Positions 1-64,000 of a DNA stretch of 64,000 bases are shown one piece after another. The position numbers and the translations under genes were made by a program. Positions within the stretch are counted from its first letter, which is position 1. Each line of letters starts with the position of its first letter. The notes beneath the pieces were generated by a model. It made no database searches. It worked only from the letters and a program-made list of their open reading frames with translations, and was not told the origin of the DNA. This DNA is from a virus (Duplodnaviria; Caudoviricetes): the IMG/VR virus record IMGVR_UViG_3300020190_000004; one strand, given 5' to 3'.

Positions 1-2417
1 AGTATGTCACAGCAAGTTCCTGTTCCACTACTGCCGGTTGGCCCAGTAGGTCCAACCGCTCCAGTAAGTTCAAATACAATTATGTTAGACGAAAGCGGTG
101 TTCCGTAGTATAAACTATTAAAACCAGCGCTTGCGATTGGTATCAAGTTTGTTAACTTGACAGATATCAAATCACCAGTGTCGAGTTCTAAGGCAACCGA
201 AACATTTACCTGTGATTTAGGACCTGTGTAATTATCAACGCTGCTAGTAGGACCAAAGCTGTTGCTTTGTAAGGTATAGAACTTATGACCCAAAGGTGGG
301 TTAGATCCTGGCGTAATCAGGGTAATGTCATATTCATCATCGACGGAATCGTATGTTACGTGAAATAGAGTAGTAGGATCTATGAATCTGTTAGTGGTAG
401 CACTAACTATAAAAAACGGTACTCGTGATAGCGAATTCGTTCCGCATGACCAAGGTCCGTTTCCTATTAAGTCAACACTCTGGCCTTTGTGATTTTCAAG
501 TGTGTGAACTACACCATCTGTCAGCGGAAACATCGGCAGGTCATTAACCAAGAGTTCAGCTTTTAAGAAGCCTGCGTAGTTTAAGTTATATGTAATAAAG
601 TAAGTGCCTGTCGCCGGCACAGTGACATAATCATTCACACCAAGCCAAGAAAATCCGTTATTCACGCGAGGGTTTCGGTCCCACTGGACATTAGCAGTAG
701 CACCGGGCGGTAGTGGGTTGTGGTCCCATTCTCCACCTTCAGGTAAATAGGCTGGAATATCAATGACTCTTAGTGCTGATCCTGCGGGTCCAGTCGCTCC
801 AGTCACACCAGTGGGTCCAGTGGGTCCAGTGGGTCCAGTGGGTCCAGTGCGTCCAGTAGGGCCTGTAGCACCCGTGGGTCCTGTAGCACCCGTAGGGCCT
901 GTAGCACCCGTAGGGCCTGTAACTCCTTGAGAACCCGTGGGTCCCGTAGGTCCTGTAACACCTTGAGGGCCTGTAGCACCCGTGGGTCCAGTGGGTCCAG
1001 TGGGTCCAGTGGGTCCAGTACCTCCTGTTCCACCCGTAGCACCGATAGGACCTCCACCGAAACCGTAAATCCTTATGATATCTCCGTCTAAAATTGATTG
1101 CGCCAGGGAATAACTGTAGTGATTGCGTACTACCTGAAATAAAGTGTGATTAAATCTATCGATCAAGAATTGGTCTGATACATAAGAAATGTCAGCCTGG
1201 TAATAATCTACCTTATCTCTCCAATCTTTAATAAGATTTTGTGGACTATGGTTAGGTGCGTCAAAAGTTTGCCATGCATCGCTCCAACTCCACGGTCTTA
1301 ACTCGTGAGTAGAACTTGCAGATGTGTATGAAGGGGGAACGTAAACTAACCCCAAGAATAGTTTGTCATCGCTAAGAATAGGCCAAGGAGAATAGGTATC
1401 ATATATTAAATGATCAGCTACATCACCAATTGAAAATATGGTACTGCTGTTAGAAAGCGTAGCATTTTCACTAAGCGTAATTGTAGTCCCTGATATGTTT
1501 GTTACATAAGTTCCTAGCGGAATTCCGTTACCTATAACAATGTCTCCGGTAACGCCAGGCATTGGGTGTACATTGGTAATAGAGTTAACTCCTGCTACAG
1601 TATTACCAACAAAAGCATAAAGGGTTCCGTTAGTATATGCAACCGCAAAAGAGTTATCAACAGGACTTAAACTTAAAGTTGCTGGAGAAACATCAACTGT
1701 ATCAATTACCCCCGCACCAGTATAACCAATGGCTGAAGCAGTAACGCCAATCCCAAGCCCCGGTCCAATAATAATGTCGCCGATGTTAATTGTCCCTGTT
1801 CCTAAACCAGCCAAATTACTTACGTCAAGAATGGAGTTTCCAGCTGTTCCTGAAGCCATGAAAGTAGTAGCACGACCTGTGTTATACGGTATCCCTTGAA
1901 CAGCACCAATTGCTCCTAAGTATTCCGTGCCTGATGTCCCAGGTACCATCGCCGGTGGAGCGGGAGATGGGAATCCGCTTTCTAGATATACAATATCAAT
2001 CCGCGCTTTGTTTACGTAGGTGTTATCGACGATTTGTATGTCTCCGTTAATTAAGGCTTGTTCATGGTAATAGTTTCTTCCGTATATTCTACCAACACCT
2101 GTCTCAACTTGCACCCACGTTGCTGCTCCTACTGCTGCTACAACATTAGGCTTTTGTACCTTTAGGCCTGATAAAATTGAGGGTTCGGTATTAGGCTGAA
2201 TAATCTCAGCGCCGTCTTGTGTATAAAGTTTACCTTTATCAAAATCAACGATCTCTTCTCCACGATAAATGGTTCTACCGCCGAAGTCTGTAGGGTTATC
2301 AACGTGGTTTGTCCCAGGTATAGCGCTCTTTGGTCTAGGCCAAGATTCTGCGGTAGAATTAAAGTACTTGTTAATTCTACGAACAAACGATGTTATAAGG
2401 TTAGTTTTTCCAGCCAC
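1..2417 (-). CDS. Large collagen-repeat virion fibre/structural protein (partial, runs off the window start)
   Basis: Not in the ORF track. Manual translation from GTG at 2417 ([19 protein letters not shown]...) stays open to position 3. It contains beta-rich Gly/Thr segments, a (Gly-X-Thr)n block, a C1q/BclA-CTD-like beta domain and the start of a second GPTGPTG block at the window edge. Confidence 0.8.
781..1050 (-). repeat. Collagen-like (Gly-X-Thr)n coding repeat, 9-bp units such as CCAGTGGGT and CCTGTAGCA
   Basis: Tandem 9-bp units encoding GPT/GAT/GVT in the frame of the <1..2417 gene. Confidence 0.9.
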
Positions 2418-2839
2418 TACTCAGTCGGGTTTTCTTTTTCTTTATTTAGCACATCTCGTAAGATAGCTGCGTATTCATAGTCTTCTCTCTCAATCGCTTG
2501 TTTAAGAGCAGCTTCCATAGATTCTCGTGACTGGAGGTTTTCCTCAAAGTGAAAATCCATTATTCGGAAAATGACTCTTATGTCACCTATGCTAGATCTC
2601 TCTCGCTCCCAGAAAACTACCCAACTACCATGTGAAATGTAGTTAAGGTGTTCCTCATTCATATGATTGAGAAGACTTCTTAGTTCTTCTTTTAATTCTG
2701 GTATGTTTGGTGTTCTGTGAATGATTTGTTTATCATGCTCAAATTCCCAAAGTATACCAAGTTTCTTATGGTAGCCTTTTATCTTAGCCCAGTCAATCAT
2801 ATTAATGACTCTGCTAATGGCTCTGTCTATAAGGTCCAT
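2417..2839 (-). CDS. Hypothetical protein with C-terminal UVR (UvrB/UvrC) motif
   Basis: C-terminal [24 protein letters not shown] matches the UVR coiled-coil pattern. Confidence 0.75.
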
Positions 2840-2871
2840 ATTTCAAAACCTTTTTTGTAAAAATCTTTTTC

Positions 2872-3414
2872 TTAGATAAATGATCGCCCGTTAAGACCGT
2901 CATTTCCAAGTAAGTACCCTCTAGCAGTACCCGGATTTAGAATTTCCTTTATGGAAATTGCATATATTGCTCCTGCTACAAAAATATCTCCAGGTAATAC
3001 CGCGTACTGTCCTGAAGCAAGAATAACTTCCATCTCATCCCCAGAACCAACGGAACCAGGAACAGTAGAAAATACTAAAGCCGCTGGTGTAAAATCATTA
3101 GCGCTGGGTGCATCAGGATCAAATAATAAAAAATCGTATTGTCCGGAGGATCCAGCTGGTGCTGTCCACGCCGCTCCGGTAATAGTCTTCAGTGTTAAAC
3201 TATTAGGTGCAACTAATGCATCAACTTGATAACTTGCAAAAATGTCGGATGTATCTCCTTGATAAATGGTTACAACATAACCAGCTAATGCCGCAGCATA
3301 AGCTGCATCACTTACGGATATATCCGAAGAACTGGCGGTAACAGTGCAGCGCCCTTTTACAGTTTGCTGGGCATAAGACCTTGCAGCCATAGGGTAAATT
3401 CTTGTGTATATCAT
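2872..3414 (-). CDS. Hypothetical protein, probably virion structural (beta-rich)
   Basis: 180-aa ORF, Ala/Ser/Thr/Gly-rich, preceded by a GATATATA late motif. Confidence 0.65.
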   Translation of the reverse strand: MIYTRIYPMAARSYAQQTVKGRCTVTASSSDISVSDAAYAAALAGYVVTIYQGDTSDIFASYQVDALVAPNSLTLKTITGAAWTAPAGSSGQYDFLLFDPDAPSANDFTPAALVFSTVPGSVGSGDEMEVILASGQYAVLPGDIFVAGAIYAISIKEILNPGTARGYLLGNDGLNGRSFI

Positions 3415-3438
3415 GTCTTATTGTATTTCTATTTTGAG

Positions 3439-3446
3439 TATATATC
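3439..3446 (-). promoter_or_regulatory. Putative late promoter GATATATA
   Basis: Exact motif recurs upstream of at least 11 structural/late genes in the window. Confidence 0.6.
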
Positions 3447-3474
3447 TTGTGGATTGATTGTATAAAAACTTACT

Positions 3475-4415
<941 letters not shown>

Positions 4416-4419
<4 letters not shown>

Positions 4420-4907
4420 AGTACCAAGAATGTATTTTCATCTATAAGAAAGACACCGTCTCTCTCTAATTTTAAGTATGAAGCATCGTTTACATCAAGA
4501 ATGTTTTTTCTTGCCCATGTGCCTATTACTTTCCATTTTGCAGTAAGTAAGTCAGCATCTAGTGCATTTTCTCCACCTATACTGGTTATATATGTATTTA
4601 CTGCAACATCTTCTCCCTCGGGCATTATAGGAATTTCTTCTATAGTCATTTTCTTTTGTAAGTGACTTTCAACAGCTTCAATAGCAACATTGAGATATTC
4701 TTCACTTCTAACATAAGTATGTAGCCTATTTGCGGGAAGCCTTTTGATAGTCCTATCACTACCCTGATCTATGATATACAGAGTCTCATAGTATTGTTTT
4801 TCAGTTGGTAAATTCCAATATGCTGCATCAAGATCCCCCCAACTTATGGTGTATCCTCCGCCCGCAATAGCAACTCCTTCGTCAAGCTGTTGATCTGTGT
4901 AATACAT
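4416..4907 (-). CDS. Hypothetical protein
   Basis: 163-aa ORF, start overlaps the upstream stop (TAATG). Confidence 0.65.
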
Positions 4908-6058
4908 TAACTAGCTAACATAATTTTGATAGGTAAGTCATAATCATGTGGGTTCTTAAGCCACAATGACTCTATGTATAACTTGTCTGTGTCTGTGATA
5001 TCTTGCGCTGTAGTATGTAAGTAGAAATCACCCATGTTTCTCCACGTTACGACTGAGGGCGACCATACATGTGAGAGTGTTTGCGTTAAAGCAGGAAAGC
5101 TATCTCCTATAGCAATATCTGTTGAAAAGAAGTAACCGTCCATTTCTTTAACTAACCCTCTTCTTAGATTATTTCCACTTGCTTTAATTAGATCACCCTT
5201 AGCAAAGTGATAACCTATATGATCTGGACTGGATTGATTCCAAGTCCAGTTAACAGAAGCGTTTGCGTTATTTAGGATAGGGTTAGCGGTGATAGGAGAA
5301 CCAGGATTTTTAATTCTAAAGTAATCTTCTTCAAACGCGTATTCAATATACTTCTTATTTGATTTCATATCCCCAGATGCATCTAAACACCCACATGAAC
5401 TTAGCACATTTGCTTTGTAGTAATCTGGGTATATTAGCATGATTTTAACCCGCGGTCTTTCATACTTAAGATACGGTACAAGTAAATTTCCTGGGTGAAC
5501 AAATGGGAATGGCAAGTATCCGCCAAAACCGTCTAAGTCAAAGCTAAATACATGCCTATACTTGACACCTCTCTTAGACGCTGTTACAAATAAAGGTGAA
5601 TTGGGACCGACAAACTGCGATGCATCGAATGATACCAGGTTCTTAATCTTTGTAGAACCGCTAATCGCCGTAGACAGAGCAGTCTGGAAATCTATAAATG
5701 GCTCAGAGTTTTCATCGACGGTAAATGATATCGTTTCTATTAGATTTAAGTCTACGTCATATAATGAGTAAGAATGAGAAGTGCCATCTCCGCAAAAATC
5801 TGCGTTAGCAATAAATGCAAACTTTTCATTAAGAGGCCACTGAACTCCTAAACTTGAAACGTCAATCTTTTTTATCTCACCTGCTTTAAGAGTCATTGAC
5901 CTTTCTTCATAGTTTGTAACTGGTACAAACAGTTTTTGAAGATCAACGGACAACTGCGTTTCAATCCCTTTGACTATTCCGGCCTTCTTACATTCAGTAA
6001 TTCTAAAAGCAAGTATGCTGTAGTCAGGTGGACATTTAATAGGTGGCTTGATTGACAT
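4907..6058 (-). CDS. Hypothetical protein, probably structural
   Basis: 383-aa ORF in a tightly packed operon with fibre genes. Confidence 0.7.
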   Translation of the reverse strand: MSIKPPIKCPPDYSILAFRITECKKAGIVKGIETQLSVDLQKLFVPVTNYEERSMTLKAGEIKKIDVSSLGVQWPLNEKFAFIANADFCGDGTSHSYSLYDVDLNLIETISFTVDENSEPFIDFQTALSTAISGSTKIKNLVSFDASQFVGPNSPLFVTASKRGVKYRHVFSFDLDGFGGYLPFPFVHPGNLLVPYLKYERPRVKIMLIYPDYYKANVLSSCGCLDASGDMKSNKKYIEYAFEEDYFRIKNPGSPITANPILNNANASVNWTWNQSSPDHIGYHFAKGDLIKASGNNLRRGLVKEMDGYFFSTDIAIGDSFPALTQTLSHVWSPSVVTWRNMGDFYLHTTAQDITDTDKLYIESLWLKNPHDYDLPIKIMLAS

Positions 6059-6076
6059 TTTACATAAACGGTTCTT

Positions 6077-6847
6077 TTACATATTCACACCCGGCATTAT
6101 TTGAGGGTTCATGAATGATTTTCTCCCCTCTCTTTCTGGTGTGCGAGATTTTTCTTTATAGTTTTCAATATCTTTTTGCGTAAGTTCCCCTGACTTTTGT
6201 AGAGCTTCTATTAATTCAGGATCAACTTCACCTCCTGCGTAATCAGGTTCTTCTGCAGGCATATCTTCGATTTCATACGGCGTAAAGGCTAAAGCGCTTG
6301 GCTCGTCTGTAATATCTTCTTCTGTAGGAGTAGGAAGTTTGCCTTCTTCTCGAAGTTCATTTACTTTTTCCCACACACGTTTCTCTACTTCTTTGTTATC
6401 TGTGTCATCATCTTCATTAGGTTTAATGTAATCAACAAGAGACTTAATAAAACCTAGTGCTACGAGAGGGAGAACTGCTCCACTAATTACAGCAAGAACC
6501 CTCTTTTGGAAAAGAGGTTCAGAATCTGTCAAACCAAAGAGGTCAACCCAGGCTTGGTAATCATTTAGATTCACAAATGCGAAATAAGTGTTTCCCATCA
6601 TTTGCATTAGCGTTAAAATGATAAACAGCCCCCATATAAGAGTCTTGTTCATCTTCTTAAGAGCAATGATAGAAGCAAGAGAAGCTGCCGCCCCGATCTC
6701 AAACGCAATAGCAAGTGATACTGCTAGCCAATCAGGGTTTGACAACTTAAAAAAGTCAATTACGTGGATAGTAGAAATCAAACTTACAATAGCATACAAG
6801 GTGACAAACGTCCCGATGACAAAGTATTTGACCGTTTTTGTATTCAT
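6077..6847 (-). CDS. Multi-pass membrane protein with acidic C-terminal tail
   Basis: About four hydrophobic N-terminal segments followed by an acidic, Pro-rich tail. Confidence 0.7.
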   Translation of the reverse strand: MNTKTVKYFVIGTFVTLYAIVSLISTIHVIDFFKLSNPDWLAVSLAIAFEIGAAASLASIIALKKMNKTLIWGLFIILTLMQMMGNTYFAFVNLNDYQAWVDLFGLTDSEPLFQKRVLAVISGAVLPLVALGFIKSLVDYIKPNEDDDTDNKEVEKRVWEKVNELREEGKLPTPTEEDITDEPSALAFTPYEIEDMPAEEPDYAGGEVDPELIEALQKSGELTQKDIENYKEKSRTPEREGRKSFMNPQIMPGVNM

Positions 6848-7137
6848 TACTTTTCTAGTTTCTTTAATTCTTCATCGATGGCAGATTGACGCTGCACATC
6901 AAGAATTTTTCTGTCGGTTGATTGAATCATTCGCTTCTCAACTTTCAGGCCTTCAATCTGTAAATCTTTTCTTGTCACTGTTATCTGCTCAAGACTGTCG
7001 ATTTTTTGTGAAAGGGTGTCAAGTCTTTTATTCACAGACTTATTTGGGTTTCCGCAGGTATTGAAGAATATCAATATGACTACTACTAAAAGTACTTTAG
7101 TACCATGCGTACTTACAAATTCATTAATCTTTTTCAT
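6847..7137 (-). CDS. Putative lipoprotein/coiled-coil membrane protein
   Basis: Basic N-terminus, hydrophobic stretch ending FFNT-C-G (lipobox-like), then heptad repeats. Confidence 0.6.
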   Translation of the reverse strand: MKKINEFVSTHGTKVLLVVVILIFFNTCGNPNKSVNKRLDTLSQKIDSLEQITVTRKDLQIEGLKVEKRMIQSTDRKILDVQRQSAIDEELKKLEK

Positions 7138-7143
7138 CGATAG

Positions 7144-7725
7144 TTATTTCGTTAATTCTTCTTGTATTTCTTTCAACACACTATCTTCGTTCTCGATATC
7201 TATCCCGCTGTCAATAGCAGACTCAAGAGTACCACGATCTCTAACCAATTGATCAATCTCAGCACGATCATTTTTTGAACGGCTAAGAGCGTCAGTCACT
7301 GGCTTAAGAAGGTCATTTACAAACGAAGTTGCGTTCGTTAAGCCTTTACCTTCAACTTTGGTTAAGAAGTAGTAAACAGCTTCAACAGCAAGAGCTGGTA
7401 TAAGTAATTCTTTAGTCTTATTCTTAAGAATATCCTTTTGCGCGTCTTCTATTTGGCGAGTTGCCTCAATCACACCGAGTGCCTCGCTAAATTTCCAACT
7501 AGCATCTTCCTTCAAGAAATTTAATATAGAAGATGCTGTTTTAGTACCGCCTTCTATAATGTACTTCTTGTTTTCAATTTCTTTTTCCTTTGCTTCGATT
7601 TTTTCGCTAAGTTTCTTAACCATATCGGCTCGCATGACGTTTCTAACTTCTATTTCTTCTTTTTTAGAAACGATTTTTGCATTAATTTGTTGTTCTTGTG
7701 TTTCCATAATTTTTGATTTGTCCAT
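7144..7725 (-). CDS. Coiled-coil hypothetical protein
   Basis: 193 aa, K/E-rich helical; GATATATA immediately upstream. Confidence 0.7.
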   Translation of the reverse strand: MDKSKIMETQEQQINAKIVSKKEEIEVRNVMRADMVKKLSEKIEAKEKEIENKKYIIEGGTKTASSILNFLKEDASWKFSEALGVIEATRQIEDAQKDILKNKTKELLIPALAVEAVYYFLTKVEGKGLTNATSFVNDLLKPVTDALSRSKNDRAEIDQLVRDRGTLESAIDSGIDIENEDSVLKEIQEELTK

Positions 7726-7727
7726 TG

Positions 7728-7735
7728 TATATATC
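7728..7735 (-). promoter_or_regulatory. Putative late promoter GATATATA
   Basis: Exact recurring motif. Confidence 0.55.
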
Positions 7736-7746
7736 TTGTTTATTTA

Positions 7747-8226
7747 TTAGAAGAGTTTCATTAAAAGATCCCATAGATAGGTAATTGCACTGAATGTCCA
7801 TGTATCTAACTTAGTTAAGAAAAATGTTAATACGAAAATTAACCAGATAAAAACTTTCCAAACTGTTAAGTAACTAAAGATTGGCACATAAACTATCAAA
7901 AAAGAATTAGTATCATTTACTTGTTCGTAGGCAGGTGATACTGAGTAACCTAAGCCAATTTTATCAATGTAAAGGTTCATTGGTTTAAGTCTATCAGCGT
8001 ACTTAATTTTGAGTATCTCAATCGTGTCCCCGTCGTCTGTTGGGGACTGAGGATTAAGTACCGTGTATATGCGCCCAACCCAATCAGCTCTCAGATTAAA
8101 CGATTCCCAATCAGAGGTTTTTTTGTGTTTTCTGATAGTTTTCATTACGTATCTCCAATTACTTAAGTCTATCCACAATAGACGAAGACCTCTAGCCTTA
8201 AAGAAATTTTTTAACCATGTAATCAT
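7747..8226 (-). CDS. Hypothetical protein with C-terminal transmembrane segment
   Basis: 159 aa with hydrophobic YLTVWKVFIWLIFVLTFFL. Confidence 0.65.
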   Translation of the reverse strand: MITWLKNFFKARGLRLLWIDLSNWRYVMKTIRKHKKTSDWESFNLRADWVGRIYTVLNPQSPTDDGDTIEILKIKYADRLKPMNLYIDKIGLGYSVSPAYEQVNDTNSFLIVYVPIFSYLTVWKVFIWLIFVLTFFLTKLDTWTFSAITYLWDLLMKLF

Positions 8227-8834
8227 AATGCTTCTTGGTATTTTTTTAGTAACGCTGGATCTCTTTTGACAATTTCAGCCCTGATTAACCTGCGAGCTTT
8301 ATGTATGCGCGTTCTTACTGTATTTACTTTCCAGCCAAGATCTTCAGCGATTTCATCGTATTTCTTTTTCTCAACCTCACGAAGAGTAAGAACTTCTTTG
8401 TACATGTCTGGTAAGTTATTGATTTCTTCAAGAACGATGTCGTGTAATCTTTCAGTAGTATTTACAAATTCATCTTCAGCAAAATCAGGTATATCATAGC
8501 CCACTTTGGCTTCAACGTTGATACCCATCTCTTTCATTGCATCGTATGAATATGTTTTCTTTTTACTGCGGAAGAATAGCAAAGCTTCGTTGCGGGCGAT
8601 TCGGTAAACCCAAGTAGAAAAATTCCAATAAGGGTCGTATTGGTGAATTTTGCCCCAGACTTTGGCAAATGTAGTCGCGATAACTTCTTCACGATCGTCC
8701 ATGTTTGGTAGCATTTCTCGCAAGTACATACTGATACCAGGTTTCATTCTGTAGTAAACAGCGGTGAAGTCCTTTTCTGTGCGAGTTTCAAAAAAGTTAA
8801 GACCTATTCTTTGAAGTGTTTGTTTTTCGTGCAT
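8223..8834 (-). CDS. ECF-family RNA polymerase sigma factor (sigma-70 regions 2 and 4)
   Basis: Region 2: VIATTFAKVWGKIHQYDPYWNFSTWVYRIARNEAL. Region 4: LPDMYKEVLTLREVEKKKYDEIAEDLGWKVNTVRTRIHKARR. Confidence 0.9.
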   Translation of the reverse strand: MHEKQTLQRIGLNFFETRTEKDFTAVYYRMKPGISMYLREMLPNMDDREEVIATTFAKVWGKIHQYDPYWNFSTWVYRIARNEALLFFRSKKKTYSYDAMKEMGINVEAKVGYDIPDFAEDEFVNTTERLHDIVLEEINNLPDMYKEVLTLREVEKKKYDEIAEDLGWKVNTVRTRIHKARRLIRAEIVKRDPALLKKYQEAL

Positions 8835-8852
8835 ATATTATTTTTTGTTTAC

Positions 8853-8913
8853 AGTATAAAAATAACTAAAAATTTTCATATAGTAAACCATTTTTCTAAT
8901 AAGTTATTAACAA
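8853..8913 (-). promoter_or_regulatory. Variant host-type (Bacteroidota sigma-A-like) early promoter with upstream TGTTAATAAC box
   Basis: TTTA-N19-TATTTTTA-TACT plus TGTTAATAAC; resembles three better-conserved copies at 30611, 34085 and 60221. Confidence 0.5.
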
Positions 8914-8914
8914 C

Positions 8915-9385
8915 TTAGCGACGGTTTATTGTTGTGTAATAATCTTGGTAGAGAGATTTTATGTCACCGTACATAATGCCGTAATTGTCAAGTATTTGTA
9001 GGTGTTTAGTTTCGCGGTATTCTTCGATCCAGTATATGTACTTGAACCCAGCATTTACTAGGACTTTTGTACATACACTACACGGTGAGTGACTAAGTAA
9101 AACAATGTAGTTTTCAGGATCACTCTCACGAAATTTAGCTATCATGTTCACCTCTGCGTGAATGAACCCTGATAAACCAGGATCAAGTGATTCTTCCTCA
9201 GTACCTGTAGTGGAATTAATAGGCGCATCAGGAAAGCTTCCGTTGTAGCCAAAAGATGCTATCTTCTGAAACTTTCGGTGAACCGATATTGCGCCAACTT
9301 TGAGACGAGAAGACGTAGACAGCTTGGATATCTGTTCAAGTATATTTACAAACGTGTCTACCTTTTGAACTATTCGGGGGGTCAT
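8915..9385 (-). CDS. cd: dCMP deaminase (cytidine/deoxycytidylate deaminase family)
   Basis: Zn motifs HAE...SPCSVC, plus the KVGA and GYNG motifs. Confidence 0.9.
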   Translation of the reverse strand: MTPRIVQKVDTFVNILEQISKLSTSSRLKVGAISVHRKFQKIASFGYNGSFPDAPINSTTGTEEESLDPGLSGFIHAEVNMIAKFRESDPENYIVLLSHSPCSVCTKVLVNAGFKYIYWIEEYRETKHLQILDNYGIMYGDIKSLYQDYYTTINRR

Positions 9386-9390
9386 TCAGA

Positions 9391-9675
9391 CTATTTTGTC
9401 TCAGATTCTTCTGCTACCGGCTCAGCTGATTCTTGTGTTATTTCTTCCTTTGCTGATTCTTTAATTTGCGTAGGTAGAATTTGGAAAAATTCAGCTACTT
9501 CATTGTAAGGAAACTCCCCGACGAACTGGACGATTGAATTTAGTTCTTGTTCGCTGTAGTTAAAACCGTCACGGTTGATTAGGTTCATGTAAGGGAACAC
9601 TGCGGAAAATTTCTTAGTGTTCAAAAGAGCTGTTGCTCGCGTCTTAAACTCTGGGGTTACTGTGTAGTTTTTCAT
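9391..9675 (-). CDS. Hypothetical protein
   Basis: 94-aa ORF with an ECF-type promoter upstream. Confidence 0.65.
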   Translation of the reverse strand: MKNYTVTPEFKTRATALLNTKKFSAVFPYMNLINRDGFNYSEQELNSIVQFVGEFPYNEVAEFFQILPTQIKESAKEEITQESAEPVAEESETK

Positions 9676-9696
9676 GATTGAAGTTAATGATTTATT

Positions 9697-9724
9697 GTTT
9701 ATATAACGGTTTTGTAAATAGTTC
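9697..9724 (-). promoter_or_regulatory. Putative ECF-type (middle) promoter GAAC-N17-TATAAA
   Basis: One of 12 intergenic (G/A)AAC-N17/18-TATAA elements. Confidence 0.65.
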
Positions 9725-10297
9725 TTAAATTTTGCTTACATTTTTCAACAACAGTTCGTTTGTGTTAGGCAGGTCCATCCATTCAGTAATGGCTTCATAA
9801 AGATCTCCAATCTTATAGAATGGATTGGATATTGATATATCGTAGTTTTCAAAAAACTTAAAGTCTACTTCATCAGCTTCAATTCTTCTGTCTACGCTAT
9901 CAGCGTTTCCGCCTCTTTCATACATGCGATTCTTTCTGTACTCGAGCGGTATATCAAAGTATATGACAAGTGAATCACGCCTGTCTTGTTCTGATAAATG
10001 TGATAAACCCACGGGTGTCATAATGAACACTGAGTTAAGTGTGTGAAATTGCTCGTGTGTGGTTCCATAGTACCAGTCATTAAACACAACGTACTCAAAC
10101 CACAAACCTTTCTTTATCATATCATTAAACTCACTCTTACTCAAAAAGTAATAGTCAGACCCATCGGTCTCTTCATCTCTTGGTGGTCTTGTTGTGTAAG
10201 ATACTTGATAAGGCATACCAAACCACTGCTCGCATATCTTTCTTGCGTGATCTTTACCGGCTGCTGACTTTCCAATCAGTATGATTCTTTTTTTCAC
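9725..10297 (-). CDS. gmk: Guanylate kinase
   Basis: P-loop GKSAAGKD, SYTTRPPRDEETDGSDYYFL, and WYYGT. Confidence 0.9.
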   Translation of the reverse strand: MKKRIILIGKSAAGKDHARKICEQWFGMPYQVSYTTRPPRDEETDGSDYYFLSKSEFNDMIKKGLWFEYVVFNDWYYGTTHEQFHTLNSVFIMTPVGLSHLSEQDRRDSLVIYFDIPLEYRKNRMYERGGNADSVDRRIEADEVDFKFFENYDISISNPFYKIGDLYEAITEWMDLPNTNELLLKNVSKI

Positions 10298-10581
10298 GCT
10301 TTTCTAAATAGGGATGTTATACATAAATATATTATACCTGCTTCAAAGAAGTTAAGTGTTAATTCTGGGTTGACATACTTACTTAAAATAATGTATTGTG
10401 CTCCATAGAAAGCAAGGTACATGAAAACTAACTGAAAGATTTTGCTAAGCTGCGGTATTTTCTTTTCTGGTTTATTTTCATTCGTGCTTGGCTCTTTAGG
10501 ACCAGACTCATCCTCGCCGGGGTTAGCTCTGAAGCTGACAAGCTTTTGTCGCAAGTAATTTGTTTTGTCTTTATCGTTCAT
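10294..10581 (-). CDS. Small membrane protein
   Basis: Two hydrophobic C-terminal segments. Confidence 0.6.
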   Translation of the reverse strand: MNDKDKTNYLRQKLVSFRANPGEDESGPKEPSTNENKPEKKIPQLSKIFQLVFMYLAFYGAQYIILSKYVNPELTLNFFEAGIIYLCITSLFRKA

Positions 10582-10600
10582 GTGTTTCTCGTGTTATAGT

Positions 10601-10628
10601 ATTTATATTAAGATATTGAATTTAGTTC
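10601..10628 (-). promoter_or_regulatory. Putative ECF-type promoter GAAC-N17-TATAAA
   Basis: Matches the recurring bipartite motif. Confidence 0.6.
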
Positions 10629-10663
10629 TCGGTACAATATATAAAGTAGATGACATCTGTTAC

Positions 10664-10699
10664 AAAAAAGAATGAGGTATGAGTTAATACCCATACCTC
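10664..10699 (-). terminator. Rho-independent terminator
   Basis: 11-bp stem GAGGTATGGGT/ACTCATACCTC (one G-U), 4-nt loop, followed by ATTCTTTTTT. Confidence 0.7.
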
Positions 10700-10732
10700 T
10701 CGTTAAGATTCTTCTAATGTCTTCTATTTGCT

Positions 10733-10936
10733 TTAGTACTCGTGTTCATCGAGTTCTTTGTTAGAACTCTTTATTCCAGGTGTAAAGTATCCTTTTTGTT
10801 TATTAAAAGCCGCTGAAAACATTTCCCAACCCTTGTCGTTAACAGGTGGTTGTACTACGTATTTAGGAGGCGTGTAGTCACTTGTCATCCCTTTTTCGAA
10901 TTTATCGAATTTAGGAGTCTTTTTCTTACTGCTCAT
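10733..10936 (-). CDS. Small hypothetical protein (likely start MSSKKK at 10936)
   Basis: ATG overlaps the 3' end of the upstream gene; the ORF track start at 10981 is probably too far upstream. Confidence 0.55.
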   Translation of the reverse strand: MSSKKKTPKFDKFEKGMTSDYTPPKYVVQPPVNDKGWEMFSAAFNKQKGYFTPGIKSSNKELDEHEY

Positions 10937-11225
10937 AATTCTTTCCTTCAGTTCTTTTCTGCTTTGCGATTTCAGAAGCACCTGCTAATTGCTTGCGCTT
11001 CTCTTTTAAGTTGTTTTTATCTACCTCAAGTTTAAGTAACTTAATGTCGATTTCTAAGATTTGAGCTTCAAAGTCTTGCTTGTTCTTTATGTGAGCTTTA
11101 CGTTGGTTAGTGAGGTCAGCAATCTGAGCAAGTAACTCAGCGTTGGCCCCGCTTGTGTCAGCATTCGCCTCTTCATTAGCCGAATACTTCATTTTCTCCC
11201 AGTCACTAAATCTTGTCATTTTCAT
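10926..11225 (-). CDS. Coiled-coil protein with capsid-targeting-like N-terminus (MKMTRFSDWEK...ANEE)
   Basis: Heptad-rich; GAATATATA late-like motif at 11230-11238. Confidence 0.6.
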   Translation of the reverse strand: MKMTRFSDWEKMKYSANEEANADTSGANAELLAQIADLTNQRKAHIKNKQDFEAQILEIDIKLLKLEVDKNNLKEKRKQLAGASEIAKQKRTEGKNYEQ

Positions 11226-14200
11226 ATTGTATATATTCATCTGCTAAACAGAAATCTACATCAATTATAGAGTAGTTAACTGCATAGTACTCGTGTTCAT
11301 CGAGAACAACTGCGTGTTCCCATTCAGTGCCAATTAACTCCTGAGCCATGACACCTATGAATCTTGTGTTGCTATCCCATACATATGTAAATTCATATAT
11401 GTTAATGCCTGACGGAGAAACGCCTATAAGTTTAATGTTATCTTTTAATCTTCTGTCAGATGTATTCATTACACCTGTAACGTTTAAATTTTGTACAGTT
11501 AAGTTAGAAAGCGCTGATTTAACGGCTTGTGCAATCGCGGTGGCGTCGCCGCCTCCGCCTCCGCCTCCGCCTCCGACAATTGAACCTGGGGTCGGGGAAG
11601 ATACAACGTTTTGTGCAGTGTTGCCTATAGCCCCTAATTTCTCTCCCAGGGTTTGCGTCAAATCCGCTCCAGGAATCTCCGGATCGCCCGCCTTATAGAT
11701 GCTAGCAGCAATATCACGCATAGCTTGTATTTTGGATTCAATAAGACTAAAGTCGGTGTTTGCGACTGTAACTACAGCGTCAGTCCAAATTTTGTAAGCA
11801 TTTATACCATCAGGTGTCATTACCATGAAGTTGTGACTGAATGTACCCATGTCTTTAGCAAATTGTGTAAACGCCTTTGTGAATCTTTCAAATGGTGTGA
11901 CCATGTTAGAAAGTCTTTGCATCTGATTGGTAAAGTGCCATAGGTTTTGCAGCGCAGGTATGTTCATGTCTCTTTTCATAGTCCTGCCAAGTATTGACAT
12001 ACTTACATCGAAGGAAAGTATTAGTTGATCCATCGGGATGTTTTTGTCCTTGGCCTTTTGAAATATATCAGTTGCTCTGTAATAAAGCAATGATGCCGTA
12101 ACGTTTTCTTGTAAACCAGGATTGATATAAGTGTGGAAATTCCACAAGGCGTCTTTCAACACACCTACACTTTTTGAAATAAGTTCAGCACCGGATATGT
12201 AACGTTTAACTGGCCATATGAAAGGAGAATTTCCAGCAAATTCTAGTCCATATACTTCAGGATATTTTGCACGAACTTTCATAATCACAGCGGTAGCTTC
12301 AGAATACAATTCAGTAGTTTCAATCAACAATTCAAATGTTGGGTTTATCGTATTATCAAGATGCCACATCATGTGGGTTAGTCCTTCATAGTTTGCGTGT
12401 GCCAAATGACCAGCTTCTGATAATGCGCCTGGAAAAAATGTTAAGATATCATACAAGTTAACTTTAGCGTCAGCAACCATGTCAGTGAAATTAATAACCT
12501 TTCCTGGCACCAATTTAGGATTTCCTTTCTTATCTTTAACAACCTCTTGTTGAACAAATTGCCCGCTTCCCATCTTGATGATTGCGTCAGCTAGTACGCC
12601 AATTGGTTCAGCTACTTCACCCATCGCTTCAATACCTGACTTAACATCGCCAAAGACTATACCAAAGAAACTACCGCCTCCTGCGTATGCTCTACCAAAA
12701 TCGCCAAGAGGGCCAGCTAAACCGTCTAAGATTTTTCCAATACCCGCTGCTGCCAGCTCAAAGTGCCCTTCGTTAAGAGTTATTACTTGGTCAGGAACAA
12801 CCTTTGCTTTGGGAGTTCCTGGGTTAATTACCTTTTGAGTAATCACTTGCATTTGTGCCATTTTGATAACACCTTCAGCAAGACCACCCAAAGATTCACT
12901 AAGGAGACCTAAACCTTCAAGTCCTTTTTCAACATACCCGCCAGAGAACCAACTGCTGCCTTCTTCCATAGCTTTACCAAAGTCTGTAAGAGGTGTGGCT
13001 ATCCAAGAAAGTATAGTTCCTACATTTGATCCAGCATTAGCAAAGTCGACCCAAGATAGTTTTCTTACGTAATCTGGAACTATCTTGGTTCCGCCTTTTC
13101 CGTCATCAATCACTTTATTTACAACGACTTCCAAGTTAGCCATTTTTACTATACCTTCAGCAAGACCTCCCAAAGATTCCGATAGAGTTCCAAGACCTTC
13201 AAGACCAATTCTCATATAGTCAGGACTAACCCAATCTGACCAGAAGTCCCACCAGCTACCTGATCCGCCTGTACCGCCTTCAAGTTGCTTACCAAAGTTA
13301 GTAAGTGGTTCTGTCAATGACACGATAAGAGCACCCACGTTCTTACCAGCCTGGGTCATCATGCCCTCCGTAACCTGTCTGATTTTGCCGGGTACTACCT
13401 TAGCGTCAGGTGTCCCTCTACCTACAATCGTTTGTTCAATGAATTCCATGTTGGCCATCTTGGCCATTCCTTCTGCAAGACTTCCCAAAGACCCAGATAA
13501 AGTGCCGATTCCTTCAAGACCTATTCTCATGTAGTCTTTGCTGACTAGGTCAGCAAAGAAGTCAAGCAACCCTCCGCCGCCTCCCGTCCCGCCTTCAAGT
13601 GCAATACCAAAGTCAGTTAGCGGAGAAGTCATACCAGCAAGAAGCGCTCCTACGCTTAATGCAGCTTGTTCCATCATTTGCGGCGTAACTTTCATTACTT
13701 TGCCGGGGACGAGTTTAGCGTCAGGTGTCCCTTTATTAACTATTTCTTGGGTTATGAACTCCATGTTGGCCATCTTGGCCATCCCTTCAGCAAGGCCTGT
13801 TAATGAGCCAGATAGAGTGCCTAAGCCTTCAAGACCGATCTGCATGTAATTAGGACTTATTGCATCTGCAAAAAAGGAAAAGAATCCGCCTCCGCCTGTT
13901 CCACCCTCAAGCTGAATACCAAAATTAGTAAGTGGTGCTGTTAGCGTAGAGAGAAGGGTGCCTATGTTAGTAGCAGCAGCTTTGAAATCGCTTTCCTGGA
14001 GCTTTGTCACTTTATCAGGCACGATCATTGCCTCCTTAGTACCCTTGTTAATCACTTTGTTTTGAGTGACTTCAAGATTAGCCATCCCCTGAATACCGGT
14101 AGCAAGCGTTGTTAAAGATTCTGTTAAAATGCCAAAGTATTCAACTCCAGTAGCAATGTACCCGTCACTAAACCAACCGCTTCCTTCATCAAGAGCTTTT

Positions 14201-17200
14201 CCGAAGTCCATAAGAGGCGATGTAATGTTACTAAGTATAGCACCTATGTTTGTAGCAGAAGCTGTAAAGTGCCCTTCATTTAATTTAATGACTTTTCCAG
14301 GTACGATCATTGCGTCCTTAGTGCCCTTGTTAATCACTTCGTTTTCAATGACTTCAAGACTAGCCATCTGCTGAACACCTTTAGCAAGAGTAACCATACT
14401 ACTCGAAAGCTTGCCAAACATATCTAAACCCATTTCAATGTAGCCATCGCTAAACCAACTACTTCCTTCGTCAACAGCTTTACCGAATTCCATAAGGGGC
14501 GAAGTGATTGCGCTAAGAATAGCATTTATGTTTTTGGCAGCTGCTGAAAAGTCAGACTTATCGAGTTTTCTAACATCACCCATGACAAGTTTAGCGTCCT
14601 TAGTGCCCGGGTTAATTACAACGTTAGTCATTACTTCCAGGTTAGCCATCTTAGCTACACCCTCAGCAAGAACTACCATAGAGTCGCTAAGTTTAGGCAT
14701 CATTTCAAGACCGGATTCAATGTAACCTGCTGTAAACCAACCACTGCCTTCGTCAACAGCTTTACCAAATTCCATTAGAGGGTCTGTTAAGCTGGTGAGA
14801 ATTAACTTGATGTTTTTACTAGCTTCTTTAAAGTCAGACTTATCAAGTTTTCTAACTTCGCCCATCACAAGTTTAGCTTTATCTGTCCCAGGGTTGATTA
14901 CAACGTTGGTCATTACTTCCAGGTTAGCCATCTTAGCTACACCTTCAGCAAGCGTAGCAATAGAGTCCGCCATAATAGGCATCATCTCAAGACCCTTCTG
15001 CATAATGCCTTTTGTAAACCAACTACTACCAACTGAAGCAGCCATACCAAACTCCATTAAAGGGCCTGTTAATGTAGTAATCATTAACTTGATGTTATTG
15101 GCAGCGTCTTTAAAGTCGCTTTTCTTGAGTTTACGAGTTTCTCCTAAAACAAGTTGAGCTTTATCTGTTCCAGGATTAGCTACCACCATTGAGGTAACTT
15201 CAAGATTGGCAATCTTAGCAACAGCCTCCGCTAATGTTGTTATTGCATAGCTTGCGGTTGCCATTGCTATAGAACCGTACATAATAAGATATGCTGAAAT
15301 AGGATTGCCCATGATAGCAAAGCCTTCAAGTATTGCGTAAGCCAATGAAGTTATCATATCTCCCATCAGCTGACCAGTTTTCTTATCATACTTGACTTGA
15401 TTAAATACCGCGACTGCTCCTGTTAAAGCAATTATCCCCGCTGATGCAAAAACCAAAGACGTACCACCAAGAATCACAAAAAGAGCTATCAAAGGAAAGC
15501 CCAAAGAAGCTACCGAAAGACCTAATACAGAAATAGAGTCAGCGAGAGCATGTATGTTATCCATGTTTATTCCAGGTAACGAACCAATTACTGCAACCAC
15601 GCCAGCAAATACCATTAAAGGTATAGCTGCCGTTTCGAGAGCAATGGATCCAATAATAACAAGGGCAGCTAAAAGAGGTATACCAAATATCGCGAATGCG
15701 CCGGCTAGCAGTATGATGGATCCAGCAAGTGCTGCTGCGCCAGCGATTACTCTCGGCGCGTCGAGGAAAGAATAGATAGCAAGAACGGCAGAAAATATCA
15801 TTAAAGGGAAACTTGCCTTGCCAAGAGTAAAAGACCCTAAATGTATCGCTGCAGCAATAACAGGAATACCCGCAAGAGCAAATGCACCACCTAATAGTAC
15901 AATACTAATGGCAAGCGCACCAGCTCCCAAAATTATCTGCGGTGCGAAGAAACCAGCAACCAGAGCAGCAGCGCCAATTAGCATGGTAGGGTTTACCATC
16001 TTTTGAACCGCTTGAGCACCAAAGTCAATCCAGACCGCAACCTGTCCCGCAAGCGCAAAAGCACCGGAAAGAAGAGCTATTGCTACCGAAATTACTACAC
16101 CGCCCAAAAGAACTTTCATCGGAAATAGCCCTGCGATAAGTAATGCAACAGTGAGACTCAGGATAGGTTTAGTCATACTGTTAATAGCAGTTGCTGCCAG
16201 CGTTATTTCAGGGAATAAAGCGGCGGTTGCTCCCATCACGAGTAAAAGAACCCCCATCGCTAATATGAAGGTAAGCGCACCGATAGCGAACGTTTTAGCA
16301 AATAAACCTATAAGTACGAATGTTAAACCTAACCTAAATGCAACACCTGCAATTATGCTGATTGCTTCAGCGGCAGTGAGCACTGCGGGAAATAGCTTGG
16401 CTACTGCTCCAAATATAAGGAGCATAGCTCCTACTGTTAAAGCAAATACCAAGGCACCTATAGCAAACTGTTTAGCAAAAAATCCTATCAGAATGAATGT
16501 TAAAGTTAAACGGAACGCAGTACCAGCTATTGCAGCAATACCAGCAGTGGCTATTGCAAGCTGAGGCACTGCCATTGCAACCAATCCAAATATAAGAAGC
16601 ATGGCAGCAACAACGATTGCAAAAACCAATGCACCTTTCGCAAAAGGGACCATGAGTAGCGATATGATAGTCATTCCCAATGCAAACATAATAGCACTGC
16701 CACCTATACCTACAAGCTCTGCTACTGCAGCTACATTAGTGACCGCAGACGCAGCTAGCAAACTAAATAGTGATAACATGGCAAATACTACAACAGAGAA
16801 TACCAATGCGCCTAAAGCAGCCATTGGTGCTAAAAATAACCACGCAGCCATAGCAAGACCGAATAGCGCTGCCCCTCCGGCTACGCCCATAAGTTCTACA
16901 ACAGCGGCCATGTTTGTTGTGGCGTTCATAAGAACCCCTGATAAAATACGCAGAGTCATCGCAACTGTTGCCCCAAAACCAGCAGCACCCGCCATAGATA
17001 AAGGTGTCAAGACAGACATCGCAGCCATGTCTTTCATAAACGTGCCTGCGTTACCAAGGATAGCGTTCATAAGATCAGCTGTTGCTTGCATCTTCTCAGT
17101 ATCCATTTCCTTGGTGGCTTCATCTAATGCAGTTACGATATCGTTGATAACGATTGCAACATTAGACCCTAAACTCTTATCTATAGATTCTGCCTCGGAA

Positions 17201-17427
17201 AGTGCTTTAATAAGTTCTGCCAAGGCTTTTGCTGATGAAGCAATATCACCCGCATCGATTTTTTCTCCCTTTTTTTCTTCCTTGCCTTTGTCATCATCCT
17301 TGCCATCCTTGCCACCTTTGCCACCTGTATTCTTTTCAATTTTTTCAAGAATCGCGTTGATAGGTGCACCTGGGCCTAAAAGCTTATTGAGTTGTTGACC
17401 TATATACTGTGCATCTGCATTCGCCAT
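11206..17427 (-). CDS. Tail tape measure protein with C-terminal peptidase S74 (intramolecular chaperone) domain
   Basis: 2073 aa, directly downstream of tube/gp26/gp51-like genes; Ala/Gly-rich helical hydrophobic repeats; ends GGGGGGGG...NT-SDRRLKDNI...YEFTY...FIGVMAQEL...YAVNYS. Confidence 0.8.
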   Translation of the reverse strand: MANADAQYIGQQLNKLLGPGAPINAILEKIEKNTGGKGGKDGKDDDKGKEEKKGEKIDAGDIASSAKALAELIKALSEAESIDKSLGSNVAIVINDIVTALDEATKEMDTEKMQATADLMNAILGNAGTFMKDMAAMSVLTPLSMAGAAGFGATVAMTLRILSGVLMNATTNMAAVVELMGVAGGAALFGLAMAAWLFLAPMAALGALVFSVVVFAMLSLFSLLAASAVTNVAAVAELVGIGGSAIMFALGMTIISLLMVPFAKGALVFAIVVAAMLLIFGLVAMAVPQLAIATAGIAAIAGTAFRLTLTFILIGFFAKQFAIGALVFALTVGAMLLIFGAVAKLFPAVLTAAEAISIIAGVAFRLGLTFVLIGLFAKTFAIGALTFILAMGVLLLVMGATAALFPEITLAATAINSMTKPILSLTVALLIAGLFPMKVLLGGVVISVAIALLSGAFALAGQVAVWIDFGAQAVQKMVNPTMLIGAAALVAGFFAPQIILGAGALAISIVLLGGAFALAGIPVIAAAIHLGSFTLGKASFPLMIFSAVLAIYSFLDAPRVIAGAAALAGSIILLAGAFAIFGIPLLAALVIIGSIALETAAIPLMVFAGVVAVIGSLPGINMDNIHALADSISVLGLSVASLGFPLIALFVILGGTSLVFASAGIIALTGAVAVFNQVKYDKKTGQLMGDMITSLAYAILEGFAIMGNPISAYLIMYGSIAMATASYAITTLAEAVAKIANLEVTSMVVANPGTDKAQLVLGETRKLKKSDFKDAANNIKLMITTLTGPLMEFGMAASVGSSWFTKGIMQKGLEMMPIMADSIATLAEGVAKMANLEVMTNVVINPGTDKAKLVMGEVRKLDKSDFKEASKNIKLILTSLTDPLMEFGKAVDEGSGWFTAGYIESGLEMMPKLSDSMVVLAEGVAKMANLEVMTNVVINPGTKDAKLVMGDVRKLDKSDFSAAAKNINAILSAITSPLMEFGKAVDEGSSWFSDGYIEMGLDMFGKLSSSMVTLAKGVQQMASLEVIENEVINKGTKDAMIVPGKVIKLNEGHFTASATNIGAILSNITSPLMDFGKALDEGSGWFSDGYIATGVEYFGILTESLTTLATGIQGMANLEVTQNKVINKGTKEAMIVPDKVTKLQESDFKAAATNIGTLLSTLTAPLTNFGIQLEGGTGGGGFFSFFADAISPNYMQIGLEGLGTLSGSLTGLAEGMAKMANMEFITQEIVNKGTPDAKLVPGKVMKVTPQMMEQAALSVGALLAGMTSPLTDFGIALEGGTGGGGGLLDFFADLVSKDYMRIGLEGIGTLSGSLGSLAEGMAKMANMEFIEQTIVGRGTPDAKVVPGKIRQVTEGMMTQAGKNVGALIVSLTEPLTNFGKQLEGGTGGSGSWWDFWSDWVSPDYMRIGLEGLGTLSESLGGLAEGIVKMANLEVVVNKVIDDGKGGTKIVPDYVRKLSWVDFANAGSNVGTILSWIATPLTDFGKAMEEGSSWFSGGYVEKGLEGLGLLSESLGGLAEGVIKMAQMQVITQKVINPGTPKAKVVPDQVITLNEGHFELAAAGIGKILDGLAGPLGDFGRAYAGGGSFFGIVFGDVKSGIEAMGEVAEPIGVLADAIIKMGSGQFVQQEVVKDKKGNPKLVPGKVINFTDMVADAKVNLYDILTFFPGALSEAGHLAHANYEGLTHMMWHLDNTINPTFELLIETTELYSEATAVIMKVRAKYPEVYGLEFAGNSPFIWPVKRYISGAELISKSVGVLKDALWNFHTYINPGLQENVTASLLYYRATDIFQKAKDKNIPMDQLILSFDVSMSILGRTMKRDMNIPALQNLWHFTNQMQRLSNMVTPFERFTKAFTQFAKDMGTFSHNFMVMTPDGINAYKIWTDAVVTVANTDFSLIESKIQAMRDIAASIYKAGDPEIPGADLTQTLGEKLGAIGNTAQNVVSSPTPGSIVGGGGGGGGGDATAIAQAVKSALSNLTVQNLNVTGVMNTSDRRLKDNIKLIGVSPSGINIYEFTYVWDSNTRFIGVMAQELIGTEWEHAVVLDEHEYYAVNYSIIDVDFCLADEYIQYENDKI
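12450..15270 (-). repeat. About 10 tandem 94-105-aa repeats in the tape measure protein
   Basis: Recurring LAEGVAKMANLEV..VINPGT.DAKLV.G.V.KL...F...A.NI..IL..LT.PL.EFG.A..EGS.WF; nucleotide-level copies 282 nt apart (14629 vs 14911) and 315 nt apart (13447 vs 13762). Confidence 0.85.
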
Positions 17428-17454
17428 CTATGGGTTTGTCTATTGTGATTTTTG

Positions 17455-17462
17455 TATATATC
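17455..17462 (-). promoter_or_regulatory. Putative late promoter GATATATA (tape measure gene)
   Basis: Exact motif directly after a terminator hairpin. Confidence 0.6.
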
Positions 17463-17494
17463 AAAAGACCCGAGACACAACGGTCTCGGGTCTT
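17463..17494 (-). terminator. Rho-independent terminator
   Basis: 12-bp perfect stem AAGACCCGAGAC/GTCTCGGGTCTT, 6-nt loop, short T run. Confidence 0.7.
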
Positions 17495-17512
17495 AGGCGA
17501 AAGTCTATATTT

Positions 17513-17848
17513 TTAGAAAAACTTCGGCATACTCGGCATACTCGGCATACTCGGCATACTTGGCATTTTAAAGCTTCCGGGGTTAAAGCTTGATGATTGC
17601 GCCCATGAAGGTAAACCTTGGTTAGCGTTTCTCATCATATCAGCAGCTCCGCGTCTAGCATCATCCATGCCGCTAGTGGATTGCTGTTCTTTTTCCTGTT
17701 GCTTTCTGGATTCATTTTCCCTTTCGTTCCAATTCTTAAGGTTGTCCATCAGCATTTCTGCTCTCCAAAATTCGAAGCGATCAAGCTCAGACGGTTGAAG
17801 ACGAAGAATTTTAAGCATGAGGAACTCAACCTCAAACCAATTCTCCAA
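17513..17848 (-). CDS. T4 gp51-like baseplate hub/tail assembly protein (possible TTG start at 17848, or a frameshift extension of the upstream gene)
   Basis: SLENWFEVEFLMLKILRLQPSELDRFEFWRAEMLMDNLKNWNEREN resembles small gp51-like proteins that follow gp26 in T4-like cyanomyoviruses. Confidence 0.55.
   Translation of the reverse strand: MENWFEVEFLMLKILRLQPSELDRFEFWRAEMLMDNLKNWNERENESRKQQEKEQQSTSGMDDARRGAADMMRNANQGLPSWAQSSSFNPGSFKMPSMPSMPSMPSMPKFF
17524..17559. repeat. 9-bp tandem repeat x4 (TCGGCATAC) encoding (MPS)n
   Basis: Visible tandem repeat at the 3' end of the gp51-like gene. Confidence 0.85.
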
Positions 17849-18845
17849 AGATATCTGAAATAAGGAAAATAGACTTGACTCCTGACTGAAAGTTAAGCGG
17901 AGCAGTGGCCTCCGTCCCACTCATTGAACGATAGCGAACTTGCGGTTTAACCGAAGATGCTAGCATGTCAACTAATTTATCCATAACGGAGATCTTTTGC
18001 AATGACCATGTATACGATTCTTGCACAGCTTTATCATACACATTCTGATTAACACTTTTCCAATCCGGAAAAAGAAAAGGTGCGTACTTAACGAAAGATT
18101 TATCAAAGTTTGTACCGCTTTGTTGACGTTGCTTTAAGTAATTCTTGATGAATAGCATTGTTCCAAGAGACGGTAAATACATTTTGAAATTTTCACCGTT
18201 TTTCATACGAATATCAAAGCAACGATCGTTGTTATCAAAGTAATTCATTAATCTCTCATCTGCATTAAAGTAATCAATAACATCTTTAGTTACTTCTACT
18301 CTTTCTTCAAGACCTTCATCATTAGTAACAGTTACAAACATTTTATTTTCACCGTTCTTAAATGTATAGTCACGAATAGCAAAGATTAGATAGAAACGGT
18401 CAATTTCCTTTAGATCTTTGTATGTACCGGGTTTACCAGGCACTTTAATGCGAGCACACTTATCAACAATAAAGTTAAGCATGTCATCAACACCTAATAA
18501 GTCATTTTCGTCTATCGTTGACCAGTGGCGTATCTCAGCAACTGATGCAGAACGAATAGCAACTTGTGTCCCCGGTTCGTAAAACATACCCCCTGATGGT
18601 AGGTTTTCTAATGGAACAGTTTTCCAACCAAGCTCATTAGCAATTGGATCTTCTTCCTCATAAATTTTGAACTTCTCTGCTTTACCAAGTGAAGTTGGTT
18701 GTGCAATCAGAACGGGATCTTCTGCAACAGTTTCAACTTCAACTTTTTTAGCAGCAGCGGCAGCAGCAGCTTCTTCTTGCTGGGCAAGTAATTTGGCTTC
18801 TCGTTCAATCTGCTCTTTAAAGTCGTTGTTTTGTTCTTCTGACAT
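17832..18845 (-). CDS. T4 gp26-like baseplate hub assembly/tail chaperone protein
   Basis: LPSGGMFY...VAIRSASVAE...DLKEIDRFYLIFAIRDYTF pattern; located between tube and tape measure genes. Confidence 0.65.
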   Translation of the reverse strand: MSEEQNNDFKEQIEREAKLLAQQEEAAAAAAAKKVEVETVAEDPVLIAQPTSLGKAEKFKIYEEEDPIANELGWKTVPLENLPSGGMFYEPGTQVAIRSASVAEIRHWSTIDENDLLGVDDMLNFIVDKCARIKVPGKPGTYKDLKEIDRFYLIFAIRDYTFKNGENKMFVTVTNDEGLEERVEVTKDVIDYFNADERLMNYFDNNDRCFDIRMKNGENFKMYLPSLGTMLFIKNYLKQRQQSGTNFDKSFVKYAPFLFPDWKSVNQNVYDKAVQESYTWSLQKISVMDKLVDMLASSVKPQVRYRSMSGTEATAPLNFQSGVKSIFLISDIFGELV

Positions 18846-18863
18846 ATAAAATGGTTTTGTTTA

Positions 18864-18891
18864 ATTATATATCCATTGGCAAGAAAAGTTC
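18864..18891 (-). promoter_or_regulatory. Hybrid promoter: GAAC-N18-TATAAT overlapping GATATATA
   Basis: Both recurring motifs coincide (GATATATA at 18866-18873). Confidence 0.55.
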
Positions 18892-18914
18892 TTATTTTTG
18901 GGAAATTTGTGAAT

Positions 18915-18940
18915 AAAAAAAGGGAGCCAGAGCTCCCTTT
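18915..18940 (-). terminator. Rho-independent terminator after the tail tube gene
   Basis: Stem AAAGGGAGC/GCTCCCTTT, 4-nt loop, T-tract. Confidence 0.8.
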
Positions 18941-18958
18941 GTAGTAGTTTGATTAAGA

Positions 18959-19516
18959 TTAGAGAATTGTCTCTTCCCAGTAATCACAACGTAATGTGAA
19001 TCCGGTGATTTTGTAGATATCGTTACTACCAAAATCTGTTTCAATAGGAGTGATAGGCGATGTTGGGAAACATATCGGGAACTTAATCTGACGGAAGATA
19101 TCACCATTCTTGTTAAAGTAGTTGATGATCATCGGTCCTCCAGTGTAGTCCTTTTTCAATCCCATTCTTCCTGTAAGTGGATCATAGATAAGATCACACC
19201 ATTTACGAAGTGCTTTGTAGCAATACATTGAGTTTGCATCGTCAAGGTTGACTTCGAAATCAAGTTGTACATCGCAAGTAGTTGCATCTACCATACCACC
19301 AGCAAACGAACGTTTAGCTGATTTGTATTTTTGTTCAACAACTGCCGGTGAACGGTTAACATCAACTCCACCAACTTTAAGAACGTTTTCCATTACTAGA
19401 GTCCAGCCTGTAACAGCAGCAGGAGGCTGTAGTGTAACCTCAAACTGTGCCAAGTACACCGGCTCGTACTGAGCCATGGCGGCTTTGGAATTTCTATAGT
19501 GCGGTAATCCTGCCAT
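18959..19516 (-). CDS. gp19: Tail tube protein (T4 gp19-like)
   Basis: 185 aa after the sheath gene; ALRKWCDLIYDPLTGRMGLKKDY, final CDYWEE. Confidence 0.85.
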   Translation of the reverse strand: MAGLPHYRNSKAAMAQYEPVYLAQFEVTLQPPAAVTGWTLVMENVLKVGGVDVNRSPAVVEQKYKSAKRSFAGGMVDATTCDVQLDFEVNLDDANSMYCYKALRKWCDLIYDPLTGRMGLKKDYTGGPMIINYFNKNGDIFRQIKFPICFPTSPITPIETDFGSNDIYKITGFTLRCDYWEETIL

Positions 19517-19547
19517 AGTATTTTAGTTTTCTTTTATTTATTCAATG

Positions 19548-19555
19548 TATATATC
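19548..19555 (-). promoter_or_regulatory. Putative late promoter GATATATA
   Basis: Exact motif upstream of the tube gene. Confidence 0.6.
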
Positions 19556-19559
19556 TTTC

Positions 19560-22500
19560 TTATACTGCAGCAAATCCGCCTGAAGCGATTGCACCAGTCT
19601 TAAGAACTGTAATACGGTTAACGAATTTCTGTAGCCCTCTCGTTGGCTCGATTCCGATGTCAATGATACCAAAGTTTTGGTCAATGATTTCGTTAGTGTT
19701 ATTGGTATCGTCCATAATAACCGAGAATGCTTGAATACCTCCAGCGTTTCTTACAACATCAAGATATGTTTCAATGATTGTGCGTATTTCAAGACGTGTA
19801 GCAGCATCGTTAAACTCAAACAAGTAGTTTTGTAAGATTTCAATAACACCTTCTTCAACTGTAATAAGCAAGTCACGAACATGTAAGTTGTTGAATGCTG
19901 ATAAAGTTCTTTGGTAAGCAGTCTGGTTAGCGAAGATCATTGGACCAACGTTGCGAACAACTACGATGGGGTTAAGACCTGCTGGTTCGAGATATTCACG
20001 GTCCTTCAACAAGAAGTCATATTCAAGTCCTACGAATTTAGGGTCAGAAATAACACCTCTTCTTGGACCAGCGACGATAGCATAAGGGGTTCCGTTCACG
20101 AATTTAGCAACGAAGTTGTTAGAAACGTGAGCAGCAGGTGGGATACTGATGTTCTTACCGTTTTCTCTAAGGATAACGTTAGGTGTGAAGACCCCAATAA
20201 ATTTAGCACCGTTCTCTTCATCAGGTAAACCCCAAGTATAACTTGGACCAAGGCTTAAGTTACCACCTGTAGAAATGTACTCGGTGTTAAGCACTGGTTT
20301 AGGGTTTCCTGAAGCAGCGTCAGGTAATTCAGTGAATCGCGGGTCAGTGCTTGCTTGGAATTCAGCCATAGAAGGGGCGTTCAATAAAGCTAGACACTGT
20401 TGACGATTCTTAGCTAATCGACTCAAGTATTGTTTTGGGCCCATTCCTGGCTCAAGACCACCATTGAATGTGTCAATGATGTAACGGAATTGAATCACGT
20501 CTCTTGAAGCAAGAGTTTCACCAATGTTTGTAGTCTCAAGAACACTAAGTATTTTTTCAAGTTGAGCAGGAGTACCAGGTATATGATAATCTGTCATCTT
20601 AAACCCAGATAACTGAGTGAATTGGAAACGATCAGCAAATTTCTGAATCGGTGTAAACTTAGTAATATAAGAAATACCCGAAGTAGTTGTAGTACCAGGT
20701 ACTTCAATTACAGTATATTCAAAATAAGGAGATCCTGTAGCAGGATCTAATTTCTTAACTTTAGAAGTAACTCTTGTAAGTTTAGGAGAAACGATGTCAT
20801 TATTCACAACGAAATCTCCAACTTCTAGATTAACAGAATTTGTTTGGCTAAGTTTGAATTTCTTACCGCCGCCGTAAAGTCCTGGGGTTTCAATCGCAAT
20901 GTTCGACTGAATGTTTTTAGCCAACGAAGAATATGCAGCAAATACATTTTCACCAAGAGCAGCAGGTAACTGAATTGTTGTATCGATGTAAGTGTTATCA
21001 AGAGTAGCAAAGTTTGTAGTAGGGTTTTGTAAAGCTGTATCAGCGAACTGGCGAACGATTGTTCCTGGTAAGCCGTAAGCAACTTTTGAGTACTGATTGA
21101 TATTTTTACCCCAAATAGAATCTACGTTTAAGTAGTTGTATTGTGAAGCACCAGAACCGTACTTAACACGATCTCCGTCAACTAAAAGGTTTCCGTTAAT
21201 GTTTTTAGACAATTTTGAACCAGGATAAGACTCGATGTACGAAATAGTTGCAATGTTAGAACCTGTTAATGTAGGATCAACACCGACAACAGCAGCTGGG
21301 TCAGCGAATCCTGTAAATTGTTGACCACCGGGAAGTGTTATGATTACTTGTGCAGCAGCAGCAACACCTAATACAGTAAATGCGTTTAGACCAGCAGCAG
21401 TAAGAATGTTGACTCCACCATAAGTAGGGGATGATAAAACTAAATCGTAAGCATCGGTAGTAGCAAAAGTACCGTAGATATGAGCTGTACCGTAAACAGT
21501 TCCAGATGATGCGTCGGTAATTGTTACATTATTTTCTGCTGCGGCATTAGTAGTTTGTCCTAAACCTTCAACGTTTGCGATAGTAGAAGCACATTCAGCA
21601 ATGTAACCAAAAGTATTACCGAAACCTTGTTGCAGGTTAGGAATCAAATCTTGAGCACCTACCTCTGTTGTAGCCCAAACTGTTACTCTAAGAGCACTAG
21701 GCTGTTGGTAAGCAGCGAATTCATCAGCAGCAAAACCGGCTACACACCATTTGTTTAACCAAAGAGGCCCGCCAACTGTTAATGAAGTGTTTACGATGAT
21801 TCGGTCTACACCAGGAGAAAAGGATGGTATGTAAGAAGCAATTTCAAAGTACTTTGTATACCCAGGAGCTTCAACCAAGATCACATCTCCGACTGTGATA
21901 ACAGGAGTAAGGTTACTAAAGCTTTTTATGTCGATAGTGTTAGCTAAGGTAGGAACTGCTGCAGCAACAGTTTCTTCGATGTAATCACTTTCAGGACCAG
22001 TTCCGTAAAGAGCGCTGTAGTAATCTTTATCTTGACGAACAGGGTTTGACAAGTAAATCAACAAGTCGGTTCCTGTGTCAACAATGTTACTTACTTTAAC
22101 GTAGTCATTAGGAGTATCACTGTCGTTAATTGTTAAAGCACCGTTAGATAAAACAAGAGATCTTGTGTTTAGTACAGAAGCAATATAGTCCCACTGTGAA
22201 GGTGTGAAGATGATGTCACTTGGAATAGGTCGAGGTAATACAAGAACGTTTCCAAATTTACCAGCAGCACCGCCTGTAGCAACAGAGCGTATGTATGGTT
22301 CAACAGATCCTGTAAGAGGGCCAAATGATTGTAGAGTCGTTTGTGATAAAAGGTTGTCATCTTTACCGGTGAAGGAAAGAACCGACTTTATAGGAGTGTT
22401 GTATGACAAGAAGTCAAGAATATCGTCAGTAGTGTTAATCAAAGTATTACCAATCATATCAACCTTGTAAGTTGAATTGGCGTAATCTTCTAGAACGTCT

Positions 22501-23399
22501 TGGTTGATGTTTAGGAATAAACCAGTTGTAGCAACTTGTTGATTAACGATTACATCGATAGATTGATTACTTCCGTTGTTATCAAGGAAGTCAGGTATAA
22601 TGCAACCTGTAAATGAACCTGTTAATGTAATTCCATCAAGGGACAAGAATGAGTTAAGACGATCAGCGCGTAGACCACGTAAGTCAAAGAACTTGCTGTA
22701 AAGAGGATCTTTTGCAAGTAGAGGCAAGTTAGTCCAGTCGCCGCGTACAATGAATACGTCTACGAAATAATCAGACATAAAGTCAGACTTGTAAACGAAT
22801 GTTGGTATTTCATCAGCACCAAAATAGTCTTGAGCAGTAACATTGTACTGACTAGCATTTGTTGATTTTCTGATGATTACGCTTTGCGCTTGTTGACCAA
22901 GGTTTACTACGTTAAACAATCTACCGCGGTTAGCTGGTTTGCTATCCACAGTTGCTTGTAGGTAATCTGTGTCTGGATAGAAGAATCTTTCTTTGTTGTA
23001 GAAAGAAGCGTAGAGTGCTCTAGTAATGTCACCGTTGTTTTCATTTGCCGCAAGTGCAAATGATCGATAATCTACTGCGTCTCCACCTTCATTAACTGGG
23101 ACATTGTTTAGTGGTAAGAGGTTTAATGCGAAGATTGGACCTGTTCCGAGTGAAGTTTCAATTGCACGATGGAAGAAAGATCCACGAGCTTCAAGTGAAG
23201 AGTCTATTGTACCGAAAACTCTTCTTGCTGTGCGAATATCCCGCAAAAACACCGGAGAGTTAAAAGGGCCAATTCGTGAAAACCCAACGACCAAGCGGAT
23301 TGTCTGAGTTGATACAACGATAAACTCAGAAGCATCGAACTCGATTGTGTATATTCCAGATGCTTTGAATCTGTTAAGATCAAGAGTGATTTTAGCCAT
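19560..23399 (-). CDS. gp18: Tail sheath protein (T4 gp18-like), enlarged
   Basis: N-terminal VGFSRIGPFNSPVFL; C-terminal ANQTAYQRTLSAFNNLHVRDLL...YLFEFNDAATR...DDTNNTNEIIDQN...IEPTRG. Confidence 0.9.
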   Translation of the reverse strand: MAKITLDLNRFKASGIYTIEFDASEFIVVSTQTIRLVVGFSRIGPFNSPVFLRDIRTARRVFGTIDSSLEARGSFFHRAIETSLGTGPIFALNLLPLNNVPVNEGGDAVDYRSFALAANENNGDITRALYASFYNKERFFYPDTDYLQATVDSKPANRGRLFNVVNLGQQAQSVIIRKSTNASQYNVTAQDYFGADEIPTFVYKSDFMSDYFVDVFIVRGDWTNLPLLAKDPLYSKFFDLRGLRADRLNSFLSLDGITLTGSFTGCIIPDFLDNNGSNQSIDVIVNQQVATTGLFLNINQDVLEDYANSTYKVDMIGNTLINTTDDILDFLSYNTPIKSVLSFTGKDDNLLSQTTLQSFGPLTGSVEPYIRSVATGGAAGKFGNVLVLPRPIPSDIIFTPSQWDYIASVLNTRSLVLSNGALTINDSDTPNDYVKVSNIVDTGTDLLIYLSNPVRQDKDYYSALYGTGPESDYIEETVAAAVPTLANTIDIKSFSNLTPVITVGDVILVEAPGYTKYFEIASYIPSFSPGVDRIIVNTSLTVGGPLWLNKWCVAGFAADEFAAYQQPSALRVTVWATTEVGAQDLIPNLQQGFGNTFGYIAECASTIANVEGLGQTTNAAAENNVTITDASSGTVYGTAHIYGTFATTDAYDLVLSSPTYGGVNILTAAGLNAFTVLGVAAAAQVIITLPGGQQFTGFADPAAVVGVDPTLTGSNIATISYIESYPGSKLSKNINGNLLVDGDRVKYGSGASQYNYLNVDSIWGKNINQYSKVAYGLPGTIVRQFADTALQNPTTNFATLDNTYIDTTIQLPAALGENVFAAYSSLAKNIQSNIAIETPGLYGGGKKFKLSQTNSVNLEVGDFVVNNDIVSPKLTRVTSKVKKLDPATGSPYFEYTVIEVPGTTTTSGISYITKFTPIQKFADRFQFTQLSGFKMTDYHIPGTPAQLEKILSVLETTNIGETLASRDVIQFRYIIDTFNGGLEPGMGPKQYLSRLAKNRQQCLALLNAPSMAEFQASTDPRFTELPDAASGNPKPVLNTEYISTGGNLSLGPSYTWGLPDEENGAKFIGVFTPNVILRENGKNISIPPAAHVSNNFVAKFVNGTPYAIVAGPRRGVISDPKFVGLEYDFLLKDREYLEPAGLNPIVVVRNVGPMIFANQTAYQRTLSAFNNLHVRDLLITVEEGVIEILQNYLFEFNDAATRLEIRTIIETYLDVVRNAGGIQAFSVIMDDTNNTNEIIDQNFGIIDIGIEPTRGLQKFVNRITVLKTGAIASGGFAAV

Positions 23400-23444
23400 T
23401 CTTTATACTATTATTTTTTGTCGAACCTGTATGATTCCTTTTTC

Positions 23445-23452
23445 TATATATC
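23445..23452 (-). promoter_or_regulatory. Putative late promoter GATATATA
   Basis: Exact motif upstream of the sheath gene. Confidence 0.6.
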
Positions 23453-23470
23453 TTATGTTTATTCATTTTT

Positions 23471-25306
23471 TTAATAAGTTCTACCTGGCCCTTTGCCTCT
23501 CAACTTATCCCCAAAAGAAAATTTCTGCCCGCTGATAAAAGACTGGTCGAAGTTTTTAATAACACGAAATACATCCATGACGTCTTCACCACTTCCTTCT
23601 GTTGACATACGCAATTCAACAGCCTTTTTTGTTGCTTCATCAACTTTATCATACATGTCCTCTACCATTTCATAAAAGTCAATAGAGTCAAAGTAAGTAA
23701 CAAGATTGACGCAAGTCATAGCAACATCATCATGCCCCATTTGCGATTCGTACCGTCCTGCATTATTTATACCAAAAGCTGACAACTCTTCAAATGTTTT
23801 GGATTCTGTTAAAACAATCCTTTTGTTATGTAAGAAATTTCTAAGTTCTCGAGAATATGATTCTTTATTGTCTTTTTGAATCTTTACCCCAAGTTTCATT
23901 TGATCATTAGCGATAGAATGCTTGGTATATAAGAAAATCTCAGGATAAAATTCTCGATGTCTTGATAGTCTTTCGAAAACCAAGTTACCCTTGAAATTAA
24001 TCTCCATCACAATCTTACAGTTCTCGTGATTATACAAGCTAAACGTAAGTATTTCTAAACACTTAGCCATTTCTTCCACGGATAACTTGTTTGACCTAAA
24101 CATACCAACTTGCTTTAATCTAAAAAAGCTGGTTTCATCAGCCCAGTCTCGAGTTTGCCTTATCATAGCAGGTGACTTAGGTTCTAGCTTAAATATGTTT
24201 ATCACTGTGAAGTCACGACCTACCCCATCGCCAATGTCTATAGCGAATATCATTTTATCGTCTTTGACACTAAGGTCAGTCGGGTCGTATTCAGGGTGCC
24301 ACTTTAAAACCTCAGCTAGATCTGGGTAATCTATCAGATCATCGATCTCGACGTATTTATAGTTTTTTGCTATTCTTTTAATAAAGTTTAGAGTTGCGCT
24401 TGATAAGAGAAGTCTTGATGACGCAAGAAATTGATTTCCATATTCTTGGTTAAATAATTCTTCGTTACCAAGGTTGGCAATTTCTCGTTTTTTCCACTCT
24501 TCATCTCTTCCTGGTACTTGCCACCAATCGACGCGTATGTGATGAAATGCATTTTTTCCTTGTAAAGCTCCTTGGTATATCTCGTAAAAGAGATTCATAC
24601 CATTTGGAGTAGAACATATAATCATCCTGGATATTTGGGAAGATGATAAGGTTGGATAAATTGAACGATAAAAAGGCAATAAGAAGTTGCTGTGAATGTG
24701 AGCAAACTCATCCGCGAATAACAAGTGAATGGTAAAACCAATAGCCGCTGTTTTGGTAGTTGCTTGTGAGAATAGACGATTACCGTTGTCAAATCTCATA
24801 CCTGTTACACCACCACTTACGATGCCTGGCTTCATAAAGAAAGGCAAGTTCTTTAAGATTACTTTAATTTTATCAACAATTTCGTTAGTTGTGGCTAACT
24901 TGTTAGCCACAACCATGCAGTTCCTATCGTAGTGAAAACATAGGTACCACGCAATAAAGATTGAAGATGTCACAGTCTTACCGATCTGGCGTGATGCAAG
25001 CATGACAGAAAAACGATTTTCCTGGAATCCTTTGAGCATGTCTTTTTGGTAATCACGAAGTGTTATTCTCCTAACCCCTTCATCTGTCATAGAGAAACAA
25101 TACTTTTCACCAAAGTAAACTACATCAGCAGCACACTTAGCCAATTCTTGTAACTCTTCTTGTGAATACTCAAAAACTACATCAGCTGCACGATACGCAG
25201 TGTTTTGATCATAGAAAGGAGAGAAGTCAGCGGTAAGACCGCTATCTATTCTTCCGACCATTTCATTAATCTTCTTACTGTTCCAAACTTTGCCCGTCTT
25301 CGACAT
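23471..25306 (-). CDS. gp17: Terminase large subunit (T4 gp17-like)
   Basis: Walker A ASRQIGKT, Walker B LFADEFAH, STPNGMNLFY, nuclease IDIGDG and GHDDVAM. Confidence 0.95.
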   Translation of the reverse strand: MSKTGKVWNSKKINEMVGRIDSGLTADFSPFYDQNTAYRAADVVFEYSQEELQELAKCAADVVYFGEKYCFSMTDEGVRRITLRDYQKDMLKGFQENRFSVMLASRQIGKTVTSSIFIAWYLCFHYDRNCMVVANKLATTNEIVDKIKVILKNLPFFMKPGIVSGGVTGMRFDNGNRLFSQATTKTAAIGFTIHLLFADEFAHIHSNFLLPFYRSIYPTLSSSQISRMIICSTPNGMNLFYEIYQGALQGKNAFHHIRVDWWQVPGRDEEWKKREIANLGNEELFNQEYGNQFLASSRLLLSSATLNFIKRIAKNYKYVEIDDLIDYPDLAEVLKWHPEYDPTDLSVKDDKMIFAIDIGDGVGRDFTVINIFKLEPKSPAMIRQTRDWADETSFFRLKQVGMFRSNKLSVEEMAKCLEILTFSLYNHENCKIVMEINFKGNLVFERLSRHREFYPEIFLYTKHSIANDQMKLGVKIQKDNKESYSRELRNFLHNKRIVLTESKTFEELSAFGINNAGRYESQMGHDDVAMTCVNLVTYFDSIDFYEMVEDMYDKVDEATKKAVELRMSTEGSGEDVMDVFRVIKNFDQSFISGQKFSFGDKLRGKGPGRTY

Positions 25307-25958
25307 CTTTATCCCTTTTAATTACTGCTTCTGCTTTCTTTTCTGGTACAGCTTCTCTTAAGATCTCCATTAGTTGCTTACCACCTCTGAACTGTGCACC
25401 GCCGTTATCAACCTCAACAGAATAGTCACCGGTTGATAACGAAGTAGGTTCTTCCGATTTCTTTATGCGGTAGTCTTCTTTTAAGTTTTTGTAGTTTTGC
25501 TCCATGATTACCATAAATTGGGCGAGATGTTTTACAATTTCCATCTTTGACCTTTGTAATGACGCAAGAACTTCAAAAGTTCGTGGGTGAGTATTTCCGT
25601 TGTCAATTTCTTCAAGAAGTTTAATGATAGCGTGTTCAGCCGTCTTCATTTGAAAAAGCAAATTAGAAACTGTGATTTTATCCACGGAATTCTTTTGCTT
25701 GACATACGGAATTTCTGATATGATATCTCGGTCAAGATAAAACTCAGCAATAGAATCGACTATGCTAGTCGATGTATTGTCAGATTCTTCCTTCACACGG
25801 TGGTAATCGAGGAACCCTGACGCAGTTCTTGAGGGAAGAATGCTTCTTGCTTCTTGGACCGCGTTTTGAACCTCGGTGGTGTCGATTGCGATTAATCGCT
25901 CGAGCTCGTCTTTTAAGTCAAGTTCTCGCTTTCTCTCTGGTGTATCTTTTCTTGGCAT
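25275..25958 (-). CDS. Probable terminase small subunit (gp16-like); likely start MPRKD at 25958
   Basis: Directly upstream of TerL; HPRTFEVLASL motif resembles gp16-type helices. Confidence 0.6.
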   Translation of the reverse strand: MPRKDTPERKRELDLKDELERLIAIDTTEVQNAVQEARSILPSRTASGFLDYHRVKEESDNTSTSIVDSIAEFYLDRDIISEIPYVKQKNSVDKITVSNLLFQMKTAEHAIIKLLEEIDNGNTHPRTFEVLASLQRSKMEIVKHLAQFMVIMEQNYKNLKEDYRIKKSEEPTSLSTGDYSVEVDNGGAQFRGGKQLMEILREAVPEKKAEAVIKRDKDVEDGQSLEQ

Positions 25959-25959
25959 A

Positions 25960-27966
25960 TTATTTAGTTTTACCGCTCCACGGCAACAGCAATCTCGGCA
26001 CAGCGTTATCAATAATTATCGCATAATGCGTATCTTGTACGATTGTCTGATTTAAGATTGTCATCTGTTTCATTAGATCGGTTTCAGTTTTGTTAAATAG
26101 TCTTATGTTAGTATACAGCAAGTTGCTAGCAGGTAACCTGTAATTGTAATCACCGCTTCCTGCTGTTCTAGGTTTTGCAGGAGCAACTATAGCCTTTGAG
26201 TATATATTCTCCAGATCTGTAGTTTGTTGTGGGGTAACTTCAGTCTCGTTCCACTTTCTTATCCAGACATCCAAAGATATTTGATTATAGTAATTACTTA
26301 CATTCAAAAAGAATGCATACCATGAACCCTCTATAACATTGTTTGGGAGAGCAAACACATGTTCTTCAGCGGGTGACTTAAATACAAAATATCTGCTAGC
26401 ATACAAAGAGAACTTCCAACCTGAGTTACTAGCTTCATCATAACCGTCGAGTAAAACTGTTTCGCTTGACTTCTCAGCAGTATAACCTGATTGCAAGTGC
26501 CATGTTGAATAAGTACTTGCTACAAAATCTAAGACAGCTTGCGGAACTTCCATAGTTATGGTTAAACCATTCATGGTTGAAACTTTACTTAAAAACTTTC
26601 CGTATAAACTAAACCCATTGTACCGAGTTATTTTGATTATATCTCCTGGTTCATAGTCACGATTTTGTACCGGTATGTTAAATGTAATTTGCTTAGGAAG
26701 AGTCATAGGAGGAATCATAATGATACCTTTAATAGGATCTTTAGGTATGATAACCTTTGGCTTCAATTCATTAAACCACCCCGTTAAAGATCTTTCTTCT
26801 GTTGCATCAATAGGGAATACAGCTTTTTCTCGGTAAACTACAGCATTAATAGGTTTATCTATATCGAATATCGATCTTAAGTCATATTGGGATTCTGAAA
26901 GGTATATACTGTAGTTTTGAACAACCCCTTGTGAAATGACAAGATCATCGTTTACAGTTAATCTAACTGGGTCATAATCACGGGAGCCGATTTTAGTATC
27001 ATATTGCTTAGGCTTAGTAGTCTTAATTTCATCTTCCCTGACTTCTTCTCCAAATCTTTCTTCGGCGTCCCATGTTAAGTTATCAAACTGTTCACGCAAG
27101 TCAGTAGGTTCGTATCGGTTGGACTTAGGTTGATACTTCTTAAGAGAAACTTTCCAATAAACTTCTCGCTGCATGATGTCTCTCCATAAGTAAGAACTCT
27201 CAATTTCATATATACGATTAACGATAGGGAAGTAAATGATATCGCGTTTCTGTGGTCCCGTCCCTACCCCAAAAATACTTTCGTAATAGTCTTTGACTAT
27301 TTGTATTTCAAAAGGCATTTCAAAGTCAAGACCCATTGGGTTAAATGATATCTTGCTATCAGGGAATTCGTTCCCTGGCACCAATACCTTAACACAGCAG
27401 GGATCTTCAACATCATACAAGGTCCACTCATGAAGAGTAAAGTCTCGTCCATTATAGAGAGGATTCGCTCTCGCGTACATTACATCATGACCAAACATTT
27501 GGTTTATCGTATACGCCAGTTCTTTATACAAAGCAACTGCTGCATTTACCGCGTAAGGCTTGAATGTAAAGTTTTCAATCTTTGTAAGATTGCTGATGTT
27601 TCCTTGCTCGGAAACAGTTAAAGGGGGGCGATATCCTAAGAATTTATCGTCAGCGTCTTCACACTGAGTAAATTCAACATATATGTCATTAATAGTAACA
27701 GGAAAGCCAGCTACTAAAGTATAGCGAAAATCTACATACAATTCATTACATGGATCAAGAATGGCTCCGCTTAATTCGGAAACATCCATCCAAGAAGTCT
27801 TTAGTTTATTAGAAGTACTCCACCTAAACTCCTTTTTTAAAGTACCAGCACCAGAGATATCATCTACTACTTTAGTAAGTTTATTCACATAGTAAAATGG
27901 CTTAGTAGGATTCTGCGAAAAGACAGCGAAGTCTCCAATCTTAGAAAGTGTAGCAATGCAACTCAA
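25960..27966 (-). CDS. Neck/head-completion protein (T4 gp14-like core) with extra N- and C-terminal domains
   Basis: GLDFEMPFEIQI...PQKRDIIYFPIVNRIYEIE resembles gp14; 668 aa with a beta-rich (LamG-like) C-terminus. Confidence 0.6.
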   Translation of the reverse strand: MSCIATLSKIGDFAVFSQNPTKPFYYVNKLTKVVDDISGAGTLKKEFRWSTSNKLKTSWMDVSELSGAILDPCNELYVDFRYTLVAGFPVTINDIYVEFTQCEDADDKFLGYRPPLTVSEQGNISNLTKIENFTFKPYAVNAAVALYKELAYTINQMFGHDVMYARANPLYNGRDFTLHEWTLYDVEDPCCVKVLVPGNEFPDSKISFNPMGLDFEMPFEIQIVKDYYESIFGVGTGPQKRDIIYFPIVNRIYEIESSYLWRDIMQREVYWKVSLKKYQPKSNRYEPTDLREQFDNLTWDAEERFGEEVREDEIKTTKPKQYDTKIGSRDYDPVRLTVNDDLVISQGVVQNYSIYLSESQYDLRSIFDIDKPINAVVYREKAVFPIDATEERSLTGWFNELKPKVIIPKDPIKGIIMIPPMTLPKQITFNIPVQNRDYEPGDIIKITRYNGFSLYGKFLSKVSTMNGLTITMEVPQAVLDFVASTYSTWHLQSGYTAEKSSETVLLDGYDEASNSGWKFSLYASRYFVFKSPAEEHVFALPNNVIEGSWYAFFLNVSNYYNQISLDVWIRKWNETEVTPQQTTDLENIYSKAIVAPAKPRTAGSGDYNYRLPASNLLYTNIRLFNKTETDLMKQMTILNQTIVQDTHYAIIIDNAVPRLLLPWSGKTK

Positions 27967-27987
27967 AATGGGTGAATATCTTTTCTT

Positions 27988-27995
27988 TATATATC
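27988..27995 (-). promoter_or_regulatory. Putative late promoter GATATATA inside an inverted repeat (27970-27999)
   Basis: Exact motif; flanked by GGGTGA/TCACCC. Confidence 0.55.
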
Positions 27996-28010
27996 ACCCG
28001 GTCTGGGAGG

Positions 28011-28076
28011 CTAGATTACTTCATCAATAATCTTGAGTTTAAGAGCTTCTTTAGGTTGGGGAAGCGTTACTGCCAT
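28011..28076 (-). CDS. Possible 21-aa micro-ORF MAVTLPQPKEALKLKIIDEVI
   Basis: ATG overlaps the gp62-like stop (TAATG). Confidence 0.3.
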   Translation of the reverse strand: MAVTLPQPKEALKLKIIDEVI

Positions 28077-28489
28077 TAGTCTTTAATTAGTTGTTCGAAA
28101 TTCTTTAATTCTTTTGCGAAGTCTTCCCCCAATATAAGAAGAGCGTCATCTACATCTCTTCGGGATATCTTGTGTATTTCACAGTACTTGCGAATAACAG
28201 CGTCGTCAACAGGTTGTGCAGCTTTCTTTTCTGCCTTAGCCTTAGAAGTTTTAACATACATCCACTGTGGAGTTCTGCTGTAACGTTGGCTTAAGAGCGA
28301 TTGCCAAAAAGTTACTGCTTGTCCTGGGTTAATCTTGATATGATTAAAGTAAGAAGCTTGAATAGGAAAACCAATACTACATAAACGATTAATCATAAAG
28401 ACATGTTTTCCTCGTTCATGCATTTTTGTTTTTCTAAACTCTTCGGGTTTAGCAACCATGTCATTTATGAATCCAAATAAATCGCTCAT
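28076..28489 (-). CDS. Clamp loader small subunit (T4 gp62-like)
   Basis: FMINRLCS...QWMYVK...VIRKYCEIHKISRRDVDDALLIL pattern typical of gp62-like proteins. Confidence 0.6.
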   Translation of the reverse strand: MSDLFGFINDMVAKPEEFRKTKMHERGKHVFMINRLCSIGFPIQASYFNHIKINPGQAVTFWQSLLSQRYSRTPQWMYVKTSKAKAEKKAAQPVDDAVIRKYCEIHKISRRDVDDALLILGEDFAKELKNFEQLIKD

Positions 28490-28818
28490 GCAGTTTGCCT
28501 ATTTGATATTTTATTCACCAAATCTTTTAAGTTCTTTGCTCTTAGCGCTAATTCATAATCTTCAGTGCTTACAAAGTAATCTTGCGCAAGGTCTAAACTT
28601 TCTATCATATCTTCTCGGTGCATCGTGATGTCAGCAAACGGGTACCGTGATTTTGTGTTTTCATAAAACTCTATAACCACAAGTTCATCAATGGTTGCGT
28701 CAGTTAACATTTTTTCTGTTGCGTCCATAGCGGTTTCATGAAGAATGTTCTCGTTTTCCCTTGACCATTCTACCAAAGTGTCAGCATCTTGTTCTATATG
28801 CACACGCGTAGGTTTCAT
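28486..28818 (-). CDS. Hypothetical protein with UVR-like C-terminal motif
   Basis: DYFVSTEDYELALRAKNLKDL. Confidence 0.6.
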   Translation of the reverse strand: MKPTRVHIEQDADTLVEWSRENENILHETAMDATEKMLTDATIDELVVIEFYENTKSRYPFADITMHREDMIESLDLAQDYFVSTEDYELALRAKNLKDLVNKISNRQTA

Positions 28819-28820
28819 TC

Positions 28821-29924
28821 TTAAAGTTTGAATTGCGAGAAGATATCTGCCTCAAAGGTACGAGTTCCGCTGATAAAGCGAGTACCTTCAAGTATAAAGT
28901 TCATGTCGTAATTGTGAGCGCTTAAGATTAAAGTATGTTCTTTTTCATAAGCAGCTTTGAATTTCTCGACAATCTCAGAAGGAATTACCCGCTCATCAAG
29001 AAAGACCAACTGTAAGTTTCTCTCTAGTCTGCTCTTAACAGCCTCGGTAGGAGCAACTTGCTTACATGTTGAATTGATACCGTTAGAGATCTCAAGTGCT
29101 CTGTTTGGCAAGTCATACACATCGGTAATAGGTTTAACCATTTGCATCACTTCATAGATACGAGCAGCTTTGGATGGTGTAACCCTATAGGTTTTTCCCT
29201 TGTTCTCCCATGTCCAGATTGACGGAACAGTATCTCCGGCGTCACCAATGATTACTTTCTCAAAGATAATGTAATCAGGGTCAATTTCTTCTATAGGAAT
29301 TGCAGAAGCAGCCTCGGCAATTAAGTCTTTGCTGCGGTTCATAAATGTTGAAGCATCAAATAGATCATAGTCTTCTTTCTTGAGCCATTCAGAAAAACCT
29401 TTAGGCGCCACGATCTTGCGGCTCTTAGAGTTTGGGTTGTAAACAACGATAAAGTTTTTACCATTACATTTGATACATTGAGTCAAGTCTTTGTCACCGG
29501 TAATGATAATAGCATCTTCGCCTTGTTGAAAAAGTTTTTCTGCCCATAGGTACATCAAGTCATCGCCTTCAGCGCGTTCTTCTTTAGAAACAATGATACC
29601 TTTTTTCTTTAGGATAGCACCAAACTCATTCATGCATTTATAGAATGCGTCCCAATCAATAACAGACTCGTCTTTCTCGCGATTGGTTTTGTAACCACCT
29701 TCTTCAATAAGAACTTCTTTTCTCCAAGACTTAGAGTCAATGGTAAAAATGATACGGCTGGGATTGCCAAACGAACGAATAGCGTGAGTCATGTCAGTCG
29801 CGATTTTGCGAATGAACATTTCTTGGTCAGTGTCAGTGCTTAATACTTTACCTTTCTTTGCGTAGCTGCCAAAAATGAAAAGCGTTTTATAGAACAAGTA
29901 GTTCCCGTCGAATATAAGATTCAT
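28821..29924 (-). CDS. rnh: 5'-3' exonuclease / RNase H (T4 rnh, PolI 5'-nuclease family)
   Basis: LIFDGNYL, FTIDSKSWRK, AEGDDL, ITGDKDLTQ, IGDAGDTVP. Confidence 0.9.
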   Translation of the reverse strand: MNLIFDGNYLFYKTLFIFGSYAKKGKVLSTDTDQEMFIRKIATDMTHAIRSFGNPSRIIFTIDSKSWRKEVLIEEGGYKTNREKDESVIDWDAFYKCMNEFGAILKKKGIIVSKEERAEGDDLMYLWAEKLFQQGEDAIIITGDKDLTQCIKCNGKNFIVVYNPNSKSRKIVAPKGFSEWLKKEDYDLFDASTFMNRSKDLIAEAASAIPIEEIDPDYIIFEKVIIGDAGDTVPSIWTWENKGKTYRVTPSKAARIYEVMQMVKPITDVYDLPNRALEISNGINSTCKQVAPTEAVKSRLERNLQLVFLDERVIPSEIVEKFKAAYEKEHTLILSAHNYDMNFILEGTRFISGTRTFEADIFSQFKL

Positions 29925-29937
29925 ATAATTTACTTTA

Positions 29938-29967
29938 GTTTTATATACCGCGAATGTACTATAGTTC
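29938..29967 (-). promoter_or_regulatory. Putative ECF-type promoter GAAC-N18-TATAAA
   Basis: Recurring bipartite motif. Confidence 0.65.
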
Positions 29968-30234
29968 TTTCGCCTTGCGTTGCCCTAATTTTCTAGTCCC
30001 GTATTGAACAGTAAATTCTGTGTATGCAACTTCGTTTTCAAAATTGTATTTGTCAAATCTAATGATGCCTTCTAGTGTAAATCTCTCGATAGTTTCACCT
30101 GATTGTAGATTCAAGAATGTTGGTTCATCCACTACTAGAGTATCTCCAACTTTGTATTTCACAGGATAGACTTCCCTACCAGAACTTTCTTTGATATCTT
30201 TCTTGACTATAAGTTTGTATTCTGCGTGTGTCAT
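29959..30234 (-). CDS. Hypothetical protein
   Basis: 91-aa ORF. Confidence 0.6.
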   Translation of the reverse strand: MTHAEYKLIVKKDIKESSGREVYPVKYKVGDTLVVDEPTFLNLQSGETIERFTLEGIIRFDKYNFENEVAYTEFTVQYGTRKLGQRKAKEL

Positions 30235-30239
30235 GGTGA

Positions 30240-30593
30240 TTAAGCGTTTAAAGATTCGTAATACAATTGTTCATAAGTTTTCTTTTCAGGATTTTCGTAC
30301 CAAGGATAATCATTTTTCCATTCAGGATGCAAGTGATAGTAAGATTCTGAAAGATAGATGAGTTGGTAGTTCCCGGAAGAACAAGAATCATCAATGTAGA
30401 TGTAACCTTTTTTAATAAGCGAAGATAGTACACCGCGTAATACTCTAGACGATTTACCTACAGGACGAACAAGATCGTTTACATCCATGTCAGAGAAACC
30501 AGGTTCTGCGTATAAACCATTAATGATTGCTTGAAGCGATTGTTTCTCTAGAACGGTAAGGTTCTCTTTGTCGATGATTTGTGAAATTTCCAT
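30240..30593 (-). CDS. Winged-helix-like hypothetical protein (putative early gene)
   Basis: LTVLEK..L..I...DVNDL...GKSSRVLRGVLSSLIKKGYI; follows a host-type promoter. Confidence 0.6.
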   Translation of the reverse strand: MEISQIIDKENLTVLEKQSLQAIINGLYAEPGFSDMDVNDLVRPVGKSSRVLRGVLSSLIKKGYIYIDDSCSSGNYQLIYLSESYYHLHPEWKNDYPWYENPEKKTYEQLYYESLNA

Positions 30594-30610
30594 ATTGATT
30601 AATTAATTAT

Positions 30611-30681
30611 AGTATAAAATTAACCAATAAAAACTTACAATGCAAACTTTAGTGAAACTTTTTTCAAAAAGTTATTAACAA
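30611..30681 (-). promoter_or_regulatory. Host-type (Bacteroidota sigma-A-like) early promoter element
   Basis: TGTTAATAAC...GAAAAAAGTT...TTTG-N20-TAATTTTA-TACT. Confidence 0.7.
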
Positions 30682-30923
30682 TAATTCCATTTCTCCATGA
30701 TACGTTTGATGTTTGCTTCAAACTGTCTCATCAAAACAGGTAGTTCATTTACCATTGGAATGTTTCCCTGAAAAACCATTTCTCGTTGTAGGTTCCCTTC
30801 ACGGTCAACAAAGTACATATAAGATCTTGCACCTATCTTAACAATATCAAATTTCTTTTCATCAAGTTTGCTGTACTTGCTCTTGATATACTTCTTTACA
30901 TCAGATACTCTCTTGATCTCCAT
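30675..30923 (-). CDS. Hypothetical protein
   Basis: 82-aa ORF. Confidence 0.55.
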   Translation of the reverse strand: MEIKRVSDVKKYIKSKYSKLDEKKFDIVKIGARSYMYFVDREGNLQREMVFQGNIPMVNELPVLMRQFEANIKRIMEKWNYC

Positions 30924-31167
30924 ATTCTTCCTCCTCTGTTTTTTCTACTTTTGTAAACGGATACTTCCCTTTGATGTTTTTGTTAAAGTAAGAACCTTGA
31001 GATTCTGCTTCGCAAAAAGAGTTGTAAACATCTTCAGGAACTTCTCCGTATTTGTATGAAGCACCTGACACAAAGTCAATTACCAATTCGTTGTAGTCAG
31101 GAGTCCATCGTGATCCTGTGATAAGTGAAGAATTCCATATCCTCCCTTCTGTTGTTACAAGTTCCAT
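30901..31167 (-). CDS. KTSC domain protein
   Basis: SSLITGSRW...ELVIDFVSGASYKYGEVPEDVYNSFCEAESQGSYFNKNIKGKYPF. Confidence 0.85.
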   Translation of the reverse strand: MELVTTEGRIWNSSLITGSRWTPDYNELVIDFVSGASYKYGEVPEDVYNSFCEAESQGSYFNKNIKGKYPFTKVEKTEEEEYGDQESI

Positions 31168-31168
31168 A

Positions 31169-32122
31169 TTAGCTATTCATTATTATTTGACATTCATAAA
31201 CTGCGGCAACCATAGAGATCGCGGGATCAATCACAGTTACTCTTTGTGATTGGTAGTGTGCTGCCTTAATTACAACTTGCGGTATCTTACCTGCAAGATT
31301 AGGCTGATTTTCCTTAATGTATTCTGGGAGTTCTCCGCCAAGGGAAGCAAGAACCTCATCAACTTTAGCACCGTAATTTGTCATCATAAACTTGTAAGTT
31401 TCAGATGGGTCGGGTTTAGGAGCACATACAAGTTCAAATATATCTCGGAAAGAGTAGTTAAGTTGCTTAATATCTTCAACCCGGATTTCTTTTACGCCTT
31501 GTATGATAAAGTTTTGCGTCTTGTTTAAGATAGATCGCATGTCAGGAAAGTTTCTCTTAACGAACTCAATGACAGCGTCTTTCTCGATAGCAATTCCTGC
31601 TTGTTTAAGAATTGACCAGGTTCTCTTAATAAACTCAACCATAACTTCTTTCTCTTCTTCTTTGTTAAGAAAGTCAAAAGATACACATGTGAACCGTGAT
31701 TGTACTGGGTCCGGCACTTTGTTAATGTAGTTACAAGTACCAATGAAACGAGCGGTTGCTGCGAACTTTTCTATAGTAGCACGAAGAGCTTTATAGAATT
31801 GGTCAGAAGCACCGTCCATCTCATCAAGAATGACTACCTTGTATTTCTCCGCGCCGTCAAGTAAACTAATAGTTGAACACCAGTTAGTAATCTTTTCACG
31901 TATAACATCAACAGAACTTTCATCAGAAACGTTTATGTATAGGTAAGGATAGTTACTTGCTAGTACTTTGGCAAGAGATGTCTTGCCTAAACCCGGAGAA
32001 CCGTAAAACAAGTAGTTTTGCTGTAGTTCACCGTTACCTATGCTTTTGCGGATCCTTTCAGGAAGGATCATTTGCTCCAACGTTTTGGGGCGGAATTTTT
32101 CTGTGAATAGTTCTTGGATCAT
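31169..32122 (-). CDS. gp44: Clamp loader large subunit (T4 gp44/RFC-like AAA+ ATPase)
   Basis: EKFRPK, GSPGLGKT, ILDEMDG, sensor SRF, FPDMRS. Confidence 0.95.
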   Translation of the reverse strand: MIQELFTEKFRPKTLEQMILPERIRKSIGNGELQQNYLFYGSPGLGKTSLAKVLASNYPYLYINVSDESSVDVIREKITNWCSTISLLDGAEKYKVVILDEMDGASDQFYKALRATIEKFAATARFIGTCNYINKVPDPVQSRFTCVSFDFLNKEEEKEVMVEFIKRTWSILKQAGIAIEKDAVIEFVKRNFPDMRSILNKTQNFIIQGVKEIRVEDIKQLNYSFRDIFELVCAPKPDPSETYKFMMTNYGAKVDEVLASLGGELPEYIKENQPNLAGKIPQVVIKAAHYQSQRVTVIDPAISMVAAVYECQIIMNS

Positions 32123-32140
32123 TTAATTTTAGATTTGATA

Positions 32141-32168
32141 GTTATATTCAAAAAGTATACTATAGTTT
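32141..32168 (-). promoter_or_regulatory. Putative ECF-type promoter AAAC-N18-TATAAC
   Basis: Recurring bipartite motif. Confidence 0.6.
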
Positions 32169-32384
32169 TTACACGTCCCAAATAGATTTCTTTCTCTTAA
32201 ACATTTTGCGCACGTCTAACCAAAGTGCAATCTTTCGTATAAGTCTTTTCATAGTTTGTGGTTTTTCTTTCTTCTTGGGAAACCTTCCGTGATTTCCCAT
32301 GCTATCATAGTCTGTGCAATATGCCATCGGAGATGGAAGATCACTGTAATGGCAGTGCAGATCTTCTTTGTTTTCTATTTCCAT
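32169..32384 (-). CDS. Small hypothetical protein
   Basis: 71-aa ORF coupled to the upstream gene. Confidence 0.5.
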   Translation of the reverse strand: MEIENKEDLHCHYSDLPSPMAYCTDYDSMGNHGRFPKKKEKPQTMKRLIRKIALWLDVRKMFKRKKSIWDV

Positions 32385-32839
32385 ATTGTTGCCTTTTTGT
32401 GTATAAATTCTGCTTTAAGCTTTAAGTAAAGACCATTGGTTCTTGCTTCTACCCAATAGTCGTAAAATAGTTTGGCCGACTTTGCTTTTTCGCTAGTAGC
32501 CCAATCAATTTCTTGGGGGAGAATGCTTCCGTCAACGTCATACTTCTTTCCACTTTTGTGGTTGGCATATCTTCGTGCGCGAGTGAATCCCATGTGGAGG
32601 TATTTCTTGCACATATCAGCACCTACAAAGTCACCGATTTCCAAGTAGCCTAAGAACTCTTGATAGATTTCTTTGCGTGAGATATCTGCTTCCCGAGTGG
32701 TCTTAAATCTCCAGATAGGGTGTAGCCTAGACTTGTAGGGTTCACAGATAAGCACACCTTGCTGGCCTCGACCAATCTCGTAGAGGTGTGGGTTCTTTTC
32801 GTAATCTGTTCCTGGCTTCCAAGCGTAGTCTTCCATCAT
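32375..32839 (-). CDS. DUF4385 family protein
   Basis: LYEIGRGQQGVLICEPYKS...WRFKT...DFVGADMCKKYLHMGFTRARRYANHKSGKKY. Confidence 0.8.
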   Translation of the reverse strand: MMEDYAWKPGTDYEKNPHLYEIGRGQQGVLICEPYKSRLHPIWRFKTTREADISRKEIYQEFLGYLEIGDFVGADMCKKYLHMGFTRARRYANHKSGKKYDVDGSILPQEIDWATSEKAKSAKLFYDYWVEARTNGLYLKLKAEFIHKKATIWK

Positions 32840-32849
32840 AGATCTTTAG

Positions 32850-32878
32850 GTTTATATTCAAATGTTGTATAACGGTTC
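32850..32878 (-). promoter_or_regulatory. Putative ECF-type promoter GAAC-N18-TATAAA
   Basis: Recurring bipartite motif. Confidence 0.65.
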
Positions 32879-33463
32879 TTACTTAAAGGGTGTACCTCCA
32901 ACCCAAAATACCAAAGACTTTCTTACCCCAGCTGATACCTTTTCTACCATGTGAGGTATATAAGTCGGGTAAGCGATGAAAGAACCTAACGCTCTTGGAA
33001 CTGTGTGTATACCGCCAGCCATGAAATAGAGATTACCTCCGCGATAGTCATCACTTGAACTCAACTGAACTGATACGGCAATCTTTCTTCCGCTAAACGG
33101 CGGAGGTGACGCCATGTCAACGTGCCAATCGTAATGATCACCTTCATGGTACTCACAGTACATAATGTGCTCAACCATATCAATAGGATCAAACTGCCAC
33201 ATCTTATCATTGGAGACTTTAATTAAATCATAAAGTCTTCCGTACAACCATGCTGACTCGTCGTTGTAATCTATCCAACCGCCTCGACAAGAACGAACTT
33301 CTGGGTTATACTCACCGTCAACGGTAGCATCAATAAGTTCGATTTTGTTAGTAATCTCTAGTATGCGATTAATCTCTTCTTCTGAAAGAGCAGACTCAAT
33401 CACACCTGGTGAAACCAGTGAAACTTCTTTTTCTTCGTGAAGAGCTTGACCTATTGCTATCAT
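32879..33463 (-). CDS. 2OG-Fe(II) oxygenase (PKHD-type)
   Basis: HxD motif DWHVD, RKIAVSVQLS, YRGGNL, HMVEKVSAGVRKSLVFW. Confidence 0.9.
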   Translation of the reverse strand: MIAIGQALHEEKEVSLVSPGVIESALSEEEINRILEITNKIELIDATVDGEYNPEVRSCRGGWIDYNDESAWLYGRLYDLIKVSNDKMWQFDPIDMVEHIMYCEYHEGDHYDWHVDMASPPPFSGRKIAVSVQLSSSDDYRGGNLYFMAGGIHTVPRALGSFIAYPTYIPHMVEKVSAGVRKSLVFWVGGTPFK

Positions 33464-33756
33464 GCGATTTCGTTAGATACAATTACGTGATATCCACGGT
33501 TATTCTTTGGTAGAATAGTCACCCACTTGTTAGTCTTGCAGTGCTCAACGATAGACTCGTATTGATTTTGCGTATAAACATTTCGACCGTGTCCGGGGTT
33601 TAAGCGTCGACCCATCGGAATATCTTTTAAGTACGGAAACTTTAAGATTTCTATCTCGCGGTAAAAGTGCCCCAGGGTAGGGTAATACTTTTTGGTTTGT
33701 AGCACATCTTTAAGTTGTGCAATTACATCTAGGGTTTTCTTTTGAAATTTTGCCAT
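33460..33756 (-). CDS. Hypothetical protein
   Basis: 98-aa ORF. Confidence 0.55.
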   Translation of the reverse strand: MAKFQKKTLDVIAQLKDVLQTKKYYPTLGHFYREIEILKFPYLKDIPMGRRLNPGHGRNVYTQNQYESIVEHCKTNKWVTILPKNNRGYHVIVSNEIA

Positions 33757-33767
33757 GTTTTTATGTT

Positions 33768-34067
33768 TTAGAAGTTGTTATTGTTTGGGTTAGTAGTTCT
33801 TGGGTACTTTTCAATGATAGAAAAAATGTCAGTTATTCTGCAAGCAAGATCCACGTCTACATGAGTGATTGCTGCAAGTTCATGCGAAAAGATTGCAACA
33901 TCAGAATAGTCATATCCGTCAAAAGCACCGTATAGCCAGTTTTCCATGATAGATGTGGAAACGGCAAGTGGGCAGTCATGCAAATCATTGATTACGTCAA
34001 GAATCATATGACGTGTTTTAGAATCCATGTTCTCGTGACGATTAAAGTAAGTTATCTGTTTTTCCAT
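33768..34067 (-). CDS. Hypothetical protein (putative early gene)
   Basis: 99-aa ORF after a host-type promoter. Confidence 0.6.
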   Translation of the reverse strand: MEKQITYFNRHENMDSKTRHMILDVINDLHDCPLAVSTSIMENWLYGAFDGYDYSDVAIFSHELAAITHVDVDLACRITDIFSIIEKYPRTTNPNNNNF

Positions 34068-34084
34068 ATCGATTAATTAATTAT

Positions 34085-34154
34085 AGTATAAAATTAACCA
34101 AAAGTTTTGTGATATGCAAATTTTTATGAAACTTTTTTCATAAAGTTATTAACA
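34085..34154 (-). promoter_or_regulatory. Host-type (Bacteroidota sigma-A-like) early promoter element
   Basis: TGTTAATAAC...TTTG-N20-TAATTTTA-TACT. Confidence 0.7.
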
Positions 34155-34180
34155 AAAAAACCAGGGGTCCGGGCCCCTGG
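34154..34180 (-). terminator. Rho-independent terminator after the portal gene
   Basis: GC stem CCAGGGG/CCCCTGG followed by T7. Confidence 0.8.
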
Positions 34181-34218
34181 AAAAAACTCAATTCTGGTAT
34201 AGAACTGAGAAGTGTTTT

Positions 34219-35835
34219 TTACATGCCCATTCCAGCATTCTGAATTTGTTGAGCAAGTTTCATATCCTCAAGATCTGTTTCCGCTTTATCTTTCATCATG
34301 CGTTCATTAGTAGCAATATCGTCTTGAGACATTTTTAAGTATTTCTCGACCACGAACTTAGGAGTAAAGTAAGGCACATCAACATCCATCCCAGTAGCAT
34401 CCTTCTTCTTATCCATGATTCCCATCATAGAGGTAACAAAGTCAACGCGTTTCTGCATGATATCCATATTCTTAAGTTCTTCAAAGACGTTATCCTTGTT
34501 AAATGTAACTGCTAGTGTAGACTTAAAAAGCTCGTCTTCAGCTAATTCGGGGTATATAATGCCCATTTGAATAAATAGCGGTTTAAGAAGAATTTCTTGG
34601 TAGATTGAACGAAGACGAGTAATGAATTTAAAGAAGCGTATTTCTTCTCGGTCAATTCCATCAGCAGCGGCAGCGTACTGACCACCACCGCCTCCACCCA
34701 TACCTTTATCAAATCTTGATGCCGGTATCTTAGAGTCTTCTATAAGTTTATCTTTAAAGTATTGGAGTGTTCCGGGGTCATTCATGTCAAAACCTTCTCC
34801 ACCCATCACCGATATATCTGGAGATTCACCATTCTTAGATGGGAATAAGTAGTTCTTGTAGAACTGCATTGAAGGAGAACCGTTGATTGATAGTTCACCT
34901 GAATCTTGGTCAAGGTTAATATCTTCTTTATAGATGTTAATCATTTCAGCAAGCGCCTCCTTTGCTTTTTGTGGAGACTTTGTACCAATCGGTACAACCA
35001 TCTTAAGACGATATGATGAGTTCATAATGTTCCAGATAACTTTAGAGTTCTCCATAATACGAAGAAGGTTAAAGGAACGAACCATTCTTTCCACATATGA
35101 TACACGACCGGTAAAGTTACCTTTTGCATAAGAGATGTAAATAATCTGCGAATCAAGAAGAACTCTTTTCATTGAAGGGACCTCTTCATATTGCACCCAA
35201 ATCTTTTTGTAAACTCCATCGCTAGATTTCTCAACGCCCGGTCTTAATGAGATAGGGTCAAGTTCCTTAAAACCTACAATGTTTTTACCGTCCGGGTCAA
35301 AGATGATTTCAAAGGCAATGAATCCGTCGATAAGTAATTGTCTGAAATAAGACCACCCATCATGCCCTTCACTAAAGTGAAAGTGGGAATAAATCTTTTT
35401 GAACTGTTGGTTAATTTCTACCACAACTTCTTTTTGTGTTTCAGGAGATAGTATCTCTCGTACTTTGCTGATATCCGGTGAACAGAAGTAGTTTGAGTCA
35501 TCATATACAATAGCTTCATCAGCGATAGTATCAACGACAAACTCAATTTCTGGGTTCATCGAAAATTTTCTTAAGTAATCTCTTCTAGCCTTGTAGTCTT
35601 TGTCAAAGAATGCAATAAACTTTTTCTGACCTACATCAGAAAGTGCTAGTGAATATAAAAATTCTTCAGGTAGATATCCCTGGTTACCAAATTCAGCTTC
35701 GGTTACACCGACTGCTCGTGATTGCTTAACCACCATATCGTCATAACGCATGCCAAGGTTTGCCAAGTTCTTAAGACTCTTGGAAATTTGCCCGAAAATT
35801 GGGTTTACGCCTATTCTATCAATGAACCCAGCCAT
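34219..35835 (-). CDS. gp20: Portal protein (T4 gp20-like)
   Basis: PEIEFVVDTIADEAIV, YFRQLLIDG, FNLLRIMENSKVIW, QYFKDKL...KIPASRF, DREEIRFFKFITRLR. Confidence 0.9.
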   Translation of the reverse strand: MAGFIDRIGVNPIFGQISKSLKNLANLGMRYDDMVVKQSRAVGVTEAEFGNQGYLPEEFLYSLALSDVGQKKFIAFFDKDYKARRDYLRKFSMNPEIEFVVDTIADEAIVYDDSNYFCSPDISKVREILSPETQKEVVVEINQQFKKIYSHFHFSEGHDGWSYFRQLLIDGFIAFEIIFDPDGKNIVGFKELDPISLRPGVEKSSDGVYKKIWVQYEEVPSMKRVLLDSQIIYISYAKGNFTGRVSYVERMVRSFNLLRIMENSKVIWNIMNSSYRLKMVVPIGTKSPQKAKEALAEMINIYKEDINLDQDSGELSINGSPSMQFYKNYLFPSKNGESPDISVMGGEGFDMNDPGTLQYFKDKLIEDSKIPASRFDKGMGGGGGGQYAAAADGIDREEIRFFKFITRLRSIYQEILLKPLFIQMGIIYPELAEDELFKSTLAVTFNKDNVFEELKNMDIMQKRVDFVTSMMGIMDKKKDATGMDVDVPYFTPKFVVEKYLKMSQDDIATNERMMKDKAETDLEDMKLAQQIQNAGMGM

Positions 35836-35858
35836 ATTTAGTTGTTATTTTGATTTTG

Positions 35859-35866
35859 TATATATC
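35859..35866 (-). promoter_or_regulatory. Putative late promoter GATATATA (portal)
   Basis: Exact motif. Confidence 0.6.
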
Positions 35867-35998
35867 CACTTAAAACCGCCTGCTTAACTTCTTTCGCCCT
35901 CTAAAGACTTTATCAATATGCCTTATTCCTAGTCGTAGGTTTGCATTTAAGCTATTTTCTTATATTCTTTTTGTTTCAGGTGTATACCTTTTACCAAT

Positions 35999-36027
35999 GT
36001 TTATATACATGAGTTCTTTATTAGTTT
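35999..36027 (-). promoter_or_regulatory. Putative ECF-type promoter AAAC-N18-TATAAA
   Basis: Recurring bipartite motif in a 210-bp intergenic gap. Confidence 0.55.
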
Positions 36028-36045
36028 TGCCGGATAAATCCGTGT

Positions 36046-36777
36046 TTACATTCCTGGTTTAGTAAATCTCTTTTGTATTTTCTTTGCACCCTCTGGGTCT
36101 GGTTTTCTTGGGTTCTTTAATTGTTCTGATCTAAACTTGGTGTATTCAGTCCACACTTTAGCCGGCGGCATTCCTATAAACTCTTTGGGTATAAAGTACG
36201 GAAGCATTTCATAATCGCTAAATTCTATAAGAACTGGCTCCATTATTCTAGGAAGAAGGTAATTTCTAAATCCCCACTTATAGCCAATCTGCCCACCTCT
36301 GTCGAACATCTTGGAGATAAAGTCCCAATTCTGTAAATTTAGGATAGCATTTTTCATTAAGCCTACCTGGCCTTTAGAGACAAGTTCTTTAGCTTGATCC
36401 ATGTCTTTCTTAAATGCATCTTCATAAATTGACAGAAGCTGAAATCTTTGAGATTCGGGAAAGTAATTTAAGTTAAGACCCTGAACTATCAGATTTCCGT
36501 TAGCTGTTGTAGACTGGCCGTGAACTAGTACAAACGGTCTCTTGTCATAGTAAGGCAACTGCTTTGCGTACAAAGGATCATACTTAAATGTGTAAAAGCG
36601 CCCGGGTATAAAAAACTTAAGTTTCTTTGCTAACACACGTTCGCCTGGGTCGAAGAGTTCCTCTACTTTAAACGGCTGCTTAAAGTATTTCTTCTCTAGA
36701 TAAGGATATGCTTCTTTGCGAAGTTTGTCTTTATCTTTTGTGTTGTTGTATCTTGTAAACGCGTTATCTAACATCAC
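36046..36777 (-). CDS. DNA end protector protein (T4 gp2-like)
   Basis: GRFYTFKYDP...LPYYDKRPFVL...GLNLNYFP. Confidence 0.75.
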   Translation of the reverse strand: MMLDNAFTRYNNTKDKDKLRKEAYPYLEKKYFKQPFKVEELFDPGERVLAKKLKFFIPGRFYTFKYDPLYAKQLPYYDKRPFVLVHGQSTTANGNLIVQGLNLNYFPESQRFQLLSIYEDAFKKDMDQAKELVSKGQVGLMKNAILNLQNWDFISKMFDRGGQIGYKWGFRNYLLPRIMEPVLIEFSDYEMLPYFIPKEFIGMPPAKVWTEYTKFRSEQLKNPRKPDPEGAKKIQKRFTKPGM

Positions 36778-37280
36778 TTTCTAAATAAGAAGTCTTCAGT
36801 TACTACAATGAATTTGTAACCTCTACCTTCTGCATATTGTTTAGCTGCAGCAAACTTAGCTCGATTAGTTAACCAAGTCGATAGTGCATAATTATAGTTT
36901 TTGAGTTTCTTAGTAGTCATGTTACCTTCAAGAATTGGCTGAACCAAAGAAGCTGCTGGTTTAACCTCAGCAATAAAATCTTCGAAGCAGTCATCGCGTT
37001 GAACACGCATATAAAAGTCTACATAATAAGTATGTTCTCTACCGTCGATGGGACTTGTGTATTTAATACCAAGAGGCTCTGAAGACCACTTTAAAACTTC
37101 TTCATTAAGATCACAATACCGGCAGAACCTAAACTCCCATGAAGAACGATAAATGATTTTACTTAAATCACCAATGTACTTATCAGGGTTTTCTAACTTG
37201 TAATATCCTTGTCTGTAACCGCCTCTGTGCGTAGGCTTGTTTGATTTTATATCACTCATAATGAATACTTTATTAATCAT
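36774..37280 (-). CDS. gp4: Head completion nuclease (T4 gp4-like, TnsA-like endonuclease)
   Basis: ENPDKYIGD...IIYRSSWE...WSSE...YYVDF...EVKP...KFAAA..YAE.RGYKFIVVTE. Confidence 0.9.
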   Translation of the reverse strand: MINKVFIMSDIKSNKPTHRGGYRQGYYKLENPDKYIGDLSKIIYRSSWEFRFCRYCDLNEEVLKWSSEPLGIKYTSPIDGREHTYYVDFYMRVQRDDCFEDFIAEVKPAASLVQPILEGNMTTKKLKNYNYALSTWLTNRAKFAAAKQYAEGRGYKFIVVTEDFLFRK

Positions 37281-37311
37281 TATGGCGCCATAATGATTAC
37301 TTTATTATACA

Positions 37312-37656
37312 TTATAGACTATAGAGATTTTCGTTGCTTAAAGATACCTGGTCCGTTGAACTAAGAGGGTGAAGTTTTCTCCAGCCTTTAGCAAAGCCGT
37401 TCTTTATGATTTGTGTATAGTAAGCAAACGGATACTTTGACTTTTCAGGGTTGTAACTTCTCCAGTATTTCACAACATCCATTAGTGCAAAAGCAATACA
37501 ATCTTTACGATCTTCTTCATCTTTATATCTTAGCTTTTTAGAAGCACCTTCTGCCATAAGCATAAGCATTTCAATAGCTCTTGGTGTCAATTCATTTTTT
37601 TCTTTAGATAGAAGAATTTCTTTTCTAAACTCTTCAGGGTTTACATAATTTGCCAT
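37312..37656 (-). CDS. gp55: Late-transcription sigma factor (T4 gp55-like), short form
   Basis: YVNPEEF...DRKDCIAFAL....YWRSYNPEKSKYPFAYYTQIIKNGF. Confidence 0.8.
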   Translation of the reverse strand: MANYVNPEEFRKEILLSKEKNELTPRAIEMLMLMAEGASKKLRYKDEEDRKDCIAFALMDVVKYWRSYNPEKSKYPFAYYTQIIKNGFAKGWRKLHPLSSTDQVSLSNENLYSL

Positions 37657-37664
37657 AAATTTAA

Positions 37665-38294
37665 TTAGTTTGGGGTTCCGGAGGCTGATACTTCAGTTTC
37701 AACGTCAAGACTCTTTAAGTAAGCCGTTAGTTCAGAAACACAGATATCTAAAGAATCAAAGGAAAGTTCCGAGTTTTCCTCAACAGTTTTCTTTAGTTCA
37801 GCTATATCTGAAATGATGCCTTTAACCGAGTCAGACAATCCTGAAACAAATCCTGTTAGTTGGTCGGGTTTATTTTCACCAGTTTTAGGATTTGTTTGGG
37901 TATCGGTCTCAGAATTATATACACCATACTCAATTAGTTTTGGGATCTCAATGTATTTCTTAAGTACCTTGAATTTCTTTGACCCTCCCAGCATGATAGC
38001 AACCTCATCTTGGTCACCGCCGCTGGTGAATTCAACAGCTTTAACAAGGACTTCTTCCCCAGCGCCAGCGCCAGGGAAGTCCTTGGAAAGTTTTCCTTTT
38101 ACATATTCATCGGATTCTTTAAGGCCCACGGTGGCACCGTCGCCTTGAGTCGTTAATTCCAGATCATTGCCCGGTTGAGATTCAGATTTTCTCTTAACAA
38201 CCTTTATATCAGTAGGGATGACTATTTTAGTTGTTCCGTCTTCAAGCTCAATAGTTAAAGTTTTGTCGGCTTGATTAGCCCCTGTGACTATTGC
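37665..38294 (-). CDS. -1 frame continuation of the 38288..39871 gene (the track's GTG-start ORF 37665..38129 is its distal part)
   Basis: The frame is open from the A9 run (38295-38303) to 37665, with no ATG/GTG/TTG before 38129. Confidence 0.6.
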   Translation of the reverse strand, partial: AIVTGANQADKTLTIELEDGTTKIVIPTDIKVVKRKSESQPGNDLELTTQGDGATVGLKESDEYVKGKLSKDFPGAGAGEEVLVKAVEFTSGGDQDEVAIMLGGSKKFKVLKKYIEIPKLIEYGVYNSETDTQTNPKTGENKPDQLTGFVSGLSDSVKGIISDIAELKKTVEENSELSFDSLDICVSELTAYLKSLDVETEVSASGTPN

Positions 38295-39871
38295 TTTTTT
38301 TTTAAGTACTCGACTTCATCACCAACACCAGCACCTAATCCTTCAGTTACATGAGTAAGCTCAGAAACTTGTTTCTGAATTTTGTAATACTCATCTTTAA
38401 GATTGGAAATCTCTTCATCGATAGCAGAAACCAATTCTTTTATCTCATCGCTTTCACGAATTTCAGTATCAGCTATATTTTCGATTTGTTGCTTTCTTTC
38501 TTCAAGATGTTTGATAGCTGAAAGGTATTCTCCTTTCTCTTCATTTAGTTTGTTAATCTTTGCTTCTTCGTTAACGATAAAAGTATCAAAAGTTAAACCT
38601 AAATCAAAATTAGCAAATTCCAACACTAAGTTACGTGATTGAACCGCGTTACAGTCATTATAGAATTTGCTTTCTTTCATAGCAACATCTACTGTATTGA
38701 TGTATGTCTTATCGCCAAGAACAAAGATATCAGCTCGACGATTAGGATTGCTCTTAGGATAAACCGACTTAACAAAGTCAAGTTCAAAGATTGCGTCCCA
38801 GTTCTCAACGATTTTACCCACCGCTGTAATAACTTCCTTTTCATCAAAGCGGAAGATTCCAGAATTAAGGTATACCGCATGGAATTCATTGATAGTTACT
38901 TTTTTATTATTGATGTAGATTCCTAATCCTTCAGATTCTTCAACAAGTTCTACCTTTTTGTCTTTTGAAAAGATTTTCATGCGATTCTCAGAAACTTCAA
39001 CATTTGGTTGGCTCATGAATGCTGATAAGAAAGTAAAATAGTCAGGTAACTTTTTGTATTCTTCTTCAACAAGAGGGCGCATTTTTTCACCGCTCTTAAC
39101 ATAAGCTTTACCGTTCACAGCAAAGATTTCATCAGATTCGGTAACGATTACCGGAGAATAAACTTTTCCGATGTGAGCGTTATTTATGTTTCCTTTTAAT
39201 TGGAAAGATCTTTCAGATTCAACAACCACATTGTATAAAGATTTGATTGTTGGATCGTAAGCATGTTTGCTTAAACTTTCGATTAACTTAGAACGATTAG
39301 TAGAAGTTCTGCTGTTTAAGTAAGTATCGATGTCTTTTTCTAAACTTGACATGATAAAGTTAGATCTGCTATTCTTTGCTTCGTGAACAGCTTTGTAAAT
39401 CTTAATATCTTCTGCGTATTTCTCGCAGTTAGCTGTAAGAGTATTTAAGCTTTCTTTAATAGCCGGTTCAAAAGAATACGGTGAAAGAACGGAGATTAAA
39501 TTCTCAGCAACCAACCACTCAGGCTGATTTGCCATGCTGCCTAATTTCTCAAGCATGTATAATAAACTTGGGTGTTTAGACAAGTCAGAAGAAGCTGCTG
39601 CCTCTAATACTTTCTTAACTCCTAAGTTATTCATTCCATGAATTCTCTTCTCAATCTCGACGAATTCTCTTACTTCTGATTCTTGTATGTTCTCCAATGC
39701 AGAGATTAGAGATTCTGCTATAGCGTTCTCTGCTTTCGCCGCATCAGCAGGTGAAAGGTTAAGGTAAGAATACTCAGCATGTTTCTTAAGTGCTTCATTA
39801 CAAGCAGCGATAGCATCGGTTGATCCAGATTTAGATATGAATCCCTCAATTCTTGTTTTGATTTTTAACAT
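38288..39871 (-). CDS. Large helical/coiled-coil late protein (possible head internal/scaffold-type protein); extendable by -1 slippage
   Basis: 527 aa, GATATATA upstream, ends at TTA AAA AAA AAG CAA TAG. Confidence 0.75.
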   Translation of the reverse strand: MLKIKTRIEGFISKSGSTDAIAACNEALKKHAEYSYLNLSPADAAKAENAIAESLISALENIQESEVREFVEIEKRIHGMNNLGVKKVLEAAASSDLSKHPSLLYMLEKLGSMANQPEWLVAENLISVLSPYSFEPAIKESLNTLTANCEKYAEDIKIYKAVHEAKNSRSNFIMSSLEKDIDTYLNSRTSTNRSKLIESLSKHAYDPTIKSLYNVVVESERSFQLKGNINNAHIGKVYSPVIVTESDEIFAVNGKAYVKSGEKMRPLVEEEYKKLPDYFTFLSAFMSQPNVEVSENRMKIFSKDKKVELVEESEGLGIYINNKKVTINEFHAVYLNSGIFRFDEKEVITAVGKIVENWDAIFELDFVKSVYPKSNPNRRADIFVLGDKTYINTVDVAMKESKFYNDCNAVQSRNLVLEFANFDLGLTFDTFIVNEEAKINKLNEEKGEYLSAIKHLEERKQQIENIADTEIRESDEIKELVSAIDEEISNLKDEYYKIQKQVSELTHVTEGLGAGVGDEVEYLKKKQ

Positions 39872-39895
39872 TTTTCAAAGATTATTTTCTTGTAG

Positions 39896-39903
39896 TATAT
39901 ATC
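39896..39903 (-). promoter_or_regulatory. Putative late promoter GATATATA
   Basis: Exact motif. Confidence 0.6.
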
Positions 39904-39924
39904 TTGTTTTGTTCCGCATTTTTA

Positions 39925-41466
39925 TCATTGGATTTGAATTTTTCCAATGACAGGTTCTACTTCAATAAGCGTCCCTGTGTGTTGTCCAGTAACTATATTA
40001 TTTATCTCAATGTAATTTTGTCCAAAATCAAAGGAAACTATAACAGAACCGGCGGGTATGCCCAGTCCTGACACAACTTTACCCGTCAAGTCGCCATTTT
40101 GTAAAAGGGTGCCTAATGACGGAAACACATTAGTTATTCTCTTATTAGCAGGCGTTGGTAATGTATTGTCAACATCTCCGGTAAAAGTAACAGTATTTAG
40201 AAGATAGCCAAAAGTCAGTTCGGTATTTGCATCTTCTATCTTAATCTCAATTTCATTAAGAGGTGTTACCCAAAAGTCGGCACCTGAAAAAGTTATAGTT
40301 GCACCGGTAACGCTTCCACTTTGAACTACAGCCTGAATATCTGGCGGCGACGGCGGGTTTACTGGGTTTGGTACCGGTCCAATTACCGACATTTGTATTG
40401 AATCGCCGTTAGTGTATGAAAAGCCTTGGTTTAATATAACAACTGAGTCAACTGAACCAAATACATTTGTAATAGCTCTAATTTTTGCATCCCTGCCGGT
40501 GTCAGAAATAACTGCAAGTTTTTGCGGCTCGCTGTCTATCTCTATTCCGTTGATATCAAAGAATGGAATTTTCCAATCATACGCTCCGTTGTTATTAATG
40601 TTATTGGCAAACTTGACCCATGTAGAAGATCCAAAAAGTCTGTAGTATAGGTTAACTCTTTGTATAGGTCCAGTGTTTGTCCAGGTTATAGGAAGAATTC
40701 CATCTGAAAAGTATTTTTCATTTGCGTTAGGAGTTTCAATTGTAAATCTTGGTGCTACATATCTTTCAGAAGAAGTATCTTGTTGATTAAACCCTGACAC
40801 ACGGTTTGAGTTGCTTCTTTCTGTTGTTGAGTCAAAGACTGGGTAATAAGTTTCAACAGTTATACCAAACTTAACAGTTGTTCTTGCATTTGTCTGGTAA
40901 GTAAATTCAAAAGTTTTGTCTACTGTGTAGTCTTCAGAAAAGCTTGCTTGGCATGGTATTCTTAATCCTCTAAAGTTAACCGAGAATACTTGTACTTTAT
41001 AGAATGTTTCCATGACTGCTTGTTCAATCTTGAAAGCATCTAGGTTGGTGTCTACTTCTACCTCTACATCAAAGTTCATTGTGATAGGCAAAGAGTTTAA
41101 GTAAGCACTAAACGTTTGTAATTGACCGTTTACTTCTTTAACATAATTGCCTCTCACAAAACGGTGAGTCATTTTTGCTGTGTCGATGGTCTTTGCTGTC
41201 ATTGTTGCAATCCCTCTTGGTATTACATCATAGTTTCCGTCAGCGTGACGAGGGTTAATACAATCATTCCACTCTAAAAAGTAGTCTTGTAAGAATCTTT
41301 CATCGCCACCCATGTTATAGAAGAACGGAACGTATACCGTATCTATAGAAGTATCTGATAAGATGTTATCAAAGAAGATTTTGCTGTTAAGCAGGTTAAC
41401 AAACCCTACTATGACAGCTCGTGAATGGACGTTATCGGTGTTGTATTTATGTAAAAATTCTCCCAT
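39925..41466 (-). CDS. Tail terminator/sheath stabiliser (T4 gp15-like) with C-terminal Ig-like extensions
   Basis: VYVPFFY..G.ERFL...PRG...LPITMNFDVEV...DAFKIEQAVMETF; then ITWTNTG...VNLYY...NNNGAYDWKIP. Confidence 0.7.
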   Translation of the reverse strand: MGEFLHKYNTDNVHSRAVIVGFVNLLNSKIFFDNILSDTSIDTVYVPFFYNMGGDERFLQDYFLEWNDCINPRHADGNYDVIPRGIATMTAKTIDTAKMTHRFVRGNYVKEVNGQLQTFSAYLNSLPITMNFDVEVEVDTNLDAFKIEQAVMETFYKVQVFSVNFRGLRIPCQASFSEDYTVDKTFEFTYQTNARTTVKFGITVETYYPVFDSTTERSNSNRVSGFNQQDTSSERYVAPRFTIETPNANEKYFSDGILPITWTNTGPIQRVNLYYRLFGSSTWVKFANNINNNGAYDWKIPFFDINGIEIDSEPQKLAVISDTGRDAKIRAITNVFGSVDSVVILNQGFSYTNGDSIQMSVIGPVPNPVNPPSPPDIQAVVQSGSVTGATITFSGADFWVTPLNEIEIKIEDANTELTFGYLLNTVTFTGDVDNTLPTPANKRITNVFPSLGTLLQNGDLTGKVVSGLGIPAGSVIVSFDFGQNYIEINNIVTGQHTGTLIEVEPVIGKIQIQ

Positions 41467-41471
41467 TTACG

Positions 41472-41479
41472 TATATATC
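41472..41479 (-). promoter_or_regulatory. Putative late promoter GATATATA (5 nt from ATG)
   Basis: Exact motif. Confidence 0.55.
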
Positions 41480-43154
41480 ATTCAATCTTTTCTAGCTTGA
41501 CATTGGAAAAACCGTTATTCTTCGAGATTTCTAAACGATAATCAAATATCTCTGTGGGTAATTGACTGTGGTTTATCACAAAGATGTTTAAGTTAAGTTC
41601 TCTACAAGTCTTATGCAAAACTTTTAGAATATGGTAAATACCGTCGCTATCTATAGATGAAAAGATTTCATCGAGGAATATAAGGTTTACCCCAGCAAAT
41701 TTCATTTTCATCAATCGAATAAGAGCGAGCAAAGCTGTAAAGTCAATTTTCTTTCTCTCACCAGTACTTAATTGATCAGGAGATACGTTAAAGCCGAGAT
41801 GTTGTATACTAACTTCAAATTCTTCATTAAAAGAAACCCGGTAGTCCATGTTTAAGTCCTGTAATACTTTACGAATTTCTGAATTAAGCAAAGGCAAGAT
41901 TCTTTTTATAGCAGTTAACTTAACACCTTTATCCCCAAAGATGTCTTCAATGATTTTGTAAAAGTTTGCTTTCTTTTCTTCGATATCTTTGCGATGAATT
42001 GCTTCATCTTTCTTTGTCTTAGAGTCATCGATGATGTTATTAAGCGAAGCTGTTTGACTATCATCAATTACCGATGTGTCAATGTTTTTATGTTCTTGTG
42101 AGAGAGAAGATCTTTGAGTTGAAGCAACGATCTTATTCTTATTCATGGTATCATACATTTCTTGTAGCTTTGCTCTCTTTTCTGACACTTCTCTCTGTGC
42201 AGTGCGAATTTTTTCAATTTCTTCCTCTGCCTCGCGATTCTTTTTAATATATTCCTCAAGAAGAGACTTGTGGTAGTCTGATGTAAGATCGCTTTCGCAA
42301 GTAGGACACTGTCCACCTTCATATAGACTAATCTTTTTATGTCTATCTTTACATTCATACTCAAGGGATAACTTAAGAGAGTCCCAAGAATTAAGAGATT
42401 CTTGGAGCTCTTCATCTTTCTTATTGACATTCGTTAGATATTCAGATGCTTTTTGAATATAAGAATCTAACTTTCGTATCTTTTCTTCTAGTTCTGCTTT
42501 CTTTTCTTCGCCGTCTTCTTTAAGCTTTTCATTGAGATTCTTAAGCTCATTTTGGGAATTTTGTATCGTTCTTTCTAAGACAGAAAGTTCGGTTAAGATG
42601 CTTTCAGCTTGTTCTTTCAAAACCTTTATCTGATACCTTACTTTCCATTTAATAGAGCCCAATATCTCCAAACCAAAAAGTCTGTCTATGATCATACGTT
42701 TATCATGGACCCGCATAGATATAAAACTTTTGAAATCATTTATGGAAAGACTTATCATATTATTGAAAACATAGAACGGTATTCCTAGTATTTCATCTTC
42801 AAGAAATTCTTGCATGTTTTTCTTACCCGCTTGGTCGTATTCTATGCCGTTTACAAACAGCTTGAATACATTAGGTGCTATGCCTCTCTCGATAGTTACC
42901 AATGTAGTTGGATTCTTTTCAAGATTGATTCTACAAAAAGCATTTCCGTTAAAACGATTTGGTATGTCACGCAAATGTTTGTTATCAAGTTTGCCGTAAA
43001 GGCCAAACTTAATTACATCAGATATTGTGCTTTTACCTGCGCCATTAGAACCAACGATCAGATAAAAGTTACCCTGCTGATCGTCAAATGTTATCTTCTG
43101 GGTATTATTTCCATAAGATCCAAAGTTTCTCCATTCTATACTAGTTATTTTCAT
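41478..43154 (-). CDS. gp46: Recombination endonuclease ATPase subunit (T4 gp46/Rad50/SbcC-like)
   Basis: GSNGAGKST, zinc hook CPTC, signature LSTGE, Walker B FLDEIFSSID. Confidence 0.95.
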   Translation of the reverse strand: MKITSIEWRNFGSYGNNTQKITFDDQQGNFYLIVGSNGAGKSTISDVIKFGLYGKLDNKHLRDIPNRFNGNAFCRINLEKNPTTLVTIERGIAPNVFKLFVNGIEYDQAGKKNMQEFLEDEILGIPFYVFNNMISLSINDFKSFISMRVHDKRMIIDRLFGLEILGSIKWKVRYQIKVLKEQAESILTELSVLERTIQNSQNELKNLNEKLKEDGEEKKAELEEKIRKLDSYIQKASEYLTNVNKKDEELQESLNSWDSLKLSLEYECKDRHKKISLYEGGQCPTCESDLTSDYHKSLLEEYIKKNREAEEEIEKIRTAQREVSEKRAKLQEMYDTMNKNKIVASTQRSSLSQEHKNIDTSVIDDSQTASLNNIIDDSKTKKDEAIHRKDIEEKKANFYKIIEDIFGDKGVKLTAIKRILPLLNSEIRKVLQDLNMDYRVSFNEEFEVSIQHLGFNVSPDQLSTGERKKIDFTALLALIRLMKMKFAGVNLIFLDEIFSSIDSDGIYHILKVLHKTCRELNLNIFVINHSQLPTEIFDYRLEISKNNGFSNVKLEKIE

Positions 43155-44247
43155 AGGATTTCTTTTCTTCCATTTCTATAAGAGCTTCATGATACAAGCG
43201 GTTGCTCACTTCTTTTAGCTTTTCTTTAATCTGTCCTGTGTAAGGCAAAACATCTACATAATTTTCTATCATTGTAAGTAGACTTATTTCTTGTGATAAG
43301 CCGTCATTGCCAATTTCTTCAACAGATTCAGATTCTTCATCTGTTATGATAACATGATTGATTCTTCTATAGCCTGTAAAGTTCTCAATAAATGATGAGA
43401 ACGGAAACTTAAGGGACCAATGAGGCGTGATTAAGATATCAACAAAGTTATTGTAAAAAAGCTCTTGTAACTCATCAATGCTTTTCTCCATGATCCATTC
43501 TAATCTGTACTTTAAAAACTTGGGGGAAACAACATTTTCCCAGCATTGTTCTTGGTCTGTCTCAAGATCATATAACCAAACTGCTTTAGTATTACCCATA
43601 TCTGAACGAGTAAGTTCATAGGGGGTTCCAAGCATTCTCAAGTTTTTAAGTTTTTGTGAAAAGTGAATGTGACCTGAATAAACCCTGTTGTAACCTACAA
43701 ATATCTCTACATCATTACCTTCTTCTATCTTAGTGTAACGATTAAATGATAAACCTTTCACGTCAGCGTGACAAAACATTACATCAGCAGAATTAGCAGG
43801 ATCTTTAACAATGTCAGATAAATCGTGGTGATCTTCAACCCAAGGTAAGAAAAACATTTTCTTACCGCTAAGCGTTTCAACCATAGTAGGTTCTTCAAAG
43901 ACGGTTATATTTGACATATGTTTGAATATCTTCATGGAGTTAATCTCGTTTGAGTATTTCATAAAGATATCGTGATTACCCACAATTGTGTAAACGGGCA
44001 TGATATTGGTTATGGCCTCCATGATATGAATTGCTTTATTCATTACATAAAGGTTGATTGACTGTCTTGAGTCAAATGTATCACCACAGTGTACTACGAT
44101 ATCGCCCGGTCGACCGTGCTCTTTAAGAAGTGGTATGAATTGATTCATAAAGAAGTTCTCCATGATATCCATCCACTCTCTTGAGTTAGACCTAACCCCA
44201 AAGTGAGTGTCAGACACTAACCATACTCTTTTTGCATCGATTACCAT
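43141..44247 (-). CDS. gp47: Recombination endonuclease nuclease subunit (T4 gp47/Mre11/SbcD-like)
   Basis: SDTHFG, GDTFD, VGNHD, SGHIH. Confidence 0.95.
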   Translation of the reverse strand: MVIDAKRVWLVSDTHFGVRSNSREWMDIMENFFMNQFIPLLKEHGRPGDIVVHCGDTFDSRQSINLYVMNKAIHIMEAITNIMPVYTIVGNHDIFMKYSNEINSMKIFKHMSNITVFEEPTMVETLSGKKMFFLPWVEDHHDLSDIVKDPANSADVMFCHADVKGLSFNRYTKIEEGNDVEIFVGYNRVYSGHIHFSQKLKNLRMLGTPYELTRSDMGNTKAVWLYDLETDQEQCWENVVSPKFLKYRLEWIMEKSIDELQELFYNNFVDILITPHWSLKFPFSSFIENFTGYRRINHVIITDEESESVEEIGNDGLSQEISLLTMIENYVDVLPYTGQIKEKLKEVSNRLYHEALIEMEEKKSYENN

Positions 44248-44672
44248 TAGAATAGTCTTTTAATTTTTCGTTTGGAAAAGATATGATACTTGGTATCAAG
44301 TTCTCTTAGAATTCTTTCTTTATGAACAGGCGCTAATTCATTATAGAGAACCTCATAGGGAATGCTCATAAACTCGGCTATGTTAATGAATTTATCAATA
44401 GCCGATATGTCAGCGTTATCAGGAAGTCTTTCTTCAAAGTAATAGTAAATGTTGGCAGCCTCACTCTTGGAAACTTTCTTGCTCTTCGAGAACTCTTCGT
44501 AGTATACTGATGTTAAGAATATCTGATAGATATCTTCTTGCAGTTGATTTTCTACAAACTCGTCATGTGCGTCTTTAGAAATAAATTCTGACTTAGCACT
44601 TATCTTACCAAAGATTTCGTACTCAATCTCACCTGTGTTGAATTTGTTATTAAAGATTTTGTCTTCTTTCAT
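44247..44672 (-). CDS. Hypothetical protein
   Basis: 141-aa ORF coupled between helicase and gp47. Confidence 0.65.
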   Translation of the reverse strand: MKEDKIFNNKFNTGEIEYEIFGKISAKSEFISKDAHDEFVENQLQEDIYQIFLTSVYYEEFSKSKKVSKSEAANIYYYFEERLPDNADISAIDKFINIAEFMSIPYEVLYNELAPVHKERILRELDTKYHIFSKRKIKRLF

Positions 44673-45973
44673 TAGTCATTGATTATTTGTGAGTCCAGAT
44701 CTTCGATTATTCTCATTAGGTCATAATTAATTAAGAACTTTTTTCTACTGTTTTTGTAACCATCGTCACGGTTTGCGATTAGTTTTAATGTGTACTCGCG
44801 GTTTGCGTGCATTACTTCATCTTGTATGATACCAAACATAGCGTCCACTGTGTGACCGAGCGCAGAAGATTCTGAAATGTTTGTTGCATTTAAGTCAGTG
44901 CTTCCAAAACCGCTACGGTTAACCTGTGTGGCTGTAATGACTGCCCAATCATTTCTCATTGCCATAGCTCTTAAATCTTCAGCAATTTGTTTGATCTTCA
45001 TGTACATATTCTCAGTATTAGGATTTCTCCAGTTCTTAAGTATGTTTACATAATCAAGAACAATTACCTTAAACTTAAAGCCTTTTAACTCTTCCATTTT
45101 TTTAAGCCACATTTCAATATCGGGAACGCCTGCAGCTGAAGTTGGAAATTCTTTAACGTAAAGTTTGCCTGGGACCTGTAAGCTATCATATCCTACGTTG
45201 GTAAGTTTCTTTTTCATGCCCACAGAGTCCTCAGCATTTTTACCATACTCTCTCATTGTGATACCAAGTAAGTTTGCACCAAGACGTTTTACAACTTTTC
45301 TATCTCTCATTTCAAGGGACAAGACGGCAGTGTTGTAACCTAATCTTACGCTGTTAGCAGCCATGTTAGCAAGCCAGATTGACTTACCAATCTTCATTTC
45401 ACCGATAAAACAAAAAAGTGCTTTAGAGTAAAACCCACCGCCAAGTACAAGGTCAACATAAGGAAAACCGGAGCTAAATGTATCTGTAGTGGGCTGATTA
45501 TGAGAGTCAGGATTAAAGAAATCAAGGCCTTCATCAAAACCAAACTGTATGTTGTTTCTGTCATTAATTAGAGACTTGGCGGTTTGTACAACTTCTTTAA
45601 CATTTTCAGCGTTAATGCTAGTAGTCTTTAAGTATGAAATAAGATCATAAACCGATAGGTCAAGATTCTTATATTCTATCCAAGCTTCTGAAGATTCTCT
45701 TAGCCATTCTTCATCATATTCGCTTAGGTCATTTTCAAAAAGAAGATGAATTTTGGACTCAGTCAAGTCTTCTTGCAGCCCTCTTGTTTTAGTAATTTCA
45801 ACTACTTGATTTTTTGTTGGTGCTTTTCCGTACCTGCCAATAAATTCTACTGATAAGTCATATATCTTTTTAATGTCTTCTGACTCAAAGAAGCGAGGCT
45901 TTACAATGTTTGTAAGCTCTTTCTTGTCCATCAAGTAATGATAGAATAATTTTTCTAAATGTGTTGATACCAT
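44672..45973 (-). CDS. gp41: Replicative DnaB-like helicase (T4 gp41-like)
   Basis: Walker A GEMKIGKS, LSLEM, VLDYVNI, TATQVNRSG, ISESSAL. Confidence 0.95.
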   Translation of the reverse strand: MVSTHLEKLFYHYLMDKKELTNIVKPRFFESEDIKKIYDLSVEFIGRYGKAPTKNQVVEITKTRGLQEDLTESKIHLLFENDLSEYDEEWLRESSEAWIEYKNLDLSVYDLISYLKTTSINAENVKEVVQTAKSLINDRNNIQFGFDEGLDFFNPDSHNQPTTDTFSSGFPYVDLVLGGGFYSKALFCFIGEMKIGKSIWLANMAANSVRLGYNTAVLSLEMRDRKVVKRLGANLLGITMREYGKNAEDSVGMKKKLTNVGYDSLQVPGKLYVKEFPTSAAGVPDIEMWLKKMEELKGFKFKVIVLDYVNILKNWRNPNTENMYMKIKQIAEDLRAMAMRNDWAVITATQVNRSGFGSTDLNATNISESSALGHTVDAMFGIIQDEVMHANREYTLKLIANRDDGYKNSRKKFLINYDLMRIIEDLDSQIIND

Positions 45974-45979
45974 ATAGTT

Positions 45980-46006
45980 GTTATATACATCTTGGATAAA
46001 TAGTTC
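45980..46006 (-). promoter_or_regulatory. Putative ECF-type promoter GAAC-N17-TATAAC
   Basis: Recurring bipartite motif; only 6 nt from the helicase ATG. Confidence 0.6.
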
Positions 46007-46319
46007 ATACCCAACGGTGGCTATTCAGCTTATATGAGTTTGCTGAAGATTTGATTAGGTCTACATTAAAGTCTGCGGTTTCTTTATCTTCGGAAAGGTA
46101 GTCGAGAAAACCTCTTAGGTCTTTAATAGTGCCTAACACAATCTTCATTCTTTTCCAAATGGATTCTGCTGTGAAATCTTTCTCCAGCATATCCTGGTCC
46201 TCTAGTGTACTCACCAAGATATACTCGAGATCCTGATGACTTGGGTAGCCTTTCAAATCTTGGTATATCTCAAGTGCGTACTTTACAGGAAGCTTTCTAT
46301 GATTAATCTTCTGAGCCAT
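46005..46319 (-). CDS. Hypothetical protein
   Basis: 104-aa ORF overlapping the uvsX end. Confidence 0.6.
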   Translation of the reverse strand: MAQKINHRKLPVKYALEIYQDLKGYPSHQDLEYILVSTLEDQDMLEKDFTAESIWKRMKIVLGTIKDLRGFLDYLSEDKETADFNVDLIKSSANSYKLNSHRWV

Positions 46320-47565
46320 CGCCGATATCCATTATGTCATCAGATATTTCACTTAAGTCATCTATCGAAGTGATGTTCGGTAACATGAATGTTTTCTTAA
46401 TTATGTTCTCATCAAGATCTCTTAGCACTTCTTCAGTAATAACTTTTGAAGTAAAGAATTCGTTAGGTGAAACAGTACATCCAATGTGTCGAACTGCAAT
46501 CGTGCGAGCGGTTGGTTTATCTTCAAAAAATAGTACTTTTTCGTTACCCGCGGCATCTTTATGAACAAAGCGAGTTTTGTTGATTTCTGTTCTCTTTTCG
46601 TTATTTGGTTCATCAGGACCGTACCACTTATCGACTTCTTTTTCAGTTAATAGCTTACCTTTTTGAATGCCAGCAGTTTCCCAGTTAATGAACTGTTCTA
46701 AACCAACGTAAGGATTCATACCTTTATAGAAGCTAATATGAAACTTAACAGGAAGAGGGCGAGCAAAGCGATTCTTAGCTGGTTTAGAAGTTACTACGAT
46801 ACCAGTTTTCATAGCGAATCCGTTTGCACCAATAGCGCCTTCTTTAAGACCAGCTTTAGATAACTGAACAATGATTGAAGCATTGTAGATTGCACCACCT
46901 CCGCCAGAAATTGTTTGTCCTGGGATAAACGAACCTATGGAAGCATAAGTGTGGTTAGTGAATATGAAAGGTATCTTAAATTCAGCTAAGTCTGTAGTAA
47001 TTACACGGAAAAGAGAACGAAGATCTTGCTGCTTCGTCATATCTTTCTTTTCACTACCTGAAGCTGCATCAGCGCGTTCTTTGGTAGTTGCGAGGTTTCC
47101 CAGTGAATCCAAGACAAGCATGATCTTTGGAAGTTCGGTGCCTTTATCCTTTGCTTTCTTTAATTGGTCACACAAGTTTGTAACAAAGTGACGTACTTCA
47201 AGTGAAGTGCTTACGGGTTGGTAACGAACGCCTTCTGGGTCGATGCCAAAGTTTTTCATCGTGTCTTCGTCTACGGCAGCTTCGGAATCACAGTATATAA
47301 TATGATATCCCATCCTCTGAGCTTCACGGCAGGCATTCAGGGTTAAGAAAGTTTTTCCGGTTCCTGACTCCCCTGCGAAGCAAATAGATCTGCTGTTTGG
47401 GATACCACCAAAAAGTGACCCTGTTAATTGCGCGTTAAATAGATAGTTGCCTGTTGGAATGTATTCATCTACTTTGGAGAAAGTGTTGTGAGTGATGATA
47501 GAGCCTTTAGGATTGATCTTAGTAAGTGCTGCATCTAATTCTGCGAAAGAAATTTTTTTTGCCAT
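46303..47565 (-). CDS. uvsX: RecA/UvsX-like recombinase
   Basis: AGESGTGKT, YCDSEAA, LVLDSLGNL, IFTNHTY, SGGGG, KNRF. Confidence 0.95.
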   Translation of the reverse strand: MAKKISFAELDAALTKINPKGSIITHNTFSKVDEYIPTGNYLFNAQLTGSLFGGIPNSRSICFAGESGTGKTFLTLNACREAQRMGYHIIYCDSEAAVDEDTMKNFGIDPEGVRYQPVSTSLEVRHFVTNLCDQLKKAKDKGTELPKIMLVLDSLGNLATTKERADAASGSEKKDMTKQQDLRSLFRVITTDLAEFKIPFIFTNHTYASIGSFIPGQTISGGGGAIYNASIIVQLSKAGLKEGAIGANGFAMKTGIVVTSKPAKNRFARPLPVKFHISFYKGMNPYVGLEQFINWETAGIQKGKLLTEKEVDKWYGPDEPNNEKRTEINKTRFVHKDAAGNEKVLFFEDKPTARTIAVRHIGCTVSPNEFFTSKVITEEVLRDLDENIIKKTFMLPNITSIDDLSEISDDIMDIGDGSED

Positions 47566-47566
47566 G

Positions 47567-47731
47567 TTATTTGATTTTTTTAAGTTCTGTCAAAGTTAGT
47601 TCTAAATCAGTGATTACTGAGTGTAACGGGTTTGACGGTTTTTTTTCGTATTCAGCTTTTGCCAACAGAATAGCAGCCCGAATGTTGCCTTCTATTCCGT
47701 CTAAAAGATTTTCTTCTTTTTTCTTTGCCAT
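47567..47731 (-). CDS. 54-aa hypothetical protein missed by the ORF track
   Basis: Manual translation MAKKKEENLLDGIEGNIRAAILLAKAEYEKKPSNPLHSVITDLELTLTELKKIK; the stop abuts the uvsX start. Confidence 0.6.
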   Translation of the reverse strand: MAKKKEENLLDGIEGNIRAAILLAKAEYEKKPSNPLHSVITDLELTLTELKKIK

Positions 47732-47785
47732 GATATTTACATTTAAGAAAAGATTAGCCTAATAAACTTATAGTGCGTATTATTT

Positions 47786-48028
47786 TCATACTTCTTCTTT
47801 TAGTTTTTTAGAATTCTTTCTAACATGCTTGACCCATTCACCTGCTATATCTTCATCTACATCAACCAGTCTCTCGGAAGATTGGACTTTTATCCTCTTC
47901 ACCTTGGCAATCGTTTCACGAGTCGGCTTGTCTTGAAGCTTATTCATCTTGGTTATCATAATTAGATATCCTACCATGTAGAGTACAAAGATGATTGTAC
48001 CCACAATAAACATTCCTGTGTTTTCCAT
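47786..48028 (-). CDS. Small membrane protein
   Basis: N-terminal hydrophobic helix MFIVGTIIFVLYMVGYLIMI. Confidence 0.6.
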   Translation of the reverse strand: MENTGMFIVGTIIFVLYMVGYLIMITKMNKLQDKPTRETIAKVKRIKVQSSERLVDVDEDIAGEWVKHVRKNSKKLKEEV

Positions 48029-48226
48029 TTATTTTCTTTTACGGTGATCGTTTCTACGTTGTCTGATGGCTATAGCAAAAGCCAGTATTGAAGGAACCCA
48101 AATTCCCACAAATATACCTTCTAGTTTCTGCCCACTGAACCAAAGGGAAACCGAGTAGAGAAAAGAAATGAAGGCAAGTACGACGGGGTAATAGAGCCCC
48201 CAGAATTCAATTAGTTTGTTTTTCAT
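48029..48226 (-). CDS. Small two-helix membrane protein
   Basis: YPVVLAFISFLYSVSLWFSGQKLEGIFVGIWVPSILAF. Confidence 0.65.
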   Translation of the reverse strand: MKNKLIEFWGLYYPVVLAFISFLYSVSLWFSGQKLEGIFVGIWVPSILAFAIAIRQRRNDHRKRK

Positions 48227-48237
48227 AGTTTTTGTTT

Positions 48238-49416
48238 TTAGAATAGTTGTGTTTTGACGATTAGTTCCGGCGAAAGCGCTGGTAAGCCAGTTGCTGCAAT
48301 GAATCGGTTAATTGGGTCAATGATACATTTTGCAAATTGTATGTCATAGTTAATAGGTGGAGCAATTTCTATCGGGTAGTTTCCAGGTAAGTAAGCAAAT
48401 ACATTTTCACCACCTTCGTTGTTCTTTGCATAATAGTATCTTACCTTATCTCCGCTTTTAATTAGCTGATACTTCCCTTTCCATTTGCTGTTATTTAATA
48501 AGTAATTGTGGAATCCTGCTGCGCGAGCGTGCATGGGACAGTGGTCATTAATGATAAACCGTTTACGGTCTTCAGATATTGCTTTTTCATAATCATTAAC
48601 ACTGGCCGACATAGAGATATTTTCAATGTTATCAAGCATAAAGGCTTCTTTTTCTCGCTTCAGCAAATCAGCAAATTTTCTCATGTTGAGTTTGTTTCTT
48701 TCTCTGAAGATTATTTTCAAAAGTTCTTTAAGTTTGTTACGAGCAAATAGAGGAGTTGAAGATTGAACAATTTCAACTCCAACCGCTTTGATTTTGTGCA
48801 AAGAATCATAGTATATACCGTCACCTGTGCCGTCTTTCCAAGAAAGATCCAAACAGTACTTTTTCTTTTTTAACAAGATTGCGGAGTAAGAGATAGTTTC
48901 CATTTCCAAAACCTGAATGTTTTCGGTACCAGTTTTCTCAGCATAAGACTTGTAAGCTTTCTCGATGTATTCTTTTATACGATGCTTATAGATTAGTTTA
49001 AGTAACTGGCGAGGGTCGCCTTCCCAATCACAGCCTCTAACCACATCTTCAAAAGTAATGTAACAAGAGTCAGTATCACCGTAGATGGAAACTTCTTTGT
49101 TTATTTTATTAACTTGGTTAAGACCTATGATTTTATGAAGCTCTTTATCACGATGCCAAAATTCAAGGAAGTAACGGTTAAAGATCTGTGCGGCAAATGC
49201 TCTTACCTCTTGTCCTTGCAGCGTAATTGCTTCAGCTACTTTTACATTATACCCGATAAAGTATGGAGAAGCAGTTGCACCGTATACTGAGTTAATGAAA
49301 ATCTTAATTGCTTGTTCCTCATTTTTCTTGAGATTCATAAGAACTTCCAAACGATTTATCTCTGCAATTATTTCTTCCCGACTTGAGGTCTTAGGATCAA
49401 TTCTGCAGTTCTTCAT
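48238..49416 (-). CDS. Family B DNA polymerase, C-terminal half (fingers helix, palm, thumb)
   Basis: Motif B KIFINSVYG and motif C YGDTDS; lacks motif A and the exonuclease domain. Confidence 0.95.
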   Translation of the reverse strand: MKNCRIDPKTSSREEIIAEINRLEVLMNLKKNEEQAIKIFINSVYGATASPYFIGYNVKVAEAITLQGQEVRAFAAQIFNRYFLEFWHRDKELHKIIGLNQVNKINKEVSIYGDTDSCYITFEDVVRGCDWEGDPRQLLKLIYKHRIKEYIEKAYKSYAEKTGTENIQVLEMETISYSAILLKKKKYCLDLSWKDGTGDGIYYDSLHKIKAVGVEIVQSSTPLFARNKLKELLKIIFRERNKLNMRKFADLLKREKEAFMLDNIENISMSASVNDYEKAISEDRKRFIINDHCPMHARAAGFHNYLLNNSKWKGKYQLIKSGDKVRYYYAKNNEGGENVFAYLPGNYPIEIAPPINYDIQFAKCIIDPINRFIAATGLPALSPELIVKTQLF

Positions 49417-50181
49417 CTAATCAGCTTTTCCTATAATCATTTTTGTTTCAGACTCAATAGAGTGGAATATAAGACGGTCTTCATTCATGTATACCATCAA
49501 GTCTTCTTTGTCAAGATATGCAAACTGAGATTTGTAAACAGATACGTTTACTTCGATATCTTTGTTTTCAACCGAAAGCAAGTGCTTGTTAAAGCTTTTT
49601 CCACTTGCAGCAACTTCGCCATCTTTAAGGTTAAATGAAAGCAATTTTTGATCAGAGTCAATACTTGATAGAGCATTTACTTGAGATTGCAATTCTTTTG
49701 TAAGAACGAAGTTTACTTCAGCAGAAGCAACATCACCGATACGATCCATCATTTCATCTGTAATGTGTGTGAATAAACGAAGAGTTGCACATTGAAAGTT
49801 AATTTTAAGTGAGTCATTTTTTAAGATGATATCAGTACCAACCGTTCCGTCTGCTGTTTTTTCTGTAAACAGATTAAAAGTAACTTCAGATCCTTCAAAG
49901 TGAGAGAAAGATTTGATAAGTTTGTCAAGTGAGTAAACACCTAAGATAACCGGAGAAGTTACATCTTCAGGATTTGAGAATACCCGGCTAAGTTCGATTT
50001 TTGAAGACTTGACTACACTTCTTTCAGGCGTGTGAGTTTTTGCTTTTAAGTATTCGCTGTCGATTTCGATTAGAAGACTTCCTGAGATTGATGAGAATCG
50101 CTTAAGAAAGTTAGTTAGTTCCGCTGTTGATGTTAACTTGAGTTCCAGCTTTTGTGCAGTTGTTTTTTCTAATGTTTCCAT
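49417..50181 (-). CDS. gp45: Sliding clamp (T4 gp45-like)
   Basis: 254 aa; FLKRFSSISGSLLI...GVYSLDKLIKSFS pattern; abuts the PolB C-half. Confidence 0.75.
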   Translation of the reverse strand: METLEKTTAQKLELKLTSTAELTNFLKRFSSISGSLLIEIDSEYLKAKTHTPERSVVKSSKIELSRVFSNPEDVTSPVILGVYSLDKLIKSFSHFEGSEVTFNLFTEKTADGTVGTDIILKNDSLKINFQCATLRLFTHITDEMMDRIGDVASAEVNFVLTKELQSQVNALSSIDSDQKLLSFNLKDGEVAASGKSFNKHLLSVENKDIEVNVSVYKSQFAYLDKEDLMVYMNEDRLIFHSIESETKMIIGKAD

Positions 50182-50201
50182 TTTTTGATTGTTTATTTAA
50201 G

Positions 50202-50230
50202 GTTTATATTCAATACTTAATAATTAGTTT
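50202..50230 (-). promoter_or_regulatory. Putative ECF-type promoter AAAC-N18-TATAAA
   Basis: Recurring bipartite motif. Confidence 0.6.
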
Positions 50231-50862
50231 TAGATGATTTGGTCAATTAACCCATACTTTAAGCAAGTCTTTGCATTCCACCAAATGTCTTTTGATAAGA
50301 TGTTATCCATTTCCTTTTCTGGTATTTTAGAGTTTTCTTTGTACCAATCTTTTATGGATTTCATAATGTTTGCGTTGTTGGACATTTCTTCTTTAAGTTC
50401 GGAGTATTTTCCCCACCCACCGTTTCTTAGCTCATGTACAAGCATGAAAGCATTCTTTCGCATTAAGCGTTTAGTTCCTGCAATAGAAGCAAAAGTGGCT
50501 CCTGACGCAGCGCAGCCTTCAACAATGGTTACGATTGGTACTATGGCGCTGATTCTTTGTATCGTATCAGCCATAGCAAAAGCTGAAAAGACTTCTCCGC
50601 CATAAGAATTAATGTGTAACCAAATAGGAGAGGGTTGACCAACTTCATGCATGCTTGAGAATGCTGTCGGCGCAAGACGCATTGATAGGTCTTGTAGTAT
50701 TGCATTTAATTTCAAGGCTGATGCAGGTGTGATAGGCGCATAAAACCAAATATGATCGCCAACTACTTTGATGTCATGATAGTTGTATAAATTTTCGCCG
50801 TCTTCGTCTTCATCACTTCTTTTAACAGGTATTCCTCTGTTATTCATCGGTGTCTTCTTCAT
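50230..50862 (-). CDS. clpP: ClpP-like serine protease
   Basis: LHINSYGGEV, GCAASGAT (catalytic Ser), MLVHE (His), DIWWNAKTCLKYGLIDQI. Confidence 0.85.
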   Translation of the reverse strand: MKKTPMNNRGIPVKRSDEDEDGENLYNYHDIKVVGDHIWFYAPITPASALKLNAILQDLSMRLAPTAFSSMHEVGQPSPIWLHINSYGGEVFSAFAMADTIQRISAIVPIVTIVEGCAASGATFASIAGTKRLMRKNAFMLVHELRNGGWGKYSELKEEMSNNANIMKSIKDWYKENSKIPEKEMDNILSKDIWWNAKTCLKYGLIDQII

Positions 50863-52297
50863 CGTTATTTGTGTTTGAGAATACTTCTATTCCGTCGATT
50901 TCTTCTTCTTCGGAAAATAAGTCAGTTATTGAATTTGTTCTGTTTTGTGTAGCTCTTTTCATAGAAGTATCTTCCATAGATTCGTAAGCCTTAATTGCTT
51001 CTGTGAGTTCAATTCTTTGCTTTTCAATATCAGTGGTAAGTTCTATAATCTTATTATTGGTTCTTGTAAGTTCATCCTCGGAGAGGGATCTCAATAAGAT
51101 AGCATTTAATCGACGCCTGATAGTATCAGCGTTAGGAACACCTTTGGTTATTTTGTTAAGAAATTCATCGATTTCTTTTTCATTCCACATTTCTTTTTTC
51201 TTTTCAATCATGAATGTAAGATATTGTACTTTTCTCTTTAAGAATTCAAGTTCATCTGTGTTGATATTAAAGAAGTACGTTAGTCGCTTAACGCGCAAGT
51301 CTGCCAGCCGGTAACGATAGTCAGTAATGTAGTCTTCAACTCTTTCGTACTCAAGAACAAGACCGTCTTTTACAAACACTGGGGTTTCAGTTACCAGCAT
51401 TTTAACCGACTTGTTAACTGCGTCTAAGAAAGATTCCCACTCAGCAGTGTTGCCTGTAAACTTAAGTAATATGTCAATGTTAGTTGAAGAGTTGTTGGTT
51501 AAGCGAACGCTTGGGTAACTTGTAAGAACGCTATCTAGTTTCTTTAAGAAAGCACCGTATCTCATAAGAGGAGGCAATTCAGTAACTCTGATAGTCTTTT
51601 CTTTTTCGTTCTTTTCAAGTACACCTTCAATTAACCAAGTTTTGTTCATACCCTTAAAGCGAGTAATTTTACCAGTGAAACCTTTGAATTTGGGATGTAC
51701 TTCTTTAGCTTTGCCGTCTAGGAATTTTTGAATATCTTTAAGATCTCGCGGCAAGACTGTAGTTTTGTAACCAACCGCAATACCTACGATTGTGTTTGTA
51801 AGACCTATCGGTAAATCTACCCATAAAGGATTCCAAGATCCTTCTTCATTCTTGTGATTTAAGAAATCACTCTTTCTAATCATCTCAGATATCGCAGGGT
51901 TTATCTTAACAGAGGTATATCTTGCTGCAGATGCTTCCTGATTGATAGGGGTTCCAAAGAACCCGTCGCCTACCAGTAATTGCTCACTATTGCCAAATGG
52001 TCGAGCAAGTTTGTTTATCGCACCAGTTAGAGACTTGTCACCGTGATGGTAACCGTCACTGATACAAGATCCTACGAGTGATATGGTTTTGTTAAAGTTT
52101 GCAGGAGCATTTACCATTATGAAACGCTGTACGTTTGTTAGTCCATCGTAAAAGGATGGGATTCCTCGGTTTTCTAAAACATACAATGCGTAGTTTCGAA
52201 AGTTTGTATCTATTTGCCGGGAAATGTTTAGCGGATATGCTTTCTTCTTCAAGATACTTAGGGTTTTAATTTTGTGTTTTATATACACAAAGGGCAA
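50840..52297 (-). CDS. gp52: Type IIA topoisomerase, cleavage subunit (T4 gp52/GyrA-like); true start possibly TTG at 52252
   Basis: IPSFYDGLTNVQR, YHHGD, catalytic AARYT. Confidence 0.9.
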   Translation of the reverse strand: MPFVYIKHKIKTLSILKKKAYPLNISRQIDTNFRNYALYVLENRGIPSFYDGLTNVQRFIMVNAPANFNKTISLVGSCISDGYHHGDKSLTGAINKLARPFGNSEQLLVGDGFFGTPINQEASAARYTSVKINPAISEMIRKSDFLNHKNEEGSWNPLWVDLPIGLTNTIVGIAVGYKTTVLPRDLKDIQKFLDGKAKEVHPKFKGFTGKITRFKGMNKTWLIEGVLEKNEKEKTIRVTELPPLMRYGAFLKKLDSVLTSYPSVRLTNNSSTNIDILLKFTGNTAEWESFLDAVNKSVKMLVTETPVFVKDGLVLEYERVEDYITDYRYRLADLRVKRLTYFFNINTDELEFLKRKVQYLTFMIEKKKEMWNEKEIDEFLNKITKGVPNADTIRRRLNAILLRSLSEDELTRTNNKIIELTTDIEKQRIELTEAIKAYESMEDTSMKRATQNRTNSITDLFSEEEEIDGIEVFSNTNNDEEDTDE

Positions 52298-52305
52298 CCA
52301 AGTTC
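52276..52305 (-). promoter_or_regulatory. Putative ECF-type promoter GAAC-N18-TATAAA
   Basis: Recurring bipartite motif. Confidence 0.65.
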
Positions 52306-52992
52306 TTATTCGTATCTAATTAGGTCGTACTTCCAAATAAGTTTAACAATGTATCTAGCAATTTCGCTATCAGACGGGAAATGAATACCCATCTTGACCC
52401 TGCTTTCTGCTATTCTTTCAGCAAGGTGTTCTAGTTCACCGCGATAAAGTGGGTATTTTCGGCTGTAGTATTCAGCAAGATTAAAAGATGACGTTGCATG
52501 CCCACTTGGGTAAGATGCGCTATTTGCATCTGTGTGTATAATTGGGAAAAGAGGTAAGCGATATGCTTTACCTAATTGATTAGGTCTAGGTCGATTAATT
52601 TCTTCCTTAAGATAAAAAAGAATAGCTTCAGTTTGTGAATCAACGCCTTTCAGTTCTCCCATAGTTTCTTTTATGCCTTTAGCCGCAAAAAAGTCTAAAA
52701 AGACTTGCTCATAAGATTCTTCTGCCTGTCTTGCAAAAACTATATCTTCTGGCGTTACAGTTTTCATCATTGACATAACGGTCTGTATGTCATTCTGAGT
52801 TATTTCGCTGTAATTGGTAGGTGCTTCTTTTATAATTTTTTCGGCAAGTCCTTTATCAACAAAAAACTTTTTAATATGATTATCTGCATCATTAGCTATT
52901 TTATACAATTCAAGGGTTGGATTGCCAAATTGAATTGCGTTGATTTCATCAGCAGGCAAACTGTCTTTATATTCTTCGTATAGTTTTATCAT
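52306..52992 (-). CDS. PAP2-superfamily phosphatase/haloperoxidase-like protein (likely start MIKLYEEY at 52992)
   Basis: C1 K-X6-RP (KEEINRPRP), C2 PSGH, C3 SRVKMGIHFPSD. Confidence 0.85.
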   Translation of the reverse strand: MIKLYEEYKDSLPADEINAIQFGNPTLELYKIANDADNHIKKFFVDKGLAEKIIKEAPTNYSEITQNDIQTVMSMMKTVTPEDIVFARQAEESYEQVFLDFFAAKGIKETMGELKGVDSQTEAILFYLKEEINRPRPNQLGKAYRLPLFPIIHTDANSASYPSGHATSSFNLAEYYSRKYPLYRGELEHLAERIAESRVKMGIHFPSDSEIARYIVKLIWKYDLIRYE

Positions 52993-54038
52993 AAGTATTT
53001 GTAGCCAAACATATTTGTACAAACATGCATTTCTGTTCTAAAAGTTGGCTCGTCTTTTGTGGTAAGGTACACAAAGTATGTACACAGTTGAATTAGTCTC
53101 TTAACTGCATATTCACTCATGATTCCGTAATAGTCTTCATAAATACATTTATAGATAAGAGGGACCATGTTTGAGAACAATCCCGGTGTAGAATTTGACT
53201 CAATGAAGAAGTGTTTGCCGTTTCTATCAATAGCAATGTCAAGCCCGGCGATGTTGAGAGTTGGGTTGATGTCGAAAATAACTTTTGCTATATGATAACA
53301 TTCTTTAACGCTTAAACCTTTAACATCTTGTGGTTCTACTTGCGTCCAAGAAAAGTTAGATTTTTCGCGGTTATCGAGTTTGTCTTCAGTCATTCCAGCT
53401 TCGTTTACTCTTAATGACTTGGCTTTATCATTAAGCGGGTCTCTACGAAAAACTGAAAGCATTCTGATACCCGTGTTCTTTCCTCTAAAGAAAACTATTC
53501 TAAACTCCTGATCAATTTGAATTTGCTCTTGGTAAATGTCAAAACCTTTAACCAATTTGTTTAATCCTGTTTTTGTAGAAACTTTTTCTACACCACGAGA
53601 TTGATATGTGTTTGATGCTTTAGCAATAATGGGAAACTTAAGTTCTTTCTTTGCTTCAGCTGGTGTAAAAACTGTTTTAGGCAGCCAAGGAAAATCAAGT
53701 TTCTTAAGTATTTTAAGAGTGTCAAGTTTACTAACTACAATCCCGTGTGGGGCGTTGTAAACTTTATCAGCTGTAAGCAAGTCATGACCTATAGTATCGC
53801 TTATTCCGTACTTTTCGATTAATGACTGTTTGTCCCACAGTAATACAGGAAGCGTTTGTTCAATAACATCACTTAAGTATGTATCAGGGCTGTCACAAAA
53901 TTGGAAGATCTTTGCGATATTCTTTTGAACATTTTGCTTTTGCTCCATGTCCATCGTGGAAAACATAACAACTTTACCAAACTCAACAGGTTCGGTGGCA
54001 GATGCTTTAACAAAGAGATCAAAAGGATCAACTCTCAT
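52989..54038 (-). CDS. RimK-like ATP-grasp ligase
   Basis: FPIIAKA..TYQSRGVEKV, YQEQI....EFRI, AGLDIAIDRNGKHFFIESNSTPG. Confidence 0.8.
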   Translation of the reverse strand: MRVDPFDLFVKASATEPVEFGKVVMFSTMDMEQKQNVQKNIAKIFQFCDSPDTYLSDVIEQTLPVLLWDKQSLIEKYGISDTIGHDLLTADKVYNAPHGIVVSKLDTLKILKKLDFPWLPKTVFTPAEAKKELKFPIIAKASNTYQSRGVEKVSTKTGLNKLVKGFDIYQEQIQIDQEFRIVFFRGKNTGIRMLSVFRRDPLNDKAKSLRVNEAGMTEDKLDNREKSNFSWTQVEPQDVKGLSVKECYHIAKVIFDINPTLNIAGLDIAIDRNGKHFFIESNSTPGLFSNMVPLIYKCIYEDYYGIMSEYAVKRLIQLCTYFVYLTTKDEPTFRTEMHVCTNMFGYKYL

Positions 54039-54050
54039 TTAGGAAGTTTC

Positions 54051-54410
54051 TTATTTAAGAGTAAGAAGGTACTTAAGTTTCATCAAGTCAGCCCTCGCTT
54101 CATCACGGATGTTTGCAATTTCGCTATCTTGTTCTGCAATGAACGCACCTGTCAAGAAATCATCCATAGTCTCAATAAAAGCTTCTATTTTAAGATTATC
54201 ATAGTCGGCAAAAGTAATTTGCTTGACCCCGCCAAACTTAGGACGTTGGTATTTACCGCTATAAACTTCTATTAATCTATCAAATCTTTCATTTAAGTCT
54301 TCGTAAATTAACCCAAAGGCGTTATGTTCTGCGTAAGATTCAGTTTGCCAGTGAAGAATTCTTAATTGACCCTGAATCTGTATTATGTTTGCTAACAATT
54401 CTTTTTCCAT
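54051..54410 (-). CDS. Ferritin/Dps-like four-helix protein (DUF5856-like)
   Basis: LHWQTESYAEHNAF..IYEDL....DRLIEVYSG; C-terminal NIRDE....L.KLKYLLTLK. Confidence 0.75.
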   Translation of the reverse strand: MEKELLANIIQIQGQLRILHWQTESYAEHNAFGLIYEDLNERFDRLIEVYSGKYQRPKFGGVKQITFADYDNLKIEAFIETMDDFLTGAFIAEQDSEIANIRDEARADLMKLKYLLTLK

Positions 54411-54430
54411 TTGTATGTTTATTGTTTTTG

Positions 54431-54438
54431 TATTTATC
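54431..54438 (-). promoter_or_regulatory. Late-promoter variant GATAAATA
   Basis: One-mismatch variant of GATATATA. Confidence 0.45.
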
Positions 54439-54464
54439 TTTTAGCGAATTATGTGTTTCATCTT

Positions 54465-54857
54465 TTACTTGTTATTTCGCGCCCAATCAATAAAAGCTTG
54501 TATTTTTTCTATGCAATACTTAGCTAACCAGCGACGATATTCAGCGCCTGTTCTAAACTGCTCAACACCATCTACTTGTGATTGCTTCCAAGCAGCTGAT
54601 TTGTCTTGTCCAAAAAGAGGCAATTCTCTTGCATCTTTCAAAAGAAGCTGTAATTCTTGGTCGTTTTTATCGTCAAGTGCTTTATTAAACTTGTTAAGAA
54701 GATTTTCATAAATCTCAATTCTTATAGTCTCACCTAACCAATTTTCAGCTTCTGGATCAGCATACACTTTAACTTTACCAGCTTCAAGTTCAATGCTGAT
54801 TGGAGTAGTTAAATCTCTACCACCTTCATTAAGCCAAGATTCGTAGGATTTGACCAT
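54465..54857 (-). CDS. Putative capsid-internal protein (CTS-like leader MVKSYESWLNE)
   Basis: Leader resembles the T4 capsid-targeting sequence ending in L-x-E. Confidence 0.65.
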   Translation of the reverse strand: MVKSYESWLNEGGRDLTTPISIELEAGKVKVYADPEAENWLGETIRIEIYENLLNKFNKALDDKNDQELQLLLKDARELPLFGQDKSAAWKQSQVDGVEQFRTGAEYRRWLAKYCIEKIQAFIDWARNNK

Positions 54858-55397
54858 CTACTTCTTGGTATTTTCTAGGTATTTCTTAAACTCTGTGCAA
54901 GCTTTCATAACTTCACCTTGGTCGCTGAGGTCGCTGATTACATAGTCAAGTGAACCTTCGTCATCGCTGGCAAAAACACCGCCAATTACAAACTCTGAAC
55001 CGTTGTAAGCAAGTTCACTGTAGTCTAACATAGTTAAAAGGTTGTATTCAGTATCCGCAACCGGAATATACAACTCATTAGCAAAGTTAGAGCTGTCAAT
55101 AACAGTGTTATCCACGTCAAGCTCTATACCGCATCTTTTGAATGCATCAGCAACATACTTAAGAAAAGGTGGTACGTCTTTCTTAATAATTCCAGTAAGT
55201 GGAACAGGTTTAGCCTTCTTCATTGCCTCAACGGCAACAGCTTCTACTTCTTTCTCTTCCATTTCATCGGAGTTTTTGCCGGTTCCGTCTAACATATACG
55301 AGCCTACTTCCCATAAGTCAGCGTCTACGCCCTCATTGTAGTTAATACCTTCACTGATGTTTGAGAAGTATTCGTTAATGCTTTTTATGTGTTTCAT
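54858..55397 (-). CDS. Putative capsid-internal protein (leader MKHIKSINEYFSNISE)
   Basis: Acidic protein with a CTS-like leader. Confidence 0.65.
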   Translation of the reverse strand: MKHIKSINEYFSNISEGINYNEGVDADLWEVGSYMLDGTGKNSDEMEEKEVEAVAVEAMKKAKPVPLTGIIKKDVPPFLKYVADAFKRCGIELDVDNTVIDSSNFANELYIPVADTEYNLLTMLDYSELAYNGSEFVIGGVFASDDEGSLDYVISDLSDQGEVMKACTEFKKYLENTKK

Positions 55398-55398
55398 C

Positions 55399-55911
55399 TT
55401 AGATGATTATGTTTTTAAGATTAAACATTTGAGCGCTATCCCAGTTTCCACGAGGATTGTCCATTACCTGATAACTGCAGCCGTACATAACGGATACTTT
55501 TAAGTATAATTTTTTTCCAGCAGAATCTTCTACTTCAAATATCTTAAAAGCGTTAGCGCTATCACCAAAACCGACAACTGTAAAAGTTTCTGGCCGGGTT
55601 TGGAACGTGCCTTCAAATTTAGCACCGTCAGATATTTTGTTAATGAGTTTTTTGCCATTCATCTCCATTTGCATAGGGGTGATGACTCCTTCATTTAACA
55701 AAGACTCATTTGAAGACTTGTACATATTTTCAATAAAAGTCTCAAATTCTTTTCCAGACTTTTTGTCCTTTACGGTCATTTTGTCTCCACTAATCTTCTT
55801 TACCTCAAAGTTGAATCCCTGTACCGCATTACCTACAGTATCACCAACTTTAATGTCTTGGTTGGCTTTGCCTTCGTTCAAGAAGCTTTCAAATGTGTGT
55901 ATGTGTTTCAT
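55399..55911 (-). CDS. Putative capsid-internal polyprotein (leader MKHIHTFESFLNE; internal LLNE site)
   Basis: Two small beta modules, the first KOW/SH3-like, separated by SNESLLNE. Confidence 0.65.
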   Translation of the reverse strand: MKHIHTFESFLNEGKANQDIKVGDTVGNAVQGFNFEVKKISGDKMTVKDKKSGKEFETFIENMYKSSNESLLNEGVITPMQMEMNGKKLINKISDGAKFEGTFQTRPETFTVVGFGDSANAFKIFEVEDSAGKKLYLKVSVMYGCSYQVMDNPRGNWDSAQMFNLKNIII

Positions 55912-55925
55912 AATAGATGTTTTTG

Positions 55926-56444
55926 TTATGCTTTTCTGTCATCTAGTCTAAAAGAAGATGTGTACATTCTCTGAGATGGCATATCCAGGTTTGTACCTGC
56001 CATGTCAAAGAACTTGGCAAAATCTGCATTATCTTCTAAAGAGCTGTAGTCAAATCCTAATCGGTCTTTTGGGTCATTTAGATTAGCAAAGATAAAGAAA
56101 GCATTTCCCTTCTCAGAAAAGCCTAATGTGTCAAGGTCGAATTTGCCAGGACAGCAGTCTTCAAGAATCTTTGGAAGAGCGTCAAGTGCTTTTTGTGCAA
56201 AGGCGTATATTTTTGTTTTACGATCGTAGATGGCTTTTGCATTTTCTTGTGCCCAGTCTACTGTATAGTACTTGTCTTTAGCAGCCTCGTTAAGGTCTTC
56301 GCCTTCTTCAAGTGCATCTTCTTTTATAGTGTATTTCTTTCCCTGAAATTCAAACTCTTTTAGACCTTGCTTCTTTGCATTTGCCAAAGCAGCATGAAAT
56401 GCATTCTCGTTTAAGAAATTTTCAAATGATGATATGTGTTTCAT
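55926..56444 (-). CDS. Putative capsid-internal polyprotein (leader MKHISSFENFLNE; internal LEE/LNE sites)
   Basis: CTS-like leader and internal L-x-E motifs. Confidence 0.65.
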   Translation of the reverse strand: MKHISSFENFLNENAFHAALANAKKQGLKEFEFQGKKYTIKEDALEEGEDLNEAAKDKYYTVDWAQENAKAIYDRKTKIYAFAQKALDALPKILEDCCPGKFDLDTLGFSEKGNAFFIFANLNDPKDRLGFDYSSLEDNADFAKFFDMAGTNLDMPSQRMYTSSFRLDDRKA

Positions 56445-56470
56445 AGTCTCTGATTTTTTTTTGACCAGAG

Positions 56471-56478
56471 TATATATC
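56471..56478 (-). promoter_or_regulatory. Putative late promoter GATATATA
   Basis: Exact motif heading the CTS cluster. Confidence 0.6.
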
Positions 56479-56483
56479 AGGGA

Positions 56484-58286
56484 TTAGATCCTCCCTTCTA
56501 ACCAACGTTTTCTCTTGTCAGCAGAATTTCCAAAGGCAATTTCCATGTATTTGCCAGCTGAACGATCTATGCGAATCTTAAACATCTTGCGTTCTGCCAT
56601 AACCATTTCCCAGTCTTGTATACTCAATGAACCTAACCCTTTAAGATAACGAACATTTTTGTAAGGAGTTCCGCTTTTCTCAAACTCGCCCCACTCATGA
56701 AGAGAATAGAAGTATTGTCTTTTGTTCTTAACTTCAGCAGAAACAAGCGGAGTAATTAAGATATGAAGTTTGCCAGTTTCAATCACTTGTGGAAACCACT
56801 TATAGAACAAGTTAATCACCAACGAAGCGATGTGACCTATTCCATCAGGGTCCCAATCGGTAGAGATGACAACGTTTGAGAATGCACATTTACTTCCGTC
56901 TCGTGGTTCAAGGTTAAGAATGTTCATCAAGTCAATGATTTCATTATTAGAACTCAAGTCACTTAAGTTTCTTGCGTTCTTAATCTTGCCCTTTAACGAA
57001 TACACTGCATCAATCCGCGGATCTCGTTTCTGTAAGATTGAACCCATAGCTGAAGAACCTTCAACTATGAAAAGAGATCCTTTGCTTTGTGAAGGCGGAA
57101 AGTACTTATCGCTTATGCGTTTGCTTGCAGCTTTCTTCTTGTTCTTGATGTTTTTAAGATCTTGTGTTTGAGTTCTTTCATCAATCAGTTTACGAACAGT
57201 TTCGTAAAACTTAGTTTTCTTGAGAGACTGATTAATCTTTTTGTTAAAGTCAGTCAGTAAGTGCTGTATTTCCCAACGACCTGCCGCGTACTTGGTTTTG
57301 TTTTGGTCAGCAAAACGAACCAGCTTAGGTGGAAAGTTAAGAATAAGAAGAGTCTCGTAAAAGTGATGAGCTAATGTATAGTCAAAGATGTCATTCACCC
57401 AGTCAGTAAAAATCTTTTGGTGAATACCCGTACATATAGCGCCGTTTACGAATGAAGCAGATGTTGCATTTTCGTATCGATTCCATATCACAAACATTCC
57501 CATCTTGCCCTTAAACACAATCGCGTCTTCTGGCAAGAATGACTGGTTAAGTTCAAGTTTTGTGTTGTCAAAGAAGAACTCAATCTCCAAGTTACTGATA
57601 ACAGGGTCTTGATTCTTTAAGAACTCCCGAAAGATGAACATGGTGTGTAAGTATTCTTTATCCCAAGTACATCCTTTGAAAATGTCAGTGCGTGGAATGT
57701 ATCTTACAGTAGTACCCGTTTGTGAATTGCGTTTTTTCTTGTCAGTGGTTTCTCGTTTTTTCTCAAAGCGGTTCCACTGAATGTTGTACTCTATTTCATT
57801 GTTAATTGTGGTAATAACAAATTCTTCCGAAAGCATGTTCACAAGAGCAGCACCCACTCCATTAGTACCAATTAAAGAATCATTTGAGTTTTCATTATAG
57901 AAGTTTGAACCAGCTCTTAACATTGACATTGCTGTCTCAACGTTGGATTGCCCTGTCTTTGTGTTTGCCTTTTCAGCGTTAATGAATCCGCCACCAGTGT
58001 CGGTTACTTCTACTTCATTATTTTTTGAATTAATCTTAACGATGATTTTAGGCATTACGCCCTTCATTCTCTTTGCTTCATCAAAAGCATTGTCAACGAT
58101 TTCATTAAACATCTTATAGAATCCTACAGATATGATCTTGTTCTTTGCAACAAGTTTTCCATTCTCCACGATCTGTACGCTTTCTTCAGATTTCTCAACC
58201 GAACCAATATACATGGTTGGTCTGTGTGTCACATGTTCAAAATCTGATAGTGCTACAATTTCTTTGTTAGATTTTTGTTTTGTCAT
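56484..58286 (-). CDS. Type IIA topoisomerase, ATPase/TOPRIM subunit (T4 gp39+60 / GyrB-like)
   Basis: EHVTHRPTMYIGS, EIVDNAFD, GTNGVGA, VEGSSA, LKGKIKN, TDWDPDGIGHI, YLKGLGS. Confidence 0.95.
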   Translation of the reverse strand: MTKQKSNKEIVALSDFEHVTHRPTMYIGSVEKSEESVQIVENGKLVAKNKIISVGFYKMFNEIVDNAFDEAKRMKGVMPKIIVKINSKNNEVEVTDTGGGFINAEKANTKTGQSNVETAMSMLRAGSNFYNENSNDSLIGTNGVGAALVNMLSEEFVITTINNEIEYNIQWNRFEKKRETTDKKKRNSQTGTTVRYIPRTDIFKGCTWDKEYLHTMFIFREFLKNQDPVISNLEIEFFFDNTKLELNQSFLPEDAIVFKGKMGMFVIWNRYENATSASFVNGAICTGIHQKIFTDWVNDIFDYTLAHHFYETLLILNFPPKLVRFADQNKTKYAAGRWEIQHLLTDFNKKINQSLKKTKFYETVRKLIDERTQTQDLKNIKNKKKAASKRISDKYFPPSQSKGSLFIVEGSSAMGSILQKRDPRIDAVYSLKGKIKNARNLSDLSSNNEIIDLMNILNLEPRDGSKCAFSNVVISTDWDPDGIGHIASLVINLFYKWFPQVIETGKLHILITPLVSAEVKNKRQYFYSLHEWGEFEKSGTPYKNVRYLKGLGSLSIQDWEMVMAERKMFKIRIDRSAGKYMEIAFGNSADKRKRWLEGRI

Positions 58287-58324
58287 TATTTTCTTTTAGA
58301 TGTCTTTAAGTTTTAATTGTATAG

Positions 58325-58351
58325 ATTATATTACAGTAAAGATTAAAGTTC
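58325..58351 (-). promoter_or_regulatory. Putative ECF-type promoter GAAC-N17-TATAAT
   Basis: Recurring bipartite motif. Confidence 0.6.
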
Positions 58352-58379
58352 TTAGAATGTCATTAGCTTAACTATTCTT

Positions 58380-60206
58380 TTATATTTCGCTGTATAAAAG
58401 AACTTTAACACCTTTGGATTGAGCAGTTCTCATTTTAGAACTTGTTGATCCTAAATCATCGGTAAACAATACTTTAGCTTCATTTAAACTTGTGTGATGA
58501 TAGCCTTTGGACTTAGCGTAAATTAGGAATTCTTCTTTGGTCTTGAATCCAGCTGACTTCGGTGAACCTGTGAATTCACAGCCTATCGAGTCAACAGCAA
58601 TCCTTTCAGGAAGAGTTATCTTGATGTAAGGGGACAAGCTCTCAACCATCATGTTATATTCTTGGCGGCGTTTACCTCCTAATTCAAATCCCGCGATTAC
58701 ATCTTTCTGTAAACCGGAGAAACTGTAATCAATACCCGCGAGGTAGTTGCCAATTTGCTTTGCTGTAGTCCAACCCATACCGTCAACTCCCATAAGCATA
58801 ACAAGATCTCGCGGTTTGAGTTCAGAACATTTCTCAATTTCTTTGAATAGGTTATCTAGTGTTTTTCCTGCCTTAAAGAATCCTGAACCTATAAGCGTTT
58901 CTTTGCTCATCTTGGTTGGGTTTAGCAAGTCAGCAGGATTCTTAATACCTGCTTTCCAGATTAGCTTTGTCATAGCACCACCAACACCGTCAAGACCTAA
59001 AACATTAACACCGTTATGAAACTTATACCAGGATTTGATTTCACAATTCTCATTTTCACACATTAGGTGGATTCCTTTTACTACAAGTTTGCTTCCGCAC
59101 TTACAAGATTCTGGGTGTTGAAAACCTGCGGTATCTCCAGCAACTACTACTCGAGTAATCTGCGGTATGATATCACCAGATTTTGCGATAGCAACCACAG
59201 CACCAGGAACGGCGCCTTTTTCTTTAAGATAGCCTAAGTTAAATAGAGCAGCGCGAGAAACCGTAGAACCATCAAGATCAACAGGTTCCATTACAGCTAC
59301 TGGAGTAACCTCTCCAGTCTTTCCGTATTGCCAAGATATGCTCTTGATTTTTGTGATTGCTTCTTTAGGAGGAAACTTGATGGCAACCGCCCAGTTAGGA
59401 TCGTGAGAGTTTTCACCCCAAGCAGATCGCAAGCCTTCAGGCGCTTTGATTACAAAACCGTCAAGTTGGTAATCCGAGTTTTTGCGATACTCAACCATAT
59501 CATCATATGCTGATTGAAAGTTTTCAATTCCGCAGTAAAAAGTATGAGCAGTATGTTTGAACCCTGAAATTCTCGGGGCAATATAGCGAATCTCTTCATC
59601 AATATGTTGCCTTACCTCAAGAGGGATAAAGTCAAGATCCGCAAGTATTGACGGCGAATTGTCATCGCGATTAAGAACACCAGCAACATAGTTACGAGGA
59701 TTCTTAAAAGTTGCGTATTTCTCATTGAATGTAGATACTTTAATTACCACTTCACCGCGTACTTCAACGATTCCTTTAAGATCTATAGTCTCCGGTATGT
59801 TATGTTTTACCTTGTCAGTAATATCGCGCCCTTTAGTTCCGTTACCGCGAGACAGTACTTGTAGAAGTTTACCGTCTTGATAGATTGCGTTACCTGCATT
59901 TCCATCATATTTAGGTGTTACCTCAAAGGAAGTAGCGCCAAACTTGTTCATCCAGTTTGTAGCAGATTCTACTGGTGCTGCACCTGATAAACTTGCTTGA
60001 TACTTAGCAAGAGATAACATTGGTGATGGGTGAGAATACTTTGCTTTGCGATCCTCAGCACCCACGATATGTGGAGCATCAGAACCCATACTGATTAGTT
60101 CTTGTTCAAGAGAGTCAAATTCATCATCAGATAAAACAGATTCACCAGAATAGTATGCCTCTTTGGCTTGAAAATAAAGTTGTTCTAACTCGAAGCGATT
60201 ACTCAT
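58380..60206 (-). CDS. ligA: NAD-dependent DNA ligase with C-terminal BRCT-like domain
   Basis: HPSPMLSL, TPKYDG, SRGNG, EVRGE, NPRNYVAG, DGFVIK, AIKFPP, TGEVTPVA, KSGDIIPQI. Confidence 0.95.
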   Translation of the reverse strand: MSNRFELEQLYFQAKEAYYSGESVLSDDEFDSLEQELISMGSDAPHIVGAEDRKAKYSHPSPMLSLAKYQASLSGAAPVESATNWMNKFGATSFEVTPKYDGNAGNAIYQDGKLLQVLSRGNGTKGRDITDKVKHNIPETIDLKGIVEVRGEVVIKVSTFNEKYATFKNPRNYVAGVLNRDDNSPSILADLDFIPLEVRQHIDEEIRYIAPRISGFKHTAHTFYCGIENFQSAYDDMVEYRKNSDYQLDGFVIKAPEGLRSAWGENSHDPNWAVAIKFPPKEAITKIKSISWQYGKTGEVTPVAVMEPVDLDGSTVSRAALFNLGYLKEKGAVPGAVVAIAKSGDIIPQITRVVVAGDTAGFQHPESCKCGSKLVVKGIHLMCENENCEIKSWYKFHNGVNVLGLDGVGGAMTKLIWKAGIKNPADLLNPTKMSKETLIGSGFFKAGKTLDNLFKEIEKCSELKPRDLVMLMGVDGMGWTTAKQIGNYLAGIDYSFSGLQKDVIAGFELGGKRRQEYNMMVESLSPYIKITLPERIAVDSIGCEFTGSPKSAGFKTKEEFLIYAKSKGYHHTSLNEAKVLFTDDLGSTSSKMRTAQSKGVKVLLYSEI

Positions 60207-60220
60207 TGATTTTTAATTAT

Positions 60221-60291
60221 AGAATAAAATTAACCAAAATAATCATATAATGCAAACTTTTAAGCAACTTTTTTCTAAAAGTTATTAACAA
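60221..60291 (-). promoter_or_regulatory. Host-type (Bacteroidota sigma-A-like) early promoter element
   Basis: TGTTAATAAC...TTTG-N20-TAATTTTA-TTCT. Confidence 0.7.
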
Positions 60292-60733
60292 TTCTTTCTA
60301 GGTTTTCTGATCGCGTAAGTATTCGCCACGTCATATCATACAGCTGCTCTACAGTCGCAACAAATTCTATCCCGGGTTTATTCCACTCGTGTGGAGCAAT
60401 AAGAGACAAGAAAAGAGTGTTATCATCACGTGTATACAGATGATATACTTCACCGGCATCTGGTTTAAAGTTAAACTTTGCACGATACACCAAGAGGGAG
60501 ACTAATCTTCTTTCTTCTAGTTCTGTGTATTGCTTTTTAAGAAGTTCAACTTGCTCCAAAATTTGTTTCTTTTGCATCTCAACTTGCTCGTTCATGGCGG
60601 CAGCTGACTTGCTCAAGATAACACCCATTTCAGTAGGTCTGAATGCAGGTGCACTTATGTTATGCCCATAAGGAAGTAAGCCGGGATATACCGGCATCAT
60701 GTTCTCGTCCTTTTGCGTAGGATCTTTTTCCAT
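60275..60733 (-). CDS. DUF2452 family protein (likely start MEKDP at 60733)
   Basis: LLPYGHNISAPAF...QILEQVELLKKQ...AKFNFKP..GEVYHLY......FLSLIAPHEW. Confidence 0.75.
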   Translation of the reverse strand: MEKDPTQKDENMMPVYPGLLPYGHNISAPAFRPTEMGVILSKSAAAMNEQVEMQKKQILEQVELLKKQYTELEERRLVSLLVYRAKFNFKPDAGEVYHLYTRDDNTLFLSLIAPHEWNKPGIEFVATVEQLYDMTWRILTRSENLERIVNNF

Positions 60734-60734
60734 C

Positions 60735-60819
60735 TTATTTAATTTGATGGTCATCTACAGCCATCGCATGTTTGCTTTTCATTATACCAGCAATTTCCTC
60801 AAAAGAATAAATTTGCCAT
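60735..60819 (-). pseudogene. Possible internally deleted gene remnant (metallophosphoesterase-like termini)
   Basis: ATG-MANLFF-stop, then out-of-frame YSFEEIAGIMKSKHAMAVDDHQIK-stop abutting the next ATG. Confidence 0.3.
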
Positions 60820-60822
60820 GTA

Positions 60823-60859
60823 GTTTATATACAACAAAGGCTCTGGAGTTCCCAGAGCC
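60823..60859 (-). promoter_or_regulatory. Terminator-like hairpin (GGCTCTGG/CCAGAGCC) whose loop carries the GAAC of an ECF-type promoter
   Basis: 8-bp stem 60839-60859; GAAC-N18-TATAAA at 60823-60851. Confidence 0.6.
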
Positions 60860-60882
60860 ATGTTGCGTTTGTGTTGTTTGAA

Positions 60883-61536
60883 TTATTCTAGAACTTTTTT
60901 AAGGACGGCACATTTTTCATATTCCTCGGTTTCAAGAAAGTATGTTATCATTTGATTTACGATAGTTTCACGATCTTGTTGAGATTCAACTCTTACAGTA
61001 ACACTTTCTTCATCGATGATTATATTCTTCTTGAAAGAATCAGGATCTTTGCTAATAAAGTTATATACCTGTCTATAGAAATCCTTTATGTTATCATCAA
61101 AATTTTCATCATCAGGTTTGTATACCCATTCTTCTTTAGGAAGATAGCGTTCAAATGTTTCAAGAGGGTCTCTTGTATTACCAAAAACTCGGTTATACAT
61201 GAGTGCATTCTGTAAAGAAATTAAAACTCCGGTGTCTATTTCATCAGATGTGAATTTATAGTCATCGGGGTCTGTTACTTCCCAGTCAGAAGGGAGTTGC
61301 TGCGAAGGCACTACCAACACTGTTCCGTACATAGCAACCTGAAAGAAAAAAGAAGCTATGGTATTTAGCGGTTCACCTTTTTTCTTTGCTTTTTCGTCGT
61401 ACATAACCCAAACAGGTCCGATCTTAAAAGGTTCAATGAAACCGTCCACTGTATCATTAAGATCCTGTAGGTTAAACTTTCTACCTTCAGGTCTCATGAT
61501 TTTTACTACATTGTCTAAACCGATTTTTAGTGCCAT
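60883..61536 (-). CDS. DUF3846-like protein with C-terminal UVR-like motif
   Basis: LQDLNDTVDGFIE...YDE......PLNTIAS......YGTVLVV; ends YFLETEEYEKCAVLK. Confidence 0.65.
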   Translation of the reverse strand: MALKIGLDNVVKIMRPEGRKFNLQDLNDTVDGFIEPFKIGPVWVMYDEKAKKKGEPLNTIASFFFQVAMYGTVLVVPSQQLPSDWEVTDPDDYKFTSDEIDTGVLISLQNALMYNRVFGNTRDPLETFERYLPKEEWVYKPDDENFDDNIKDFYRQVYNFISKDPDSFKKNIIIDEESVTVRVESQQDRETIVNQMITYFLETEEYEKCAVLKKVLE

Positions 61537-61542
61537 ACTTTA

Positions 61543-63399
61543 TTAAACTATTTCACAAGCTCCACCAGCACACGCTGCTTCACTTTTAAGATCAGTAGCG
61601 TCCTCTAATTCTATCACGTTCTTTAGATTTATATCTTTAATGTGATAAGACAATTCATCAAACTGTTCTTTTGTGATATCTTCAAACGGTGCTTGTGTAT
61701 AAGTACCACCGTCATAAGGTAAAACTGAAAGTCCGTTATAGCAGTGTTTGTTTTTCCACATCCAGTCTCCTATAGTATCCCATTCATCAGACTTAACGCT
61801 AATCGTGGCAGATATATTATGCGTATTGTTACCGGTCCTGTGACCAGGTTTTATCCAGTCAAGGTAAACACGTTTAACACGCTCAAGCAAGTCCATGGAA
61901 GATTCTGTTCTCAAGATTGCTCCTTCAGGTGCTTTAATTGGAATTTCAATTACTGCGGTAGTTGTAGGAGAGAAAAACTCATCTTTAACAAGTTCTGGGT
62001 GATTAATAGCCAAGAACGAATACATTGCTTCATTTTTTCCTACTCGCATACGACGAACGTAATAGTCGTTATGCCAAGCATGAATTCCTGAAGAACAGCC
62101 TAGAACAAGAGATGAAGTGCCAGACGGTTTAACGGTTGTAGTACGAGCTGCTCTGTTAATTCCGATAGTAGAAGCAATTCTAGCGTTTTCTTCTTTAACT
62201 GCTTCAGCGGCAGCTTTCATATCAAGATTAAGAACGCGGCCAGAACCAATTCCTGTCATACCCACACCAATAAGTGCATCTTTCTCAGTGTTACGTTTCC
62301 ATACTGGACGCAAGTAGTGGAAGTCAGTATAACCTGCTTGAAGAGTTCCAACGAAAGCAGCAGCTTTACATCTTGCCTCGTATTCTTCTTGAGAATCTAC
62401 ATCATCTACATTAACTTCTGTTAAATTACAGAATTGAAATGGACGAAGAGCAATTTCACAGCAAGGATTAGTGCCCCAGTCTTTATCGTTATTAAAGTAA
62501 ATTCCCGGTTCGCCTGAACCACTTGCTTCAATCTTTTTCCATAAATCAACAAAATCTTCTTTCTCAATTTTGTTGCGAAGAATCACAGCGCTGTTGTTTG
62601 CTCTTCCACGTTGTGGGTTAAGTTCCCACCAGTTTCCAAACTTACAAGTACGCATATCTTCATCATCAAACGAGAATAAAGAGATAAGAGCAGCTCTGCG
62701 AATACCACCAGCAAGAACTGCATCGGCAATGTGACAAACGATGTCATGAACTTCAATCGGAGATAGCATCTCGCCGTCTTCTTTTCTTTCAAGAATTAGT
62801 TCTATGTTCATAAGACATCTCTTTAAAGGCTCAGGACCCGGCGCCTTACCACCAGAGGTAACAAGTCTTGCACCTTTGTGGCGTATATCTGAAAAGTCAA
62901 ATGCTGGTTTATATCCTCCATAAAAATATGATTTCATCAAGTACTTAACTGCATCAGCCCATCCTTCAATAGAATCACTGATTAAATATCTGCGAGATTT
63001 TCGCGGTTTGCTAATCTCTGGTAATTTTTCGATGTGGTGACATTGTACACTATAACCAACACCCGTCCCTCCTAATAGAAGAAACATAACTTCTCCAAAA
63101 GCTCTCCAATCATCGATTGGTAAATAAGCACAGTTGTAAACTCTGTTTGGTGAAATTTCAATAGGCTTACCTCCAAATTGAAGGGATCTCATTGAAGGAA
63201 GAATCTTTTTGTTTTTTACGAAGTTTTCGTAAACGTTTTCAATCTCATCTGCGAGCTGTGGGTATTTTTTCTTGTGCATATCTTTGTTGCGGTCAACGAT
63301 CTCTGCCCACGATTCTCGTCTTTCTTTCCCCGGTAAATACTTAGCGTACTTAGTGAATACCGTTATTTCACTAAGGACCTCAATCGACTTGTCTTTCAT
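61543..63399 (-). CDS. nrdJ: Class II (adenosylcobalamin-dependent) ribonucleoside-triphosphate reductase
   Basis: LPSMRSLQFGG, VYNCAY, GGIRRAA, TNPCCEI, FCNLTE, VKPSGTSS, terminal ACAGGACEI. Confidence 0.95.
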   Translation of the reverse strand: MKDKSIEVLSEITVFTKYAKYLPGKERRESWAEIVDRNKDMHKKKYPQLADEIENVYENFVKNKKILPSMRSLQFGGKPIEISPNRVYNCAYLPIDDWRAFGEVMFLLLGGTGVGYSVQCHHIEKLPEISKPRKSRRYLISDSIEGWADAVKYLMKSYFYGGYKPAFDFSDIRHKGARLVTSGGKAPGPEPLKRCLMNIELILERKEDGEMLSPIEVHDIVCHIADAVLAGGIRRAALISLFSFDDEDMRTCKFGNWWELNPQRGRANNSAVILRNKIEKEDFVDLWKKIEASGSGEPGIYFNNDKDWGTNPCCEIALRPFQFCNLTEVNVDDVDSQEEYEARCKAAAFVGTLQAGYTDFHYLRPVWKRNTEKDALIGVGMTGIGSGRVLNLDMKAAAEAVKEENARIASTIGINRAARTTTVKPSGTSSLVLGCSSGIHAWHNDYYVRRMRVGKNEAMYSFLAINHPELVKDEFFSPTTTAVIEIPIKAPEGAILRTESSMDLLERVKRVYLDWIKPGHRTGNNTHNISATISVKSDEWDTIGDWMWKNKHCYNGLSVLPYDGGTYTQAPFEDITKEQFDELSYHIKDINLKNVIELEDATDLKSEAACAGGACEIV

Positions 63400-63405
63400 T
63401 GCTTT

Positions 63406-63723
63406 TTAATCTTTTTTGGGTGTTTGTTTGTAATACTTTAGAATTAGTCCACTGAGAGGTTTCACGTGCTTTCTCCATTCTTCGTTAAGAATAAGTTCTA
63501 ACATAATCATTGGCCGGAACGTTTCTGAATCAATCCAGGTGTGGATCCTAAAGTCTTCATAATTGCCTGCGTATTTCTTTAAATAATCAGCAATTTCCCT
63601 CAGGCGGTCTGGGTTGTCCTGTAAGTCTTCCATTGTGAAGTGAAAGTGCTTATAAATTGACGGCCGGTCAACGCTTTGCTGTAAGCGCTCAATAATTTGA
63701 TTGTGTATATTCATGGGTTTCAT
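63406..63723 (-). CDS. Hypothetical protein
   Basis: 105-aa ORF coupled (ATGA) to the PolB N-half. Confidence 0.55.
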   Translation of the reverse strand: MKPMNIHNQIIERLQQSVDRPSIYKHFHFTMEDLQDNPDRLREIADYLKKYAGNYEDFRIHTWIDSETFRPMIMLELILNEEWRKHVKPLSGLILKYYKQTPKKD

Positions 63724-64000
63724 TGTATATATTTTTTAAGTTGCTCAATTTCTTCTTCTATTTGCATGTAGTTTTTCTTGGCAACTTTGCGTTTTCCGTA
63801 GTATTCTGACAGAATTGTTCTAAAAGCACTGTCGGTATCTTTTTGAAAAACTGCGCCAGACGAGCACACAATTTCAGTGTTAAGATTTACCTCGGATTCT
63901 TTGGTAACATTTTTAACATATGATTCAGGTGATATGTTCCACTGTCTCATGATAGACGGATATAGTGATGCGAAGTCAAAAGAAACCACCCATTCATAAA
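63720..64000 (-). CDS. Family B DNA polymerase, N-terminal half (3' end only; gene starts beyond the window)
   Basis: YEWVVSFDFASLYPSIMRQWNISPE (motif A), then fingers helix ILSEYYGKRKVAKK...QLKKYIQ-stop. Confidence 0.9.
   Translation of the reverse strand, partial: YEWVVSFDFASLYPSIMRQWNISPESYVKNVTKESEVNLNTEIVCSSGAVFQKDTDSAFRTILSEYYGKRKVAKKNYMQIEEEIEQLKKYIQ

Follow-up and report, generated by a model that had tools for sequence, protein, structure and literature searches.

A gene for a sigma factor of the ECF type (sigma-1, Table 1) lies in the window, the whole 64,000-nt stretch of DNA analysed here, and raises the question of which promoters such a factor would read and what place it would take in the transcription programme of the phage. 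The window comes from an uncultivated, T4-related jumbo phage of roughly 236-238 kb from lake water; the phage most likely infects a member of Bacteroidota.

Table 1. Positions of the promoter elements, sigma genes and neighbouring genes in the window
Feature	Position	Strand	Spacer (nt)	PWM score	Associated gene and remarks
Class-A promoter	8857..8914	-	19		sigma-1 gene; GTTAATAAC..TTTA-N19-TATTTTTA, 22 nt before ATG
Class-A copy	30615..30679	-			117-aa gene 30240..30593
Class-A copy	34089..34153	-			99-aa gene 33768..34067; holds chance [GA]AAC..TATAA match 34081-34107
Class-A copy	60225..60289	-	20		NAD-dependent DNA ligase 58380..60206; TTTG-N20-TAATTTTA and upstream inverted repeat
Class-B promoter	9699..9724	-	17	23.8	94-aa gene, dCMP deaminase, sigma-1 by read-through
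Class-B promoter	10603..10628	-	17	20.4	95-aa gene and guanylate kinase (gmk); preceded by terminator 10674..10699
Class-B promoter	18865..18891	-	18	22.2	337-aa gene 17832..18845; -10 reads GATATATAA, overlapping a class-C-like box (hybrid with both signatures); hairpin and T-run just upstream
Class-B promoter	29941..29967	-	18	24.2	RNaseH/5'-3' exonuclease 28821..29924
Class-B promoter	32142..32168	-	18	20.1	gp44 clamp-loader operon 31169..32122
Class-B promoter	32852..32878	-	18	20.0	DUF4385 gene 32375..32839; -35 GAACC
Class-B site	36001..36027	-	18	19.5	no ORF directly behind; 165 nt before portal gene, upstream of the portal's class-C box
Class-B promoter	45981..46006	-	17	17.9	gp41-like helicase 44672..45973 (TATAA-to-ATG gap only 7 nt), then gp47/gp46 nuclease genes
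Class-B promoter	50204..50230	-	18	20.2	sliding clamp 49417..50181 and PolB C-terminal part 48238..49416
Class-B promoter	52279..52305	-	18	17.8	topoisomerase II subunit, ORF 50840..52297
Class-B promoter	58326..58351	-	17	22.5	topoisomerase II large subunit 56484..58286
Class-B promoter	60825..60851	-	18	19.2	DUF2452 gene 60275..60754
Intragenic class-B-like match	37915..37940	-		17.3	284 nt upstream of gp55
Class-C boxes GATATATA	3439-3446, 7728-7735, 17455-17462, 18866-18873, 19548-19555, 23445-23452	-
Class-C boxes GATATATA, continued	27988-27995, 35859-35866, 39896-39903, 41472-41479, 56471-56478	-
159-aa protein	7747..8226	-			C-terminal membrane segment; start overlaps sigma-1 stop (ATGA)
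Sigma-1	8223..8834	-			203-aa ECF-type (group 4) sigma factor; Pfam, TIGR02937 and PDB matches
94-aa conserved protein	9391..9675	-			first gene of class-B operon
gp55-like minimal late sigma	37312..37656	-			114 aa, sigma2-only; phrog_234 'late sigma transcription factor' 3e-13

The original prediction had called sigma-1 an ECF sigma factor, and its domain make-up is indeed that of a true sigma2 plus sigma4 protein, with matches to Pfam Sigma70_r2 (4e-11) and r4_2 (4e-15) and to TIGR02937 (69 bits versus a cut-off of 43), while falling below the cut-off of every NCBIfam subfamily. SigW and sigmaE are its best PDB matches. Orthologues with 37-70% identity occur in 24 viral contigs, and the family has at least 198 members. 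E. coli sigmaE and B. subtilis SigW both recognise AAC-containing -35 boxes. It is with these two proteins that the -35 recognition helix of sigma-1 (NTVRTRIHKAR) aligns, the sigmaE structure having been solved on the -35 element (PDB 2H27). This helix and the sigma2 loop YDPYWNFSTW are invariant in 17 sigma-1 orthologues, paralleling the invariance of the class-B boxes described below. Two small conserved proteins flank the sigma-1 gene. The 159-aa protein, encoded directly after the sigma in 24 of 24 relatives, gave no match in family searches and is a candidate sigma-1 partner or anti-sigma.

A bipartite element, class B, recurs in the window with the consensus A(G/A)AACT-N15/16-ATATAA, or in fuller form A(G/A)AACT-N15/16-(T/A)ATATAA(A). 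All twelve sites first proposed were recovered by a regex scan, each within 1-3 nt of its predicted position, on the coding strand and upstream of genes; taken as the size of a regulon, however, twelve is this window's count only, relatives holding 20-27 sites genome-wide. The search pattern [GA]AAC-N17/18-TATAA gives 14 matches on the minus (coding) strand of the window versus 2 on the plus strand, and 3.5 +/- 2.0 (maximum 10) in dinucleotide shuffles (n=300). Beyond the twelve, one of the two extra matches is part of a class-A element and the other lies inside an ORF, where it probably reflects the coding of the conserved peptide GVYNSETD, its TATAA being broken by a synonymous TAT>TAC change in 2 of 5 relatives. 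Spacers of 17 and 18 nt account for 5 and 9 sites respectively, while every other spacer from 8 to 30 nt yields 0-3. An unbiased enumeration of 4-mer dyads over 28 upstream regions ranked AACT-N16..18-(A)TATAA first, and a PWM trained on the sites of relatives only recovered the 14 matches at scores of 15.4-24.2 (next best 11.6) and zero class-B matches on the window's other strand. Positions outside the search pattern are also constrained, namely an A before the -35, a T and a T-rich run after the AAC, and an A on both sides of TATAA. The elements lie 7-39 nt ahead of the first gene in the operon, some directly after terminator-like hairpins. The listed ORF start at 52297 overlaps its own promoter, so that the true start is probably the TTG at 52252.

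Among the 24 related contigs, which were chosen via sigma-1 (37-70% identity) and all carry the motif, the pattern matches 90 times on one strand versus 7 on the other; genome-wide the counts by strand are 27 versus 5 in G001 (238 kb, scored only 84% complete) and 20 versus 1 in G002. Relatives keep the boxes upstream of the same orthologues while the spacer sequences drift. The most conserved position is that ahead of the 94-aa gene, whose orthologue is present in 23 of 24 relatives with a class-B site ahead of it in 22 of those 23. The element before the 95-aa gene and gmk is likewise kept upstream of orthologues in relatives, that of the 337-aa gene in 8 relatives, and that of the sliding-clamp unit in G002 and G004. 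The site before the portal gene is lineage-specific, relatives lacking this spacer region. Two related phages without a sigma-1 orthologue also lack clear motif enrichment: in Tenacibaculum phage PTm1, where no sigma with a sigma4 domain was found, there are 9 matches versus 12 in the control, and LR756500, with homologues of only 26-27% identity, has 61 matches versus 39. Co-occurrence draws on these two outgroups, which, like the incompleteness of G001, weighs against sigma-1 as the reader of class B.

The gene calls of the original prediction (gmk, RNaseH/5'-3' exonuclease, gp44 clamp loader, gp41 helicase, PolB C-terminal part and both topoisomerase II subunits) hold, and its 'gp45' is borne out by the predicted fold (pLDDT 92), the best 50 of at least 500 PDB matches all being sliding clamps (PCNA, 9-1-1, pol III beta). 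Alongside the gp55-like sigma that the original prediction had invoked, a separate late class is present as a single box, GATATATA(C), which lacks a -35 box and precedes virion genes including those for tail sheath, tail tube, neck, portal and a 2073-aa virion protein. GATATATA occurs 11 times on the coding strand and 0 times on the other, always intergenic and 2-45 nt upstream of gene starts. While the annotated targets of class B are replication or nucleotide genes (8 of 8), those of class C are virion genes (6 of 6; Fisher p = 3e-4). Class B behaves like a set of promoters serving replication and nucleotide genes, as originally proposed. Class-C boxes are presumed to be gp55-dependent late promoters; the gp55-like protein shows a weak Sigma70_r2 match and has orthologues of 72-81% identity in relatives. 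No class-B promoter is securely attached to gp55 itself, the sole candidate being the intragenic match that the conserved peptide probably accounts for.

The sigma-1 gene was predicted to sit behind a host-type promoter, and so it does, in a form that fits the sigmaA consensus of Bacteroidota and not that of E. coli (PMC9723704). This class-A element (TTTG-N19/20-TAnnTTT(G/A)) matches the flavobacterial -33/-7 sigmaA consensus (PMC9723704) and is found ahead of sigma-1 in most relatives, the TAnnTTT(G/A) box being visible at 17 of 21 loci and the TTTG-N19/20 spacing having been checked at five. Class-A promoters are presumed to be early. As class A and not class B stands directly before sigma-1, classic ECF autoregulation would be only indirect, a point against sigma-1 as the class-B reader. 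Such autoregulation could run through the class-B operon that passes from the 94-aa gene through dCMP deaminase (8915..9385) into sigma-1, with no terminator found between the class-B site or the 94-aa gene and the sigma-1 gene.

The best explanation, to which we give a probability of about 60%, is that host sigmaA reads class A, sigma-1 class B and the gp55-like sigma class C; the assignment of proteins to classes, the temporal order and the feedback are what we infer. Host RNA polymerase with the host primary sigma would transcribe early units from class-A promoters, including that of sigma-1, which would then bind the host core enzyme and steer it to class B. The sigma4 helix, being sigmaE/sigmaW-like, would recognise the AAC box, and the sigma2 domain with its invariant loop the unusual AT-only -10. 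Class B, most likely the 'middle' step in a cascade from host sigma through phage sigma to late sigma, would drive the operons for clamp and PolB-C, clamp loader, helicase and gp46/47, RNaseH, both topoisomerase subunits, gmk and dCMP deaminase, together with a second ECF-type sigma gene elsewhere in the genome, and by reading into sigma-1 would provide positive feedback. Virion genes would presumably be left to the gp55-like sigma. The assignment of sigma-1 to class B draws on co-occurrence, the sigmaE/sigmaW-like -35 helix, the ECF-like geometry and the T-tract. The AAC core, originally taken as the sign of an ECF promoter, stands, AAC and a -35-proximal T-tract being hallmarks of ECF promoters (PMC5758882, which also covers the sigmaE and SigW boxes). 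The -10 counts against this explanation, TATAA taking the place of the CGT type used by characterised cellular ECFs (PMC5758882, PMC9723704). The predicted cascade of host sigma, ECF sigma and gp55 likewise holds in outline, but has to accommodate the second ECF-type sigma, the lack of a secure gp55 promoter and the atypical -10.

That class B is instead read by this second factor, sigma-2, autoregulating from its own class-B promoter while sigma-1 reads something else or merely primes, is unlikely. A canonical class-B element, following a terminator-like hairpin, stands 18 nt ahead of the ATG of sigma-2 (P0163 in this phage lineage, adjoining the Ro60 gene outside the window); in G002 its distance from the start is 6 nt. 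Such a position directly behind class B is the textbook signature of a cognate sigma and counts against the best explanation, direct self-promoters being the usual route to predicting ECF targets (PMC7826278). However, sigma-2 is 24% identical to sigma-1 and lacks the TVR(S/T)RI helix, its own sigma4 helix (DVWYKLQRGR) being without the sigmaE/sigmaW-type residues that sigma-1 keeps; in G001 (84% complete) 27 class-B sites were found but no sigma-2; the motif is present in 24 of 24 contigs selected by sigma-1; and expression of sigma-2 could not begin without another class-B reader. Sigma-1 is favoured because the sigma-2 helix differs and because G001 has class B without sigma-2. With sigma-2 itself preceded by class B, the cascade would have at least one further tier.

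Also counting against sigma-1 as the reader of class B, the class-B -10, (T/A)ATATAA, shares an ATATA core with late class C and stands at the same distance from the start codon, and both signatures meet at site 18865-18891. Class B could on these grounds be a late-promoter variant, with the gp55-like sigma on the ATATA -10 and a separate AAC-bound factor advancing or boosting the replication genes. We consider this quite improbable, since the two classes split cleanly by gene function, the strict 17/18-nt spacing to AAC and the T-tract form the geometry of a two-domain sigma, gp55-type sigmas lack sigma4 and class C lacks a -35, and the window itself encodes a two-domain sigma whose helix is of the AAC type.

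T4-type middle promoters offer a precedent for sigma appropriation, in which the host primary sigma would hold the -10 and an unrecognised phage activator, analogous to MotA/AsiA, would bind GAACT; two small conserved proteins do lie beside the sigma gene. Against it, which makes it very unlikely, class A keeps the TTTG half of the sigmaA -7 box of Bacteroidota, TAnnTTTG, which is missing from the class-B -10 (PMC9723704), the window ORFs that were scanned and five relatives gave no MotA/AsiA match (in a search without a positive control), and a conserved phage ECF sigma would be left without a promoter set. Still more doubtful is reading by an ECF sigma of the host, such as one for envelope stress that infection induces, with another role for the phage sigma: many cellular ECFs share AAC -35 boxes (PMC5758882) and flavobacteria have several ECFs (PMC9723704), but the ECF motif reported in Flavobacterium has a CGT -10 and not TATAA (PMC9723704), and across phages class B goes together with the phage sigma. 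Least probable of all is that the elements are translation, RNA-processing or replication signals, for while their promoter role rests on sequence, they are bipartite with a fixed 17/18-nt spacing, lie 7-39 nt before the operon's first gene and in some cases follow terminator-like hairpins, and their unconserved spacers make an RNA structure unlikely.

In T4, MotA/AsiA sigma appropriation at middle promoters is followed by gp55/gp33/gp45 at late TATAAATA promoters. The phage described here has replication and virion genes of the T4 type, divides its three promoter classes along the same functional lines, and likewise has a gp55 homologue, a late promoter made of a single AT-only box and a clamp gene in the middle class. 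Unlike T4, it shows no detected MotA/AsiA (window ORFs, five relatives), its putative middle promoters drop the host -10 in favour of a -35 and a -10 that would belong to a complete alternative sigma, its late box is GATATATA(C) instead of TATAAATA, and its gp55 is just 114 aa long. Bacillus phage SPO1 uses gp28 for middle and gp33/34 for late transcription. Temporal classes set by phage sigmas that successively replace the host sigma would be common to both, whereas lineage and sigmas are unrelated and SPO1 is not known to have a gp55-type, clamp-coupled late system.

Sigma-1 resembles sigmaE and sigmaW (PDB 1OR7, 2H27, 5WUQ; PMC5758882) in its two domains and near-identical sigma4 recognition-helix pattern, and class B resembles their promoters in having AAC in the -35, a T-tract after it and about 16-18 nt between -35 and -10 (PMC5758882). 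In contrast, the -10 is TATAA and not of the CGT/TC type, no recognisable anti-sigma domain was found here, and the regulon would comprise genes for phage replication and not for envelope stress. Salmonella phage 7-11 gp47 and phiEco32 gp36 are phage sigmas that steer host core RNAP to phage-specific promoters (PMC8948821). As in 7-11 (GTAAtg-N16-aCTA), a sigma with sigma2 and sigma4 homology would be paired with a bipartite promoter of fixed spacer, here with an unrelated consensus. Those phages are podoviruses of enterobacteria whose sigma drives late (7-11) or middle and late (phiEco32) genes, whereas in a T4-related, myovirus-type jumbo genome that keeps a gp55-like sigma, sigma-1 would serve the replication (middle) class only. 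'Complete' sigma factors have been described in group-2 (T4-related) jumbo phages, including the Lak megaphages (Iyer et al. 2021, PMC7824862, which partly covers the T4 scheme as well), and the present phage belongs to the same supergroup and likewise has a minimal gp55-type sigma alongside a fuller one. The sigmas of that survey are described there as close to RpoD, and promoters or regulons are not given (PMC7824862); those of Lak are only 22-23% identical to sigma-1, which is of ECF type and comes with a defined conserved target motif and gene set.

The minus strand carries all long ORFs of the window, and on this coding strand the pattern [GA]AAC-N17/18-TATAA occurs 14 times, versus 2 on the other strand and 3.5 ± 2.0 (maximum 10) in 300 dinucleotide shuffles. 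All 12 sites named in the original prediction are present, each within 1–3 nt of where it had placed them, and it was right to leave out two further matches, one being part of another conserved element and the other lying inside an ORF. Spacer counts peak at 17 and 18 only, and the top dyad in an unbiased count over 28 upstream regions is AACT-N16..18-(A)TATAA. A weight matrix trained only on relatives recovers exactly these window matches, scoring the 12 sites at 17.8–24.2 and the next non-site at 11.6, with zero matches on the window's other strand. Constraint extends outside the search pattern to A(G/A)AACT(t-rich)-N-(T/A)ATATAA(A), and the −10 reads (T/A)ATATAA(A) in 65 of 65 non-identical sites of this element, hereafter class B (A(G/A)AACT-N15/16-ATATAA). 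From the end of TATAA to the first start codon of the gene or operon the distance is 7–70 nt in 11 of the 12 sites; the twelfth lies 165 nt before the portal gene and is not conserved, the relatives being without that spacer region.

Coordinates of the promoters, genes and neighbouring features discussed in the text
Feature	Position	Strand	Remark
Class-C boxes	3439-56478	−	span of the copies
sigma-1 gene	8223..8834	−	
Class-B promoter of the sigma-1 operon	9699-9724		
Promoter behind the terminator	10603-10628		
Terminator	10674-10699	coding	just before the 10603-10628 promoter
Hybrid promoter of the 337-aa gene	18865-18891	−	
Class-A inverted repeat	30656-30673	−	~45–70 nt upstream of −7 box
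Match tried as class B	34081-34107		rejected
Class-A inverted repeat	34130-34147	−	~45–70 nt upstream of −7 box
Stretch between class-B site and portal class-C box	35866-36000	−	
Class-B site before portal gene	36001-36027		
gp55-like gene	37312..37656		
Open −1 frame after the 527-aa gene	37665-38287	−	runs into ORF 38129..37665
Class-B-like match upstream of gp55	37915-37940		
End of 527-aa late gene	38288-38300	−	
Class-B TATAA to helicase ATG	45973-45981	−	
DNA polymerase, C-terminal part	48238-49416	−	
Class-B site before clamp gene	50204-50230		
Topoisomerase subunit, promoter and start	52252-52305	−	TTG 52297 (longest ORF); TTG 52252 (in frame)
Class-A inverted repeat	60266-60283	−	~45–70 nt upstream of −7 box
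DNA polymerase, N-terminal part	63720-63989	−	runs past window's right edge
sigma-2 gene	L042:5956-6600		same-lineage locus outside the window

The element recurs throughout the relatives. A search with the sigma-1 protein fetched 24 viral contigs (orthologue identity 37–70%). Their sigma-coding strands hold 90 motif matches, compared with 7 on the opposite strands, and control spacers give 15. A class-B site lies, in 22 of these 24 contigs, upstream of the orthologue of the 94-aa gene that heads the operon into sigma-1, and further sites precede orthologues of the 95-aa/gmk operon and of the 337-aa gene, while the spacer sequence at such shared positions differs between contigs. Whole-record scans of two related viral records, G001 (238 kb) and G002 (202 kb), give 27 versus 5 and 20 versus 1 matches by strand, with reversed-pattern controls at 1–10; the clamp gene is preceded by a class-B element in G002 and in a further related record, G004, too.

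The gene proposed to encode an ECF sigma factor does so. Its 203-aa product, sigma-1, contains Pfam Sigma70_r2 (residues 31–93, 4e-11) and Sigma70_r4_2 (residues 132–182, 4e-15) domains separated by a gap of only ~38 residues, has no Sigma70_r3 or r1 match in Pfam at E ≤ 0.01, and passes the curated profile TIGR02937 sigma70-ECF with 69.4 bits (cut-off 42.9). It falls below the cut-off of all NCBIfam subfamily and equivalog models, its best partial matches being a Bacteroidota ECF family and SigW, and it aligns full-length with the structures of B. subtilis SigW and E. coli sigmaE. The recognition helix of sigma4 reads VNTVRTRIHKAR in sigma-1, VGTVRSRIFRAR in E. coli sigmaE and VGTVKTRIHRGR in B. 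subtilis SigW; the contact of sigmaE with its −35 element is represented by structure 2H27. Both cellular factors read −35 boxes containing AAC, and a T-tract beside the −35 is frequent in ECF promoters (PMC5758882). Class B has both the AAC −35 and an adjacent T-rich run, with 17/18 nt from AAC to TATAA, and in −35, T-tract and spacing the candidate target promoters resemble those of ECF factors. In the −10 they do not: host-type ECF motifs carry a CGT −10 (PMC9723704, PMC5758882), and that of class B is of neither the CGT nor the (G)TC type. The sigma-1 family has at least 198 members, all metagenomic, on contigs of up to ~318 kb, and in 17 orthologues the recognition helix and the sigma2 loop YDPYWNFSTW are invariant, matching the invariance of the DNA boxes.

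Two further promoter classes were recognised by reading all window intergenic regions. Class A, TTTG-N19/20-TAnnTTT(G/A), has four window copies, which precede the genes for ligase, for two small proteins and for sigma-1, and it conforms to the Bacteroidota primary-sigma consensus with its −7 box TAnnTTTG (PMC9723704); sigma-1 is thus preceded by a host-type promoter, as originally predicted. The class-A element is a conserved unit of ~65 nt ending in TTTG-N20-TAATTTTA, the copy before sigma-1 reads TTTA-N19-TATTTTTA, and 18–22 nt separate the end of the −7 box from the ATG. A TAnnTTT(G/A) box is visible before the sigma gene in 17 of the 21 relatives' loci read, in some as TATATTTG or TAATTTTG exactly; counts of the TTTG-N19/20 distance to the −7 box cover three relatives and two copies in the window. 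A scan for E. coli-type sigma-70 promoters found no enrichment (13 vs 12.6). Three of the four class-A promoters, the exception being the copy before the sigma gene, also contain an inverted repeat, AACTTTTT-n-AAAAAGTT, whose arms co-vary in relatives (e.g. AACTTTTAG/CTAAATAGTT) and which might serve a dimeric early-gene regulator as operator. One match to the class-B pattern belongs to a 65-nt class-A element and was rejected as class B.

Class C is a single AT-rich −10-type box, GATATATA(C), that differs from the T4 late box TATAAATA and has no −35. It occurs 11 times on the coding strand versus 0 on the other, always intergenic and 2–45 nt before a gene, with the portal, neck, sheath, tube and a 2073-aa virion protein as annotated targets. 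A gp55-like, sigma2-only protein of 114 aa (phrog_234, 3e-13; weak Sigma70_r2 match) is kept in relatives, and two features of the T4 gp55-type late system, a gp55 homologue and single boxes before virion genes, are present. The gp45 component is present by predicted fold: the first gene behind one class-B site is modelled as a PCNA/gp45-type sliding clamp (pLDDT 92), a family search having given no match for it. No gp33 co-activator was recognised in the window. Annotated targets divide by function, class B preceding replication or nucleotide genes in 8/8 cases and class C virion genes in 6/6 (Fisher p = 3e-4), which bears out the view that class B serves mostly replication and nucleotide genes.

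Several individual sites deserve mention. The promoter of the 337-aa gene is a hybrid, with the class-B −35 GAACT at correct spacing and a −10, GATATATAA, that is also a class-C box; the gene may be expressed in both middle and late phases. The orphan class-B site is separated from the class-C box of the portal gene by ~130 nt that contain no ORF, are absent from relatives and could represent a small RNA or a lineage-specific insertion. At one topoisomerase subunit gene the longest-ORF start, a TTG, falls within the gene's own class-B promoter, and the true start is likely an in-frame TTG 26 nt after TATAA. At the helicase gene TATAA is only 7 nt from the ATG, and the mRNA would therefore be leaderless or nearly so. 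A 527-aa late gene ends in ...TTA AAA AAA AAG CAA TAG, from where the −1 frame is open for 62 codons; five relatives (loci L034-L038) keep the peptide of the upstream frame as well as the A8-9 run with its following G (A_AAA_AAG), a dnaX-type slippery site. Programmed −1 frameshifting, or else transcriptional slippage, probably takes place here and would yield a ~740-aa fusion protein.

Our preferred reading, to which we assign a probability of roughly 0.6 on the strength of sequence comparison, is that class B is read by sigma-1. Its serious rival is a second ECF-type factor, sigma-2, found in G002 and represented in this lineage by protein P0163, whose longest contig (238,241 bp) is also that of the window's sigma-1. 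Sigma-2 (199 aa) is encoded next to a Ro60/TROVE gene, with its G002 counterpart at locus L030. That it might itself read class B is suggested by its own upstream region, where a terminator-like hairpin is followed, at 18 nt from the ATG, by a canonical class-B element, and by the class-B element 6 nt before the start of the G002 copy. However, its identity to sigma-1 is just 24%, its recognition helix, DVWYK(I/L), is not that of sigma-1, and G001 with its 27 class-B sites has no sigma-2, the only match there being its own sigma-1. Co-occurrence in two outgroups points the same way and favours sigma-1 as the reader: the complete genome of Tenacibaculum phage PTm1 encodes no sigma with a sigma4 domain and shows no motif enrichment (9 vs 12 control), and LR756500, the closest deposited relative by portal, has homologues at only 26–27% and weak enrichment (61 vs 39). 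We treat sigma-2 as a putative class-B target. The gp55-like factor is a further candidate, sharing with class B the ATATA core of its presumed class-C box, and the hybrid promoter carries both signatures; but gp55-type factors lack sigma4, class C lacks a −35, and the two classes partition by gene function. Appropriation of host sigmaA by an activator, as by MotA/AsiA in T4, is unlikely, the class-B −10 (WATATAA) being without the TTTG half that the host box TAnnTTTG has and class A retains (PMC9723704) and the ~70 window ORFs yielding no MotA or AsiA in PHROGs, Pfam or NCBIfam. The proposed replacement of MotA/AsiA agrees with both observations; a search of five relatives likewise found neither protein but had no positive control, the control genomes also giving nothing, so it adds little.

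If sigma-1 reads class B, it may also act on its own expression. The promoter directly before its gene is class A, while the upstream operon is headed by a class-B promoter in the window and in 22 of 24 relatives, with no terminator in between. Within 7000-11300 the only coding-strand terminator lies upstream of the operon's class-B promoter, so transcripts from that promoter can continue past the 94-aa and dCMP deaminase genes into sigma-1; this read-through would constitute positive feedback atop the early class-A input. The 94-aa gene (23 of 24 relatives), sigma-1 and a 159-aa protein form a conserved module. The 159-aa protein follows sigma-1 in 24 of 24 relatives, has a C-terminal membrane segment and is translationally coupled, its gene start overlapping the sigma-1 stop; profile searches found no anti-sigma or other family match, and its position suggests a candidate anti-sigma or co-factor. 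The gp55 gene lies 8 nt behind another ORF and lacks a separate intergenic region. A class-B-like match inside the upstream ORF, 284 nt from gp55 and present in 3 of 5 relatives, coincides with the conserved peptide GVYNSETD and is broken in two relatives by a synonymous change; it is probably driven by coding sequence and was not accepted as the gp55 promoter. The predicted succession of host sigma, ECF sigma and gp55 is accordingly supported in outline (class A before sigma-1; a gp55-like sigma alongside class C), its ECF-to-gp55 step being matched only by this intragenic sequence.

By annotation against PHROGs, Pfam and NCBIfam the window gene set is T4-type. Replication and nucleotide genes include ribonucleotide reductase, NAD ligase, two topoisomerase II subunits, a split family-B polymerase, UvsX, gp41 helicase, gp46/47 nuclease, gp44 clamp loader, RNaseH, gmk and dCMP deaminase; virion genes include portal, head-closure and neck proteins, terminase, tail sheath, tail tube and tail fibre. 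The C-terminal part of the polymerase lies behind the clamp gene, ~14 kb from the N-terminal part, which matches profile positions 400–495. A nucleotide search with a 4.9-kb stretch found no DNA-level match among deposited phages; the nearest records by portal protein are huge metagenomic phages, Prevotella Lak phages and Tenacibaculum phages, and DNA of the phage was found in lake-water metagenomes only (24 runs, all DNA). A copy of the G001-type clamp protein, P0297, is filed at NCBI under a 'Bacteroidota bacterium' MAG name, which means that a G001-type phage contig had been sorted into a Bacteroidota genome bin; the label may be soft support for the host phylum or a binning artefact. The class-A match, leaders that are generally A-rich and without Shine-Dalgarno as in Bacteroidota, the nearest phage relatives and this MAG label together point to a Bacteroidota host.

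These elements can be arranged in tiers. Host sigmaA would first act on class A; sigma-1 would then transcribe class B, comprising replication genes, its own operon and sigma-2; sigma-2 would serve a further target class; and gp55 would direct class C, the virion genes. That a cascade of at least four sigmas replaced MotA/AsiA in a widespread freshwater clade of T4-related Bacteroidota jumbo phages, and that its ECF factor evolved an all-A/T −10, is a tentative proposal that we consider somewhat doubtful. An ATATAA −10 specificity would be one not described for cellular ECFs, and an all-A/T −10 may suit DNA with hypermodified cytosines. Because MotA and AsiA are confined to a subset of T4-related phages outside the enterobacteria, middle transcription in such phages is poorly understood, and the present case offers a concrete, testable alternative: a phage ECF sigma with a compact consensus readable across genomes. 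If true, sequence alone would suffice to place genes of uncultivated Bacteroidota phages, in their hundreds, in temporal classes; the set of orthogonal sigma/promoter pairs would gain an ECF whose −10 is unusual and AT-only; and full-length phage sigmas and a gp55-type late system would be shown to be compatible within one multi-tier cascade. The interest is mainly for phage-transcription specialists, and the proposal is directly testable in vitro.

It is well documented that phage sigmas can redirect the core polymerase of the host, as with SPO1 gp28 and gp33/34, T4 gp55, phiEco32 gp36 and phage 7-11 gp47, the 7-11 promoter being bipartite (GTAAtg-N16-aCTA; PMC8948821). A jumbo-phage survey describes T4-related 'group 2' phages carrying minimal and 'complete' sigmas and gives no promoters (PMC7824862), and phage ECFs are expressly excluded from ECF classifications (PMC7826278). 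Relative to these systems, what appears to be new is a T4-related genome's apparent pairing of an ECF-type sigma with a promoter class that is conserved, extends genome-wide and precedes replication genes, the atypical, all-A/T −10 of that putative class, and the evidence suggesting a multi-tier cascade that would include a second ECF-type sigma and gp55.

Follow-up and report, generated by a model that had tools for sequence, protein, structure and literature searches.

To our knowledge, cleavage of a tape measure protein has so far been shown for phages lambda and T5 alone. Lambda gpH is converted to gpH* and gpHC, and T5 pb2 to pb2* and pb2C, in both cases by a cut near the C-terminus during tail assembly (PMC12617516, PMC10038345). 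In lambda, the chain is severed in a Gly-rich part near the C-terminus, by a catalyst that a structural paper of 2025 states to be unknown (PMC12617516), so that the remark in a first-pass annotation of the DNA described here, that tape measure processing in lambda-like tails needs another activity, goes further than the literature does. In solved tails, tape measure proteins form trimers with their C-terminal parts in the baseplate hub (PMC10038345, PMC12617516). A trimer at this end is the usual state, so the trimeric tape measure that was deduced in that annotation adds nothing new. The same annotation described the Peptidase_S74 chaperone (S74) as known from receptor-binding proteins and not from a tape measure. 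The latter part stands, as S74 on a tape measure was reported nowhere in the literature found by our searches (subscription journals being outside their coverage). The restriction to fibres and spikes does not, as S74 is also reported on tail-associated lysins (Tal), for example enterococcal Tal architecture DA5 and the Tal of Oenococcus phage X27 (PMC10194240, PMC12403621).

The present locus was analysed in a window of 64 kb (the whole stretch of DNA studied, 64,000 nucleotides) from an uncultured lake-water jumbo phage. It encodes a protein of 2073 residues (P0001), which is most likely the giant protein that sets the tail length of this phage. The occurrence of S74 on this tape-measure-like protein is a real and new fusion of a known module. 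The full reading, i.e. that P0001 serves as the tail tape measure in this phage, a freshwater jumbo myophage with a genome of ~238 kb, and carries a self-cleaving S74 chaperone at its C-terminus, is in our judgement probable. The features of the locus are as follows.

10926 to 11240, minus strand: conserved ORF of 104 residues, overlapping the end of the P0001 gene by 35 nt
11206 to 17427 (stop codon counted in), minus strand: P0001 gene, tape-measure-like protein of 2073 residues (from translation and synteny)
11209 to 11460, minus strand: Peptidase_S74 intramolecular chaperone domain, aa 1990–2073, 84 residues, predicted to be released
11443 to 11445, minus strand: codon of Lys1995, predicted general base of a Ser-Lys dyad (Ser +5)
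11458 to 11460, minus strand: codon of Ser1990, predicted nucleophile (predicted cut Thr1989/Ser1990)
11461 to 11547, minus strand: conserved 29-residue tail D1961–T1989, the predicted mature C-terminus, with a motif that also ends close S74-less orthologues
11548 to 11574, minus strand: poly-Gly linker G1952–G1960, nine Gly, encoded by a (GGAGGC)n repeat
11596 to 12306, minus strand: aa 1708–1944, without repeats, predicted helical, kept across the family (PFEKF..F...K.MG.F)
12307 to 15300, minus strand: ten tandem repeats of 94–105 residues each, about aa 710–1707, with the motif LAEGVAKMANLEV in each
15208 to 17040, minus strand: strongly hydrophobic region, about aa 130–740, with ~21 membrane-helix-like segments
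17041 to 17427, minus strand: charged N-terminal region, aa 1–129, rich in Lys, Glu and Asp (from translation and family consensus)
17513 to 18845, minus strand: conserved pair of a 337-residue ORF and an overlapping ORF of ~100–135 residues, directly upstream of the P0001 gene
18959 to 19516, minus strand: tail tube gene, 185 residues, upstream of the P0001 gene
19560 to 23399, minus strand: tail sheath gene, 1279 residues, upstream of the P0001 gene

The reading frame of P0001 is uninterrupted by stop codons, and its membrane-helix-like segments are repetitive among themselves. The prediction of helices in aa 1708–1944 is taken from a low-confidence structure model: the mostly helical AF2 model of aa 1400–1989 has a pLDDT of 42.7, and therefore only its coarse secondary structure is usable. 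The conserved tail D1961–T1989 reads DATAIAQAVKSALSNLTVQNLNVTGVMNT.

The S74 domain forms the extreme C-terminus of the protein (aa 1990–2073 of 2073). It begins with S1990-D-R-R-L-K1995, followed by YEFTY, FIGVMAQEL and YAVNYS, and the positions given for it in the first-pass annotation (Ser codon at 11458–11460 and Lys at +5, i.e. 11443–11445, after the poly-Gly stretch) proved correct. Its assignment there to Peptidase_S74 is borne out as well. Pfam family PF13884 (Peptidase_S74) matches a fragment of aa 1900–2073 with 25.0 bits against a cut-off of 22 (E 2.3e-5), with the full-length protein scoring 17.7 bits, under that cut-off; phrog_6121 matches the same stretch with an E-value of 1.3e-12, as do six tail-fibre PHROGs; and Ser1990, Asp1991, Arg1993 and Lys1995 are invariant in an alignment of 16 homologues. 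A profile of S74 ends retrieved 9428 proteins at E<=0.001 from a library of 1.84 billion proteins, and within the window the motif occurs a single time, in P0001. When four segments of P0001 and 29 family members were searched against Pfam, S74 was all that was found, with no tape-measure family among the matches.

Structural and pairwise comparisons of the S74 end gave no significant match. Its core in a monomer model has a pLDDT above 90, but Foldseek gave nothing significant with this model, S74 structures appearing at noise level, and VIA-align likewise gave weak matches, with a Z of 2.6 to 7dc3_A (identity 20%) and of 2.2 to 3gud_B. Searches of PDB sequences, with a single sequence or a profile, returned no S74 structure at E<=1. 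Alignment to the C-terminal part of K1F endosialidase by BLASTP and hhalign was not significant, with only the GV(I/M)AQ motif aligning. Prediction of a homotrimer from three copies of aa 1958–2073 gave a score of 0.11 against a mark of 0.32, and counts neither way. At the nucleotide level, a megablast search with the region returned no match among 50,697 phage records, and in tblastn the phage hits of the S74 end were only structural proteins of Brucella, Microcystis and Rhizobium phages, none of which is labelled as a tape measure. Among the sequencing runs listed for the sequence, none is of RNA.

Searches performed here grouped P0001 with other phage proteins into a family of over 45 members, 1082–3159 residues long, each of which has 12–30 membrane-helix-like segments followed by repeats of ~100 residues. 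In a tree of the family core, the S74 carriers fall into two separate clades, one of which is nested among S74-less proteins. Further candidate fusions of S74 to tape-measure-like proteins, for which the first-pass annotation had proposed a search, were found: besides these clades (at least two), at least 12 more protein clusters at 50% identity combine 11–25 membrane-helix-like segments with a C-terminal SDxRxK. The close orthologues without S74 (P0022–P0028 and others) stop at the predicted cut or within ~4 residues of it, and their terminal motif, ..NLxVxxLxVTG.., is the same as in the tail of P0001 at aa 1961–1989. Because these orthologues end at or near the predicted cut, release of 84 residues from P0001 by self-cleavage at Thr1989/Ser1990 is suggested, and the released piece would probably be dispensable. 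The comparison of sequences thus points to S74 as a removable module of P0001 that could serve as a built-in route of maturation.

The gene order in the window is TerL, sheath, tube, 337-residue ORF, small ORF and big gene, and relatives show this order again, with a big gene of 1179, 1390, 1446 or 2423 residues at the syntenic locus. The ORF pair stays with the big gene even where other genes have been inserted on either side of the pair, towards sheath/tube or towards the big gene, and its products may be chaperones of the big gene's protein. For this small upstream ORF pair, a programmed frameshift, which would have added to the support for a tape measure, was considered, with a conserved TTG start as the alternative. 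Downstream of the big gene, the 104-residue ORF is kept in S74-bearing and S74-less relatives alike.

The interpretation of P0001 as a tape measure, also made in the first-pass annotation, is supported by this gene position, by the length variation at the locus, by tape-measure PHROG matches of relatives, and by the ratio of tail length to protein length in two cultured relatives. The length varies with the repeats, the number of which differs among orthologues at one locus (ten in P0001). Neither Pfam nor PHROGs returned a tape-measure family for P0001 itself. It is not assigned to the T4 gp29-type tape measure family PF25671, which had no match in P0001, in 29 family members or in the genomes of MA9V-1 and MaF61; the ESM Atlas gave a weak lead to PF25671 (0.86). 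Among the relatives, phrog_4372 ('tail length tape measure protein') matches P0040 (E 1.1e-7) and P0049 (0.0019), and phrog_3779 matches P0059 (0.0021), all of these matches falling in hydrophobic, compositionally biased regions; in the orthologue P0018, the region matched by phrog_4372 is the equivalent of the hydrophobic region of P0001. In a scan of the whole genome of Chryseobacterium phage MA9V-1, ORF9, the P0001 orthologue, was the sole match to phrog_4372 (E 9e-9), a PHROG that also matches in eight of 14 control genomes, and neither T4_Tape_measure nor PhageMin_Tail was matched in that genome. The classical ruler value for tape measure proteins is about 0.15 nm per residue. The orthologues of MA9V-1 and MA9V-2 (1082 residues each), set against tails of 170 and 166 nm, respectively, in TEM figures (PMC10537231, PMC13414440), give 0.157 and 0.153 nm per residue, a ratio that rests on two closely related phages and published TEM figures, and a different MA9V-1 protein of 1276 residues roughly fits the tail length too.

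Much of this evidence bears on the alternative that survives best, albeit as an unlikely one: S74 would be real and self-cleaving, but P0001 would not be the ruler and would instead be a virion protein of another kind, for instance one that is ejected as a membrane channel or pilot, or one with a structural role and a membrane anchor, with the tape measure encoded elsewhere in the 238-kb genome. The lack of a direct tape-measure family match for P0001 is in line with this, as are its ~21 membrane-helix-like segments over 600 residues, far above the content of classical tape measure proteins. In a clade of huge phages (L001, L002), moreover, the homologue does not adjoin recognisable sheath or tube genes, and podovirus proteins of 392 residues (phrog_4287, phrog_6121), annotated as 'DNA ejection protein' or 'virion structural protein', likewise end in S74. 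The scan for other candidates covered the 64-kb window of the genome (the remainder being ~174 kb), and the ten other ORFs of 420–618 residues that were scanned in this window match no tape-measure families. Against this alternative stand the conserved position behind sheath, tube and the chaperone-like pair, the change of length through repeat number at a fixed locus, the unique phrog_4372 match of the orthologue in a genome with no match to T4_Tape_measure or PhageMin_Tail, and the nm-per-residue values of the two cultured relatives. Furthermore, ejection and formation of the channel are believed to be functions of tape measure proteins themselves (PMC12617516), and hence the terms 'channel protein' and 'tape measure' are compatible. 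P0001 is probably an ejected, channel-forming protein as well.

For P0001 as a tape measure, we propose the following course of events. The last 84 residues would act as a Peptidase_S74 intramolecular chaperone that gathers three P0001 chains at their C-termini, after which the short conserved tail (aa 1961–1989) would fold and the Ser1990/Lys1995 dyad would cleave the chain between Thr1989 and Ser1990. The mature product of 1989 residues, presumably located in the tail lumen, would then share its C-terminal motif and its end with the orthologues that are made without S74, whereas the 84-residue piece would be lost. At 0.15–0.157 nm per residue, mature P0001 would specify a tail of ~300–310 nm. 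Whether this course can be generalised, such that, in a whole tape measure family of jumbo- and megaphages, S74 as a detachable and self-cleaving chaperone nucleates the trimeric end of the ruler next to the hub and is afterwards taken off, leaving the end motif of the S74-less relatives, we regard as evenly balanced.

The tape measure could alternatively keep its S74, either uncut as a trimerising cap, or cut as an 84-residue trimer that plugs the hub in the manner of lambda gpHC and T5 pb2C, which we consider improbable. The C-terminal fragments of lambda gpH and T5 pb2 do remain in the tip as trimers (PMC12617516, PMC10038345), and for the Tal of Oenococcus phage X27 it has been suggested that S74-like chaperones may be retained (PMC12403621). 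However, the catalytic-motif residues Ser, Asp, Arg and Lys are invariant, which speaks for activity of the domain. The characterised spikes and fibres release the domain, according to the part of PMC12403621 that draws on Schwarzer 2007 and Schulz 2010. Finally, orthologues whose chains stop at or close to the cut work without such an 84-residue piece, and this fits a transient helper better than a structural plug.

It is very improbable that the fusion is an assembly artefact, with the poly-Gly repeat as the point at which a fragment of an S74-bearing fibre was attached to the big gene (a chimera at about position 11500, which was raised in the first-pass annotation and can be excluded): Logan contigs from all four runs do break inside the (GGAGGC)n repeat at 11535–11582 and none spans it, but two contig ends overlap inside the repeat, the depths on either side co-vary across the four runs (34.6/25.9, 18.7/13.9, 12/11.1 and 6.6/6.0), one contig joins S74 to the conserved family tail (aa 1961–1989) and the syntenic downstream genes, P0002, P0019, P0020 and P0021 from independent assemblies have the same collinear layout with differing linkers, and the architecture is common to the at least 12 further clusters.

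If the proposed role of S74 on P0001 is true, P0001 would become the first tape measure protein for which a maturation protease built into the chain is known, and a Ser-Lys autoprotease of a well-understood kind would make it a tractable case of tape-measure maturation. S74, with a range of beta-helical fibres, spikes and Tal so far, would be extended to a central tail protein that is helical and membrane-active. The S74-bearing and S74-less orthologues at one locus are a natural control for the contribution of the chaperone, and would provide a paired natural experiment on folding and docking of the tape-measure end. In addition, a function is offered for more than 45 proteins, all now annotated as 'hypothetical'; they come from jumbo- and megaphages of various habitats, lakes among them, and MA9V-1 and MA9V-2 are two of these phages. 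The tail predicted for the lake phage is unusually long at ~300 nm.

Among the closest described systems are the ORF9 proteins of Chryseobacterium phages MA9V-1 and MA9V-2 (annotated as hypothetical), which belong to the same family and share the gene module behind sheath and tube, but differ from P0001 in being without S74, in having just two to three repeats and in ending ~30 residues past the low-complexity linker. Lambda gpH and T5 pb2 resemble P0001, on the reading proposed here, in being cut near the C-terminus, and the lambda cut lies within a Gly-rich region. In lambda and T5, however, the C-terminal fragment stays in the tip, whereas the P0001 piece is predicted to be released, and the predicted protease of P0001 lies within its own chain, as compared to the unknown catalyst of lambda. 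With regard to S74, P0001 and K1F endosialidase both have a T/S-x4-K motif (slash marking the cut; SNGERK in K1F), followed by a motif of the GVIAQ type, GxxAQE, 35–45 residues later, and the domain is extreme C-terminal in P0001 as it is in K1F endosialidase, the L-shaped fibre pb1 of T5, the GA-1 neck appendage (PDB 3GUD) and eukaryotic MyRF (PDB 7DC3). The expected role, i.e. trimerisation of the upstream segment and subsequent self-cutting, is also shared. The cargo is different: rather than a beta-helical spike or fibre, P0001 has ~2000 residues with ~21 membrane-helix-like segments and helical repeats, and, unlike in the known carriers, the short NLxVxxLxVTG segment alone precedes the cut. 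The S74-bearing Tal proteins, which have beta-helix or beta-prism stalks and are not tape measures, and the metallopeptidase of T5 pb2 are similar to P0001 in that a central tail protein bears an add-on module at its distal terminus.

By profile score, Ser-Lys dyad and position, the C-terminal domain of the tape-measure-like protein (P0001) is a member of the Peptidase_S74 (S74) family of intramolecular chaperones, with cleavage predicted at T1989|S1990. The gene and the codon of the presumed catalytic serine are located as follows.

11206..17427 (-): gene for P0001, 2073 aa, stop-free translation
11458-11460 (-): Ser1990 codon, from the P0001 translation

Nine glycines (G1952-G1960) precede a 29-residue tail, DATAIAQAVKSALSNLTVQNLNVTGVMNT, which is followed by S1990-DRRL-K1995 and then by YEFTY, FIGVMAQEL and YAVNYS. 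From Ser1990 to the end are exactly 84 residues; both this length and the serine codon agree with the first-pass annotation. The Pfam profile PF13884 matches residues 1990-2032 with 25.0 bits (E 2.3e-5) when the C-terminal 174 residues are scanned and with 17.7 bits in a whole-protein scan (Pfam cut-off 22 bits). The same stretch is matched by phrog_6121 of the PHROGs (E 1.3e-12) and also by six tail-fibre PHROG families, bearing out the S74 end proposed earlier. Across 16 aligned homologous ends S1990, D1991, R1993 and K1995 are invariant, and so are G, A and Q of GVMAQE. A profile made from these ends recovered 9428 proteins from a representative library (E<=0.001). The core of the S74 part has a pLDDT above 90 in an AlphaFold monomer model; the match of this model to solved S74 domains is at noise level (7dc3, Z 2.6; 3gud, Z 2.2), which is unsurprising since the domain folds as an intertwined trimer.

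Five regions can be distinguished in P0001.

Region 1: N-terminus, charged
Region 2, aa 130-740: about 21 membrane-helix-like segments
Region 3: ten tandem repeats of 94-105 aa each
Region 4: non-repeated, helical by prediction
Region 5: linker, tail and S74 domain

Word-indexed searches identified over 45 phage proteins (1082-3159 aa) that share this layout and form a family, none of them named. The hydrophobic region (15208-17040, -) is itself a series of ~60-aa repeat units (..FAK.FAIGALVF.L.VGAMLLIFG.VA...P...AG.AFRL.LTF.LIG.FAK..), so that both halves of P0001 could vary in length stepwise.

All genes in the window lie on the minus strand, and transcription reaches the P0001 gene through those for the large terminase, sheath, tube, a 337-aa ORF and an overlapping small ORF. 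Downstream are small ORFs and genes for guanylate kinase, dCMP deaminase, a sigma factor and collagen-like fibres.

19560-23399 (-): tail sheath gene, 1279 aa, upstream of the P0001 gene
between sheath and 337-aa ORF: tail tube gene, 185 aa
17513-18845 (-): 337-aa ORF and overlapping small ORF (+1 frame); counterparts in two relatives, L005 9050-9500 and L006 9480-10010
10926-11240 (-): 104-aa Lys/Glu-rich ORF, 35-nt overlap with the P0001 gene end
3475-4419 and 3-2417 (-): two collagen-like (GPTGxT repeat) tail-fibre genes

The sheath most resembles its counterparts in Lak megaphages and a Flavobacterium phage. It is unusually large: ordinary sheath families match only its last ~340 aa, and the remainder is common to Lak megaphages and other huge phages. 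In relatives, whether they have S74 or not, the position of the 104-aa ORF is taken by one of 101-110 aa. Both collagen-like fibres lack an S74 end, the chaperone of the window sitting on the tape-measure-like protein instead.

It is likely that the P0001 family represents the tail tape measure, as the first-pass annotation had it. Close relatives share the order TerL, sheath, tube, ~335-aa ORF, ~95-aa ORF, big gene, ~103-aa ORF and, further on, guanylate kinase, with a big gene (the P0001 counterpart) of 1179, 1390, 1446 or 2423 aa. The profile phrog_4372 ('tail length tape measure protein') matches the family members P0040 (E 1.1e-7) and P0049 (E 0.0019), and its single match over the whole 213-kb genome of Chryseobacterium phage MA9V-1 (E 9e-9) lies inside the P0001 orthologue ORF9; such matches fall in hydrophobic stretches of biased composition, and control genomes give matches to the profile as well. 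T4_Tape_measure and PhageMin_Tail have no match in the MA9V-1 genome. The orthologues in MA9V-1 and MA9V-2 are 1082 aa each, which with published tail lengths of ~170 nm (PMC10537231) and 166 nm (PMC13414440) gives 0.157 and 0.153 nm/aa for these two phages, in line with the classical ruler value. Ten other window ORFs of 420-618 aa have no match to tape-measure families; they encode portal, replication or nucleotide-metabolism proteins, or match nothing. Less probably, P0001 would be an ejected channel protein and not a ruler; P0001 itself has no sequence match to described tape-measure families, and in the huge-phage clade its homologue does not adjoin the sheath and tube genes. P0001 belongs to no described tape-measure family by sequence and is not assigned to T4 gp29. 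In Flavobacterium phage MaF61 a weak phrog_4372 match (E 5e-4; L010 96725-97072, -) lies far from the sheath gene in a 928-aa open frame, which may be the tape measure of that phage.

The pair of small upstream genes accompanies the big gene despite insertions, either between sheath/tube and pair or between pair and big gene, also in the cultured phages MA9V-1 and MA9V-2. MA9V-1 has an insertion separating the chaperone-like pair from ORF9, a gene for a glycoside hydrolase of family 16 (L003 5806-7887); its product has 80% identity to a Chryseobacterium protein (MA9V-1 paper), and it is absent from that position in MA9V-2. In two relatives Phe or Leu codons stand where the small ORF has its ATG (~17817), yet the sequence in its frame upstream of that position (SLFSLFQISLENWFEVEF) is conserved, so the small ORF would start either at a TTG within the overlap, present in the window and L005, or by a programmed +1/-2 frameshift. 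With either start, the pair resembles the chaperone pair preceding tape-measure genes. Four MPS repeats (PSMPSMPSMPSMP; 17530-17575, -), encoded by 9-nt tandem units, close the small ORF, and its L006 counterpart ends similarly in MPSMPSMPNM.

S74 is probably a removable module. It is carried by P0001, P0002, P0019-P0021, P0053 and the huge-phage clade P0003-P0015; most other family members lack it, close relatives at the same locus among them. In a C-terminal alignment these close S74-less proteins stop at the predicted cut or within ~4 residues of it (...SNLTVTNLTVTGKFQS-end, ...NLQVNTIKADRIIQG-end and ...NITVENLKVTGKFEGGR-end, compared with ...SNLTVQNLNVTGVMNT|SDRRLK in P0001), so the predicted mature product of carriers shares its C-terminal motif and end with the natural product of non-carriers, as would be expected of a transient, self-removing helper. 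In a maximum-likelihood core tree (built without the S74 columns and carrier P0053), the carriers fall into two distinct groups, both well supported; one of these is nested among non-carriers, which implies at least two gains or losses. Among the best 150 of the 9428 profile matches, 12 additional clusters at 50% identity (1034-2777 aa) have both 11-25 membrane-helix-like segments and SDxRxK at the C-terminus; the search for further fusions, suggested previously, thus shows a recurrent and conserved fusion, no one-off. Of four lake metagenome runs, two (X4 and X6) have several substitutions at 11465-11488, in codons of aa 1980-1988 immediately ahead of the predicted cut, where X4 additionally has a net in-frame deletion of 3 nt; the SDRRLK codons show no difference in any of the four.

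Tape-measure C-terminal parts form trimers in the hub of T5, lambda, 80alpha and others, and assembly in lambda and T5 involves cleavage of the tape measure near its C-terminus, which in lambda falls in a Gly-rich region and has a catalyst stated to be unknown (PMC10038345, PMC12617516). We propose that S74 would join three chains at the hub-proximal end of P0001, enable the short NLxVxxLxVTG tail to fold, cut at T1989|S1990 and then probably depart. Less probably, the domain or cut fragment would remain in the hub, as do the lambda gpHC and T5 pb2C fragments. Mature P0001 (1989 aa) would set a tail of ~300-310 nm and, with its many hydrophobic helices, would later be ejected as a trans-envelope conduit, a role that has been proposed for other tape measure proteins.

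An assembly chimera, raised for about 11500 in the first-pass annotation, is not indicated. More than 20 metagenome runs from lake water contain the stretch, and the Logan contigs of four runs all break in the (GGAGGC)n repeat (11535-11582), none spanning it. The break is no sign of a chimera, since the S74-bearing contig also holds the conserved family tail (aa 1961-1989) and syntenic downstream genes, the two contig ends overlap within the repeat, read depths on either side co-vary across runs, and homologues in other assemblies keep the collinear order with differing linkers.

Published carriers of S74 are spikes, fibres, neck appendages, MyRF and tail-associated lysins (PMC12403621, PMC10194240). 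No report of S74 on a tape measure was found in the literature searched, mostly outside subscription journals; the earlier statement that S74 is known from receptor-binding proteins was too narrow, tail-associated lysins being carriers as well. The closest S74 ends from cultured phages are those of 392-aa podovirus proteins (phrog_6121/phrog_4287, 44% identity; e.g. Brucella phage Tb 17428-17634), annotated as 'virion structural protein' or 'DNA ejection protein', and S74 may also reside on other non-fibre virion proteins. An S74 domain on a tape measure is biologically coherent and would offer a testable handle on tape-measure maturation. Pairwise or profile comparison of the P0001 S74 end with the C-terminus of K1F endosialidase gave no significant result; the layout in the phage record, ...PIVT|SNGERK...FGVIAQQ, is the same as in P0001.

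Follow-up and report, generated by a model that had tools for sequence, protein, structure and literature searches.

A conserved A9G slippery site very probably gives short and long forms of one protein in an uncultured giant lake phage

In phage T7 (gene 10A/10B), phage lambda (G/GT) and Lactobacillus phage A2 (major head protein), a late gene yields mainly a short form and, as a minor product, a long form with extra C-terminal domains. All three are cases of frameshifting (PMC5009743). The dnaX gene offers two further comparisons. In Thermus thermophilus a run of 9 A within it causes programmed transcriptional slippage (PMC5009743), and in E. coli, where it encodes tau and gamma, a -1 ribosomal frameshift occurs at an A_AAA_AAG heptamer with a Shine-Dalgarno (SD)-like element upstream and a hairpin downstream (PMC4344849, PMC5009743).

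We analyzed a 64,000-nt stretch of DNA from an uncultured giant lake phage (IMG/VR record IMGVR_UViG_3300020190_000004; hereafter, the window), in which a minus-strand gene provides a solid new example of this well-known type of recoding. The gene very probably carries a conserved programmed recoding site, through which it would give a 527-aa and a 735-aa form (Table 1). The final codons of the 527-aa ORF are TAC TTA AAA AAA AAG CAA TAG, with the A run at 38303-38295 and the G at 38294. The -1 frame is free of stops from 38315 to the TAA at 37667-37665, and its first ATG, GTG or TTG is a GTG at 38129, 55 codons past the A run. The shifted product would comprise 526 + 209 = 735 aa. A sequence-only reading of this DNA had proposed an ORF ending TTA AAA AAA AAG CAA TAG with A9, a -1 frame lacking a start for about 55 codons, and a fused product of about 735 aa, and all three were borne out. 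A9G contains two overlapping in-phase -1 heptamers, A_AAA_AAA and A_AAA_AAG, and is an RNA-polymerase slippage run as well. The window has two runs of at least 9 A, against an expectation of about 2.7, and the one at this site is the only one within a gene. Judged against that expectation the A9 run by itself is ordinary, and what goes beyond chance is its conservation among relatives.

Table 1. Coordinates in the window of the gene, the shift site, the predicted domains and neighboring features.
Feature	Position	Strand	Remarks
Zero-frame ORF, short form, 527 aa	38288..39871	-	ATG at 39871
Zero-frame stop TAG	38288..38290	-	One codon past AAG
Shift site A9G, phased TT[A AAA AAA AAG]	38294..38303	-	Ten invariant columns in 35 distinct relatives
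-1 frame extension	37665..38294	-	209 codons + TAA; reached only via the shift
Small SH3-like beta domain 1, straddling the shift site (predicted)	38196..38326	-	Junction alignment and extension model
Second small beta domain (predicted)	37962..38105	-	Missing in lineages L002, L003 and L019
Motif GVYNSExDxxxNPKTGENxPD, nearly invariant	37863..37925	-	Predicted disordered, pLDDT <50
C-terminal helical hairpin of the long form (predicted)	37680..37862	-	Extension-model helices 148-177 and 183-208
gp55-like late sigma factor, 114 aa	37312..37656	-	phrog_234, E 2.9e-13
Late-promoter-like octamer GATATATA	39896..39903	-	24 nt 5' of ATG
Upstream neighbor, 513 aa, weak similarity to T4 gp15 tail sheath stabilizer	39925..41466	-	PF16724, E 4.4e-4, under the curated cut-off

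The site resembles that of Thermus dnaX in its 9 A on the coding strand, in the nearby stops in the short-product frames, in the lack of need for an RNA stimulator and in the two isoforms with a common N-terminus that one gene would give. However, unslipped Thermus mRNA encodes the long product and slipped mRNA the short one, whereas here slippage would give the long form; the protein families are also unrelated. The heptamer is identical to that of E. coli dnaX and in the same phase, but we found no conserved counterpart of the two E. coli stimulators. Furthermore, the E. coli run is A6G and the shift truncates the protein, whereas here the run is A9G and the shift would add 209 aa. As with T7 10A/10B, lambda G/GT and A2, short and long forms would come from one late gene, and the arrangement is conserved across relatives. 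Our case differs from these three in its shift motif and protein family, in a virion role that we infer, and in the position of the site, which is not between domains but within a folded one.

Contigs from four independent lake metagenome runs other than the source span 38295-38303 with A9 and without an indel, and the stretch is present in more than 20 metagenome runs, with no RNA run among those listed. Independent assemblies agree on A9, and the homopolymer sequencing error that the sequence-only reading had set against its own proposal did not materialize. That reading had also suggested looking for a broken frame at the same spot in relatives, and close relatives do have one. Our first set comprised 35 distinct relatives (43-91% aa identity); six further sequences with runs of A8-A10 were added later, giving about 40 in total. 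All 35 share the phase of NNA AAA AAA AAG, and all have a zero-frame stop 0-2 codons past the AAG, a +1 frame closed 4-15 codons past the run and an open -1 ORF of 155-218 aa. Zero-frame and +1 stops near a run are weak evidence for slippage, since AT-rich DNA has many such stops out of frame.

The run is A9 or A10 in the first 35 relatives, in L028 and in three deeper members (L079-L081), and A8 in L057, L058 and the lineage carrying what we call the A8 allele. An in-phase A_AAA_AAG is present in all 35, in L058 and in L079-L081, and L057 has A_AAA_AAA. In L028 and the three deeper members, 9-10 in-phase A ending in AAG are preceded by GAA, GCA, GGA and TCA; across these four and the first 35, the run never falls below 9 A, whether it follows an L, E, S, A or G residue. 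L058 has only A8, after TCT, yet keeps A_AAA_AAG. At the codon level, the three site codons are AAA, AAA and AAG in 31 of 31 sequences, while AAA and AAG both occur in 13 other conserved Lys columns, and among 21 conserved Leu columns the one preceding the A run is alone in being 100% A-ending. Only the three Lys codons and the preceding wobble A are invariant, a pattern indicating that selection acts on the bases at the site. About 75 close homologous protein clusters are nearly all 516-531 aa long and end in KKK(Q) and a stop. None of them shows an in-frame fusion, which indicates selection for the short form. Together, these comparisons lend strong support to the original proposal, in which a slippery A9 / A_AAA_AAG site joins the 527-aa protein to a -1 frame lacking a start, so that a short and a long form are made.

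The extension has the signature of coding sequence in one frame. In the -1 frame its dN/dS is 0.06-0.25, both other frames exceed 1, and the upstream ORF has 0.06-0.18; these values indicate that the extension is under purifying selection as coding sequence. Strain SNPs in lake populations comprised 6 synonymous and 4 conservative changes.

More distant homologues show the two frames joined. With hhalign, the extension profile matches in-frame C-terminal regions of two proteins, P0106 (E 9.6e-6) and P0098 (E 3.8e-5); in their N-terminal parts, both proteins match the 527-aa body. The junction aligns within a single beta domain of the unbroken homologues P0075, P0076 and P0078. The homologues in LR756500 and a Lak phage are unbroken too. 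From these alignments, the 527-aa body and the extension are one protein, homologous to single unbroken distant proteins. The unbroken homologues of huge phages (Lak phages of Prevotella, LR756500 and about 380 further 50%-identity clusters) share with our protein the N-terminal body, the coiled-coil hairpin and the SH3-like or second beta domains, and LR756500 shares the neighborhood, within about 5 kb of the portal gene. They differ in having a single frame, usually of 570-1700 aa and often with a long acidic tail, and in having no A run at the equivalent position.

The 527-aa form is predicted to consist of a helical N-terminal domain (residues 1-218), a beta-rich middle (232-407), a long helical hairpin (429-506) and a disordered tail (511-527). 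An AF2 model of it had a mean pLDDT of 83.6, with residues 511-527 below 50, and in this model the short form looks incomplete, its tail being disordered. The first strand of beta domain 1, VGDEVEYLKKK, lies in frame 0 and the remainder in frame -1. The extension, modeled without the frame-0 strand, shows three strands over residues 4-28 with pLDDT 75-84. At the equivalent place, the unbroken homologues have sub-threshold Pfam matches to PF20297 (MSSS SH3, E 5e-4 to 2e-2), PF14192 and PF23044, and no KOW match was found. Of the KOW/SH3-like module proposed earlier, the SH3-like part is tentatively drawn from the sub-threshold matches and the partial model, which do not point to KOW in particular. 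For the second beta domain, homology was seen with the C-terminus of the LR756500 protein and with residues 610-668 of P0106. The nearly invariant motif that follows it is retained even in L057, the most distant split member, and may serve partner binding. For the C-terminal helical hairpin, fold matches were to generic helical hairpins only.

The surroundings of the gene suggest when it is expressed. The octamer GATATATA occurs 11 times in the window, always on the coding strand, against 2.2 expected, and none of 100 shuffles reached 11; we infer that it functions as a promoter. The gp55-like sigma gene starts 9 nt after the extension stop, and the gene order is the same in relatives, where the neighbor corresponding to the 513-aa protein belongs to the same family. 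Neighbors in the window resemble gp15, gp55, gp4, gp2 and gp20. The late-promoter-like motif and these neighbors lend indirect support to a late or virion role of the 527/735-aa protein. Judging from the relatives of the phage, its hosts are likely to be Bacteroidota.

Under the arrangement that we propose, standard decoding would give 527 aa, the last 17 residues of which would be the unpaired first strand of the small beta domain. A net -1 shift in TTA AAA AAA AAG would give the 735-aa isoform, completing the SH3-like domain and adding a conserved linker, the second beta domain, the conserved disordered motif and the C-terminal helical hairpin. Slippage would yield this long form from the same gene, and its frequency would therefore set a fixed short-to-long ratio, such that a minority of subunits of a late, probably virion-associated protein might carry an extra binding module.

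No conserved RNA stimulator accompanies the site. The hairpin that had been noted downstream of the run does form, but only weakly, at -12.5 kcal/mol over 79 nt; with z = -1.08, and with 28 of 200 shuffles folding equally well, it is not significant, nor is it conserved as a stimulator, since RNAalifold returned 0 pairs in 24 and in 35 sequences. Upstream, the window has GGTGAT 17 nt from the site, where relatives have AACGAT, GGAGAT or GACGAT, and no conserved SD-like element occupies the 10-14 nt distance typical of such a stimulator. Shine-Dalgarno-type stimulators are not expected in Bacteroidota.

A shift by the RNA polymerase and one by the ribosome would produce the identical protein. 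We give about an even chance to RNA-polymerase slippage on A9, with one A added to the mRNA, as the main route. Bacterial RNA polymerase slips efficiently on runs of 9 A/T (PMC5009743), and slippage by the E. coli enzyme requires at least 8 A (PMC6260861), which matches the family minimum of A8. We lean toward polymerase slippage because the run of at least 9 A is kept regardless of the preceding residue, because conserved RNA structure and SD-like elements are lacking, and because the A8 allele, found in one sub-lineage with its extension in the +1 frame, persists in the wild. A8 and A9 alleles occur among sequences 98-99% identical; the A8 allele reads CTA AAA AAA AGC at the site. The differences of the A8 allele (4 synonymous and 4 non-synonymous) are too few to decide, and it could mean that the long form is dispensable rather than still made. 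Each feature favoring polymerase slippage is also open to a ribosomal reading.

The strongest competitor, on balance doubtful but to be taken seriously, is ribosomal -1 slippage on A_AAA_AAG as the main route, in its pure form with a faithful A9 mRNA and negligible polymerase slippage. The heptamer is in the correct phase with a G that is invariant in the 35 relatives, L058 retains it despite an A8 run, and the zero-frame stop adjoins the site. Lambda G/GT, for which no stimulators are known, reaches a shift of a few percent, which counts for the ribosome here. A_AAA_AAG is among the most efficient heptamers in E. coli (PMC4066793), and a related phage genome has two genes for tRNA-Lys(UUU), a tRNA that is shift-prone at AAG (PMC5009743). 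However, the efficient transcriptional slippage reported for 9-A runs in bacteria (PMC5009743) would make some A10 mRNA hard to avoid. The run exceeds the heptamer by three bases, the preceding wobble base is A across five amino acids, and a -1 shift cannot reach the +1-frame extension of the A8 allele; the absence of a conserved downstream structure or upstream SD-like element weighs on the same side. In Bacteroidota, tRNA-Lys(CUU) is usually present as well, and it lowers slippage at AAG. The remaining probability goes to comparable shares of polymerase and ribosomal slippage.

Polymerase slippage can be taken one step further, tentatively. The long isoform may come mainly from slippage of the host RNA polymerase directed by the gp55-type late sigma factor, on a run held at the threshold length, with the A8, A9 and A10 variants found in the wild tuning the isoform ratio of a virion-associated protein; we would lean against this full version as it stands. 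If true, T4-related phages would gain their first described case of programmed transcriptional slippage, and an exposed half-domain strand would be the end of the short form, the site being inside a domain.

A switch at the DNA level is improbable, and we reject it. Replication slippage would then produce A8, A9 and A10 sub-populations, with the long form made from A10 genomes only, and the close A8 and A9 alleles do show that run length mutates in nature. However, no lineage has an assembly in frame with its own extension, and only one state is seen in the contigs that cover the site, although rare variants are lost in contigs. Virion proteins are moreover needed within one infection, and a rare genomic variant would be unable to supply them.

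Less probable again is the production of two polypeptides, in which the downstream frame would be initiated separately, by re-initiation or at a non-canonical start, and its product would then associate with the 527-aa protein. A stop adjoining a downstream coding start is a geometry known from termination-reinitiation coupling, and the zero-frame stop is indeed only 0-2 codons from conserved -1 sequence. However, relatives have no conserved ATG, GTG, TTG or other fixed codon near the stop; the first start codon of their extensions lies anywhere from 32 to 542 nt away, and the extension of L002 contains none at all. The -1 protein is conserved from the first codon past the run onward. L058 has a TAA that shuts the -1 frame at the run's first base, which means that this frame must be entered within the run. 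Separate initiation would also place the junction inside a small beta domain that is unbroken in distant homologues, and would leave the invariant A9G without a reason. For these reasons we reject it.

Least probable of all, and likewise rejected, is that a homopolymer sequencing or assembly error conceals a true unbroken 735-aa ORF, or that recent inactivation has left a decaying pseudogene: homopolymers are error-prone and one close lineage differs in run length (A8), but the same out-of-frame state recurs in 35 distinct sequences from many studies and assemblers, A10 variants keep the identical frame relation, the four independent runs show no indel, close relatives have no in-frame fusion, the extension is under purifying selection, and an ordinary in-frame KKK would leave the codon-level invariance of the site unexplained.

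Gene callers split the gene into the 527-aa protein and a spurious ORF of 102-161 aa, or overlook the extension, and the predicted 735-aa isoform is thus unannotated across a whole clade of large freshwater phages. With about 40 diverged sequences, natural A8, A9 and A10 runs and no RNA stimulators, the family offers a clean test of polymerase versus ribosomal slippage. It would also capture an evolutionary transition, from an ancestrally unbroken protein, still the common form in the wider family, to a two-isoform gene with the break inside a folded domain.

Searches for function gave few leads. Neither P0001 nor the -1 frame translation had a match in PHROG, and in Pfam the two together yielded only two sub-threshold matches (DUF1664, Chordopox_A13L), which we took as chance. 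By structure, Foldseek found nothing in the PDB with TM >0.2, VIA-align against the PDB found generic helical hairpins only (Z ~9), a BFVD search returned uncharacterized phage proteins only, and the ESM Atlas gave TM <=0.31, with no match by features. A DNA search of 50,697 phage records and a tblastn search with the extension gave no match, and a scan of prokaryote genomes found no relative. Near the portal gene, the annotated region of PTm1 lists just "hypothetical" and "neck" proteins.

We found no protease gene in the window. The prohead-protease-like motifs VTE-G and LKE-S that had been pointed out beside the appended modules are present, and their Glu residues are conserved. They correspond to [VILM]xE-G at residues 508-511 and [LIV][KR]E at extension residues 58-60, both conserved and both in low-confidence linkers; by our estimate, about 16 tripeptides of this kind are expected by chance in 735 aa.

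When the end of the 527-aa ORF, its A9 run, the open -1 frame and that frame's first start codon were re-read, everything that the sequence-only reading had stated about the sequence proved correct. The ORF ends TAC TTA AAA AAA AAG CAA TAG, and the earliest ATG, GTG or TTG in the -1 frame is a GTG 55 codons past the run. By zero-frame phasing, A_AAA_AAG and the overlapping A_AAA_AAA are in register for a tandem -1 slip, which would join 526 residues to 209 in a product of 735 aa; an mRNA with one added A encodes the same protein.

Of about 75 homologous clusters returned by a protein search, the close ones (roughly 40–84% identity) are nearly all 516–531 aa long with the C-terminus ...GDEVE(Y/H)LKKK(Q), and none of them is an in-frame fusion. 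Of 53 loci whose DNA we retrieved from IMG/VR and JGI metagenomes, 48 have the site, and 35 of those are distinct sequences. All 35 carry NNA AAA AAA AAG in the same phase (A9, or A10 where the preceding codon is GAA), with a zero-frame stop 0–2 codons past the site and a -1 ORF of 155–218 aa, so the frame is broken at the same spot throughout. In three deeper members the same AAA AAA AAG follows GCA, GGA or TCA. Sequencing error in the homopolymer is ruled out by these 35 relatives together with contigs assembled independently from four metagenome runs outside the candidate sources, which bridge the run with neither an indel nor A10. We are highly confident that the recoding site is genuine and deeply conserved. 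The central claim made from the sequence, that a slippery site joins the 527-aa protein to a start-less -1 frame, is borne out by the conserved site, phase and extension.

Selection is acting on the bases at the site and not on the protein alone, judging from a codon alignment of 31 full-length sequences. All 13 other conserved Lys columns mix AAA and AAG; the site codons alone are invariant (AAA, AAA and AAG, each 31/31). Conserved Leu columns number 21; the one preceding the run is 100% A-ending and the rest 10–70%. The run is preceded by L, E, S, A or G, and the third base of that codon is A with one sequence excepted.

We infer that the extension is translated, and only via the shift. Its pairwise dN/dS is 0.06–0.25 in the -1 frame (0.06–0.18 for the upstream ORF) and exceeds 1 in the other two frames. 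Two co-existing lake strain variants differ in the extension by 10 SNPs; read in the -1 frame, 6 are synonymous and the other 4 conservative. Protein conservation starts at the first codon past the run, and the first possible start codon in the relatives' extensions lies 32 to 542 nt downstream; one related locus, L002, has no start codon anywhere in its extension. In another, L058, the -1 frame is interrupted by a TAA at the run's first base, which leaves a ribosome no way into that frame except within the run itself. Public gene calls miss the extension or give a truncated ORF of 102–161 aa from an internal ATG, so the family is mis-annotated in databases.

Positions of the site, neighboring features and related loci
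Feature	Sequence	Position	Strand
Target ORF	window	start 39871, stop 38290–38288	minus
A9 run, then G	window	38303–38295, G at 38294	minus
Open -1 frame	window	38315 to TAA 37667–37665	minus
First start codon (GTG) in -1 frame	window	38129	minus
Strain SNPs in extension	window	37970–38142	
513-aa upstream neighbor	window	39925–41466	minus
Matches downstream of portal	window	32879–33463, 31169–32122	minus
GATATATA copies	window	3439, 7728, 17455, 18866, 19548, 23445, 27988, 35859, 39896, 41472, 56471	minus
Other A/T run	window	56454–56462 (motif 56471–56478, ATG 56444)	
Public calls at extension	L057	1661–1960	
	L058	4249–4683	
	L079	2946–3254	
	L080	2145–2630	
A8 allele (proteins P0035, P0079–P0083)	L059–L065	~3682–3693 in L059 and L062–L065	
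Second A9 run, A8 lineage	L043, L065	~4825–4833	

Searching 1.84 billion representatives with a profile gave 392 related clusters. The nine closest with a match from residue 1–3 (at least 540 bits) are 516–531 aa and end at KKK, as does the tenth, P0033, which has an N-terminal addition of about 240 aa. More distant matches to the whole N-terminal body are nearly all 570–1700 aa and run on in frame, so the unbroken form is the common state of the wider family; LR756500 and Lak-C1 likewise have unbroken homologues. Aligning virtual fused products with three unbroken homologues (P0075, P0076, P0078) placed the junction within one small beta domain, VGDEVEYLKKK/AIVTG...IKVV against SIGDTVKIKESGDTGKIISI...VDL of P0076. 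An extension profile matched the in-frame C-terminal regions of unbroken P0106 (E 9.6e-6, 116 columns, both small beta domains) and P0098 (E 3.8e-5, including the PGNDLE..TQ linker motif). From these comparisons the unbroken form is probably ancestral, and the break arose in one freshwater clade.

In the model of the 527-aa form (mean pLDDT 83.6), a helical N-terminal domain is followed by a beta-rich middle and then a long helical hairpin; the last 17 residues, an orphan first strand, are disordered. The extension model (mean pLDDT 68) shows, in order, three strands belonging to beta domain 1, a linker that is highly conserved although disordered, a second beta domain missing from some lineages, a disordered and nearly invariant GVYNSE...NPKTGEN.PD motif, and a helical hairpin. 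At the equivalent place in unbroken homologues, SH3-type Pfam matches were sub-threshold only, and no family or fold search returned a function for the protein. Conserved [VILM]xE-G (residues 508–511) and [LIV][KR]E (extension residues 58–60) motifs lie in low-confidence linkers flanking beta domain 1 and match the cleavage preference of T4 gp21, such tripeptides being frequent by chance. No protease gene was found within the window, the capsid and prohead protease genes lying outside it, and the N-terminus of the target is unlike the capsid-targeting leaders found elsewhere in the genome.

The weak hairpin suggested by the sequence-only reading did not hold up as a conserved stimulator: it falls inside the shuffle range (z = -1.08), and RNAalifold found 0 conserved pairs over a stretch reaching from 35 nt before the site to 90 nt after it. 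A GGTGAT 17 nt upstream shows no base-level conservation in relatives. We give roughly even odds to RNA-polymerase slippage as the main route. The run is kept at nine or more A, longer than the heptamer, stimulators are absent, and wild populations retain an A8 allele. Bacterial polymerase is reported to slip efficiently on runs of 9 A/T, with programmed use in Thermus dnaX (PMC5009743), and the lower limit for the E. coli enzyme is 8 A (PMC6260861), equal to the minimum run in the family. That the ribosome is the main route is possible, though we favor it less. A_AAA_AAG is perfectly phased with an invariant G, the heptamer is kept in L058 despite only eight A, the zero-frame stop adjoins the site, and a related phage (238-kb contig) has two tRNA-Lys(UUU) genes. 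The ninth A is explicable by the ribosome too, because A9G holds two overlapping heptamers. The small remaining probability goes to comparable shares of polymerase and ribosome.

The A8 allele, CTA AAA AAA AGC, is carried by one sub-lineage (the cluster of proteins P0035 and P0081), whose intact extension of 155 aa lies in the +1 frame. At least 6 independent samples have it, in two sub-lineages 1.4% apart: upstream these differ at 30 nt, with 21 synonymous changes and 9 nonsynonymous, and in the extension at 8 nt, with 4 of each. A sister protein, P0080, is 98–99% identical and ends KKKQQ, the A9 state, so run length varies in nature. From A8 the extension is out of reach of a simple -1 ribosomal shift. 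Slippage of the polymerase that drops one A or adds two could bring it into frame, as could a ribosomal shift of +1 or -2 (PMC4344849). The long form may instead be temporarily expendable. This lineage also has a second A9 run, GGT GAA AAA AAA ACT, in its extension. Phage late genes giving short and C-terminally extended isoforms are a known kind, to which this gene adds one; unusual are the break within a folded domain, the A9G site without an RNA stimulator, and the natural run-length variants.

The window is part of a T4-related phage with all genes on the minus strand; around the target the order runs gp41-like helicase, gp47 (SbcD-like), gp46 (SbcC-like), a 513-aa protein with weak gp15 similarity, the target, a 114-aa gp55-like late sigma, gp4 (head closure), gp2 and gp20 (portal). 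The 513-aa neighbor has a weak, recurrent match to PF16724 (T4 gp15 tail sheath stabiliser) that covers residues 1–200 and does not extend into the C-terminal half (about 300 aa). Just downstream of the portal are 2OG-Fe(II) oxygenase and clamp loader matches and no T4-like head module.

The octamer GATATATA occurs 11 times in the window, on the coding strand only, against 2.2 expected. One copy is 24 nt upstream of the target ATG; checked copies also lie just 5' of the portal, tail-tube-like and upstream neighbor genes, and of tail genes. The octamer is likely the late-promoter core for the gp55-like sigma, and its distribution suggests that the target may be expressed late. The only other A/T run of at least 9 in the window is intergenic, between an octamer and an ATG.

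The nearest relatives of the portal protein are in huge uncultured phages LR756500–LR756504 (462–735 kb), followed by Lak phages of Prevotella and then Tenacibaculum phage PTm1, so a Bacteroidota host is likely. The 238-kb IMG/VR record with related locus L017 carries about 13 tRNAs (L066–L078), those checked all reading A-ending codons; two tRNA-Leu(UAA) join the two tRNA-Lys(UUU) as decoders of TTA AAA AAA AAG. Window DNA is present in more than 20 lake-water metagenome runs.
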